Positions 1 to 64,000 of a stretch of 64,000 nucleotides of DNA are shown one piece after another; the stretch's first letter is position 1; each line of letters begins with the position of its first letter. Position numbers and translations under genes: made by a program. Source of the DNA: Trichechus inunguis (lineage: Eukaryota); the NCBI GenBank assembly GCA_046562895.1, contig CM102164.1, positions 32,715,842 through 32,779,841 on the forward strand. The letters are read 5' to 3'. The notes beneath the pieces were generated by a model. That model ran no database searches and was not told where the DNA came from. It worked only from the letters and a program-made list of their open reading frames with translations.

Positions 1-264
1 AGAACACGTAGAATTCACCTCTCCCTGGGAACAAAGTGCTTTGAGCACTGCTTCACACAACATAAGGGTGCTGTATGTGTTTGTTATTAAAAATTGTAAA
101 TAAATGAATAATAAAGTTCTAAATTGAATATTTGGAGCTATTTCAAAAACAATAAAATTTGGAATGTTCTGCCAGCAAAGTCTTTTAAGCAATATTTCCT
201 ATATGGAAAATAAATGATATGTAACTGTAAATTACATATATGTATTATTTCTTTTCATATACAG

Positions 265-448
265 TACAAGCATTAAGTACTCACACCCAGGAGAAATAGA
301 TGGCACTAGACTCTTGGTCATTTGTAATGTGGCCCTTGGGAAGTGTATGGACTTGTACAAGAAGGATTTTTCATTAACAGAAGCCCCACCAGGTTATGAC
401 AGTGTCCATGGAGTCTCACAAACAGCAACTGTCATCACGGACTTTGAG
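265..448 (+). CDS. PARP4: PARP4 exon (C-terminal part of the PARP catalytic domain). The acceptor is acag at 261-264 and the donor is GTATTT at 449. The exon starts in phase 2 (one base completes a split codon).
   Basis: The open frame reads TSIKYSHPGEIDGTRLLVICNVALGKCMDLYKKDFSLTEAPPGYDSVHGVSQTATVITDFE. This has the PARP signature pattern (LLGEVALG ... PPG.DSV.G). The exon is flanked by AG and GT, and its frame continues cleanly into the next exon. Confidence 0.75.
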
Positions 449-661
449 GTATTTTTATCAAGAAATAGACAAAGTGTCAACTTTTTGCTCCTCGCTTTAT
501 TAAGTATGCTTAAGTGTAAATAATGATTGTATATGTATGGTCTCAATTCACTATTTTCTAAATTAGTAAACATGAAATTGTATTTTGTAAGAACACCTAC
601 CAACAAAATTTTTTTTGTTTTGTTTTGTTTTTTACCACCTGTTAATTTCTATTTGGCCTAG

Positions 662-818
662 GATGATGAATTTGTTGTATATAAAACCGATCAGATTAAA
701 ATGAATTATATTATTAAATTTTGCATTCCTGGAGACCAGAAAAAGGACTTTCATCCTTGTGGTAATACTGAATTAGAGGAATATGTACCTGAATTTTCAA
801 GTTTTCCAAAGGCTGAAG
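662..818 (+). CDS. PARP4: PARP4 exon (end of the catalytic domain, with the conserved Glu in DDEFVVYK, plus the linker). The acceptor is cctag at 660-661 and the donor is G|GTAAGA at 819.
   Basis: Translation is DDEFVVYKTDQIKMNYIIKFCIPGDQKKDFHPCGNTELEEYVPEFSSFPKAE plus one base. It is homologous to the PARP1 NEYIVYD..KYLLKL block. The exon ends in phase 1, which the next exon completes. Confidence 0.85.
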
Positions 819-1314
819 GTAAGACCATTTTCCTTTCCATTTATAAAACTCAAACCTTGTATCTTCAGTGGGCTTTATCTTCATGTTTGGTAACTATATC
901 TGTGACCCCATGTCTAAATATTTCCTTTTTATTTTCTACAAATAAAAACCAGGATGCTTGAGAGGGGTTAAGTGATCTCAAAAGTACATGTTATTTCATT
1001 AGCACACCTACATTTAACTTGTCCATCCCAGGATAGCTAATACTAAAACCTACTGAACAATTTTAAGATGTCACAGTACAAAAAGTATAATGGGAGTTGG
1101 TAGAATAGAAAGAAGACACAGTTTTTTAATCAGGAACCCTGGGTTTGAGCATCAACCCTGCCACTTCCTAGGCTGTGTAATCTTAGACAAATTGCATAAT
1201 CTTTCTGATCATCAGCTTCTTTCAGATGGAATGACAGCAATACTTGCTTCACAGTGTTGCCATAAGGGTTAAATGGGATAAACGAAGATACTCCATAAAT
1301 TTTAATGTATGGTA

Positions 1315-1413
1315 TAAATATATATGTATATATATATATACATATATATGTGTATATATATATACATATGTGTATATATATATACATATATATGTGTATA
1401 TATATATATATAT
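1315..1413. repeat. Compound microsatellite of the form (TA)n/(TGTATA)n.
   Basis: The sequence is atatatgtatatatatatatacatatatatgtgtatatatatatacatatgtgtatatatatata. Confidence 0.9.
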
Positions 1414-1920
1414 AATTAGTAAGACAGATGTATGAGAGGATGATAGCTTCTCAGAAAATGCAAAATTATAAGCTTAAAGTATTATAATATTAATCAGTAG
1501 GATTGTAAAATTACAACACATTAACATTTTTAACTTAGAAGATTTTTTTATCAGAATGTATGAGTTCGTGTATGTTCAAGAAGATGACTTCAAATTTTTC
1601 TCTATTAGTCATTAAATGAAATCTGTGGCAAGACAGTTTGTATTTATATAGTTAGCCATAATGTATTTCTGAACCACCTAGTATAATGCTTGAATGCTTT
1701 TCAATATGCTGTATTAGGAGTTTGGTTTAATCATTCTTGAATTGAAAATCTAAGTAGCTTCATGTTGCTGCAAAAGTGCTTTTATGGCAAAATACATAAT
1801 AATGACTAATACAAGTTGAGGTATACAGATATCTAGATTCATGCTTAAGCTTCATTTAGAAATTTTTAAGACCTCTTGTGTATTTGTGTGTATGTTTAAA
1901 TCAGTATCTTTCAAGTAATG

Positions 1921-2087
1921 GGAGCCCTGGTGGTGTAGTGGTTAAGAACTTGGCTGCTAACCAAAAGATCGGCAGTTCGAATCCACCAGTCGCTCCTTGG
2001 AAACCCTATGGGATAGTTCTACTCTGTCCTGTAGGGTCGCTACAAGTCAGAATTGACTCGACAGCAATGGGTTTTTTTTCCAAGTAA
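1921..2087 (+). mobile_element. AfroSINE. This is a tRNA-derived, Afrotheria-specific SINE. Its 5' end is a tRNA-like head.
   Basis: It begins ggagccctggtggtgtagtggttaag...gcagttcgaatccaccag, which contains A and B boxes. It continues with ccttggaaaccctatgg...gggtcgctacaagtcagaattgactcgacagcaatgg. Confidence 0.85.
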
Positions 2088-2197
2088 TAGCATGATTCTA
2101 GGTGTTCAAAATGACTCCCAAAGTCTCTAGATTAAAAAGGCAGGAGTGTCTTTTGAAAATGCTGCCCCCATTTTTCTTGTGATCTTATACTTGAGTG

Positions 2198-2362
2198 GAG
2201 TCCCTGGGTAGTGCAAATGGTTAATGTGCACAGCTGCTAAATGAAAGACCTGGCAATCTACTTCCGAAAAATCAGCCATGGAAAACCCTCTGGATCATAG
2301 TTCTACCCTGACACACGTGGGGTCGCCATAAGTCAGGGTTGACTTGATGGCAACTGGTTGGG
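2198..2362 (+). mobile_element. AfroSINE-related SINE. This is the variant of the family that begins ccctgggtagtgcaaatggttaa.
   Basis: It begins ggagtccctgggtagtgcaaatggttaatg. Further on it contains ctacttccgaaaaatcagccatggaaaaccctctgg and ggggtcgccataagtcagggttgacttgatggcaactgg. Confidence 0.8.
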
Positions 2363-2535
2363 TAATTGAATTAACTTGTTTTTCAGAATTTGCTATTGAA
2401 AATCATAAAATGCTGTTTGTCCTATTGTCATAATGTAATGTATATAGGGAAGGAGAAGGAATGAAGATCAAGATAACAAAAATAGACCATGCAGGGATGG
2501 TTATAAAAACTAACATTAATGTTTTTAATATATAG

Positions 2536-2660
2536 ATTACCAGTTACCAGATACCAAACCTTTCAGCAATATCAAAGCCGGTCTTCAGGATACCTCTGGG
2601 AATTTAGTTCCTCTTGAGGATGTTCACATCAAGGGGAGAGTAATAGATGTTGTAGCCCAG
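2536..2660 (+). CDS. PARP4: PARP4 exon (linker and start of the VIT domain). The acceptor is tatag at 2534-2535 and the donor is GTATGC at 2661.
   Basis: The split codon g+at gives D, followed by YQLPDTKPFSNIKAGLQDTSGNLVPLEDVHIKGRVIDVVAQ. The codon phase is continuous with the flanking exons. Confidence 0.85.
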
Positions 2661-3159
2661 GTATGCTGTTTGTGGTTTTATGGTATTTAAACTAAATGGA
2701 CATTAATCATAGATGAAAATTTGATTGCTGTTGTATGAACTAAACAAAGTATGTACTTTTCTAAAATTTATGTACGAATGTTCATTGAACACCTACTATG
2801 TGCCAGACATTGTTCTAGACTCTGGGCATATGTCAGTGAACAGGACAAAAACTCTGCCCTTATGGAACCTGCTTTCATAGAATAGGAAGTAAACATGATA
2901 AATAGTAAAAAATATACTGAAAAACCTACAAAAACCATAACTGTGTAAAGTGGAAACCTGTCAGAGAGGGAAAGCCCAAATATTTTCCACTAAAACGAGC
3001 AATAGAAAAGTGATAAGACTGCATGCTGTCAAAGGTGGGAAACTTATGAGACCTGGAAAAACAAGTTAGTCCTGTTGAATTCCAGCTCTCACAGGTTTCA
3101 CTGTAAAAATGTGGTAAATGGTGATAGGTGCTAAGGAGAAAACAAATCAGCAAGAGGAT

Positions 3160-4870
3160 GGGGACTATACAAGAGGGAGGGGCACTGAACTTTTAAATAG
3201 AATGGCCAAGTAAGACCTTACTGAGAAGGGGACATCTGAGTATAGATCTGAAGGAGGTAGGGCACGTGAATATCAGGCCAACACTCATTCTAGTTAGAGA
3301 AAGCAGCACATGCAAAGGTCCTGAGGTGAGAGTGAACCCGATGTCGTCAAACGACATTAAGCAGTCTACTGTGGCTGGAGCTGAGTGAGAAGGGGGAGAG
3401 TTGGAGAAATTGGGTCAGAGAGGAAAGGGGGGAGGAAGGATTATGTAAGGATATAGGACTTAAGCTTACCTCTGGGTGAAATTGAAGCCTTTAGAAGATT
3501 TTTGGCAAAGTTGAGTCATCTGATTGGATCTATGCTGTAATGGGATTGCTCTGGTTGCCATGTTGAGAACAGTCTGAAGAGGATCAGTTGGGAGACATCT
3601 TAGGTCAATTTCTCTGGAAAGAAGACTCTAGATGGAAATTTGCTCTTAGGAACAACACCTGCAAGGGAATGGGGTGGGGGTAGGATCTGTCAGAGAGACT
3701 AGTCACATAGACTAGTCATTAGATGTGCACTGCCCCTGTTGAGGGATCATAATTTTGGGTGAGGCAGTTCTTCTTTGGCAAGGACAGTTACTGTGGGAGG
3801 GGAGGGGACTCATCAGGCAACACTCTTAGCAGCATCAAATATGGGAGATTACTAAAGTGATTCAGTCAAGGAGAGTGGTGACTTGGACCAAAATGATAGC
3901 AGTGGAGGTGGTAAGAAGTAATTGGATTCTGGCTGTGGATTGAAGGTAGAACCAATGAGATTTGTTGATGGATGTGTGATAGGAGAGAAAGATAGGAGTC
4001 AAGATGACTCTAAGGGTTTTGGCCTAAGCAACTAGAAGGATTGTGCTTCTACTTACTGAAATGAGAGAGACAGTAGGAGGGCAGGTTGAGGAGACTATCT
4101 GGAGTTCATTTTTGGCCATATTGATGTAAGATGCCTCTTAGATATCCACATGGAAATGTCAGGTAGTATAGACATGGGTCTAGAGTTCAGGGAAGAGATT
4201 CAGGCTGTAGATACGAATTAGGGAGTCATCAGCATTTAGATGTTTTAGTTAAAGTCATGAGACCAGATTAGAACAAGAGACAGTAGAGAGAGAGAAGAGA
4301 TATCCAGCACTTAAAGATCTGGGGCATGAGATGGAATCAGTAAAGGAGTCTGAGAGGGAGCATCCAGGTGCTCTGGGAAATCAGTCAAGGAGGAGAGAAT
4401 GATCAACTGTTTCAAATATTGCTGCTAGATCAAGTAAAGTAAAGACTGAGAATTACCACTGAATTTAGCAATGAGGAGATCATTGATGACCTTGACAAAC
4501 ACCTTTTTGGTTGAGTGGCAGAGGCAAAAACCTAATTAAGGTGAGTTCAAGGGAGGATGGGAGGAAAGAATTTGGAGACACAGGAGAGAATATGGGACAG
4601 TAGCAGAAAGGAAAGTGAGGTCAAGAGTGCTTTCTTTTTTTCTTTTGAGCTGGAAGAAATAATAGCATGTGTATGTGCCAGTGAGAGTGATCCATTACAG
4701 GCGAGGAAAACTGATGACCTAGGAGAGACGCGAATTGCTGGAGCTCCGTCCTTTTGTAGGCTAGAGGATGAGATCCAGTGCTCAGATACAGTGGCTGGAC
4801 TTGGGTAGGAGCTCACAGTTAGTTCATCAACCATCATGGGACAGAAGGTAGAGCTTATGGGTGCACATGC
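3160..4870. mobile_element. Ancient LINE fragment. It resembles the L2 ORF region.
   Basis: It contains tgcaaaggtcctgaggtgag...ctgtggctggagctgagtgagaagggggag and, further on, ctgtttcaaatattgctgctagatcaagtaaagtaaagactgagaattaccactgaatttagcaatgaggagatcattgatgaccttgacaaa. These are strings characteristic of an old LINE2-type consensus. Confidence 0.45.
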
Positions 4871-5539
4871 AGGTAGGTGGGTACATGTGGTGGTAGAGCT
4901 TGAAAAGTTCTCAGTTTTCTAAAATTGAGTTCTAATATTTAACTCATCATTGCCTCCTAACACTGAAGATTATGTTAAACAACCATAAAAATATCTCAGG
5001 AAAATAAGAAAATCATGACTCTGGTAACTTCAGAGGGAAATAATGTTAATTTTAGTGATCACCTTAAACTGGGGAAATGAGGATAAGGTGGAGTAGGGAA
5101 GAGCATGTTATATATGATGTTTATAACAGTTTGGAAATATCTGACCACCACTGTCCGGTCTGCTCTGACCCATACCCACACCCCTGAAGTAGCTCAGGGG
5201 AATGTCATATAGTAAAATGGGAAAACCCACATGTGGGCTGGTGGTCAACGTTTTATGCCTTTGGAAGCATTTAGGAGCTGTAACAACAATAATTACCACC
5301 TCCTATAATTCAAGCTCTGGATTGAGTTTTTCACGTGGAGTTACTCTATGAGTTAAATGCTGTTTTTATTATGCCCATAAACTGATGCTCAGTGACATTA
5401 AACAATATGATAGAGCACACTTTTGACCTCAAGTCATTCTGTTTCTAGAGTTCAGGTTCCTAACCACTGCTGTAGTGCAACATGGTGTAAAACTGGTTGC
5501 CATCGAGTCAATTCTGCAACCTGGTATAGGTGGTACAAA

Positions 5540-5765
5540 GTATGGGGGTTTGGAGTCAGAAAGAAGATAGCTTAGAATCCTTGCTTCATTCTTTTCTAGC
5601 GTTTTGACCTTGGAGAAGTTACTTAACCTCTTTGTGCCTCAGTTTCCTGATGTGTAAAATGGGAATAATAATATCTACCCATTCGTATGGCTATTATATA
5701 TCATGAATGTAAAGCACCTAGTACATTTTTTGGCATATAGGAGATGCAAAACAAATTATGATTAT
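5540..5765 (+). mobile_element. MIR SINE fragment.
   Basis: It contains gaagttacttaacctctttgtgcctcagtttcctgatgtgtaaaatgggaataataata, which is the MIR core. Confidence 0.6.
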
Positions 5766-7501
5766 GTTACAAGAGGCATATGTCCTTTGTATTTTACAAC
5801 TTGCTCCATTTGAAATTTCAATGAGATGGCCTCCTTCATGGGGAAGTTTTGTCCACTATAACTCATTCAGCAGAGATTTTTTTATTGATTTATGATTGGA
5901 CAGCTGACCTGTAGATTAACCTTGCATATTTGAGCAGAGGCTGAACAATGGGCACCTCTACGTGCTTAGCTCATATGTTTTAACTCATCTTGGAATGAGT
6001 TTAATGTTTTTAGCTTATTATTTATGTAATGGTTTCTTCTAAAGGAAAAATATTAAATGTCAAAAATTTTTATAGTGTATTAGTTTGTGTTCTAAATCCT
6101 GGTAAAAATACATCTATCATCATTATCTAAAATTACTAATTTTTTGAGTGCGCAATTATACAACATGATATACAAAGAGAATCAAGCTGACATAGGCTGA
6201 AACCCACAAGACAAACTTGTTAACCAGAGGCAGGTAGGATATCTGCAGAGTAGGATGAAGACACTAAACCAAGGTATGATTAGATGTTGATCATACTCAT
6301 CAAATACAAGCCAAGGAGAAGTGTGTCTGAGGGGTTTGGTAGAACTGTGGGCATCCAGGAAAGAAACTGAAGGAGTTTTCTGTGCAACCAAAGGGTGAGC
6401 GTGATATCCTTCGAGTCAGCAGCCCTTAGATCAGGGCGAACAGAGCCCTGTGCCAGTTCCAGTCCTGGTTTCTCCCCTTTCGGACTCACAGGGGGCTGTG
6501 TAGGCACCTCAGAAACTCCGGGACTTGTGCCTGTGGGATTGTTCCAGGGGAGTGGTCTGGCAAGCAGAACTCTTCCACTGGCCACTGAGGCATTTGTTTG
6601 CAGGATTGCAAGAGATTGGGTCTCCAGAAGGGTGCTGACCTACTGACTTGGAGTGATTCAAATTGTTTATATAGGGAGGGGACCCTCAAAACATATTTGG
6701 CTGGTGCTCTATATGCCCTAAACCAAACCAAACTATATACCCTAACTTTTAGTAAATCCAGTTGTAGATAGCATTTTAGAATAGGCTAACTTTTTTTTTT
6801 TTTTCATTTTAGTCTCGGGGATTATTGGTTACAAATTGTTAAATATTATTACCTTATTAATGCCATTGTTTATTTTACTGTTTATTACATCTCTAAGTTT
6901 AAAAAAAATTTTAAATATTAAAAAACTACTGCTTTTTCTTGATAAGCGAGTAATGTGATGAAAACTGTCCTTTTACAAAGATTAATATGATAGCATTTAA
7001 ATAGCAAGATAGAGTAGAATGGAAAAGGCTTGATTTAGGAGGCATCTAGGCAGGAAGAGATGAGGACTTAGACTAGAAAAGCAGCTGGGTAGAAAGGGGT
7101 AAAACCAAAGAGACATCTCCAAGGAGGAGTACCAAGACATCATAGATTGAATATAAGCACTATTCTGGAATAGTACCGGGCCCATGTGCTGTAAGGAAGC
7201 TTAAAGAAGGGACTTTTTTCCTGGCCGGCTTGACAGTAGCTACATTGCTTCTGCTAACTAAGTTGCACTGCTATCAAGTGACTCATCTTCTTTCAGGCAT
7301 GTATGAACTGCCTAAACATGGGGCTGGTGCATTTTCTCATGTGACATAGACTCTGCATTGCAGTGGCATCTCCTGTAACTCCTGAAGCCTCAGTTGGGAA
7401 TTTGAGGGACATGATAAAAATCCAAGGAATTTAAAACAAATATGCATTAAGAGTTTTCATTAGTAATTATAGCAACAAGTATATGGACTTTTCTTCTTCA
7501 G

Positions 7502-7633
7502 GTCATCGTTTTTCAGACATACACAAATCAAAGTCATGTGCCCATTGAGGCAAAATATATCTTTCCTCTGGATGATAAGGCTGCTGTGTGCGGTTTTGAA
7601 GCTTTCATCAACGGGAAGCATATAGTAGGAGAG
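7502..7633 (+). CDS. PARP4: PARP4 exon (VIT domain). The acceptor is ttcag at 7500-7501 and the donor is GTAAGG at 7634.
   Basis: Translation is VIVFQTYTNQSHVPIEAKYIFPLDDKAAVCGFEAFINGKHIVGE. This is a typical VIT-domain sequence, starting and ending in phase 0. Confidence 0.85.
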
Positions 7634-8413
7634 GTAAGGGGAGAAAATGCGTTGTGACTTTACTTTGGTTTCCCTTCTACCTAAATCTTCATTATCTGAG
7701 TCCCCACAGCTATGAGGTTGAGTAGCGACCTTGTCATAAAGCAAAAATATTCTTGTACTTATACAATTAGTTTCCACTCAAGAATCCTCCCTGATTATTG
7801 GTTTCTAAATTCCTGTTTGTCCAGGCTTTGTTGGTCAGTGTCTGGCAAATTCTATGCCCCAGCACTTCAGAGAAGAGTGACTTAATATCAAAAGTTTAAG
7901 AGAGGCACATTGGATAACTGGTGAAGCTCTTATATATTTTTGTAAAAACTGATCCTCCACACCCTGCTATAAAAGTCAAACTGAAATGAATTTATAAAAA
8001 TTGTGCCAAAAGAAATAAGTTGATTCATTCTTTGTTTATTCTAAGCATTAGCGTACAATTGCAATTACAACCCAAATTTTGTTAAATTTAAGATAAAATA
8101 AACTTAATTTGTTATTTTTTGTTCAAAATAAAGTTCCAGTCAAGCTGTCCCCCCCACCCCCGCAACTATTGACTCTGAAATATTTTGTTCCCAATTTAAA
8201 GAGAATTTTCTTTAGTTGCCCTTTTTGGTTCAGATTCTTACCAGATAATAAGTACATTTTGATGATCACTTTACATAAGCTTCCATTCATCTTAGATGGG
8301 CTCTTAGTTTTCTGTTTTTGCCTAGGTTTTAGTAAACATAATTAAGTTTTCCTAATTAAAATCTGAAGTCACCAATCACATTATGATGTGGATGTAAAAA
8401 TCATTCTTTCCAG

Positions 8414-8500
8414 GTTAAAGAGAAGGAAGAAGCCCATCAAGAATACCAAGAAGCCATCAGTCAAGGCCACGGTGCTTACTTGATGGATCAGGATGCCCCT
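8414..8500 (+). CDS. PARP4: PARP4 exon (VIT domain). The acceptor is ccag at 8412-8413 and the donor is GTATGA at 8501.
   Basis: Translation is VKEKEEAHQEYQEAISQGHGAYLMDQDAP. The exon is in phase 0 on both sides. Confidence 0.8.
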
Positions 8501-9233
8501 GTATGACTTGATACTCATCTGTTCGCTTAGTAGTCTTATTAGAAAGGATAAAGGGGTTGGAAAATGATTTAAAATATGAAATTCATACTAGAAACCAAGA
8601 TAATTTATAGTATTTGGGGCTCCGGTGTTTCATTTGCTTTTAGCAGGGAGATACCCAGCTGATCGGACCCATCGGATTTGTCTAAATATAGGAGGAAATT
8701 GTATAAATATTGCCAGACAGATAACTATCTCTGTAATTAGGAACGGAGTTTCCCAGAAGTATCAACAAAAAGAAAATATTTGGGTTACATAATTATCATC
8801 TTATTATAAAAGAGTGTAATGTATTTACAGGATAAACTTTCCTGGAACTAAGCTCACTTAAAAATTTACTCAATTTTCACCAAATCGTAACCCAGGAAGG
8901 CATTTCTGCAGGGACTGAAATAGGGCCAGGTTCTTTGCCTTCTGATTATTAGCTTTAATAGGAATATAATGTGGATAATCTGGAAGAAGGATAATTATCA
9001 TGTCAACTAGATTTTTTTCTAAGTATAAGATATTTTAAATGTGCTTTTGGCAGGTGTGTTTCATGCAGTCAGTTTCTAACCAGGATATCTAGTGCAGATT
9101 TAGTTGTTGTTATACATGGGACCGTATGCTTCACGCGTCTCCTCTGAGGATGACACATTGCCATAATATCATGAAAATTTAATGTTTGGCATGGGTGTGT
9201 ACAATTTTAAAAATTAATATAGATTTAAAAATC

Positions 9234-9412
9234 AAACCAGCTGCCGTTGAGTCGACTCTGACTCATGGTGACCCCATGTGTGCTAGAGTAGAACTGTGCA
9301 CCATGGGGTTTTCAGTGGCTGATTTTTCGGAAGTAGATTCAGACCTTTCTTCTGAGGTGACTCTAGGTGGACTCGAACCACCAACCTTGCGGTTAGATTT
9401 CAGGGATAAATT
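9234..9412 (-). mobile_element. AfroSINE, 5'-truncated, in reverse orientation.
   Basis: It begins ctgccgttgagtcgactctgactcatggtgaccccatgtgtgctagagtagaactgtgcaccatggggttttcagtggctgatttttcggaagtag. This is the reverse complement of the 3' part of AfroSINE. Confidence 0.8.
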
Positions 9413-10767
9413 ATTACTTTTGACATCTAGAATATCCATTTGTAGGATGGGAATAAACAATGAAGAGGTGATTATCAAACAATTAATACTGCTGGCCCCT
9501 GGCTGAAGTGTATATATAAAAGCCTGAGGGTTCATCTGAGTGTGGGATTATGGTCATAAATGAGTTGTTCTAGATGTTTCCTCCTTCATGCTAACGTATT
9601 TCCTTAGGACTATGGTTCACAGGAACCCAGTCTTTATTACTGATATTACCTAGAGATAAAGTCTGGTCAGAGCCATTGCTGACCCCTGCCTTCAAATGTC
9701 CCAAAATGCATTTTGCCGTCCAATGACTGTGATTATCAGAAAACTAATACATTGGCTTTAGATATCCAAGAGATTGAGCTGAAAATGATTAGCAATTGGA
9801 ACTGTATACAGTGATGCGTTAAAATTACAAATTATTATATCAGAAGTGTAGATAGAGTTGGAAGAAATGTCTTGGGGTGAAGGGCTCCACCCACAGTGAG
9901 CGTGCCCACTGCACCTCTACAGCCCTTTTATTCACTCCTAGCTGGATTCTTTGCTCCAAGCTCAGCAACAGCTATTTCAGCCGTTTACCATTCTCCTTAA
10001 ACTAGCAACCCTACCTTTATAAAAACAATTATAAATCATGAACTCCTTCAGCTTTTCTCCACTCCAACTAAAAAATGGTACCTTCAGTCTTTTCTGTCCC
10101 TTCCTCCCTAATAATTTCTAATTCTAATCTGTCTCTTGGACTCTTTATCCCATTTTATATAATCTTTTCCTGGTCCTTGCTCTATCACTTATTTCCTCTC
10201 ATATTTCCAGCTTCTCTCTCATAATTTGCTTTTTATTCCTAACCTATCTAGCCTAAAAAATAAAGCAAGCCCTTCCTTTAACCCTGCTTCTCCTCTTAAA
10301 CTATCCCATTACTCTCTTACCCTTCAGTATAAGACTTATCCATTTTCTTACTGTTTGCTTCTTAATGTACTCAATGACTCCTTCAGGCCACTGAAATGTT
10401 CCCACTGAGATATCTTGCGGTCTCCAAAGTGTCAGAACATCTCTATGTCATTCTATATGACGCTACTGCAGTTTTGACACTGTTGACTATCCCTTTCTTC
10501 AGTTAAACCAACATTAGTACCTGTGCCAGATTCTAGTGATTTAGAAATAACATATATCCCACATAGAACTCACAGTCAAGTATGGAAGGCAAACTAAACA
10601 AAGGTTATGATATGTGATAGAGTAATAGAGACATATATTTAATGTAGTAGTGGCACGATGAGGCACTGGACAAGTCAGCTTTAATGATCAGGGGAGCCTT
10701 CCCAGAGACAAATTCACTTGAGCAGAGTCTTAAAAGATGAGTAGGAACTCCCCAGGTAAACTAACAG

Positions 10768-10975
10768 GTAGACCCTGGGTGTTGCAAGTGGTAATGTGCT
10801 CAACTACTAACCGAAATGTTGGTGATTTAAACTCACCCAAGAGACACCTTGGAAGACAGGCCTAGTGATCTGTTTCTGAAGGGTCACAGCCTTGAAAAAC
10901 CTATGGAGCAGTTCTACTCTGCATATATGGGGTCCTCATGAGTCAGGATCAACTCTATGGCAACTCAACAACAAG
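10768..10975 (+). mobile_element. AfroSINE, + orientation.
   Basis: It begins ggtagaccctgggtgttgcaagtggtaatgtgctcaactactaaccgaaatgttggtg. It continues with ccttggaagacaggcctagtgatctg...aacctatggagcagttctactctgcatatatggggtcctcatgagtcaggatcaactctatggcaac. Confidence 0.8.
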
Positions 10976-10989
10976 TACATGCTGTAAGT

Positions 10990-11700
10990 GACCTGAAACA
11001 GCATTGATTCTTGGGAAAATGTAAGTGCTGGTATTTTGTCCTGGCTGTAGTGACATGGATAAGATTTGCCTTTGAAAAAGAGCACTCAGATGGCAATGAG
11101 AAGGTTGGAGTGGCCTGAGGGTCATCTTGGGGGTGGGACACTAGTTAAGTGACTCTTGTAGTAATATAGTCAAGAGGTATAATGGGGGCCTGAACTAAAA
11201 TAGTAGCAGTGGGAATGGAGACAATGCAACCATTGTGAAAGATGTTAAGGAGGTAGAATGTACATGACTAGTTAAAGATGGGAGTATATGGAGGGTGTGG
11301 CGGAGAGAAAGGAGTCATGAATGGCACTTGGACAGGTCTGGCTTGAGTGACCAGAGACTGTTTGCTATTCATCAAGGCAGGGATTTGAGAAGAGCAGATT
11401 CTGTATGGGTATGGGGGTAGCGTGAGTGGAAGGAGATAATGAGTTTGAGAAATTGACGGGTGTCATGTGCATGTGTCCTTGAGGCAGCTGGATGTATGTT
11501 TGGGAGCTCAGGAGAGAGGTCTGCACTGGAAGTGGAGATCTGAGAATCATCATGGGAGTCTCTGAGATGGCATGCTGACAGAGATTGGGTATTGTAACAA
11601 AGATTGGATGCAGTTCTGGAATACCTAGCTTTAAGTGTTGGGTGGTAGAAGGGGAAGCGAAAAAGGTTCTGGGCTGTCATACCTGAGGAAAGTTCTGTAA
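10990..11700. mobile_element. Ancient LINE (L2-like) fragment, of the same type as the one at 3160-4870.
   Basis: It shares word-level similarity with the 3160-4870 block (for example gactgtttgctattcatcaaggcagggatttgagaagagcag and ggagtctctgagatgg-type segments). Confidence 0.35.
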
Positions 11701-13610
11701 CAGTATTATTGCTTCTGTAAGTCTAATTGAATGCAAACTTATATATAGTTCTCTCTGTCTGTCTCTCTCAGATTCCTTGAGTTAAAGCACAATAAAGAGT
11801 CCCAAGTCTAAACTAATAAATCAAATTTATATTGACCCACTTTTGGTATGTACATAAATTCATCATTTATTAATCTCGCTTCTGGAAGTCAGGTTAAAAG
11901 GAACAAGGTAGAGTATTCATTAAAATAAATCAGTAATAAAAAATAAAAACACATACACTTATTAAACACAATGTGTAAAACTGATCTCATTACCTTCCCC
12001 ACCAAACTGTTTCCTCCTGTGTTCCTTGTTTCAGTCAGCCATGGAGGAGATCTGGGAGTCATTCTCATGTCTCCCTTTCCTCTCCTCCATTTCCCATATT
12101 CAATTAGTTGTCTGTTGAATTTTCCTACTAAACATCTGTGAAATCTGCCCCATGCCACTCCCTATTCTATAGCCATTAATCTAATTTAGGACCCATCATT
12201 TATTCCCTTGACACATTAATGTGGAATAGAAGGCCTTCCAAGGCTGGCCCTGCTTACTCTATCGGTCTCATATTACTTTCTTCCTTCCACGTCATATCCC
12301 AAAAAGCCTAAACTATTTGTATTTCTCAAAAACACAATGCCATTCCATTTGTTTGCTTGATTTTTAAAAAATATTTTAAAAGTTTTAGCTTAAGCATCCC
12401 TTCATCTAAGAGAAGACTAAAGCTTTCCCTGCCATTCCCCAGGAAAGGTTAGGTGTCATTTTTTATGCTCCCATGGCAACCTGTACATATTTGTCTCATT
12501 CTCATAACTTTTAGTATACTGTTTAGAAAGATAGAGGTTTAGTTTGTAATCCCCAATATTTAAGCAGGGAAGTAACAGAAAAGGATAGATAAAGAGTTAA
12601 TGGGAAAATAAAGAGAAAGCAAGGCTGGAGAGAGTGCCCTAGCTAGGGCCACTTCCATCCTCCTAATTGCCAGACTAAACGACAGTGTTTCTAAGACCTA
12701 ATTTATGTGACCAGTTGACCATTTTCTTCCTGGAACACCTAGACTGACTAATTTATCACCTTAACCTTATACTATTAGATCCAATATGACAGTCTCTGCC
12801 TTTTAACTGGTCTAAACAACCATTAAATGGTCTAAACAACCATTTACAATTAATGTAATTACCAATATGGTTTGATTCATATCTACCATTTTGCTAGTTG
12901 TTTTCGTCCCGTTTTTTTCTTTCTTCTTTTGCCTTTTTTTGTACTGAATATTTTATGATTCCATTTTATCTCTATTATTGGCTTATTTATTGCATCTCTT
13001 AAAAATTTTTGGTGGTTGGTCTAAAGTTGCCCTTTACCATATGGTAGACTCTAGCCACGTGTGAATATTTAAATTAAATAAAATTAAATGTTTACATGTG
13101 GCTATTGGCTAACTTACTGGATAGCAAACATTTTTATCATTGCAGAAGGTCTATTGGTCAGCACTACTTTAAGGTTTACAATATACATCTTTAACTTATC
13201 ACAGTCTACCTTCAAATAATATTATACTTCACATATAGTGTAAGAACTTTATAAGAGTGTGCTTTCATTTACTTCCTTCCACATCCTTTGTGCTACTGTT
13301 GTACATTTTACTTCTTCATACGTTATAAATCCCACAATATATTTTTGTTATTTTTGCTGTACATATTCAGTTATCTTTTAAAGCAATTAAAACTAAGAAA
13401 AAAACTGTCTTGTCTATTTACCCTCATTTTTACTATTCCTGGTGTTCTTTATTTCTTTGTGTAGACCCACATTTCCATCTGGTACTATCGTCCTTCTGCT
13501 TGAAGAATTTTTTTAAACGTTTCTTTTTGTGAAAGTTTGCTGGCAAGGAATGCTCTCAGGTTTTATCTGACAAAGTATTTCACCTTCATTTTTTAAAGAT
13601 ATTTTTTCCT

Positions 13611-14010
13611 GGAGTTCCTGGGTGGTGCAAATGGTTAATGCACTTGGCTGCTAACTGAAAGGCTGGAGGTTTGAGTCCACCAAGAGGCACCTTGGAAGAA
13701 AGCTGCAATCTCTACTTACCTCCATCTATACTGTTTTTCTACACAAGTTTTCTGACATTCAATCACAAATTCTAAAAAACACCAAAAAAGCCGGGAAAAA
13801 AAAAATAAAAGACCCATTGTCAAGAGATAAAACAATTAACAGGACCAGGATTCAGAGATAACCGTGTGTTTTATTTTAGATAATTTCTATTGATCTATCT
13901 GCAAGTTGGTGACCTACTGAAAAATCAGCCATTGAAAACCCTGTGGAGCACAGTTCTACTCTTACCCACATGGGTTGCTATGAGTTGAAATCAACTTGAT
14001 CACAACTTTT
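13611..14010 (+). mobile_element. AfroSINE copy split by an A-rich insert of about 190 bp. It could instead be two adjacent fragments.
   Basis: The head runs from 13611 to about 13718 (ggagttcctgggtggtgcaaatggttaatgcacttggctgctaactgaaagg). The tail runs from 13911 to 14010 (gacctactgaaaaatcagccattgaaaaccctgtggagcacagttctactc...ggttgctatgagttgaaatcaacttgatcacaac). Confidence 0.6.
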
Positions 14011-14029
14011 TTTTTCCCTTTTGTTTTAT

Positions 14030-16631
14030 TTTTTTATTATTGTGCTTTAAGTGAAAGTTTACAGTTAAAGTTAGTCTCTCATACAAAAATTTACACATAC
14101 ATTGTTATGTGACCCTAATTGCTCTCCCTGTACTGTGACAGCACACTCCTCCATTCCACCCTGGATTTCCCATGTCCGTTCAACCAGCTCCTGACCCTCT
14201 CTGCCTTCTCATCTCGCTTCTGGACAGGAGCTGCCTATGTAGTCTCATATATCTACTTGAGCTAAGAAGCACATTCTTCACAAGTATCATTTTATGTCCC
14301 ATAGTCCAGTCTAATCTTTGTCTGAAGGGTTGGCCTCGGAAATGGTTTTAGTTTGGGGTTAACAGAGAGTCCGGGGGCCGTGTCTTCTGGGGTCCCTCCA
14401 GTTTCAATCAAACCATTAAGTCTAGTCTTTTTACTAGGATTTGAGTTCTGCACCCCACTTTTCTCCTGCTCCATCAGGGACCGTCTGTTGTGTTCCCTGT
14501 CAGGATGGTCATTAGTGGTAGCCAGGCACCATTTAGTTCTTCTGCTCTCAGGCTGATGAAGTCTCTGGTTATGTGGCCCATTTTGTCTATTAGGCTAATA
14601 CTTTCCTTGTGTCTTTGGTGTTCTTCATTCTCCTTTGTTCCAGGCAGGTTGGCACCAATGGATGCATCTTAAATGGCCGCTTGCTAACTTTTAAGACCCC
14701 AGACACCACTCACCAATGTGGGATGCAGAACATTTAAAAAAGTTTGTTATGCCAGTTGACCTAGATGTCTCCTGAAACCATGGTCCCCAGACCCCTGCCC
14801 CTGCTACTCTGTCCCTCGAAGTGTTTGGTTGTATTCAGGAAACTTCTTAGCTTTGGATTAGTCCAATTGTAGCTGACTTCCCCTGTAGTGTGTGCTGTTC
14901 TTCCCTTCACCTAAGATAATTCTTGTCTACTATCTAGCTAGTGAATACCCCTCTCCCTCCCTCCCCACCCTCGTAACCATCAAAGAATGTTTACTTCTGT
15001 GTTTAAACCTTTTCTTGAGTTCTTATAATAGTGGTCTTATACAATATTTGTCCTTTTGCGACTGACTAAATTCACTCAGCATAATGCCTTCCAGATTCCT
15101 CCATGTTATGTTTCACAGATTCATCGTTTTTCTTTATCGTTGCATAGTATTCCATTGTATGAATATACCATAATTTGTTTATCCATTCGTATGTTGATGG
15201 GCACCTATATTGTTTCCATATTTTTGCTACTGTGAACAGTGCTGCAGTGAACATGGGTGTGTGTATATCTATCCATGCGATGGCTCTTATTTCTCTAGGA
15301 TATATTCCAAGGAGTAGGATTGCTGGATCATATGGTACTTCTATTTCTAGCTTTTTGAGGAAGCGCCAAATTGATTTTCAAAGTGGTTGTACCATTTTAC
15401 ATTCCCACCAACAGTGTATAATTGTTCCAGTCTCTCCACAGCCTCTCCAACATTTATTATTTCATGTTGTTTGGATTAGTGCTAGCCTTGTTGGGGTAAG
15501 ATGGTATCTCACTGTAGTTTTGATTTGCATTTTTTAATGGCTACTGATAGTGAGCATTTCCTCATGTGTCTGATACCTGCCTGAATATCTTCTTTGGCAA
15601 AGTGCCTGTTCATATCCTTTGTCCATTTTTTAATTGGGTTGTTTATCTTTTTGTTGTTGAGGTTTTGCAGTATCTTGTAGATTTCAGAGATTAGATGCTG
15701 ATCAGATTTGTCCTAGCCAAAACTTTTTCCCAGTCTGTAGGTTGTCTTTTTACTTTTTTGCTGAAGTCTTTTGATGAGCATAAGTGTTTGATTTTTAGGA
15801 GCTCCCAGTTATCTAGTTTCTCTTCTGGTGTTTGTGCATTGTTACTTATGGTTTGTATTGTGTTTATGCCATGTATTAGGGCTCCTAGAGTTGTCCCTAT
15901 TTTTTCTTCCATGAACTTTATCGTTTTAGATTTTATATATAGGTCTTTGATCCATTTTGAGTTAGTTTTTGTGCATGGTGTGAGGTATGGGCCTTGTTTA
16001 ATTTTTTTCAGATGGATATCCAGTTATGCCAGCACCATTTGTTAAAGAGACTGTCGTTTCCCCAATTAACGGACTTTGGGCCTTTGTCAAATATCAGCTG
16101 CTCATAGGTGGATGAATTTACATCTGGATTCTGAATTGTGTTCCACTGGTCTATGTATTTATTGTTGTACCAGTACCAGATTGTTTTGACTACCATAGCA
16201 GTATAATAGGTTCTAAAATCAAGTAGTGTGAGGCCTCTCACTTTGTTCTTCTTCTTGAGTAATGCTTTACTTATCCGGGGCCTCTTCCCTTTCCATATAA
16301 AGTTGCTGAGTTTTTTCTCCATCGCATTAAAAAATGCCGTTGGAATTTGGATCGGGATTACATTGTAGCTGTAGATCGCTTTGGGTAGAATTGACATTTT
16401 CACAATGTTGAGTGTTCCTATCCATGAGCAAGGTATGTTTTTCCATTTATGAAGGTCTCTTTTGGTTTCTTGCAGTAGTGTCTTGTAGTTTTCATTGTAT
16501 AAGTCTTTTACGTCTCTGGTTAGATTTATTCCTAAGTATGTTATTTTCGTGGAGGCTATTGTAAATGGTATTCATTTGGTGATTTCCTCTTCGAAGTTCT
16601 CTTTGTTGGTGTAGAAGAGTCCAACTGTTTT
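14030..16631 (-). mobile_element. L1 copy A. It is 5'-truncated and consists of the 3' UTR plus the C-terminal half of ORF2. It belongs to the subfamily whose 3' UTR lacks the internal duplication.
   Basis: A poly-T tract at its low-coordinate end is the poly-A tail in reverse. The 3' UTR is homologous to the other copies, and reverse-strand ORF fragments carry L1 ORF2 C-terminal motifs (for example ORF 16008-16403). Confidence 0.8.
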
Positions 16632-19600
16632 TTTTTTTTTTTTAATTGTACTTCAGGTGAAGGCTTACAGAACAAATAGTTTCTCATGAAACAGTAGTAC
16701 ACATATTGTTTTATGACATTGCTTAACAACCCCACAACACGTCAACCCTCTCCCTTCTCGAGCCTTTTTTTTTTGGTGAAAATATACATAGCCAAAGATA
16801 CACCATTTCAAAAATTTCTACATGCACAGTTCAGTGACATCGACTGCGCTCTTCCAGTTGTGCTGCTATTCTCACTTGAGATGAAGGCTTACAGAACAAA
16901 ATAGTTTCTCATTAAACAGCTAGTATACATGTTGTCCTATGACAATGGTTAACAACCTCACAACACATCAACACTATCCTTACTCAACCTTGGGTTCCCT
17001 ATCACCAGCTTTCCTGTCCCCTTCTGCCTTCTGGCCCTTGTCCCTGGACTGCTGTGCCTCATTACTCCCATTTGGTTTTATGGGTCTGTCCACTCCCCGA
17101 CTGAATGGTGAACCTCGGAAATGACTTCACGACTGAGCTAAAAGGGTTTCTGGGGGCCATACTCTCGGGGTTTCTCCAGTCTCCTTTAGGCCAGTAAATC
17201 TGGTCTTTTTTTTTTGTGAGTTAGAATTTTGTTCTACATCCTTCTCCGGCGCTGTCCAGAACCCTCTGTTGTGATCCTGGTCAGAGCAGTCCGTGGTGGT
17301 AGCCGGGTACCATCTAGCTGTACTGGACTCAGTCTGGTGGAGGCCTTGGTAGCTGTGGTCCATTAGTCCTTCGGACTAATCTTTTCCTTGTATCCTGTTC
17401 TCTTCATTCCCCCTTGCTCCGGAAGGGGTGAGACCAGTGGAGTATTTTAGATGGCTGCTCACAGGCTTTTAAGACCCCAGACTCTACTCACCAGGGTAGA
17501 ATGTAGAACATTGTCTTTATAAACTGTGTTATGCCAGTTGAGCTAGATATTCCCCGAGACAATGGTCCCCAGAGCCCTCCGCCCAGCAATTCAGTCCCTC
17601 AGGGTGTTTGGATGTGTCTATGGAGCTTCCATGACCTTTACTTGTACAAGTTGTGCCCGCTTCCCCAGTATTGTGTACTGTCTCACCCTTCACCAAAGAT
17701 ACCACTTATCTATTGCCTATTTAGTATTTCCCCCCACCCCTCCCATGCCTCGTAACCAACAAAGGTTGTTACTTTTTGTGTGTAAACTTTTTCATGGGTT
17801 TTTGCAATGGAGGTCTCATACAATAGTTGTCCTTTTGTGATTGACTTATTTCACTCAGCATAATATCCTCCAGTTTCATCCATGTTAGCAGATGCTTCAC
17901 AGATTCATCATTGTTCTTTATCATTGTGTAGTACTCCATTGTGTGTATGTACCATAGTTTGTTTATCCATTCATCTGTTGATGGGCATCTAGGTTGTTTT
18001 CATCTTTTTGCTATTGTGAACAATGCTGCCATGAACATAGGCGTGCATATGTCTATTTGAGTGACGACTCTTATTTCTCTAGGATATATTCCTAGGAGTG
18101 GAGTTGCTGGATGGAATGGTATGTCTATTTCTAGCTTTCTAAGGAGGCGCCATATCCTTTTCCGAAATGGTTGTATCATTTTGCATTCCCACCAGCAGTG
18201 CATAAGAGTTCCGATCTCCCCACAGCCTCTCCAACATTTTTTATTTCCAGTGTTTTTGATTCGTGCCAGTAATGCCGGGGTGAGATGGTATCTCATTGTG
18301 ATTTTATTTTGCACTTCTCTAATGGCTAGTGAATGCGAGTATTTCCTCATGTGTCTGTTGGCCATTTGAATGTCTTCTTTGGTGAAGTGTCTGTTCATTT
18401 CCTTTGCCCATTTTTTAATAGGATTATTTGTCTTTTTGTTGTAGAGGTATTGGATTTTTTGTAGATTATGGAGATTAGACCTTTGTCTGACTTGGACTGT
18501 CCAGAAATTTTTTTCCCAGTCTGTAGGTTCTCTTTTTACTCTTTTGGTGAAGTCTTTTGAAGAGCATAGGTGTTTGATTTTTAGAAGATCTCAGTTATCT
18601 AGCTTATCTTCTGGGGTTTGTGTGTTGATGGTTTGTATCCTGTTAATGCTGTGTGTTAGGGCCTGTAGTGTTGGTCCTATTTTTTCATCTATGAACCTTA
18701 TAGTTTTTGGCTTTATATTTAGGTCTTTGATACATTTTGAATTAGTTTTTGTATATGGCATGGGGTATGGGTCCTGTTTCATTTTTTTGCAGATGGATAT
18801 CCAGTTTTGCCAGCACAATTTGTTAAAAAGACTGTCTTTTCCCCATTTGATGGACTTTGGGCCCTTGTCGAAGATCAGGTGACCATAGGTAGATGGATTT
18901 ACATCTGGTTTCTCAATTCCATTCCATTGGTGGATGTATCTGTCATTGTACCAGTACCAGGCTGTTTTGACTACCGTAGTTGTATAGTAGGTGCTGAGGT
19001 CAGGTAGTGTGAGTCCTCCTACATTATTTTTCTTCTTCAACAGTGCTTTACTTATTCAGGGCTTCTTCCCTTTCCATATAAAGTTAATGATTAGTTTTTC
19101 CATCTTTTTAAAGAATGTTGTTTGTATTTGAATCGGGTTTGCATTATATTTGTAAATTGCCTTGGTGGAATTGTCATTTTCACAATGTTGAGTCTACCTA
19201 CCCATGAACATGGTATGTTTTTCCATTTATTTAGATCCCTTTGGGTTTCTTGCAGTAGTGTTTTGTAGTTTTCTTTGTATAGGTTGTTTATATCCCTGAT
19301 TAGATTTTTTCTTAACTATTTTATTTTTTTAGGGGCTTTTATAAATGGTATTGTTTTCCTGATTTCCTTTTCATCGTTCTCTTTATCGGTGTATAGGAAT
19401 CCAACTGATTTTTGTATGTTTATCTAGCATCCTGCTACTCTGCTGAATTTTTCTACTAGTTTCAGTAGATTTCTCACGGTGTCTTTAGGGTTTTCTATGT
19501 ATAGTGTTACATCATCCGCAAACAGGGACGGTTTAACTTCTTCTTTACCAATTTGGATGCCCTTTATGTCTTTTTTTGCCTTATTGCTCTAGCTAGAACT

Positions 19601-20935
19601 TCAAGCACAATGTTACGTAGGAATGGTGTTAAAGGGCATCCTTGTCTTGTTTCTGTTCTCAAGCGGAATGTTTTCAGTCTCTCTCCATTAAGAATGATGT
19701 CGGCTGCTGGTTTTGCATAGATCCCCTTTATTTTGTTGAGAAATATCCCTTCTATACCTATTTTATTGAGAGTTTTTATCAGGAATGGGTGTTGGACTTT
19801 GTCGAATGCCTTTTCTGTGTGAATCGAGATGCTCATGTGATTCTTGTCTTTCCTCTTATTTATGTGGTAGATTACGTTGATTGATTTTCTAATGTTGAAC
19901 CATCCTTGCATACGTGGTATGAGTCCTACTTGGTCGCGGTGTATTTTTTTTTTTTTTTTTTTGATATGATGCTGAATTCTATTGGCTAGAATTTTGTTGA
20001 AAATTTTTGCATCTATATTCATGAGAGATATTGGTCTGTAATTTTCTTTTTTTGTGGTGTCTTTGCCTGATTTTGTTATCAGGGTTATGCTGGCTTCATA
20101 GAATGAATTCAGAAGTGTTGCTTCCTTTTGTATGTTGTGAAGTAGTTTGAGTAGTACTGGTACAAGCTCTTGTCTGAATGTTTTGTAGAATTCTCCAGTG
20201 AAGCCATCTAGGGCAGGGCTTTTTTTTTGGTTGTGAGTTTTTTAATTACCTTTTTAATCTCTTCTTTTGTTATAAATTTATTTAGTTGTTCTTCCTATGT
20301 TTGTGTTAGTTTAGGTAGGTAGTGAGTTTCTAGAAATTTGTCCATTTGCTCTAGGTTTTCAAATTTGGTGGCGTACAATTTTTCATAGTATTCCGTTATG
20401 ATTCTTTTATTTTCAGGTGGGTCTGTTGTGATATTGCCCATCTCATTTCTTATTCGGGTTGTTTGCTTCCTCTCTTGTTTTTCTTTTGTCAGTTTGGCCA
20501 GTGGTTTATTGATTTTGTTGATCTTTTCAAAGAACCAACTTTTGGTCTTGTTAACTCTTTCAATTGTTTTTCTGTTCTCTATTTCATTTAATTCTGCTTC
20601 AATTTTTATTTTTTCCTTTCTTCTGGTGCCTGAGGGCTTCTTTTACTGCTCTCTATATATTTGGGTTGTAAGGTTAATGTTTTCATTTTGGCACTTTCTT
20701 CTTTTCGGATGTATGCATTTATTGCTATAAATTGATTTCTGAGCACTGCTTGTGCTGTTTCCCAAAGGTTCTGGCAGGATGTGTTTTCATTCTCATTTGA
20801 TTCTGTGAATTTCCTTATTCTGTCCTTAATTTCTTCTATAACCCAGTAGTTTTTGAGCAAGGTGTTGTTCAGTTTCCATGTATTTAACTTTTTTCCTTGC
20901 TTTTTCTGGTATTGATTTCTCCTTTTATGGCTTTA
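16632..20935 (-). mobile_element. L1 copy B. It has a poly-A tail, a 3' UTR with an internal duplication of about 230 bp, and ORF2 running from the C-terminus through the RT domain to the region upstream of RT.
   Basis: Poly-T at 16620-16640. Reverse-strand ORFs 18000-18398, 18591-19040, 19564-20022 (RT) and 20606-20860 all carry clear L1 ORF2 similarity. The homology is lost at about 20935. Confidence 0.85.
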
Positions 20936-22205
20936 TGGTGAGAAAAGATGCCAGGTTGTTAGAGCTGTTACTAGGTATGTGAGCCCAGGAGTCTGTGTAC
21001 TTTTCTTCTATGAATTTAGCTTAGGTGTCCCGGTAGTTAATCACCCAGTGTGTGTTGCAGGCTCTCAACTACAGTCCTAGAGAGGCATGGGTGATTGGTG
21101 TAGACACAGGTATCTGGCTACAGTAGGGGGTCACAGGCTGAGCAAGGCAGTGGGCTGACGGCTGCCCTTGAGTGTCTGGGAGGAAAACCTGTCCCTGTTC
21201 CCTTGAGCGCAGAGGTGGGTGGGTTTTGCAGCTGGACTGTGAGCACCCAATGCTGTTCGATTGAAGGACTGGGGTGCACCACTTATTCCTGAACCCCTAT
21301 CGCAGGTGGCAAGGTGGTGTTGGTGGAGCCACTAGTACTCAGGCCCCTGATGTGGGCAGGTGAGGAGCTGCTTAATGGGCAGAGCTGTGTCACATGTCAC
21401 GAACATGCCACTTCACCATATAGCTGATACAGTTGAAGTTAGACTTCAGGTATATACCCTGTTGTATGGTGGTACTGAGGGCCTAAGCTGTTGATACGGG
21501 CCTACACAAGTCTATGCAGTGGTGAAAGCATTCAAAGTCTGTGGACACCTTATGCCTGTGCCTAGGCAAAGGAGCTGTTCCTACCCTGAGTTCCTGGCTT
21601 AGGGGAGCCGGCAGATTATTTTTCCTGTTTGTTAATTTGTTCTCTCTCCAAGGCTGGGAGATAGGCTCAGGGCGTGTGAGGGGTCCTACTTCCAGCCCAG
21701 GGGAGTCAGCAGTTGCTGAAATGGCCTGGACCCGGTGCAGAGTGGCGAGGGAGGAGGTAAATGGGAGAGAGGTTTTTCCCAAAGTGGGTGTTTTTTGATT
21801 CACCCGGTAGGCCAGATGCAAGTATTTATCTTTTGCCAAGTGAGCATTGCTGTTCACTGGTTCTGGATGCCTGAGTAGACTCTCAGCCTCTATGTCTCTC
21901 CGGATGTGTAAAACGCCTTCCGAATGCCACTGCTGGCCTCACTGTGCATGCGAGCCAATCCTGCCTGAAGGGAGCTGGCTCCCACATAGTCAGGTCTTCA
22001 TTGCTTCCGAACCATCTCTCCCTCCCCTGGCTACTCAGTCTGATTCCCCAGCTTTGCCTTTGATGTTCAGGGCTCCTAGATTGTCATATATATTTGATTC
22101 ACTTGTGTTTTTTGGATCTTTGTTGTGAGAGGGACCACAGGAAGCGTCTGACTACTCTGCCATCTTGGCCTTGCCTCCCCGTTTTATCTTTTAACACTTA
22201 ATTTT

Positions 22206-23058
22206 TTTTTACTTATTTTTTTTTAAATGCATTTTTTTTTTTTAAATTGTACTTCAGGTGAAGGCTTACAGAACAAATAGTTTCTCATGAAACAGTAGTA
22301 CACATACTGTTTTATAATGTTGGTTAACAACCCCAAGACATGTCAACCCTCTCCCTTCTTGACCTTTTTTTTTTTTTGGTGAAAATATACATAGCCAAAG
22401 ATACACCATTTCAAAAATTTCTACATGCTCTGTTCAGTGACATCGACTACGCTCTTCCAATTGTGCTGCTATTCTCACTTTAGATTAAGGCTTACAGAAC
22501 AAAATAGTTTCTCATTTAACAGTTAGTACACGCGTTGCCCTATGACAATGGTTAACAACCTCACAACACATCAACACTATCCTCCCTCAACCTTGGGTTC
22601 CCTATCACCAGCTTTCCTGTCCCCTTCTGCCTTCTAGTCCTTGTCCCTGGACTGCTGTGCCTTATTAGTCCTGTTTTGTTTTATGGGGCTGTCCAATCCC
22701 CAGCTGAATGGTGAACCTCGGAAGTGACTTCACCACTGAGCTAAAAGGGTGTCTGGGGGCCATACTCTCAGGGTTTCTCCAGTCTCTTTCAGGCCAGTAA
22801 ATCTGGTCTTTTGTGTGTGTGTTAGAATTTTGTTCTACATCCTTCTCCAGCTCTGTCCAGAACCCTCGGTTGTGATCCTGGTCAGAGCAGTCAGTGGTGG
22901 TAGCTGGGCACCATCTAGCTGTACTGGACTCAGTCTGGTGGAGGCCTTGGTAACTGTGGTCCATTAGTCCTTTGGACTAATCTTTTCCTTGTATCCTGTT
23001 CTCTTCATTCTCCCTTGCTCCCAAAGGGGTGAGACCAGTGGCATATCGTAGACGGTAC
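22206..23058 (-). mobile_element. L1 copy C. Only the 3' UTR is present, with the internal duplication.
   Basis: Poly-T is followed by ttgtacttcaggtgaaggcttacagaacaaatagtttctcatgaaacag, and the copy ends gtgagaccagtggcatatcg. Confidence 0.75.
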
Positions 23059-23059
23059 T

Positions 23060-24345
23060 TTTTATTTTTTATTTTATTGTTGTACTTTAAGTGAAAGTTT
23101 ACAATTCAAGTTAGTCTCTCATGCAAAAATTTATACATACATTGTTATGTGACCCTAATTGCTCTCCCTATACTATGACAGCAGACTCATCCTTTCCACT
23201 CCGGATTTCCCATGTTCATTGAAACAGCTCCTGACCCTGTCTAACTTCTTATCTCACCTCCAGTCCGAAGCTGCCCATTTAGTCTCATGTGTCTACTTGA
23301 GCTAAGAAGCACACTCTTCACAACTATCATTTTATGTCCCATAGTCCAGTCTAATCTTTGTCTGAAGAGTTGACCTCCAGAATGGTTTTAGTTTTGGGCT
23401 AACAGAGAGTCTGGGGGCCATGTCTTCTGGGGTCCCTCCAATCTCAATCAAACCATTAAGTCTGGTCTTTTTACTAGAGTTTGAGTTCTGCACCCCACTT
23501 TTCTGCTGCTCCATCAGGGACTGTCTGTTGTGTTCCTTGTCAGGGCAGTCATTGATGGTAGCCAGACACCATCTAGTTCTTCTGGTCTCAGGCTGATGCA
23601 GTCTTTGGTTTATGTGGCTCTTTCTGTCTCTTAAGCTAATACTTTCCTTGTGTCTTTGGTGTTCTTCATTCTCCTTTACTGCAGGTGGGTTGAGACCAAT
23701 TGATGCATCTTAGATGTCCGCTCGCTAGATTTTAAGACCCCAGACACCACTCATTAAGTAGGTTGCAGAACATTTTCTTAATAACTTTGTTATGCCAATT
23801 GACCTAGATGTCCCCTGAAAGCATGGTCCCCTGACCCCTGCCCCTGCTACTCTGTCCCTCCCAGTGTTTGGTTGTATTCAGGAAACCTTTTAGCTTTGGT
23901 TTAGTCCAGTGGTGCTGACATCCCCTGTAGTGTGTGCTGTCCTTTCCTTCATGGAAAATAATTCTTGTCTACTTTCTAGTTAGTGAATAACCCTCTTCCT
24001 CCCTCCCCACCCTCGTAACCATCAAAGAATGTGTCCTTCTGTGTTTAAACCTTTTCTTGAGTTCTTATGATAGTGGTCTTATTCAATATTTGTCCTTTTG
24101 CGACTGACTGAATTCACTCAGCATAGTGCCTTCCAGATTCCTCTATGTTATAAGATGTTTCATGGATTCATCGTTGTTCTTTATTGTTGCATATAGTATT
24201 CCATTGTGTGAATATACCATAATTTGTTTATCCATTTGTCCATTGGTGGGCACGTAGGTTGTTTCCATATTTTTGCTCTTGTGAACAGTGCTGCAATGAA
24301 CATGGGTGTGCATATATCTATTTGTGTGTCTTTTAGCAGTTTATT
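23060..24345 (-). mobile_element. L1 copy D. It is of the same subfamily as copy A and consists of the 3' UTR plus the extreme ORF2 C-terminus. It is truncated where the next copy is inserted.
   Basis: It begins tttattgttgtactttaagtgaaagtttacaattcaagttagtctctcatgcaaaaatttatacatacattg. The ORF at 23332-23514 is about 85 percent identical to the one at 14292-14474 in copy A. Confidence 0.75.
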
Positions 24346-24349
24346 TACT

Positions 24350-25350
24350 TATTTTTAATTTTTTTTTATTGTACTTTAGATGGAGGTTTACAGAGCAAAT
24401 AGTTTCTCGTTAAACAGTCAGTACACATATTGTTTTATGACATTGATTAACAACCCCACGACATGTCAACACTCTCCCTTCTTGACCTTGGAGGACCTTT
24501 TTTTTTTTTTTGTGAAAATATGCATAGCCAAAGGTACACCGTTTCAAAAATTTCTACACGTACAATTCAATGACATTGATTACGTTCTTCTAGTTGTGCT
24601 GCTATTCTCACTATCCTTTTCCAAATTATTCCATCACCACTATGTTCAACTCGCTGCCCCCTAGGCTTCCCATCAAACCATCTGAGCTGCTGCTGTCAAT
24701 TTGATCTCACACAGATAATTCTTTTTTTTTTTTTTTGTACCTTAGACGAAGGTTTACAGAACAAGTAGTTTCTCATTAAACAGTTAGTACACATATTGCC
24801 CTATGACAATGGTTAACAACCCCACGACATGTCAACACTGTCCCTTCACAACCTTGGGTTCTCTATCACCAGCTTTCCTGTCCCCTCCTGCCTTCTAGTC
24901 CTTGTCCCTGGACTGCTGTGCCTCATTAGTCCCATTTGGTTTTATGGGGCTGTCCACTCCACGGCTGAACGGTGAACCTCGGAAATGACTTCACCACTGA
25001 GCTAAAAGGGTGTCCAGGGGCCATCCTCTTCGGGTTTCTCCAGTCTCTGTCAGGCTAGTAAATCTGGTGTTTTTTTGTGAGTTAGAATTTTGTTCTACAT
25101 CCTTCTCCAGCTCGGTCCAGGACCCTCTGTTGTGATCCTGGTCAGAGCAGTCAGTGGTGGTAGCCGGGCACCATCTAGCTGTACTAGAGTCAGTCTGATG
25201 GAGGCCATGGTAGCTGTAGTCTGTTAGTCCTTTGGACTAATCTTTTCATTGTATCCTGTTCTCTTCATTCTCCCTTGCTACCGAAGGGGTGAGACCAGTG
25301 GAGTATCTTAGATGGCTGCTCACAGGCTTTTAAGACCCCAGACCGTAGCA
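24350..25350 (-). mobile_element. L1 copy E. Only the 3' UTR is present.
   Basis: Poly-T plus gtactttagatggaggtttacagagcaaatag. A second sub-repeat begins at 24730, and the copy ends gtgagaccagtggagtatcttagatggctgctcacaggcttttaagacccc. Confidence 0.7.
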
Positions 25351-26847
25351 AACTTCTGCTTTGTATTGATGCAGAGTCCTGGGCCCAAGAGGGTGTCCTT
25401 CCCCTTCTCCATGTGCAGCATCTATCCTTTTCCCTAAAGTAGTGTATCTTTGCCTGATTGCTAAGAGTGGGAAGGGATGTTTCCTACCACTGTTTTGCTT
25501 CTACCCCTTTCCTGTTGGCCCTGAAGGTGAGAGGGTTTGCTGTCCCTTTCCCAACAGTTTCAGGCTTTTCCTTCACATGAGAAGGATCCAGGGAAGTTGG
25601 TGGTGTTTCTTGTCTGCCCCCCAACAGCAGCCAATCACCTCCTGCACTCCTGCTCCACTGAGCTTTCTTTGGTGTCCTGCCTGCCCCTCATCTTTCTAAT
25701 GGGCCCAGTGGAAGACTGGAGAAGAGCTTGTGAGTGAATGTAAATTTCTCTTGTGTCTGGGGCTCCCAGTTATTCTAAACTGATATCCTAGCCCAATCTT
25801 AGCCTTCAGGAATTCACACAGTTTATGTGTCCCATCTCTCCTCAGGGGGCATTGTCAGTATTTGGAATTCAGTTCTTTTGGTTGCATTGTAACCTCAGCT
25901 CTCTGATGGGTTCAAGAAAAATTATTTTATAGATTTTCCAGTTCTTAATCTCGTGTCTATTTATATCCTAAGTGGAAGCAGAACTCCAACTCTATGCTAC
26001 TAAGTGGCAGTTTCTCAAATGAATCCCCAGGCTTTTATGCATATACTTCTTTTAAGGGCTAGCATTATTGTTTATTAACTGCTTTTTTATTGTTTATTCT
26101 CATTCTGCAAATGGATATCCTTGATGTAAAAAATAGTAATTTGCCCCTTAAATCTGTATTAATCTTTGATAGTATACACTCCTATTATGAACATATTAAA
26201 TTTTCATGATAGTGTAGTCAAAATGGCAGTTGTAGTTGGAGATGTTAGATCTCTGTGTAACAGAAAAAATACATCTACACTCTCTTTTTTCTATCCTAAC
26301 TGGTAATAAGGTTGCCTCTTTATACAGTAATTATCAATACCCCATTAAAAGAAAGCTAAATATGTTTTAAGTAAAATGATAAACTTACTACAGCGTAAAA
26401 GAATTAAGTAAGGGTCATGCTTAGTGAAAACTGCTCTGCTCAGCAGCTGCTGGGAGAACTGGTCCTAAGTCATGGGTGTCATGGAGGCCAAGATTCTTCA
26501 AGAGATGAAGCTGTGCATATGCTGTCTGTGCAGGCAGAGCACTGCAGAGGGCAGGGCCTCCTGTAGGGAGAGCCCTTGGGCCATACTCCCCAGTTAGGCC
26601 ACAGTTCAGTCTTAGGGGCCTCCTCCCTCAGTCTCCTGTAGTTGTCACTCCCCTCCCCACCCCCACACACTGGTGAATGGCTCCAGGGCTCCACTTTGGC
26701 ACCAACAATGCTTGTCTTGTAGGTTCTGTTACCATTTACTGAGGAAGAATTTGGCAGATTGTAACTCAAGTAGTTTATGAAGAGTTAAGTAGCACAGAAT
26801 GGATGTGCTTTAGAACTGCAAAGCTAAGTAGTATGTTTCTGTTTCAG

Positions 26848-27012
26848 GAAGTTTTTACTGTAAGCGTTGGGAACTTACCCCCTAAGGCTAAGGTTCTTAT
26901 CAAAATTACCTATGTCACTGAACTCGGTGTCCAAGGCACTGCTGCTGTCTTCTTCATGCCTGCCACTGTGGCACCCTGGCAACAAGACAAAGCATTGAAT
27001 GAAAACGTTCAG
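26848..27012 (+). CDS. PARP4: PARP4 exon (VIT domain). The acceptor is tttcag at 26846-26847 and the donor is GTTAGT at 27013.
   Basis: Translation is EVFTVSVGNLPPKAKVLIKITYVTELGVQGTAAVFFMPATVAPWQQDKALNENVQ. It follows the previous exon after an intron of about 18.3 kb that is filled with L1 copies. Confidence 0.85.
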
Positions 27013-27284
27013 GTTAGTGTGCTTAAGACAAGATTTAAAGAAGCATTTCTTGGGATTTATGTAAAGGGAAGAAAAAAATATCCAAATAATCTAATCTTTT
27101 TGGCATAAAATCAATTTTACTGGAAGTTATAGCATATAGATACATATATTGTTCGTAACATGAAAAGAATAAAGGACACAGATATGCTTAATGGGTATAA
27201 TATTCTTATTCTGTTCAATTACCTAAAAAAATTTATATCTGCAGTATATGTTCATCATGAAGAATTTAGGTAAGCATTCTTGTT

Positions 27285-27655
27285 AGTTGCCATGGAGTTG
27301 GCTCTGGCTGATGGCCACCCCATGTACAACAGAACAAAACATTGCCCTGTCCTGCCCCCTCTTCATGAATGTTGGTATGCCCAAGTCCATTGTTGTGGCC
27401 ACAGTGTGTTCTGAGTGCCTTCCGACCTAGGGGACTCATCTCTCAGCACTATATCAGAAAATATTTTCTTGTGATCCATAGGGTTTTCATTGGCTAATTT
27501 TAGGAAGTAGATTGCCAAGCCTTTCTTCCTATTTTAGTCTGGAAGCTCTGCTGAATCCCGTCCACCATGGATCACCCTGCTGGTATTTGAAATACTGATG
27601 GCATAGCTTCTAGCTGTACAGCCACACATAACCCACCACAGTACAAAATAAACTG
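27285..27655 (-). mobile_element. Afrotherian SINE with an RTE-derived tail (AFRO_LA-like), in reverse orientation.
   Basis: It contains gttgccatggagttggctctggctgatggccaccccatgtacaacagaacaaaacattgccc, which is the tail shared with the RTE 3' end. It also contains ggcttggcaatctacttcctaaaattagccaatgaaaaccctatggatcac, shown here as the reverse complement. Confidence 0.7.
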
Positions 27656-27814
27656 ACAGACAGGTAGCAGTGGTAAATAAGCATAGAGAATGTAAATTAG
27701 CAAAAGAGGAAGGTAATAACCATCCTTAGTTCTGTCATCCAGAGATAACTACTGGTTAATGCTTTGGTATCTATCCTTCCAGACTTCTTAGTACGTATTT
27801 ATTTATATAAATTG

Positions 27815-27885
27815 TATGTGTATGTATATATGTATATGTGTGTGTGTATGCACACACATATGCACATATATACATACACACACGT
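27815..27885. repeat. Simple repeat rich in TG, TA and CA.
   Basis: The sequence is tgtatgtgtatgtatatatgtatatgtgtgtgtgtatgcacacacatatgcacatatatacatacacacac. Confidence 0.85.
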
Positions 27886-28059
27886 AGTTGAAAATCTTTG
27901 TCAAAATGGCCATAAATTATCCCCCATATTGTTTTATTTTAGAAGTTACTGTCATTCCATAAGCAAATGCTACTGTGGCCTTGCTTAGATTGTATTCAGC
28001 TTAGAATCTCATCATGAAACCTAATAAGTACTTAATTATATATTTTTTTCTTTTTACAG

Positions 28060-28106
28060 GATACAGTAGAGAAGATTTGCATCAAGGAAATAGGGACAAA
28101 GCAAAG
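28060..28106 (+). CDS. PARP4: PARP4 micro-exon (47 nt). The acceptor is tacag at 28058-28059 and the donor is GTTAGT at 28107.
   Basis: Translation is DTVEKICIKEIGTKQ plus ag. The exon ends in phase 2, which the next exon completes as AGC (Ser). Confidence 0.8.
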
Positions 28107-28252
28107 GTTAGTACCTAAGATATAAAATCTGTCAATTAATCATTCAATGACATTAGTTTCATTGTTAAAATTTCATTTAAAATTATTTGAAGCAACTAAA
28201 AGTAGACCTTTAAGATACTAGACTAAGACAATTTTCTCTTCATCTTCGATAG

Positions 28253-28331
28253 CTTCTCTTTGAGTATGTATATTGAGATGCCGTACGTGATTGAATTCAT
28301 TTCTAGTGATACACATAAACTAAAACAAAAG
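28253..28331 (+). CDS. PARP4: PARP4 exon (79 nt). The acceptor is cgatag at 28251-28252 and the donor is GTTAGT at 28332. Only a 146-nt intron separates it from the previous micro-exon.
   Basis: After the completed Ser codon it reads FSLSMYIEMPYVIEFISSDTHKLKQK. The codon phase is continuous. Confidence 0.8.
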
Positions 28332-29328
28332 GTTAGTAAATTTTTTTCTTTCTTAAGAACTCTTATTTTAAAATTACTTTTACTTTATCAAAGCAATACA
28401 TGCACATAGTTTAAAATGTCAAATAATACCAACAGCAACTTTTAAGAAAAAGGAGTCCCATTCAGCCCCTGCTTGGCCCCTCCCAGCACCCAGAGACTGA
28501 ACCACTTTAGAATATAACTATTTCTTCTGGTATTTACTCCATAGTTTTAAATGAAAAAGTTTTTACTTCTGTTACTTGAGTCATCTGTTTCAGAATTCTT
28601 ATTATAATTGTCCAAGTGAAAACACTAGACTGACACTCTGCTAGAAATTGTAACAAAGAATGGTGTTGAGGAAAAAAAGACAAATAAGATCATTTCGTGA
28701 AATGGAGAATCAGATGCGCATTCAAACAAGAGGCATCATGTGTTCTGGCTTGCAGTGAGGTGTTTATCAGGCAGAGCAAACAAAGGCAAAATGGATTCAC
28801 ATCAAGGGGGAGTACAGGGTAAGGAAGGGAAATTTACAAGGGGTTGTCAAACGCCAAACTTGCCTAGCATCAGTTTCTAGCCTAACATCAATCTCTTCTT
28901 TCTCTATACAAATTGACTAAGGCAATTTTTCTAAAGCAAGCAGTGTAAACATTCTTGATGTGGGAATTTAGTGATTTCAACCCTAGTTGGAGTCCTTGAA
29001 ATGTAAAAGTTGACCATTTGGGTAGGAAGGAGATTATATCAGCTCATACTTGAAACCTTGCCCATCTGGCTAGGAGGAAGTGAGTTAGGGCCTAGGCATT
29101 CACCAGATGAATTGCCCAAGAGAAGTTAAGATAGCAAGATTATTTACCTGAGCTAAGGCCCAGATCTCTGTACCATTTGTGTCACAAACAATTGAGACCT
29201 TCACAGGAAGCCAACTTGTCTTTTGAAGAAGGCAGAGGCAGGCTTCAAACCTAGTTTCAGCTTAATGTAAAACAGAATTTCAATTTAGGTCTGGGATTAA
29301 CCATTTCAATAATGCCAAGTAGCCCCAG

Positions 29329-30892
29329 TTTTTGTTTTTTGTTTTATTTTGTTTTTTTGTACTTCAGGTGAAGGCTTACAGAACAAATAGTTTCTCATGA
29401 AACAGTAGTATGCATATTGTTTTATGACATTGGTCAACAACCCCACAGCATGTGAACCCTCTAACTTCTCAACCTTTTTTTTTGGTGAAAATACACATAG
29501 CCAAAGATACACCATTTCAAAAATTTCTACATGCACAGTTCAGTGACATTGACTATGCTCTTCCAGTTGTGCTGTTATTCTCACTTAAGATGAAGGCTTA
29601 CAGAACAAAATAGTTTCTCATTTAACAGTTACTACAAATGTTGCCCTATGACAGTGGTTAACAATCTCACAACACATGAACAATATCCTTACTCATCCTT
29701 GGGTTCCCTATCACCAGCTTCCTTGTCCCCTTCTGCCTTCTGGCCCTTGTCACTGGACTCCTGTACCTCGTTAGTCTCATTTGGTTTTACGGGGCTGTCC
29801 ACTCCCAGGCTGAATGGTGAACCTTGGAGATAACTTCACCACTGAGCTAAAAGGGTGTCTGGGGGCCATACTCTCAGGGTTTCTCCAGTCTCCTTTAGGC
29901 CAGTAAATCTGGTCTTTTTTTTGTGAGTTAGAATTATGTTCTACATCCTTCTCCAGCTCTGTCCAGAACCCTCTGTTGTGATCCTGGTCAGAGCAGTCAG
30001 TGGTGGTAGCCGGGCACCATCTAGCTGTACTGGACTCAGTCTGGTGGAGGCCTTGGTAGCTGTGGTCCATTAGTCCTTCGGACTAATCTTTTCCTTGTAT
30101 CCTGTTCTCTTCATTCTCCCTTGCTCCCGAAGGGATGAGACCAGTGGAGTATCTTAGATGGCCACTCACAGGCTTTTAAGACCCCAGACACTACTCACCA
30201 AGGTAGAATGTAGAGCATTGTCTTTATAAGCTGTGTCATGCCAATTGAGCTAGATGTTCCCTGAGACCATGGTCCCCACAGCCCTCCGCCCAGCACTTCA
30301 GTCCCTCAGGGTGTTTGGATGTGTCTATGGGGCTTCCATGACCTTTCCTTGTACAAGTTGTGCTAGTTTCCCCTGTATTGTGTACTGTCTCACCCTTCAC
30401 CCAAGATACCACTTATCTATTGCCTATTTAGTATTTCCCCCCCACCCCTCCCATCCCTGGTAACCAACAAAGATTGTTACATTTTGTGTGTGAACTTCTG
30501 CATGGGTTTTACAATAGAGGTCTCATACAATATTTGTCCTTTTGTGATTGACTTATTTCACTCAGCATCATGTCCTGCAGTTTCATCCATGTTATGAGAT
30601 GGTTCACAGATTCATTGTTGTTCTTTCTGGTTGCATAGTACTCCATTGTGTGTATGTGCCATAGTTGGTTTATCCATTCATCTGTTGATGGGCATCTAGG
30701 TTGTTTCCATCGTTTTGCTGTTGTGAACAATGCTGCCATGAACATAGGTGTGCATATGTCTATTCGAGTGACGACTCTTATTTCTCTAGAATATTTTCCT
30801 AGGAGTGGAATTGCTGGATTGAATGGTATGTCTATTTCTAGCTTTCTGAGGAAGCACCATATCATTCTCCAAAATGGTTGTATCATTTGCAG
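29329..30892 (-). mobile_element. L1 copy F. It consists of the 3' UTR plus the ORF2 C-terminus.
   Basis: Poly-T plus gtacttcaggtgaaggcttacagaacaaatag. The reverse ORF at 30509-30886 reads ...LGKYSREIRVVTRIDICTPMFMAALFTTAKRWKQPRCPSTDEWINQLWHIHTMEYY, which is the L1 ORF2 C-terminal end. Confidence 0.8.
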
Positions 30893-31734
30893 CCCCAGTT
30901 TTAAGGTTTGCTTATTCAGAATAGACGAGACTTTAGCTCTCTTCCCCCTTCACTTACCTCGTTCCTCATTTTTTCTCTCCCCTTATCCCAGAATAGTTAT
31001 ATCACAATTTTGGTTAAAGCCATAGTCAGTGTTCAAGTTATTATGACTATGTTAATACTGCTTACAGTTGAGCCAAGAACTGTATTATGATTACATATTA
31101 TATCTTCATATAGTGATTCCTGAAGAAAAAGGTCTTTTCATTTACTTAGTTTTCTAGGGATTATCCATATTTCTTCTCATATGCTCTAATACATTGGTAA
31201 AGACCCCTCTCAATACTATCTTTCACACTGTTAAATGCTTCAAATAATTCATCAATTTATTTTTTCCTTAGAGACCTCCCTCCCTTCCATCTTTCTGCTC
31301 CACTTGGCCTGGTTACTGTTTGGCAGCCTCCCTTTACTGTTTTTTTTTTTTTTTTAAGCCTTTTTCCTATTTCTTGTTTTAGTCCTTCAGTTTTGCAGAG
31401 CACACTTTCCATTAACTTCCTGAGTAAGAATGCGTGGGCGGTAAAGTCTGACAATATCTTGCTTCTACATGCTGCACTGGTTCATGTGATGGGGTATAGA
31501 ATTCTGAGTTGGAAATCATTTTCTCTCAGAATATTAAAGGCATTGTCTTCTAGCTTCCAGTATTACTTTGAGAAATTCAGTGATATTCTTAGCCCACAGT
31601 GTTTGTATACGGTCTTTTTTTTTTTTTTTTTAATTTCTTTATGAGTTCCAGATCTTCTCTTTATTCCCGGAATTTTGAAATTTCATAATAATGTGAGCTT
31701 CATTCATCATTCATGACTCATAGCCTTTTTTAAT

Positions 31735-33300
31735 TGTTGTCATCGAGTTGGTTCCAACTCAGTGACCCTATGTACAACAGAACAAAACACTTGCCTGGTC
31801 CTGTGCCATTTTCACAATCGTTTCTATGTTTAAGCCCATTGTTGCAGCCACTGTGTCAGTTAATCTCATTGAGGGTCTTTCTCTTTTTTGCTGATCCTGT
31901 ACTTTAACAACCCTGGTACCTTCTCCAGGGACTGGTCCCTCCTGATAGCTTGCGCAAAGTATGTGAGACTAAGTCTCGCCATCCTTGCTTCTAAGGAGCG
32001 TTCTGGCTGTACTTCTTCCAAGACAGATGTGTTCGTTTTTCTGAAAGTCTATGGTATATTCAGTATTCTTTGCCAGCACTGTAATTCAAAGGCATCAATT
32101 CTTCTTCGACCTTCCTTTTTCATTGTCCAGCTTTCACATGCATATGAGGTGTTTGAAATTACCGTGGCTTGGGTCAGGCACACCTTAGTCCTCAAAGTGA
32201 CATTTTTGCTTTTTAACACATTAGGAGGTCTTTTGCAGCAGATTTGCCCAATGCGATATGTCGTTTGATTTTTTGACTGCTGTATCCCTGGGCATTGATT
32301 GTAGGTACAGGTAAAACGAAATCCTTGACAACTTCAATCGTTTCTCCGTTTATCGTGATGTTGCTTATGGGTCCAGTTGTGAGGATTTTTGTTTTCTTTA
32401 TGTTAAGGTGTAATCCATACGGGAAGGCTTTGATCGTCATCATTAAGTGCTTCAAATCCTCTTCACCTTCAACAAGCAAGGTTGTGTAATCTGCATATCA
32501 TAGGTTGTTAACGAGTGTTTCTCTAATCCTGGTGCCAGCTTCTTCTTCATATAGTCCAGTTTCTCAGATTATTTGCTCAGCATACAGATTGAATAAGTAT
32601 GGTGAAAGGGGACCATCCTGACACATACCTTTCTTGGTTTTAAACCATGTAGTATCCCCTTGTTCTGTTCAAACAACTGCACCTTGGTCTATGTACAGGT
32701 TCCTCATGAGCACAATTAAGTGTTCTGGAATTCCCATTCTTCACAGTGTTATCCATAATTTGTTATGATCCACACAGTCAATGCCTTTGCATAGTCAATA
32801 AAACACAGGTAAACATCTTACTGGTTTTCTCTGCCTTCAGCCAAGATCCATCTGACATCAGCAGTGATATCCCTTGTTCCACGTTCTCTTCTGAATCCAG
32901 TTTGAATTTCTGGCAGCTCCCTGTCGATGTACTGCTGCAACTGTTTTTGAATTATCTTCAGCTAAATATTACTTGCGTGTGGTATTAATGATATCATTCG
33001 GTACTTTCTGCATTCTGTTGGATCACCTTTCTTTGGAATGGGCACAAATATGGATCTCTTCCAGTTGACTGGCCAGGTAGCTGTCTTCAGAATTTCTTGG
33101 CATAGACAAGTGAGCATTTCCAGTGTTGCATCCATTTGTTGAAATATCTCAATTGGTATTCTGTCTATTCCTGGAGCCTTGTTTTTTCACCAATGCCTTC
33201 AGTGCAGCTTGAACTTCTTCCTTCAGTACCATCAGTTCTTGATCATATGCTGCCTCCTGAAATGGTTGAACATTGACCAATTCTTTCTCCATGGCCTTTA
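31735..33300 (-). mobile_element. RTE/BovB-type LINE (RTE1-like) fragment. It contains the RT C-terminus and the 3' end.
   Basis: The reverse-strand ORF at 32213-32479 reads ...HLNIKKTKILTTGPISNITINGETIEVVKDFVLP...HIALGKSAAKDL, which is a typical RTE/BovB reverse-transcriptase C-terminus. The 3' terminus (31735-31800) is the sequence from which the AfroSINE tails derive. Confidence 0.8.
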
Positions 33301-35447
33301 GTTGTGGGAAATTTTATTATAATTTTAAAAGATAAGTTTCTCCCCTTCTTTTGACTTTCTAGAATGCTTTTCAATCAGATGTCCCCTGGATTGAGCCTCT
33401 TATCTTATATTTTTTCTCCTATTATCCATTTTATTATCTTTTTGTTCTACTTTCTGATTTCTCAATTTTAAATTCTAACTGTTCTATTGAGATTTTAATT
33501 TTATTCTCATATTTTTTATTTGTAAGAGCTATTTTCTGTTCTGTAGGTATTCCTTTCTTATACCATCTTCTTTTGGTTTCATGGATGCAATACTTTCTTT
33601 CATCTCTTTGGTAATATTAATAATATATTTTTTCTTCTGTTCCCTGCATTGTGTCTCCTTTCTTTGAGTTCCTTTTTTTCCTGTTTTTTTCTGATAGTTT
33701 CTTTTGGTTTCCATATATCATATTAGAGATTGTATGCAGACCTAAAACCGAGGTGCTTGATGTAACAAGGAGGGACTGGCCCAGATCTAAATTAAACTGC
33801 ATTTTGAATAAAAATTGTAACCTAGCCTAAAAGCCTTTGCCTCTGTTGTTCTGAAAAGACAATTCAGCCTTTTTGTCAAAGTTACCTGCTTATACAAAGA
33901 GGGTAAGAGTCAGGATTTCTGGCTTAAATGGAGAATTGTTTGTTAGGATATCTGTTAAGACTGTTTACACAGCTTGCCTCAGAAAAGATACTTTTGTCAA
34001 CAGGAGGTTAATAAATGGAATTAACAATGTTAAGTAAATGGAGCCTCTCAATGTCTCATAACTCTGTGAGAACATCAATTAACCAAGTCTTAATCAAACT
34101 TCATTTTCACTCACTGAGGTCTTCTGCTTCATTTCTTCTGACTCTTTGTAAATCTGTAACTAAGGTAAAGACAGGAGCCTCTTGAGGGGAGAGGTAGGCA
34201 TACATCTGTGACAGAAAGTTGTCTTATTTATTTCTGAAAAGATGCTTTATTTAACAAATCTCAGGATGTAAGAATCTCAGGATGTTAACGGATGTTAAAT
34301 GTTGAAGATTACAGTTTAACAAACCCCTGTAACTTTTCGCCAATGTAATTCTCCCATGTGTGTTTATTAGCACGTTTCCTGCCACCCCTGCCTGCGAGTA
34401 TGATCCTTTTTCTGTTTCACCGGATAAAAACTGTTCTCTTTCTCTGCAATTTGGAACACACACTGCAGCCTCTTGCATGAATACTTGTGTATCTCGCCAT
34501 TTTGAGAAATTTTTTTTTTTTCCTCCTTCAATAAAACTATTTGTTTTTATTTCTAGCGGAGTATAAGTCTGGTGTTTTCCACTACGGCAAGGTTTTTCCT
34601 CATATGTCTGGTGACCCTCTATGTGTTCATATTTAAGGTTAAGACACAAAAAAGCCAGTTAGAAGCTCTGTGGGTTGGTGGGGCTAGTTGACCAAAGACC
34701 TGCACTAGAGAGTCACCAGGTGGGAGGTTGGCTTTTTGATTGTATCATAATGACACTTGCATTCTTCTGTGATTATCCAGAACCTCTGTAAGGATGTTCA
34801 TGCGGCATGGTGGGGAGGGTAGCTAAGGGTTCCAAGTTTCAGCATGCTGACCCTCACTAATCCTCATTTGCTGCCCTGTACTCTACTCTACTCTTTATTA
34901 CGCCTAGCATTTTTGAGTCTACATCATAGTTAGTTGAATTTCTCTAAGTAATAAGCCTCCAGTTTTCTTCAGTGAGAGAACAAGGACAAATCGTACTAGC
35001 TGCTTGAATGCTTAGGGTGGACAGGGGAGGGGACCTAGGGGTCTGACACTTTAGTACATGGTGGATTAACTAGGACCTCTGTTTTTGCAGTGCCTGGTAC
35101 CTCCAACTTGTGAGCCTCCCCAAGTTGTTGCAGGGCTAGTTAGCCCACTGCCTGTGGCTATTTCCTCTACAGACCCTCAGGTGGTAGCTTCTGCCACTCT
35201 TGCTAAGTTAGTTTACATGCCTCCATCAACTTTCCCTCTTTCTAAAATTTGTTGACATCACTCATCTGCTGTAGCTTATGGGTTTATACCCTTTCTTAAT
35301 GCTTTCCTTTCATGGAAGGGAGATTTAGGATTTTGCTAGGGAGAGGAGATAAACATGTTTAATCCAACCTGAACGAGAAGCCCAGTTAGCTTTTTTGGTG
35401 TAACAACCCCAAAACTTTGTGGGCTTAAAACAATACAGCAAACAAAA

Positions 35448-35603
35448 AATCAAACCTGTTGCTGCTGAGGTAATTTCTACTCATAGCGACCCTATAGGAC
35501 AGAGCAGAACTGCCCCATAGGGTTTCTAAGAAGTGGCTGGTGGATTCGAACTGCCGACTTTTTGGTTAGCAGCCTGAGGTTTTAACCATTGCACCACCAG
35601 GGC
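35448..35603 (-). mobile_element. AfroSINE, in reverse orientation.
   Basis: It contains cctgttgctgctgaggtaatttctactcatagcgaccctataggacagagcagaactgccccatagggtttc and ends gcaccaccagggc. Confidence 0.85.
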
Positions 35604-37761
35604 ATTTATTGTTTCTCACAGTTTTGTGGACTGATGGACAGTTCTGGTCTGGGTCAGTTTGGCTGGGACACGATGATCTAGGGTAGCCCCACACACTACC
35701 TGGTTGCTGGCCTGGTGTCAGCTGGAGTGATGGCCATATGACTTATCATCCAGCTGGTTAACTCGGGCTCATTCATATAGTAATGAGAGAGGTCGCAGTA
35801 GCAACAAGAGAGGGCAAGCCCAGTTACACAAACACTTTTCAGGCATCTGCTTATATCACATTAGCTAATGGCCAAAGAAGGTCACATGTCCAACTGCAGA
35901 TTCAGTGAGTGGAGAAATAGTTGCCACCTCCTGATGGGAGGAGCTGCAGAGTCACCTTGCAAAAAGGCAAACATACAAGGATGGTAAGAATTTGTGGCCA
36001 TTTTTGCATCTACCGCATTGTCTTTAAGCTTATCATCTACATTTTTTTAATTGCTTGATCATTTTAATGGTTTCTGAACCAATCAAAATTATGCAGTACT
36101 TTAATTAAACTTACAAAATTTGAATCATGAAACACTTGAACAGAAACAAATATTTTCACCATCAAACGATAATGTATGCAAATAAATCACTGCAGCTCAC
36201 CACAGCACTCAGTTCAGAGCTGTGCCACAGCACGGAGATCCAGAGGGTCGCTATTTTTATCCTGTTTAACATAAACGTTTGTTAAGTGACAGTGAAATAT
36301 GGTGAAATCCAGGAGGGAGAGATTAAGACTGAGGATGAAGAATGGAGATAATAGTATCTATGTACCACACAGATGTATCTTGATGTCATTACAACTTTCC
36401 CAGGAATGCTCATAGCATGTAGGTTCTCAAACTGACATTGAGCATTCACTTTTACTTTTAAAACCCATCATTAAGGGAACAGAACAATCAATGATTACAA
36501 ATAATAAATAAAAAAGAATTAATAGCCTTAGCATTAACCTACAACCTATTGCAAGTTTGGAAAAAATACTGAACTATCAGAAGCTAATATGTTACATTTT
36601 GCCTATATGGGGGATGTGTGTCTGTGTGTATGTTTGTGTTTGTAGATTTATGTTTGTGTGTAAATAATGTGAACCACTGCTCTTCCTAGCATAAGCCATA
36701 AACTTTTGCTCTGATTAACACCTACGTTTATTTTGTGGAAAATGCACTACACATTCTTGGAAACAAATGCTAACTAAAGTGTCATAATGATAATTTAACA
36801 AACTTCATTTTCTTCATTTAAAATTCTCTTAAATGAAATAAAATAAAGATATCCTCTAGAAATGCAGTAAAGGTGGTTTTAACATCAAATTTTTGTATGT
36901 CAAGTGGTAGTCTCTAGAGTTTATCAGTGATACATCCTTTCAAAAGCTACCTAAACACTTATTAAATCTTCAGTAAGATTAAAAAAAAATTTTTAAAAAG
37001 AGGATGAAATTTATAGATTAACTATAGCAGCAGAACAACAGTTGCACCAGTAACTATATCCTAGCATGTGGGAATCAGTTTACAATATTTATGATTGATC
37101 CTGCTAGTAAATTGCTCTCAACCACTGCGCCACCAGGGCTTCTTCCTTATAGGAGACAGTGGGATTTTTCTTACATATCGTGGCTAATTATTGTTAAAAA
37201 AAAAATTACATACCTCGCCATGTATCACATTCACATTCAAAACTTAATGCTATCCAACACTGGAATCAGAACACATGGCAATTCTATTGTGAAACAAACA
37301 TGAACAATAAAATGACCATCAACTCATGAAAAAGATGAAAATAACAAAAAAGCCCTGAATATAGTCAGAATCTGTTTTCTAAAGTCCTGGAAGAAAGTTT
37401 CATCAGTTATGCCTGGGTCTCTGAGAACTTGAGCGTTCTGACTAAAGGTAAGTTTTGGTAAGGATTAAAATTTTACACTGGTTCTTCCCATTCAGAATAA
37501 ACGTTCAAGTGTTAGGCAGCTTTTGGTGTTCTATATTCTTTATAGCTAATATTATTCTAATTTTAATTTGATGCGAACAAATAATTCTTTTCTCTGAACT
37601 TCAGTTTGGGGAGTATGACAAGTGAGGGAAGCTACATTTTGCCATAACTTAAAGGCTCACTTTCATCCTTCTGGGACAGGCAACGTAAAAAAATATTTAC
37701 CACACACCACAATTTCATGCTTATAGTACTCTTTAAAAGAAAAAAACTCAAAAAACAAAAA

Positions 37762-37885
37762 ACCAAACCCATTGCCTTCAGGTCGGTTAAGACTCATAGT
37801 GACTCTACAGGACAGAGTATAACTGTCGCATAGGATTTCCAAGGCTGTAAATATTTACAGAAGCAGACTGCCACATCTTTCTCCC
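37762..37885 (-). mobile_element. AfroSINE, 5'-truncated, in reverse orientation.
   Basis: It contains cattgccttcaggtcggttaagactcatagtgactctacaggacagagtataactgtcgcataggatttccaaggctgtaaatatttacagaagcagactgccacatc. Confidence 0.75.
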
Positions 37886-38404
37886 AATTATCATTTACAT
37901 TTTTAAAAATCATTCCATATCTATTAAAATATAATTTATATATAGTGTATAATTCTCAGATTTTTATTTAATTTTCTATTTTACTACTGCAGGTTATGAT
38001 TATTTGGTACATAATATGTATCTGGTATATATAGCTTTCTGCTATATTCAGATAAATTTAAATACACAGGTCTATATTCTTTGGATTCAGGGTTTGAGAC
38101 TGCCTCAAACTGCATCTTTCCGCCTAAATGTATCTTTATAAATTAATCTTAGAATTCTAGGAGAGTAACTGATGTGATAATGGTCACACTGCTAAAACTT
38201 ACATTGCATAATTTTGTAATTTATTTATGACTATATTATTAATGTAGTTAATATAATTCAGGTAATTGATCATTAATGTTAATGGAATTACAATAATTGT
38301 GCTCATTAATGCAAATGACTAGGTTTTCCTACTTGATAGGTATATGCAAACTGATAATGTGATATTAATCCATGATTTATTGTCATTGTTTGTTTGTTTT
38401 GTAG

Positions 38405-38542
38405 CACACAGACTGCAAAGCTGTAATTAGCACTGTGGAAGGTAGTTCCTTAGACAGCAATGGATTTTCTCTCCACATCGGTTTGTCTGATGCATATCTC
38501 CCAAGAATGTGGGTTGAAAAATATCCTGATAAAGAAAGTGAG
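38405..38542 (+). CDS. PARP4: PARP4 exon (between the VIT and vWA domains). The acceptor is ttttgtag at 38403-38404 and the donor is GTATAC at 38543.
   Basis: Translation is HTDCKAVISTVEGSSLDSNGFSLHIGLSDAYLPRMWVEKYPDKESE, in phase 0 on both sides. Confidence 0.85.
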
Positions 38543-38672
38543 GTATACTGCTTCTTACCTAGAAATAAGAGACACTTTTGAAAAAATATTTCAGAATAAA
38601 CTGGTTACTTAAATTTGCAAATTATTGATTGTCCTGAAAAACTAGCATTAGACAATGTTGGACCACATAGGA

Positions 38673-40436
38673 TTTTTATTTTTTTACTTTACTTTAGATG
38701 AAGGTTTACAGAGCAAATTAGTTTCTCATTAAACTATTAATACACATATTGTTTTGTGACATTGGTTGCCAACCTCACTACATGTCAACACTCTTCCCCT
38801 CTCAACCTTGGGTTCCCCATTACCAGCTTTCCTGTCCCCTCCTGCCTTCTTGTCCCTGCCCCTGAGCTGGTGTGTCCATTTAGTCTTGTTTTGTTTTATG
38901 GGCCTGTCTAATCTTTGGTTGAAGGGTGATCCTCAGCAGTGAGTTCAGTACTGAGTTAAAAGGATGTCCGGGGGCCATATTATCAGGATTTCTCCAATCT
39001 CTGTCAGACCGGTAAGTCTGGTCTTTTATTGTGAGTTAGAATTTTGTTCTACATTTTTCTCCATGTCTGTCTGGGACCCTGTATTGTGATCCCTGTCAAA
39101 GCAGTCGGTGTTGGTAGCCGGGCATCATCTAGTTGTGCTGCACTCAGTCTAGTGGAGGTTGTGGTAGTTGTGGTCCATCAGTCCTTTGGACTAATCTTTC
39201 CCTTGTGTCTTTGGTTTTCTTCATTCTCCCTTGCTCCAGACAGGGTGGGACCAGTGGAGTATCTTAGATGACTGCTCATAAGCTTTTAAGACCCCAGATA
39301 CTACTCACCAAAGTAGGATGCAGAATATTTTCTTTATAAACTGTGGTATGCCAGTTGAGCTAGATTGTCCCCAAAGACCATGGTCCTCAGCCCTCAGTCC
39401 AGTAATTTGGTCCCTCAGGAAGTTTGGATGTGTCTATGAAGCTTCCATGACCTTGCCTTGGTTAAGTTGTACTGACTTCCCCAGAATTGTGTACTGTCTT
39501 ACCCTGTCCCAAACTTTCCACTTATCTGTTGTCTAGTTGGTGTTTTTCCCTCTCCACACCTCCCCTTCCTAGTAACTATCAAAGATTGTTAATTTTTGTT
39601 TGTAAACCTTTTCATGAGTTTTTATAATAGTGGTCTCGTACAGTATTTGTCCTTTCGTGATTGACTTATTACACTCAGCATAGTGCCCTCCAGGTTAATC
39701 CATGTTGTGAAATGTTTCGCCGATTCATCATTGTTCTTTATTGTTGTGTAGTATTCCAATGTGTGTATGTGTCATAGTTTATCTATTCATCTGTTGATGA
39801 GTACTTAGGTTGTTTCCATCTTTTTCCTATTGTGAATAATGCTGCAATGAACATGGGTGTACACATGTCTATTTGTGTGATGGCTCTTATTTCTCTAGCA
39901 TATATTCCTAGGAATGGGATTACTGGATTCTATGATATTTCTATTTGTAGCTTTTTAAGGAAGCACCATATCGTTTTCCTAAATGATTGTACGATTTTAC
40001 ATTCCCAACAGCAGTGCATAAGAGTTCCAAGCTTCCTGTAGCCTCTCCAATATTTGTTACTTTCTGTTTTTTTGATTTGTGCCAGTACTGTCGGGGTGAG
40101 ATGGTATCTCATTGTATTTTTGATTTGCATTTCTCCAATGACTAGTGATCTCTACCCTTTCCTCATGTGTCTGTTAGCTGCCTGAATGTCTTCTTTGGTG
40201 AAGTGTCTGTTCATTTCCTTTGCCCATTTTTTAATTGGATTATTTGTCTTTTTGTTGCAGAGGTGTTGGATTTTCCTGTAGATTTTAGAGATTAGACCTT
40301 GGTCAGATTTGTCATAGCCCAAAATATTTCCCAGTCTGTAGGTTCTCTTTCTACACTTTTGGTGAAGTCTTTTGATGAACATAAATATTTACTTTTTAGA
40401 AGATCCCAGTTATCTAGCTTATCTTCTGATGTTTGA
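38673..40436 (-). mobile_element. L1 copy G. It consists of the 3' UTR plus the ORF2 C-terminus.
   Basis: Poly-T plus actttagatgaaggtttacagagcaaattag. The reverse ORFs at 39930-40130 and 40152-40382 read ...[26 protein letters not shown]. Confidence 0.8.
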
Positions 40437-40938
40437 CACAAAAGGATTTTTAGGCCATTGTGTTCATTTCTAACCTCTCATGGGCTTATGGCCTACATGT
40501 TAGAAACTCCAGCACTGACATTCTACTTTTTATTTGAACTCTTAGTCAACTACCTTGTTGTTGAATAAATCTTAATTCTTTTTATTTTATGGTATTATTT
40601 TACCTTACAAGAAAATCTGGGAATTTTACATACATCTTTTCCAATAAAAATTTCACATTGATGCAAATTCTGCAGATCTTAGCTCTATGTTTTGTACTTT
40701 GGAGCTATGTCTGAAATGTTATTTTTATATAAATTATAGCATTTTATTTATATTTTATATAATATGTAATTTATATAGCTTCATATAAATTATATCATTT
40801 TTCAAATGCCACAGTGAAGCATGATAGTTAAAGGGTGTGGAAACTGATAGACCTCTTTAGTAATGGGAATAAGCATATTTTAATTAATCTTTTCTGTAGA
40901 CATGGATTTCATACATTGGGTGTGCTGTGTCTCTGTGT

Positions 40939-40957
40939 ACACACACACACACACACA
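40939..40957. repeat. (CA)n microsatellite.
   Basis: The sequence is acacacacacacacacaca. Confidence 0.85.
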
Positions 40958-41123
40958 TTGGTTGGTTTGTCTTCTCACTTGTTTCAGGTTTGTAAGATTT
41001 TTCTTGCCAGCTATTATCACTGTACATGACACATGCCCATCAGAGTTCGGAACCCAATGAGTAACACCTTGCCTGAGCCCTGGAGCTTGTCACCAGTTTT
41101 TTTTTTGTTGTTGTTCACGTTCT

Positions 41124-42680
41124 TTTTTTTTTTTTTTTAATTTATTTCATTCTACTTTAGATGAAGGTTTATAGAACAAATAGTTTCTCATTAAACAGTA
41201 CACATATTATTTTATGACATCGATTAACAACCCCACGACATGTCAACACTCTCCACTTCTTGAACTTGGGTTCCCTATTACCAGCTTTCCTGTCCCCTCC
41301 TGCCTTCTAGTCCTTGTCCCTGGGCTGTTTTGCTGCATTAGTCTCAGTTTGTTTTATGGTCCTGTCTAATCTTTGGCTGAAGGGTGAACCTTGGGAGTGA
41401 CTTCATTACTGAGCTAAAAGGGTGTCCGGGGGCCATACTCTTGGAATTCCTAGAGTCTCTGTCAGGTCAGTAAGTCTGGTCTTTTTTTGTGAGTTAGAAT
41501 TTTGTTCTACATTATTCTCCAGCTCTGTCTGGGACCCTCTGTTGTGATCCCTGTCAGAGCAGTCAGTGATGGTAGCCGGGCACCATCTAGTTGTACTGGA
41601 CTCAGCCTGGTGGAGGCCATAGTAGTTGTGGTCCATTAGTCCTTTGGACTAATCTTTCCCTTGTGTCGTGTTCTCTTCCTTCTCCCTTGCTCCTGAAGGG
41701 GTGAGACCAGTGGAGTATCTTAGATGGCTGCTCACAGGCTTTTAAGACCCCAGATGCTACTTACCAAAGTAGACTGTAGAACATTTTCTTTTAAAATATG
41801 TTATGCCAGTTGAGCTAGATGTTCCCCAAAACCATGGTCCCCACAACTCTGAGCTCGGTAATTCAGTCCCTGAGGGAGTTTGGATGTGTCTATGGAGCTT
41901 CCATGACCTTGCCTTGTACAAGTTGTGCTGGCTTCCCCAGTATTGTGTACTGTCTTACCCTTCAATAAAGTTATCACTTATGTACTGTCTATTTAGTCTT
42001 CCCCCTCACCCTTCCCCTCCCTCATAAACATCATATATTGTTTCTTTTTGTGTGTAAACCTTTTCATGAGTTTTTACGGTAGTGGTCTCATACAATATTT
42101 GTCCTTTTGTGATTGACTTATTTCACATAGCATAACGCCCTCCAGATTCATCCATGTTATGAGATGCTTTGCAGATTCATCATTGTTCTATATCGTTGTG
42201 TAATACTCCATTGTGTTTATGTACCATAGTTTGTTTATCCATTCATCTGTTGATGGACATCTGGGTTGTTTCCATCTTTTTGCTCTTGTGAACAATGCTG
42301 CATTGAACACGGGTGTGCATGTATCTATTCGCGTGACAGCTGTTAATTCTCTAGGATATATTCCTAGGAGTGCGATTGCTGGATCATATGATATTTCTAT
42401 TTCCTTTCTAAGGAAGCGCCATATTTTCCAAAATGGTTGTATCATTTTACGTTCTCACCAGCAGTGCATGAATTCCGATCTCCCTCTAGCCTCTCCAACA
42501 TTTGTTATTTCCAGTTTTTTTTATTCATGCCAGTAATGCTGGGGTGAGATGATATCTCATCATGGTTTTGATTTGCATTTCTCTAATGGCTAGTGATCAC
42601 GAGCATTTTCTCATGTGTCTGTTGGCTGCTTGAATGTCTTCTTTGGTGAAGTGTCTGTTCATTTCCTTTGCCCGTTTTTA
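41124..42680 (-). mobile_element. L1 copy H. It consists of the 3' UTR plus the ORF2 C-terminus.
   Basis: Poly-T plus ctactttagatgaaggtttatagaacaaatag. The reverse ORF at 42188-42445 is the L1 ORF2 C-terminal end. Confidence 0.8.
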
Positions 42681-42735
42681 TTTATTTATTTATTTATTGT
42701 GGGGTTTTTTCCTTTCAGGAAAGTCACAGACAGGA

Positions 42736-45700
42736 GTTTTTTTTTTTTTCTTTTTTTTTTTTAATCGTACTTCAGGTGAAGGTTTACAGAACAAATAGTC
42801 TCTCATTAAACAGTAGTACACATATTGTTTTATGACATTGGTTAACAACCCCACGACATGTCAACCTTCTCCCTTCTCGACTTTTTTTTTTTTTTTTTTT
42901 GGTGAAAATATACATAGCCAAAGATACACCATGTCAAAAATTTCTACATGCACAGTTCAGTGACATTGACTACGCTCTTCCAATTGTGCTGCTATTCTCA
43001 CTGTAGATGAAGGCTTACAGAACAAAATAGTTTCTCATTAAACAGTTAGTACACATGTTGCCCTATGACAATGGTTAACAACCTCACATCAACACTGTCC
43101 TTACTCAACCTTGGGTTCCCTATCACCAGCTTTCTTGTCCCCTTCTGCCCTCTAGCCTTTGTCCTTGGACTGCTGTGCCTCATTAGTCCTGTTTTGTTTT
43201 ATGGTGCTGTCCAATCCCCAGCTGAATGGTGAACCTCGGAAGTGACTTCACCACTGAGCTAAAACGGTGTCTGGGGGCTATACTTTCGGGATTTCTCCAG
43301 TCTCCTTTAGGCCAGTAAATCTGGTCTTTTTTTGTGTGTGTTAGAATTTTGTTCTACATCCTTCTCCAGCTCCGTCCAGAGCCCTCTGTTGTGATCCCAG
43401 TCAGAGCAGTCAGTGGTGGTAGCCAGGCAACATCTAGCTGTACTGGACTCAGTCTGGTGGAGGCCTTGGTAGCTGTGGTCCATTAGTCCTTTGGACTAAT
43501 CTTTTCCTTGTATCCTGTTCTCTTCATTCTCCCTTGCACCCGAAGGGATGAGACCAGTGAAGTATCTTAGATGGCTGCTCACAGGCTTTTAAGATCCCAG
43601 ATGCTACTCACCAAGGTAGAATGTAGAACATTGTCTTTATAAACTGTGTTATGCCAGTTGAGTTAGATGTTCCCCGAGACCATGGTCACCACAGCCTCCG
43701 CCCAGCAATTCAGTTCCTCAGGGAGATTGGATGTGTCTATGGAGCTTCCATGACCTTGCCTTGTACAAGTTGTGCTGGTTACCCCAGTACTGTGTACTGT
43801 CTCACCCTTCACCAAAGATACCACTTATCTATTGCCTATTTAGTATTCCCCCAGCCCCACCCCTCCCATCCCTGGTAACCAACAAAGATTGTTACTTTTT
43901 GTGTGTAAACTTTTTCATGGGTTTTTGCAATAGAGGTCTCATACAATAGTTGTCCTTTTGTGATTGACTTATTTCACTCAGCATAATGTCCTCCAGTTTC
44001 ATCCATGTTATGAGATGCTTCCCAGATTCATCATTGTTCTTTCTCGTTGCATAGTACTCCATTGTGTATATGTACCATAGTTTGTTTATCCATTCATCTG
44101 TTGATGGGCATCTGGGTTGTTTGCATCTTTTTGCTATTGTGAACAGTGCTGCCGTGAACATGGGTGTGCATGTCTATTCGTGTGACGGCTCTTATTTCTC
44201 TAGGATATATTCTTAGGAGTGGGATTGCTGGATCGTATGGTATTTCTATTCTAGCTCTCTGAGGAAGCACCATGTCCTTTTCCAAAATGGTTGTATCATT
44301 TTGCATTCCCACCAGCAGTGCATAAGAGTTCCGATCTCCCTGCAGCCTCTCCAACATTTGTTATTTCCAGTGTTTTTGATTTGTGCCAGTAATGCCGGGG
44401 TGAGATGGTATCTCATTGTGGTTTTAATTTGCATTTCTCTAATGGCTAGTGAACGCAAACATTTCCTCATGTGTCTGTTGGCTTCTTGAATGTTTTCTTT
44501 GGTGAAGTGTCTGTTCATTTCCTTTGCTCGTTTTTTAATAGGATTATTTGTCTTTTTGTTGTAGAGGTGTTGGATTTTCTTGTAGATTATGGAGATTAGA
44601 CCTTTGTCTGAGTTGGACCGTCCAAAAATTTTCTCCTAGCCTGTAGGTTCTCTTGACTCTTTTGGTGAAGTCTTTTGAAGAGCATAGGTGTTTGATTTTT
44701 AGAAGATCCCAGTTATCTAGCTTATCTTCTGGGGTTTGTGTGTTGATATTTATGGTTTGTATCCTGTTAATGCCATGTATTTGGGCCTGTAGCATTGGTC
44801 CTATTTTTTCTTCTATGAACTTTATAGTTGTTGGCTTTATATTTAGGTCTTTGATCCATTTTGAATTAGTTTTTGTATATGGCGTGAGGTATGGGTCCTG
44901 TTTCATTTTTTTGCAGATGAATATCCAGTTTTCCCAGCACAATTTGTTAAAAAGACTGTCTTTTCCCCATTTGATGGACTTTGGGCCCTTGTCGAAGATC
45001 AGATGACCGTAGGTGGATGGATTTACATCTGGGCTCTCAATTCTCTTCCATTGGTGGATGTATCTGTCGTTGTACCAGTACCAGGCTGTTTTGACTACCG
45101 TAGCTGTATAGTAGGTTCTGAGATCAGGTAGTGTGAGTCCTCCAAGTTTATTCTTCTTCTTCAATAGTGCTTTACTTATTTGGGGCTTCTTCCCTTTCCA
45201 TATAAAGTTAATGATTAGTTTTTCCATCTCTTTGAAGAATGTGGTTGGTATTTGGATTGGGATTGCATTGTATTTGTAAATTGCTTTGGGTAGAATTGTC
45301 ATTTTCACAATGTTGAGTCTACCTATCCCGGAGCATGGTATGTTTTTCCATTTATGTAGATCCCTTTGAGTTTCTTGCAGTAGTGTTTTGTGGTTTTCTT
45401 TGTATAGGTCTTTTACATCCCTGGTTAGATTTATTCTTAAGTATTTTTCTTTTTTAGGGGTTATTATAAATGGTATTATTTTCCGGATTTCCTTTGCATC
45501 ATTCTCTTTTTTGGTGTATAGGAATCCAACTGATTTTTGTATGTTTGTCTTGTATCCTGCTACTCTGCTGAATCTTTCTATTAGTTCCAGTAGATTTCTC
45601 GTGGAGTCTTTAGGGTTTTCTACGTATAGTATCATATCATCTGCAAACAGGGACAGTTTAACTTCTTCATTACCAATTGGGATGCCCTTTATTTCTTTTT

Positions 45701-47700
45701 CTTGCCTTATTGCTCTAGCTGGGAGTTTGAGCACAATGTTAAATAGGAGTGGTGATAAAGGGCATCCTTGTCTTATTTCTGTTCTCAAGGGGAGTGTTCT
45801 CAGCATCTCTCATCAAGAATGATGTTGGCTGTTGGTTTTTCATAGATGCCGTTTATTATGTTGAGAAATTTCCCTTCTATACCTATTTTATTGAGAGTTT
45901 TTATCAGGAATGGGTGTTGGACTTTGTCGAATGCCTTTTCTGCATCAAGTGAGATGATCATGTGATTCTTTTCTTTCCTTTTATTTATGTGGTACATTAC
46001 GTTGATTGATTTTTTAATGTTGATCCATCCTTGCATACATGGTATGAATCCTACTTGGTCGTGGTATATTATTTTTTTGATATGATGCTGAATTCTACTG
46101 GCTAGAATTTTGTTGAGAATTTTTCATCTATATTCATGAGAGATATTGGGCTGTAATTTTATTTTTTTGTGGCATCTTAGCCTGGCTACGGTATCAGCAT
46201 TATGCTGGCTTCTTAGAATGAATTCGGAAGTGTTGCTTCCTTTTCTACGCTCTGAAATAGCTTGAGTAGTACTGGTACAAGCTCTTCTGTGAATGTTTTG
46301 TAGAATTCTCCAGTGAAGCCATCTGGGCCAGGGCTTTTTTTTGTTGGAAGTTTTTTTATTACCTTTTCAATCTCTTCTCTTGTTATGGGTCTGTTCACAT
46401 TTTCAACATCACTTTGTGGTAGTTTGGGTAGGTAGCGTGTTTCTAGAAATTTGTTCATTGCCTCTAGGTTTTCAAATTTGTTGGAGTATAGTTTTTGATA
46501 ATATTCTGTTATGATCCTTTTTCTTTCAGTTGGGTCTGTTGTAAGGTCGCTGATTTTATTTCTTATTTGGCTTATTTGCATCCTCTCCTGTTTTTCTTTT
46601 GTCTGTCTGGCCAGTGGTTTGTCGATTTTGTTGATTCTTTCTTAGAACCAACTTTTGGTTTTGTGGATTCTTTCTATTGTTTCTCTGTTCTCTATTTCAT
46701 TTATTTCTGCTCTGATCTTTATTATTGCCTTTCTTCTGGTGCCTGTGGGCTTTTTTATTGCTGTTCTCTTTCTATTTGTTTGAGTTTCTGTAGTTAATGT
46801 TTTGATTTTGTCCCTTTCTTCTTTTTTGATGTGTGCATCTGTAGCTATAAATTGTCCTCTGAGGATTGCCTTTGCTGTGTCCCAAAGGTTTTGGTATGAT
46901 GTGTTTTCATTCTTGTTTGATTCTCGGAATTTTTTGATTCCATCTCTGATTTCTTCTAGTACCCAGTGATGTTTAAGCAGGGTATTATTCAGTTTCCCTG
47001 TGATTGATTATATTTCCTTGCTCTTTGTGTTGTTAATTTCTACCTTGATGGCATTGTGGTCATAGAAGATACTTTGAATTATCTCAACGTTTTGGATCTT
47101 GTTGAGGATTGCTCTGTGGCCTAAGATGTGGTCTATTCCGGAGAATGTTCCATGTGCATTGGAAAAGAATGTGTACTTTGCAGCTGTTGGATGGAGTGTC
47201 CTATGTAAGTCTATGAGGTCATGTTGGCTGATTGTGCCCTTTAGTTTCTTTTTAGTTGTTCTGTCCTTTACTGGGAGTAGTGTGTTGAAGTCTCCTACTA
47301 TTATTGTGGAACTGTCAATTTCTCTTTTCAGTGTTGTTAGAGTTTGTTTTATGTATTTTGGAGCCCTGTCATTGGGTGTGTAGATGTTTATTATGGTTAT
47401 GTCTTCATGATAGATCGTCCCCTTAATCATTATATAGTGTCCTTTTTTGTCTTTTATGGTGGATTTTGTTTTAAAATCTATTTTGTCTGAGATTAGTGTT
47501 GCCATTCCTGCTGTCTTTTGGTAGTTGTTAGCGTGATATATTTTTTTCTAACCTTTGACGTTTAATAAATTCACGTCTTTGTTTCTAAAGTGTATCTCTT
47601 GTAGACAGCATATTGATGGATCCTGTTTTCTTATGCATTCTGTCACTCTCCGCAGAGACAGGAGTTTTTATGTTGTTCCTAAAATACAGGACTTGTAAGA
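42736..47700 (-). mobile_element. L1 copy I, about 5 kb. It has a poly-A tail, a full 3' UTR with the internal duplication, and nearly complete ORF2 broken by frameshifts. It is 5'-truncated near the ORF2 start.
   Basis: The reverse ORF at 44544-45806 (420 aa) spans the RT domain (...FADDMILY...) and the C-terminal region. ORF 46213-46581 carries the linker upstream of RT (TDPTE...YYQKLY...[11 protein letters not shown]). ORF 47008-47505 carries the endonuclease domain. The sequence at 47600-47690 matches the ORF2 N-terminus (..IRKQDPSICC.QE.H.). Confidence 0.9.
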
Positions 47701-48124
47701 AAATGTTGCTCATGCCTTATTTAAAATGCTTGTAAGACAAATAATTCTTGTAGTGGGTCAGATAAAGATACATTTAGGTTCTTGTTAGTATAGTTTATTG
47801 GCCTACTTGTTCTTGTTACCCTTAAGCCCCCAAATTAAAGTATTACTTTCTGTTCAGCTTTTTACTTGATACTGAGGGGCATGTATTTGTCTAGCTCTGG
47901 AATTACTTTCAACCAATAGCACTTTTTTCTTTCCTCTGTGCTGTGTTCATGAATAAGGCCATCCAGAACCCACAGGTAACCATTCTTACCACACAGTGAT
48001 GTCCGCCTGCCCCTGTTGTAAATCACTGTGTTGGGTTAAACCAAGATGAAATTTGCTAATGCCTTTCTATACTTAGCTAACGTGATCTGGAGCAATTGGG
48101 TATACTAAATGAACACTTGCTTTG

Positions 48125-54250
<6,126 letters not shown>

Positions 54251-54620
54251 TGTTCTTTGTCAGTTTCTTATTCCATTCGGTGCTTGGCTGAGTTGTTTAT
54301 CTCTTCATTTGATGCTTAGGCTTCCAGGATTGACATTTTTCTCTGTTTGGCTTAGTTTTTCAGGTCTTTGCTTTGGAGGGACAGCTGGTGCTTCTATCTT
54401 ATAGTACCATTTTGCCCCTCGTCACCAATTTTTCATAGACCACTCTTTTTCTCTGTTACTGTATCCCAATTACATGTCTTTAATTTTTGTCCACTGTTTA
54501 GAAAGATTGTGTGGGTAGGTTTTTAGACTGAAATTTTATGGTTTCTTGACACATAAAGTAGTAGAGATATAAATAAGTCAGAGCATTTTAAGTTATAAGC
54601 TTTTTTTTTTTTTCTTTTAG

Positions 54621-54816
54621 GCTTGCATGCTTGTCTTTCAGCCAGATTTCAATATCACCCTCCCTGAAACAGCCAAGAGGAGTGAAGTGATTATCTGTCT
54701 TGATTGTTCCAATTCTATGAAGGGTGAAGCATTCTTGCAAGCTAAGAAAATTGCCTTATATGCACTGTCCCTGGTGGATAAAAACCAAAAAATAAACATT
54801 GTCAAGTTTGGTACAA
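54621..54816 (+). CDS. PARP4: PARP4 exon (start of the vWA domain, carrying the MIDAS motif D-C-S-N-S). The acceptor is a long poly-T tract ending in tag at 54619-54620 and the donor is A|GTAAGT at 54817.
   Basis: Translation is ACMLVFQPDFNITLPETAKRSEVIICLDCSNSMKGEAFLQAKKIALYALSLVDKNQKINIVKFGT plus one base. The DxSxS motif and the beta-strand/helix pattern are those of a von Willebrand A domain. Confidence 0.85.
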
Positions 54817-54939
54817 GTAAGTATTCTGGGGCTCTGAGCCAAAGTGAGCTTCCTCTTTAATATCAACACACTGTTGTGTAGAGCTGAATCAGTGAACCCG
54901 AACTCATTTGTAGAATGAAAGGTAGCATAGGGTTGAAGA

Positions 54940-55255
54940 TCAAGAGCTCTGGAGCCAGATTTCCTGGGTTCAAATTTCAGCTTTACTGCTAACACACAGG
55001 GTCGTCATGAGTCGGAATCAACTCGATGGCAACAACAACAGCAATAACCAATTACTAGCTATACATGTCACCTTATGCAAGTTTCTTGAACTTATGCCTC
55101 ACTTTACTCATCTGTAAATGAGGTTAATATGTAGGCCCTACCTCATAGGGTTGTTGTGAGGATTGAGTTAGGTAAGGTGCTTAAAGCAGTGCATATTACG
55201 TAGCGAGTGCTATGTAAATATAACTGTTAGCATTATTACTGACAGAACCAAAAGC
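54940..55255 (+). mobile_element. MIR SINE. It is interrupted by a short AfroSINE or RTE tail fragment at 54996-55045.
   Basis: The MIR head is gctctggagccagatttcctgggttcaaat. The MIR core is ctcactttactcatctgtaaatgaggttaatatgtaggccctacctcatagggttgttgtgaggattgag. The inserted fragment is cagggtcgtcatgagtcggaatcaactcgatggcaac. Confidence 0.6.
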
Positions 55256-55943
55256 AAAACCCATCATCTAACAAGAATTAAAGTGCTAAGAATAAGAAGA
55301 AGAGAATATTTGAAATCAGTGCGGTCATAGAATATCTATAAGGAATGGTCAGGAAACATCAGATGAACACTATCAGAAGTAAAGTAACCCCATCCTCCAA
55401 GTTGGGCCACTGAAACATCTCAGCCTCCAGAAGACACCTCTTTAGAAAGGAGAGAAGGAACATAGCATGGAATGAAGGGGTATACCATGTTCCAGTGATT
55501 CTTATATTCTGTGCCATTCAGCAGAAACCCTCTTCCACTTTACAGTTGAGCTGGGGTCTGCATGCTGCAGGGGGTAGAGGTCAAGTTAGCATAGGCAGTG
55601 CAAAGCATATGCATGGAGAGTACACCTTTCACCATGGCCAAGCTGCCTGTGCAATTTGGGACCTCTTGTACCTTTATATTCATGATATGTTTGAGAACAG
55701 AACATTTAATTTGAGTCATAACATTTTGAATAGTAAAATGCATATTTTGAATATACTAGAATTTATTATTTAAAGGGCTACTGTGTTAAACTGATAAAAG
55801 ATAGTTTTCTTAAAAGTAAGGATGCACATAAATATACAATATAGTCTTCAAGATAGCGGTGATATAAAGTAACATTATTGTTTATTAATAGTCAATGAAG
55901 TGAATACTTAATGGTAACACCTCATGCCAATCTTATTATGCAG

Positions 55944-56011
55944 GTTACAAGGAATTATTTTCATATCCTAAGTATATCACAAGTAATGAGATGCCAACAG
56001 AGTTCATTATG
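55944..56011 (+). CDS. PARP4: PARP4 exon (vWA domain). The acceptor is tgcag at 55942-55943 and the donor is GTGAGT at 56012.
   Basis: The split codon a+gt gives S, followed by YKELFSYPKYITSNEMPTEFIM. The codon phase is continuous. Confidence 0.8.
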
Positions 56012-56629
56012 GTGAGTAAAAGAGCATTCCTTGATCTCCTGTGTTTTTCTATCGAATTTTAGTAGTACTGTTGAGGTTTTGCTCTCCGTGAGGCCACCAT
56101 CAGAAAAGCCCTTATTCTTCAGTTTTTGTATATTGGCAGGCTCTTTTATTCCATTAATAAAAGTGATATGTACCCATTAAAGAAATATTGGATATTAAAG
56201 AGTAGAAAGAAAAAAATCACCCATAGCCCCACCATCCAAACGTAACCACCATTAATGTTTTGGAGTGTTTTCTTCTCTCTCTTTTTTTGTTTCTCTTAAA
56301 ATGGGGCAAGCTGAGAGTGACCAGTCACTGCTTCAGTCTAGATTGGCAAACTTTTATATGACGTTTCTTCCCATAAGTGAAGTGAATGCAATAGTTCTTT
56401 GAAAACTGTAAAAAAGTAAATATGTACAAAGTAATAATATTATCATTACAGTGTGACATGAAAGTAAACTAAAAGGATGTCAGTATAGTTGTTCCATAAA
56501 TGTGTAAGTAGAAAAAAGAAAATTTTCAATGACGGTATCTCTAGGAGGCATGTGCTTCAGGAAATGATGACAGTTAATGGTGAATATTCCCAATGATGAG
56601 TAAACAATCTCCTGCCTCATATCCTCCAG

Positions 56630-56817
56630 GCTGCTTCACCTACCATGGGAAATACAGACTTCTGGAAAACTCTCCGATATTTAAATTTGCTGTACCCTTC
56701 TCAAGGGCTACGGAACATCCTCCTTATATCTGATGGGCACATTCAGAATGAGAGCCTCACATTCCAGCTGGTGAAAAGAAATGTCCAACACACCAGGTTG
56801 TTCACCTGTGGCACTGG
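56630..56817 (+). CDS. PARP4: PARP4 exon (vWA domain). The acceptor is ctccag at 56628-56629 and the donor is GTGAGT at 56818.
   Basis: Translation is AASPTMGNTDFWKTLRYLNLLYPSQGLRNILLISDGHIQNESLTFQLVKRNVQHTRLFTCGT plus gg. The exon ends in phase 2. Confidence 0.85.
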
Positions 56818-56899
56818 GTGAGTAGGCTGCAGGTAGGCTTTTTGGTTGGTTTGCACAGGATTTTTAAAAGTTTTGAAGTTAATTTAAAAAAAAAAAAAT

Positions 56900-57082
56900 T
56901 GACATTGAGTCATTTCTGACTCGTAGTGACCTTATAGACAGAGTAGAACTGCGTCATAGGGTTTCCTAGGCTGTAATCTTTACGGAAGCAGACTGCCACA
57001 TCTTTTTCCTACGGTGGCTGTTGGGTTTGAACTGCTGACCTTTTGGTTAGTAGCCGAGTGCTTAACCATTGTGCCTCCAGGG
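56900..57082 (-). mobile_element. AfroSINE, full length, in reverse orientation.
   Basis: It contains gacattgagtcatttctgactcgtagtgaccttatagacagagtagaactgcgtcatagggtttcctaggctgtaatctttacggaagcagactgccacatc and ends ggttagtagccgagtgcttaaccattgtgcctccagggctcgc. Confidence 0.85.
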
Positions 57083-57109
57083 CTCGCTTGAAGTGATGCT
57101 AGTATGTAA

Positions 57110-57355
57110 AAGTTGTGTAGCTCAGAGGTAGAGAGCAAAGTCTCTGGGCCAGACTGCCTGGGTTTCAAAACCTGAGTCAGCCATTTGTTAGCTATGACCT
57201 TGGGCAAGTTGCTTAACCTTTTATCTGTAAAATGAAGATATAATAAAAATGTCTACCTCATAGACTTGTGAAAATTAAATCAGTTAACTTATGGAAAGCA
57301 CTTAGAACTGTACTGACACATGGTAAGCACCAAATAAATATTAGATATTATTATT
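57110..57355 (+). mobile_element. MIR SINE.
   Basis: It contains tctgggccagactgcctgggtttcaaaacctgagtcagccatttgttagctatgaccttgggcaagttgcttaacctttt...tctacctcatag. Confidence 0.6.
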
Positions 57356-59656
57356 TTACATAAAAATCCAAATTTCCAAGCTGCCTTGAGATGTCTGAAG
57401 GTCTGGGAGCCCATCCTCATGAAGTTATGTTTAACTAGAGCTGAGCAGTACCTGCTGCTACTTCAGGTGGGCCTGGGCCAGCTAGTTGGACATAGTCCCC
57501 ACCCAGTTTGTTTTGCTTGTTCATATTACCTTTCTGGCTACTGTGAGCATTTGAACTTTATAAAGTACAAGTAGAGTATAAATAGAATGTTCCTGCATGG
57601 AAGTGAAAACTCCTTGATTTTGGAATTGACCCTCTTTCCACTATATTTTGCTTTTTCTGATTGAACTGAGGTGTATGGTGGAAATAGTAGGAAAATGCTG
57701 AACAGAAGGTTCTAGACTGATGTTTGCACAGAGCATACTCCTCTAGTCTTGTCCCTGAAGCCCCCTGTACTTTCCCTGCAGACAGTTACCCTTTCAGAAA
57801 AGGATCTGCCAGGTTTCTTTGTTCTGAGGCAATACAAGGAGGCAACTCCTCTCCCCATACACTAAACATACCCTCACCTTGACACTTTGAGGGGATGGGG
57901 GTGGGGACAGGAAGTCCAGGTCAGCAGTGTTCCTCCGGCTGATCCAGGAGCCCTTGGGTGCTCGCTCCACTGCACTCAGGCCAGACCTGCCTGCCCCAGA
58001 GTGCTGCTAGATACACTCTCTCTCTCCTCTTGGCCCTTCCTTTGCAGTCACAGCTCCTGCTCCTGCTCTGTGATATCCAAGGCCTATCAGGGCATCACAG
58101 ACCAAATTAAACTTATTCAACCTAGAGCAGACTCTAGCAGGAATTTGTAGTAATGGAGCTTTATGTAATTAGGTAGCACCTGTGAACTTGAAGCTAGTAC
58201 CTGCTGTAGGGATCAGTCCTCTCTTTTCCACTGGTGGTATTCCTGCCTGAGCTGATGCACCAATAAATTTTTCCTGGTGTATGGCAATACTACCTACTTC
58301 CTTCCGACCAGACTCCACACTGCCACGGAACAGGCCTGCTGATACTTCTCTGGAGAAGCCCAGACCATGCTAATGAGCAAGGTTCAGATGCCATGGCTCA
58401 GAAAGCACCAGACACTGAGTGCTCATCACAAGGTAGACTGTGCTAGGTACTGGGGTGCAACATCAGGGGAGACTGGGAGAGTCCTGTGTTAAGAAGCTTT
58501 CATTCTAGTAGGCAGACAGTCAACAAGTAATCCTGCAAATTAGAGGGTGAGCTCTGGTTTTCGTAAGTGCTGGGAAGGAAATAGAGAAGTTGTGATCGAG
58601 GGTGAGTGGGGCTGGAGGGAGTTGGGGTCTGTTAAGACCATGAGTCAGAAAACCTCCCCTGAGGAGGTGATGCTGTGCTGGTTACACGACCCAGCCTGAA
58701 GGAGCTGCAATTTTCATGATTTACGTCAGTTTTTACGATCTTTCTAAATGCTGCCTCATTTTATACCTACATTTTTGCGTTTACAAACTTTAGTAATACA
58801 AGTTCTGCAGTAGTAGCGATCTTTGGTTCTGTCTTCTTCTCGTTGAAATAACTTGTCCTCTGCAGTCCCCAAAATGGGAACACAAAAAAGATTCTAACCA
58901 GCCTGACTAACCTGATGAAATCTAGAAAATACAAATGAACTTTGTCTTAAGGATTTTCTAATCAACATTATGATCATTGCCAGTTAATTTTGGCAACAAA
59001 AGATAAAATCAGTGTTTAGCTTGGGCTAAAAAATACCTTAGAAATAATTTTAAAGTATTTTTTTCTGAAAAATAATTGATCATTTTTATAATATTTCAGG
59101 AGGAAACTTTCCAAGAAAGGCATTCTTGATTATTGAGAGAAACTTAATAGGATGCTTGTCACTTAAATATGAAAGATTTTCTTTGCTAGAGTGAGAGTCA
59201 CTTCTTTTATAACTTGTGCTATCTAGATGTGATGTATCAAAATTTAAGATGCAGACTCTGTTAACACATTTGCCAGTTCTTGGCCTTTGGGCTCTGCTTC
59301 AGGTAACTTAGACATTTCATCAGAAGTAGTTGATCTCTTTTGATACCTTTGGGGTTTTTTCAGAATCATCTACTCTCTCCATAGGTAAACCAGAAGTCAA
59401 GAGTTCTACCTTTTTCCTTATTTCTATTGTCAAAGATAAGTAAGTCCTCTGATATGTGGGAGCTGAAATTACCCAAACCTTCAGATATATCATACTGTCT
59501 GTTACAAGTTTTCTCTCTCTAACCTCAGATGTAGAAGAGTAAATTCTTCTTGTAATGCTTCTTCTATTCAGTTTTGAGCTTTGTCAACATTGTTCAAATG
59601 TACTTCGAAAGTTTTCTAAAATTTCTTGAAAATTAAAACATGTGGAATGTGATTAG

Positions 59657-59756
59657 TTCTACAGCAAATCATCATATCTTAAGGACTTTGTCCCAGCGTG
59701 GTGCCGGAGTATTTGAATATTTTAACTCAAAATCCAAGCATAGCTGGAAAACGCAG
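59657..59756 (+). CDS. PARP4: PARP4 exon (vWA domain). The acceptor is gattag at 59655-59656 and the donor is GTACGA at 59757.
   Basis: The split codon gg+t gives G, followed by STANHHILRTLSQRGAGVFEYFNSKSKHSWKTQ. The other candidate acceptor (acag at 59661-59664) gives an in-frame stop, so I rejected it. Confidence 0.75.
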
Positions 59757-60333
59757 GTACGATTTTTAAACATCTTATATATAGTCTTACGTTTACATGT
59801 GGAAATATTATCTTCTTACAAGGATAGTAACAGTAACTCTTATGCTTTCGTTAACGGAATGAGGAGCCATAAAGAAGCTAAAGCTACCGAAGGTCTGACC
59901 ACCTGCCCTAATGACCATTTGTCTCGTATCTAGCAGGAACACAGTCAATACTTAACTCATTCTTCTAGCTCATAATTTGATTTCTGCTTTGTAAGTGTCA
60001 TGGCTTGATTTTAAAAAGTGTTACATAGGTTTTGTTAGCATGAATTTTTATAACTGGAATCTACTCCATACCTATAGTTACAGTTTAGTAATTAGCTAAT
60101 GAAATAATTTTAGGATGTTTTGTGAATTTCAGTTATGTGATAATGCTATTATAAAAAATTCTATATAGTTGCTTTTAAAAACGTACCTGTAGCAGGAAGG
60201 ACAAAAAAAAAACAAAGAGCAACAATCCCAAAGGATTGAATATAAAATTCATTTTAAATGTTAAATAACACCATCAGCACTGTGTTTCCTGGATGTAAAA
60301 TTGAAAAAGGAATAATTCATCTTTTCTAAATAG

Positions 60334-60504
60334 ATAGAAGACCAAATGACTAGATTACACTCTCCGAGTTGCCACTCTGTCTCTGTCAAATGGCAGCAGC
60401 TAAGCACGAATTTGCCTGAGCCCTTGCAGGCACCAGCGTGGGTGCAGTCTTTGTTCCACAATGACCGCCTCCTCGTCTATGGGTTTATTCCGCATTGCAC
60501 ACAG
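60334..60504 (+). CDS. PARP4: PARP4 exon. The acceptor is aaatag at 60332-60333 and the donor is GTACAA at 60505.
   Basis: Translation is IEDQMTRLHSPSCHSVSVKWQQLSTNLPEPLQAPAWVQSLFHNDRLLVYGFIPHCTQ, in phase 0. Confidence 0.8.
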
Positions 60505-60649
60505 GTACAAAGGCGCATAGTTTGTTTCACTACGGAAAGAGCAATGTATTTTGGTAATAATTGTCTTTTTCTTGTTTTTTTATTTTAACTCCCCCACTTC
60601 CAAATCATTATATGCTGGCAAACTTTCTTCTGCTGGGAACATGTTGTTG

Positions 60650-60855
60650 TTAGGTACCGTTGAGTCAGTTCTGACTCATAGCGACCCCACGTACAACAGA
60701 ACGAAACACTGCCCAGTCCTGCACGGCCCTCACAATCGTTGTTATGCTTGAGCCGATTGTTGCAGCCACTGTGTCAATCCATCTCATTAAGGGTCTTCCT
60801 CTTCTTTGCTGACCCTCTACTTTACCAAACATGATGTTCCTCTCCAGAGCTAGCT
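60650..60855 (-). mobile_element. RTE1/BovB 3'-terminal fragment, or the RTE-derived tail of a SINE.
   Basis: The reverse ORF at 60665-60895 reads ..GKVEGQQRRGRPLMRWIDTVAATIGSSITTIVRAVQDWAVFRSVVRGVAMSQN, which is the RTE ORF C-terminus. The terminus is gttgagtcagttctgactcatagcgacc. Confidence 0.7.
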
Positions 60856-60995
60856 GGTGGTTAACCAGGAGTGCTGGAGAGCCTTTAAATTCCATTTCAG
60901 AAGGGAGAGTAAATCATGGAAGGAATCACTATTAGACTAACTAAGACACTGTGGAGTAGAAAAGCTAATGAGGAATTATTTTTTTACCAATTCAG

Positions 60996-61076
60996 GCAAC
61001 TCTATGTGCATTAATTCAAGAGAAGGAATTTTGTACAATGGTATCAACTACAGAACTTCAGAAGACAACTGGAACT
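60996..61076 (+). CDS. PARP4: PARP4 exon (81 nt). The acceptor is ttcag at 60994-60995 and the donor is GTAAGA at 61077.
   Basis: Translation is ATLCALIQEKEFCTMVSTTELQKTTGT, in phase 0. Confidence 0.8.
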
Positions 61077-62416
61077 GTAAGATTTAAAATTTAAAATATG
61101 GACGCAGTGTTCCAAAGTTATATTTTTATATTTTAATATATAATGCTTCATCTACTTACTTCTTTTGTTGTTTTTCTGCACTGAAATTTCAACATGCAAT
61201 ATGAAGGATTGTTGTCTGTACAAATGAGAACACTTTCCTTAAGTTTCTAATGCAGAGGGACTTTATCTGGGGTTCAGTGTCCATAGATGAGCTTCAGTGG
61301 GTGTGAATAAAATTAAATATGGCGGTTTATGTATGAAAAGTTTTCTAGGGAGATCTCAAAGATAGCCATACCTCAATAAAAGTTAAGTGCTTCCGGTCTA
61401 CCTGTTTTTTTTTTTTTTACTATTAAGTATAACAGTACTAGAATAAGAGTAAACCATATCATATATTGAGACTATGTTTGTTTTTTCTGTTTTTGGATTA
61501 AAAGCAAATGAATTATCATCAAAAATTTTGCAGTATTTGCATTAGTACTGAATCCACTGTAGTTAGACTTTGAAAATTCTTAATCTGTATGTACTGATTA
61601 CATGTAGCTTGCTATTAATTGGAGTACTTGTATAACCAGATAAACCATTTCCCATATATTGCTGAAGTTTTTAAAAATAAAATATATCTTGCTTTTTGAC
61701 ACTGAATCAATAATTGTTGACTTATTACTTGCTAGTGATTTATGAATAGAACTTAAAGGAACTTAAGAACTTAAAGCTACATTGCTTTAAAAATTGAATC
61801 TGGGGGGGAAGAGATCTTTTTCCATTAAATGACAATTTTAATAGTCATACTTCCTCTATGAACTCTGACCTTATCAATAACACAATTACAAGACTTGGAG
61901 TTGTCACTGAAAGCAGATATTACCGTTCAAGATCAGTTGCATTTCTTAGTCATTTGAGAGAAAAGGAGGAAATCCTTCATAGTGCAATTTTTGCTGCTCT
62001 TGCTCTCAGAGCATGTTAATTTTGGATATGTTCATGTTGGGCATCACAGGGACTAAGCTGGCTCTTCCTACAGTAAAGAAACGGTTTTAAAATTTTGAAA
62101 TAAATTGAATTTGTGTAATGGCCTTTTAAAGAAAAGGCAAAACTGTAGGGACAGAAAACAGATCAGTGGTTGTTGCCAGGGGCTGAAGCTGGTTAGAGGG
62201 GCACGGGGAATATTTTAGAATGAAGGACATGTTCTGTGTATCTTTATTTCAGTTGAGGTTGTGCAACTGTATACATTTGTTAGAGGTCATCAAACTACAC
62301 TTTAAAAGGGTGCATTTAATGTATGTAAATTATACTTCAATTTAAAAAATGGTATTCTATACAAGTCTTTAATTAGAAGCCATTGGAATCTTTTTTCCTC
62401 TGCCTCCTAAACACAG

Positions 62417-62497
62417 ATGATTCACAAGCTGACAGCCCGAGCTCTCGTTAGAGATTTTGAATATGGCATTCTCCATGAAAATGAAACACAGCACCAG
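62417..62497 (+). CDS. PARP4: PARP4 exon (81 nt). The acceptor is acacag at 62415-62416 and the donor is GTCTGT at 62498.
   Basis: Translation is MIHKLTARALVRDFEYGILHENETQHQ, in phase 0. Confidence 0.8.
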
Positions 62498-62744
62498 GTC
62501 TGTTCTTTTCATAGTAGAAACCATTGCACATTGTTCTTGGTCATTCTTAAATTGATTTATCTTCAAAAATGTCAAGTCAGGACAGCTGGGTGGAAAAGAT
62601 GAGTGTGATTGTGGGAGGCCTCATTGCATCTGTCATATCTGTGTCTGGGGTGCAGGGTACTCAGTAAATGCATGTTGAATGAATTACCTAGGGAAAGAAC
62701 GCTAGTGGTTTCCTGAGAATTCAGTCAGGGGAGGAAAGAGAACA

Positions 62745-62935
62745 TTTACTAACTGTCTGTAATGGCTATGATCTCATTTCATTCTTACAACAAACCCATG
62801 TTGTAGGTGTTAGTATTCCCATTTTACTAATGAAGAAACTCAGGTGCACAAGGGGTTAGGGACCTGCCTCAGGACACACAGCAGAGCCAAAGTCCACCTT
62901 GCCCCTCCTGACTGTGCTGATGGCCCCTAGTCAAG
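62745..62935 (-). mobile_element. MIR SINE, in reverse orientation.
   Basis: It contains cccattttactaatgaagaaactcaggtgcacaaggggttagggacctgcctcaggacacacagc, which is the reverse complement of the MIR core. Confidence 0.55.
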
Positions 62936-63189
62936 GGTCTACTCAGCCACCTACTCTGACTGTCCTGGAGTCTCTCATGGGCTGGGATCTCAAATGTGGC
63001 CGGGGGCATTAGTGTTCAGTGCCATCCCTAAAGGAGGGTGCCTGTGTGCCACTCCGGGGTCTGGATGCCCTGCAAGCAGTCGTGGCCAGTAAAAAACTGC
63101 CTCTTGCTTTTCCCAGGACTTCTTTATTGCCCTCTGATTAGCAGGTTTATGTTCAGTTTTCCTAAGGTCGTTTTTCCCTTTGAGAGGCA

Positions 63190-63330
63190 GCACTGAACTC
63201 AGAGGTGGGCAGCCTGGCTCCTAATCAGCCCTGCCACTGACAAGTCACCCAGCCTCTCCAAGCTTTGATTCCTTGTCTTTAAAATGGGAACCAGAACATC
63301 TGCCTCACAAGTTGTATGTAAAAGAATAAG
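63190..63330 (+). mobile_element. MIR fragment.
   Basis: It contains ctggctcctaatcagccctgccactgacaagtcacc...ttgtctttaaaatgggaaccagaacatctgcctcacaagttgt, which matches the MIR core weakly. Confidence 0.4.
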
Positions 63331-63597
63331 AAATTATAAAGAGCTACATAAAAATTAATTATTTTTTCTGACTTAGTTCATCAGTTGATCTTATTTTGCA
63401 GGGAACGTTGGAGTCACCTATTTGATATTTAAATAGGATCATTGACTAAATATTTACTTTGAAATACTAATAAAATGATGTATTTGTCATAGAAAAACAA
63501 CTTTTTAGATTATTTAATACTCTTTTAATTGGTCATACGTAGGTAAATAGTAAAAAATAAAACAGGACATGATTTCATTTGTTTTCTTCTATCCTAG

Positions 63598-63693
63598 ATG
63601 AAGAAGCAGATCTTGAAATCGCTGATTATTAAAATCAGTAAAGAAAACTCTCTCCTAACACAATTTACAAGTTTTGTGGCAGTTGAAAAAAGG
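63598..63693 (+). CDS. PARP4: PARP4 exon (96 nt). The acceptor is cctag at 63596-63597 and the donor is GTATGT at 63694.
   Basis: Translation is MKKQILKSLIIKISKENSLLTQFTSFVAVEKR, in phase 0. The gene continues beyond the end of the window. Confidence 0.8.
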
Positions 63694-64000
63694 GTATGTA
63701 TTGTTGTTAATTCATGGTTAAATTATTTATCTTTACATACTGCGAAAATTACTCTTGCTCTGATTGCTAATCTGCTCTTCACAGGAAGAAATCCCAAACA
63801 CAGGATTTTTCCCATTTATGTGATGTAGCATGGTGGAAAGCACTGAGTTTAATGTCAAAGAGAACTGGGCTTCAATCTGATTAACCTTAAGTAGTAAATA
63901 AGTAAAGCTTGGATTAAACCATTGCTCATTATTATTATTATTATTGATATAACTAAAGAATAACATTTAAAATGACTTTATTTAGAACTGATTTTTTTAA

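Follow-up and report, generated by a model that had tools for sequence, protein, structure and literature searches.

The 64,000-nucleotide stretch of DNA analysed here, which we call the window, is very probably (about 93%) a 64-kb piece from the interior of a placental mammal's PARP4 gene, transcribed from left to right and carrying 17 exons spliced at GT-AG introns. The gene is a known one in a known arrangement, with nothing unusual about it, and only the central ~40% of the protein and of the gene lies within the window.

Exon model

The gene model was rebuilt independently of an initial annotation which had proposed 17 exons on the + strand, each with AG/GT flanks. A human PARP4 sequence which matches the PDB chain at every position of residues 484-1181 served as the guide for a local tblastn search of the window, which gave 17 collinear blocks on the + strand with E-values down to 1e-29. 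Junction-by-junction optimisation then left a single best GT-AG pair at 16 of 16 junctions. The rebuilt model has 17 exons on the + strand spanning 265-63693, the same set as before, with AG and GT around 17/17 exons and all 34 flanking dinucleotides intact. The exons sum to 2,095 nt and, when spliced and read in phase 1, give 698 codons with 0 stops, while the remaining two phases hold 61 and 36 stops; the matching phases and the product of about 698 amino acids with no stop that had been claimed earlier were thus recovered, with phase 1 the only open one. The shortest exon has 47 nt and the longest 196 nt; the introns range from 146 nt (between exons 7 and 8) to 18,347 nt (between exons 5 and 6), in agreement with the earlier figures of 47-196 nt and 146 nt to about 18 kb. 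The four peptides quoted in the initial annotation were located on the + strand at 335, 662, 2604/7499 and 54684, as expected.

All exons lie on the + strand. Exon 1 (265-448, 184 nt) corresponds to human residues 484-544, in the C-terminal half of the ART/PARP catalytic domain, and includes the equivalent of T484; its basis is a tblastn match at E=1e-29, AG/GT flanks with a phase 1 start, 89% identity to human and a match to both of the cDNAs described below. Exons 2-17 have a common basis in tblastn, junction optimisation, AG/GT flanks and phase, cDNA match and human alignment. Exon 2 (662-818, 157 nt; human 545-596) holds the end of the ART domain, the E547 equivalent and the start of a linker, and for it the Pfam PARP match at product residues 1-82 comes in addition to tblastn, splice sites, cDNA and human alignment. 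The linker continues into exon 3 (2536-2660, 125 nt; human 597-638), where the VIT domain starts. Exon 4 (7502-7633, 132 nt; human 639-682) encodes the VIT core and is 98% identical to human, exon 5 (8414-8500, 87 nt; human 683-711) lies within the VIT domain, and exon 6 (26848-27012, 165 nt; human 712-766) ends it. Three exons follow before the vWA domain: exon 7, the smallest (28060-28106, 47 nt; human 767-781), which is 100% identical to human, exon 8 (28253-28331, 79 nt; human 782-808) and exon 9 (38405-38542, 138 nt; human 809-854). The vWA domain starts, with its DxSxS motif, in exon 10, the largest (54621-54816, 196 nt; human 855-919), continues through exon 11 (55944-56011, 68 nt; human 920-942) and exon 12 (56630-56817, 188 nt; human 943-1004), and ends in exon 13 (59657-59756, 100 nt; human 1005-1038). 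The last four are exon 14 (60334-60504, 171 nt; human 1039-1095), exon 15 (60996-61076, 81 nt; human 1096-1122), exon 16 (62417-62497, 81 nt; human 1123-1149) and exon 17 (63598-63693, 96 nt; human 1150-1181), after which the gene runs on past the window.

Splice signals and transcript support

AG/GT flanks alone are weak evidence for an exon, because the + strand of the window holds 15,561 open segments of 47-200 nt that are bounded by AG and GT. That count is what speaks for reading the 17 segments as chance open frames with chance flanks. Against it, the 17 tblastn blocks are collinear, with the E-values given above, and their joined product aligns without a gap to human PARP4 at E=0. The splice signals are also stronger than chance would make them. 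The pyrimidine fraction at positions -20 to -4 of the acceptors is 0.72 in the 17 exons versus 0.52 over all 3,945 AG sites, a pyrimidine stands at position -3 in 17/17 exons versus 53% of the background, and the mean match of the donors to the 9-position consensus is 6.9 versus 4.2 over all 4,261 GT sites. Random draws reached the acceptor or the donor value in 0 of 100,000 trials. Homology and splice-signal statistics together refute the chance explanation, whose probability we regard as vanishingly small.

The exon model was further compared with spliced cDNA contigs from Logan (SRR32937027_28287 and SRR31578205_53130; L002 and L003), which come from two mammals other than the source species. 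One of them, L003, aligned across all 2,095 nt with a gap at 0/16 junctions. The other, L002, was gap-free across exons 1-10, spanning junctions 1-9, and retains an intron that starts exactly at the donor position of exon 10. The predicted splicing is supported by these transcripts, as cross-species evidence; the highest nucleotide identity of the coding sequence to them is 85.5%. It is homology and the cDNA matches that carry the case for the exon model.

Identity of the gene

The human reference was a full-length PARP4 chain from the PDB; an earlier search with a 63-aa VIT peptide had yielded only exon-sized fragments. The 698-aa product aligned to residues 484-1181 of this chain (PDB 11jf_P) end to end and gap-free, at 1332 bits and E = 0, with 83.0% identity and zero indels across 698 residues. 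The initial annotation had expected a PARP4 top match at human residues of roughly 500-1200, which is where the alignment lies.

Pfam places the C-terminal part of the PARP domain at product residues 1-82 (model positions 95-198 of 199), a full-length VIT domain at residues 140-250 (140 bits) and a VWA_3/VWA domain at residues 393-547 (VWA_3 at 393-541). One open frame joins PARP, VIT and vWA across all exons, in the order that had been read from the sequence at the outset. That this order denotes PARP4 also held: every named database homologue with the same Pfam domain set is called PARP4 or 'poly [ADP-ribose] polymerase'.

The VIT and vWA exons might instead have come from an ITIH gene or another VIT/vWA gene, the outcome that the initial annotation had named as counting against it. 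ITIH proteins share the VIT and vWA arrangement, and ITIH4 and ITIH1 were the sole PDB matches other than PARP4. They scored 34 and 25 bits respectively, over the VIT region only, versus 1332 bits with gap-free full coverage for PARP4. In addition, a PARP catalytic domain stands immediately upstream of the VIT exons in the same reading frame, and the cDNAs of other species join PARP exons to VIT exons. An ITIH origin is therefore refuted by the scores and is extremely improbable, if less so than chance frames.

The key residues encoded within the window are conserved. The catalytic triad of human PARP4 is H-Y-E (H438, Y477 and E547), and T484 is an acceptor-site residue specific to PARP4 which replaces K903 of PARP1 (PMC10711553). 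The catalytic glutamate equivalent to E547 is present at product residue 64 (codon 668-670); the equivalents of H438 and Y477 fall in the part of the gene that precedes the window. The T484 equivalent is kept as the threonine at product residue 1 (codon ACA at 266-268), and the vWA DxSxS motif is kept as DCSNS (codons 54702-54716). What T484, E547 and the DxSxS motif do in the human protein is set out in PMC10711553.

Ortholog or duplicate

The coding exons are under purifying selection, with a Nei-Gojobori dN/dS of 0.11 against L002 and 0.14 against L003. These values bear on whether the locus is the functional single-copy ortholog or a duplicated copy, either a 'PARP4-like' paralog or a young unprocessed pseudogene. 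Such a copy would keep its intron-exon structure and would need to be neither expressed nor intact elsewhere. Database names show 'PARP4-like' duplicates annotated in Pongo, Pan and Choloepus, so a recent duplicate or young unprocessed pseudogene would look alike here, and copy number and synteny are beyond the reach of a single window. However, 698 codons are open, all the flanking AG/GT dinucleotides are intact, dN/dS is low, the key residues are conserved and no sign of decay appears anywhere in the window; protein identity to other placental PARP4s over the full region is 76-85%, as expected of an ortholog. We therefore consider a duplicate or pseudogene unlikely. Just as improbable is a lineage-specific second copy ('PARP4-like') kept under purifying selection at a non-canonical locus of an under-annotated, possibly afrotherian, genome, which nothing in the window suggests. 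The functional PARP4 ortholog is the preferred reading.

Intron content

The introns are ordinary mammalian introns full of antisense LINE-1 and SINE debris, the large ones containing antisense LINE-1 fragments and RTE-type SINEs. An RTE-type 3' core motif occurs 2 times at <=3 mismatches, versus 0 expected. One copy of it has a CAA-rich tail resembling elephant AFROSINE2/AFROSINE-2_LA (PMC6007223); this tail type is also listed for a horse SINE.

Among the long intronic ORFs tested against Pfam, 4 are pieces of L1 ORF2 and the other 6 have no family, and no second gene was seen. Searches with Rfam at gathering thresholds and with ARAGORN found no intronic RNA genes.

The affinity of the intronic SINEs to AfroSINEs, as judged by tail and core motif, is no more than suggestive, and an afrotherian origin of the locus is plausible.

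Proposed product

The mRNA from the 17 exons would encode the equivalent of human residues 484-1181, from the C-terminal half of the ART domain through the linker, VIT and vWA to the conserved segment that follows. To judge by the literature on human PARP4, the full protein would also have N-terminal BRCT-WGR-HD domains and a C-terminal MVP-interaction domain, would dock within vault particles and may be a mono-ADP-ribosyltransferase that uses NAD+. The exons for the BRCT, WGR-like and HD domains lie before window position 1, and database homologues carry PF00533/PF16589 (BRCT) and PF26166 (WGR-like_PARP4). The C-terminal MVP-interaction (MINT) domain, which docks PARP4 inside vaults, is encoded downstream of position 64000, the coding part of the window ending at the equivalent of human 1181; domain organisation and vault docking are both treated in PMC12280208.

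Published accounts of PARP4 already cover how its domains are laid out, its structures by crystallography and cryo-EM, and how it evolved (PMC10711553, PMC12280208, PMC4038475). The evolutionarily interesting part is a rapidly evolving large exon, human PARP4 exon 30 (PMC4038475), whose equivalent lies downstream of the window. With that large exon coming next, the 17 exons described here would correspond to human exons 13-29 or thereabouts. The value of the result is an accurate 17-exon model of the conserved central part of PARP4 in one further placental mammal, with little beyond annotation; an exact multi-exon mammalian gene model proved recoverable from raw sequence by the initial annotation.

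Comparison with known systems

The closest well-studied counterpart is human PARP4, or vault PARP, which we take to be UniProt Q9UKK3. Its structures include the full-length chain (PDB 11jf, 9bw6 and 9bw7) and crystals of ART and HD-ART (8swy/8swz/8sx1/8sx2). The two proteins are alike in the order of ART C-terminus, VIT and vWA, in length, and in keeping T484, E547 and DxSxS; they differ by 119 substitutions, which are concentrated in exon 10, where identity falls to 69%, and in exons 2 and 12, at 75% and 76%. The PARP4s of other mammals, among them Nannospalax galili, Equus asinus and Choloepus didactylus, show the 76-85% protein identity given above, a range that does not discriminate between the placental orders compared.

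The Logan cDNA contigs from other mammals have identical exon joins, with an indel at no junction. A protein fragment (P0002) that matches exon 4 at 100% identity lies on another Logan contig, L001; through the intron this contig is only ~72% identical to the window, so it comes from a species other than the source. Exact look-ups with two ORFs specific to the window returned no record.

The name 'ITIH-like region' has been given to the middle of PARP4 (PMC10711553), and the VIT and vWA module is common to PARP4 and the ITIH heavy chains. Unlike the PARP4 segment described here, the ITIH heavy chains have no PARP domain, and their similarity to it amounts to 25-34 bits in the VIT region only.

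Gene model and splice sites

The gene model was rebuilt independently of the initial annotation. The human PARP4 sequence, identical to the PDB chain across residues 484-1181, was used as the guide for a local tblastn search of the window, which gave 17 collinear blocks on the + strand, and all frame-compatible AG acceptors and GT/GC donors were enumerated per junction. A single GT-AG pair was clearly best at 16 of 16 junctions. Together, the blocks and chosen sites place exons 1 to 17, numbered by their order within the window and all on the + strand, at 265-448, 662-818, 2536-2660, 7502-7633, 8414-8500, 26848-27012, 28060-28106, 28253-28331, 38405-38542, 54621-54816, 55944-56011, 56630-56817, 59657-59756, 60334-60504, 60996-61076, 62417-62497 and 63598-63693. 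Their summed length is 2,095 nt, with one open phase of 698 codons and no stops; the other two phases of the spliced sequence hold 61 and 36. The rebuild returned the same 17 exons and stop-free 698-aa product that the initial annotation had claimed. Its exons of 47-196 nt and introns of 146-18,347 nt agree exactly with the sizes given there, and the four peptides quoted in that annotation all lie on the + strand, at 335, 662, 2604/7499 and 54684. The observation of 17 PARP4 exons is confirmed.

AG/GT flanks alone are unconvincing, because the + strand holds 15,561 AG|open|GT segments of 47-200 nt. The signals at the 17 chosen sites are much stronger than the window background. The acceptor pyrimidine fraction from -20 to -4 is 0.72, against 0.52 across 3,945 AG sites, a pyrimidine stands at -3 in 17/17 exons against 53%, and donors match 6.9 of 9 consensus positions against 4.2 across 4,261 GT sites. 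The acceptor value and the donor value were each reached in 0 of 100,000 random draws.

Identity, domains and conserved residues

The spliced product aligns without gaps over residues 1-698 to residues 484-1181 of the full-length human PARP4 PDB chain (11jf_P, 9bw6, 9bw7), with 1332 bits, E = 0 and 579/698 identical residues (83.0%), and its first 90 residues match the PARP4 ART-domain crystal chains 8swy and 8sx1. An ITIH-family identity, which had been named at the outset as the outcome that would speak against PARP4, was rejected: the only non-PARP4 PDB matches were ITIH4 (34 bits) and ITIH1 (25 bits), both confined to the VIT region. Pfam returns the claimed order of PARP end, VIT and vWA. 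The PARP match spans product residues 1-82 and model positions 95-198 of 199, which correspond to the C-terminal half of the catalytic fold; a full-length VIT match (140 bits) follows at 140-250, and VWA_3/VWA at 393-547. In a search of a large protein collection, all homologues that bear a name were PARP4 or "poly [ADP-ribose] polymerase"; they share this Pfam set and range from mammals to molluscs, a coral and Trichoplax.

The vWA metal-site motif DxSxS is kept as DCSNS at 54702-54716. Also kept are the H-Y-E triad's catalytic Glu (human E547, codon 668-670) and the PARP4-specific acceptor-site Thr (human T484, codon 266-268), whose roles in PARP4 are described in PMC10711553. The other two triad residues, human H438 and Y477, are encoded upstream of the window.

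Transcripts of other mammals and selection

Transcript support for the junctions is cross-species, from Logan cDNA contigs of two other mammals. Protein searches had found a 1203-aa ORF (P0076) on a 4,257-nt Logan contig and a 767-aa ORF (P0090) on a 2,731-nt contig, and since these are long ORFs on short contigs, they represent spliced transcripts. The transcript sequence is contiguous from exon to exon relative to the window, and the ends of the matches lie within a few bases of the model boundaries. The window's spliced CDS aligns to contig SRR31578205_53130 (L002) in a single ungapped block of 1,312 nt that takes in exons 1-10, at 85.5% identity, and to contig SRR32937027_28287 (L003) over all 2,095 nt at 81.5%, where gaps are limited to a compensating 1-nt pair within exon 10 and every junction is ungapped.

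After exon 10, L002 runs directly into GTGAG (2386-2731, against window 54817-54860), a retained intron 10 that starts exactly at the homologous donor and truncates its ORF to 767 aa. The contig probably comes from a transcript that had been processed only in part or not at all, and does not reflect a conserved isoform. The same read-through in the window would add 13 codons, then a stop.

Nei-Gojobori dN/dS is 0.11 for L002 and 0.14 for L003, in agreement with the purifying selection reported for PARP4 apart from its large exon 30, in human numbering (PMC4038475). Exon 30 itself is positively selected (PMC4038475), and falls downstream of the window.

The exons least conserved relative to human are exon 10 (69% amino acid identity), exon 2 (75%) and exon 12 (76%), with exons 4, 7 and 15 at 96-100%. 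The divergence of exons 2, 10 and 12 lies in linker segments (the ART-VIT linker and the pre-vWA segment) and is unrelated to exon 30.

Within the window, the best match, the order of domains, T484, E547 and the conserved junctions all support the initial annotation's PARP4 interpretation. The only live rival reading, a PARP4-like duplicate or a pseudogene of recent origin, has no support anywhere in the window.

Introns and repeats

In base composition the window is typical of vertebrate genomic DNA (GC 38.6%, CpG observed/expected 0.22), and no Rfam family at gathering score, tRNA gene or second gene was found within it. Long minus-strand ORFs in introns 5, 8 and 9 (15000-20100, 30500-31000 and 44500-51000) are LINE-1 ORF2 fragments with RVT_1 and Exo_endo_phos domains, antisense to PARP4. 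On the sense strand, DNA outside the exons has a marked excess of T (35.8%) over A (25.7%), which fits this antisense load; mutation bias associated with transcription probably contributes too. At 1313-1414, intron 2 carries a microsatellite rich in (TA)n, for which a repeat period of 24 nt (4.4 copies) was scored as well.

RTE/Bov-B-type SINE 3' cores (GAGTCGGAATCGACTCGACGGCA-like) lie at 9242-9264 (- strand), at 55009-55031 (+ strand, followed by a CAA-rich tail) and at about 1990-2060 (+ strand); for the first two, 0 were expected by chance. We take these cores and the tail to resemble the AfroSINE family, and an afrotherian source would fit. The (CAA)n tails given in PMC6007223 for elephant AFROSINE2 are compatible with the tail near 55 kb, and this tail type is also listed for a horse SINE.

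Proposed function and comparison with known PARP4

Going by the literature on human PARP4, the complete protein would carry BRCT-WGR-HD upstream and an MVP-interaction (MINT) domain downstream, both encoded outside the window, and would dock within the vault cage and mono-ADP-ribosylate targets with NAD+ as substrate (PMC10711553, PMC12280208). These papers describe what the VIT-vWA module does in PARP4 as unknown, or treat the module as a putative one for cargo interaction. Across the full region, protein identity is 76-85% to the placental orders compared (human 83.0%, sloth 85%) and about 66% to birds and turtles, which places the source among the placental mammals. The locus is PARP4, with the exon-intron structure and domain order known for this gene.
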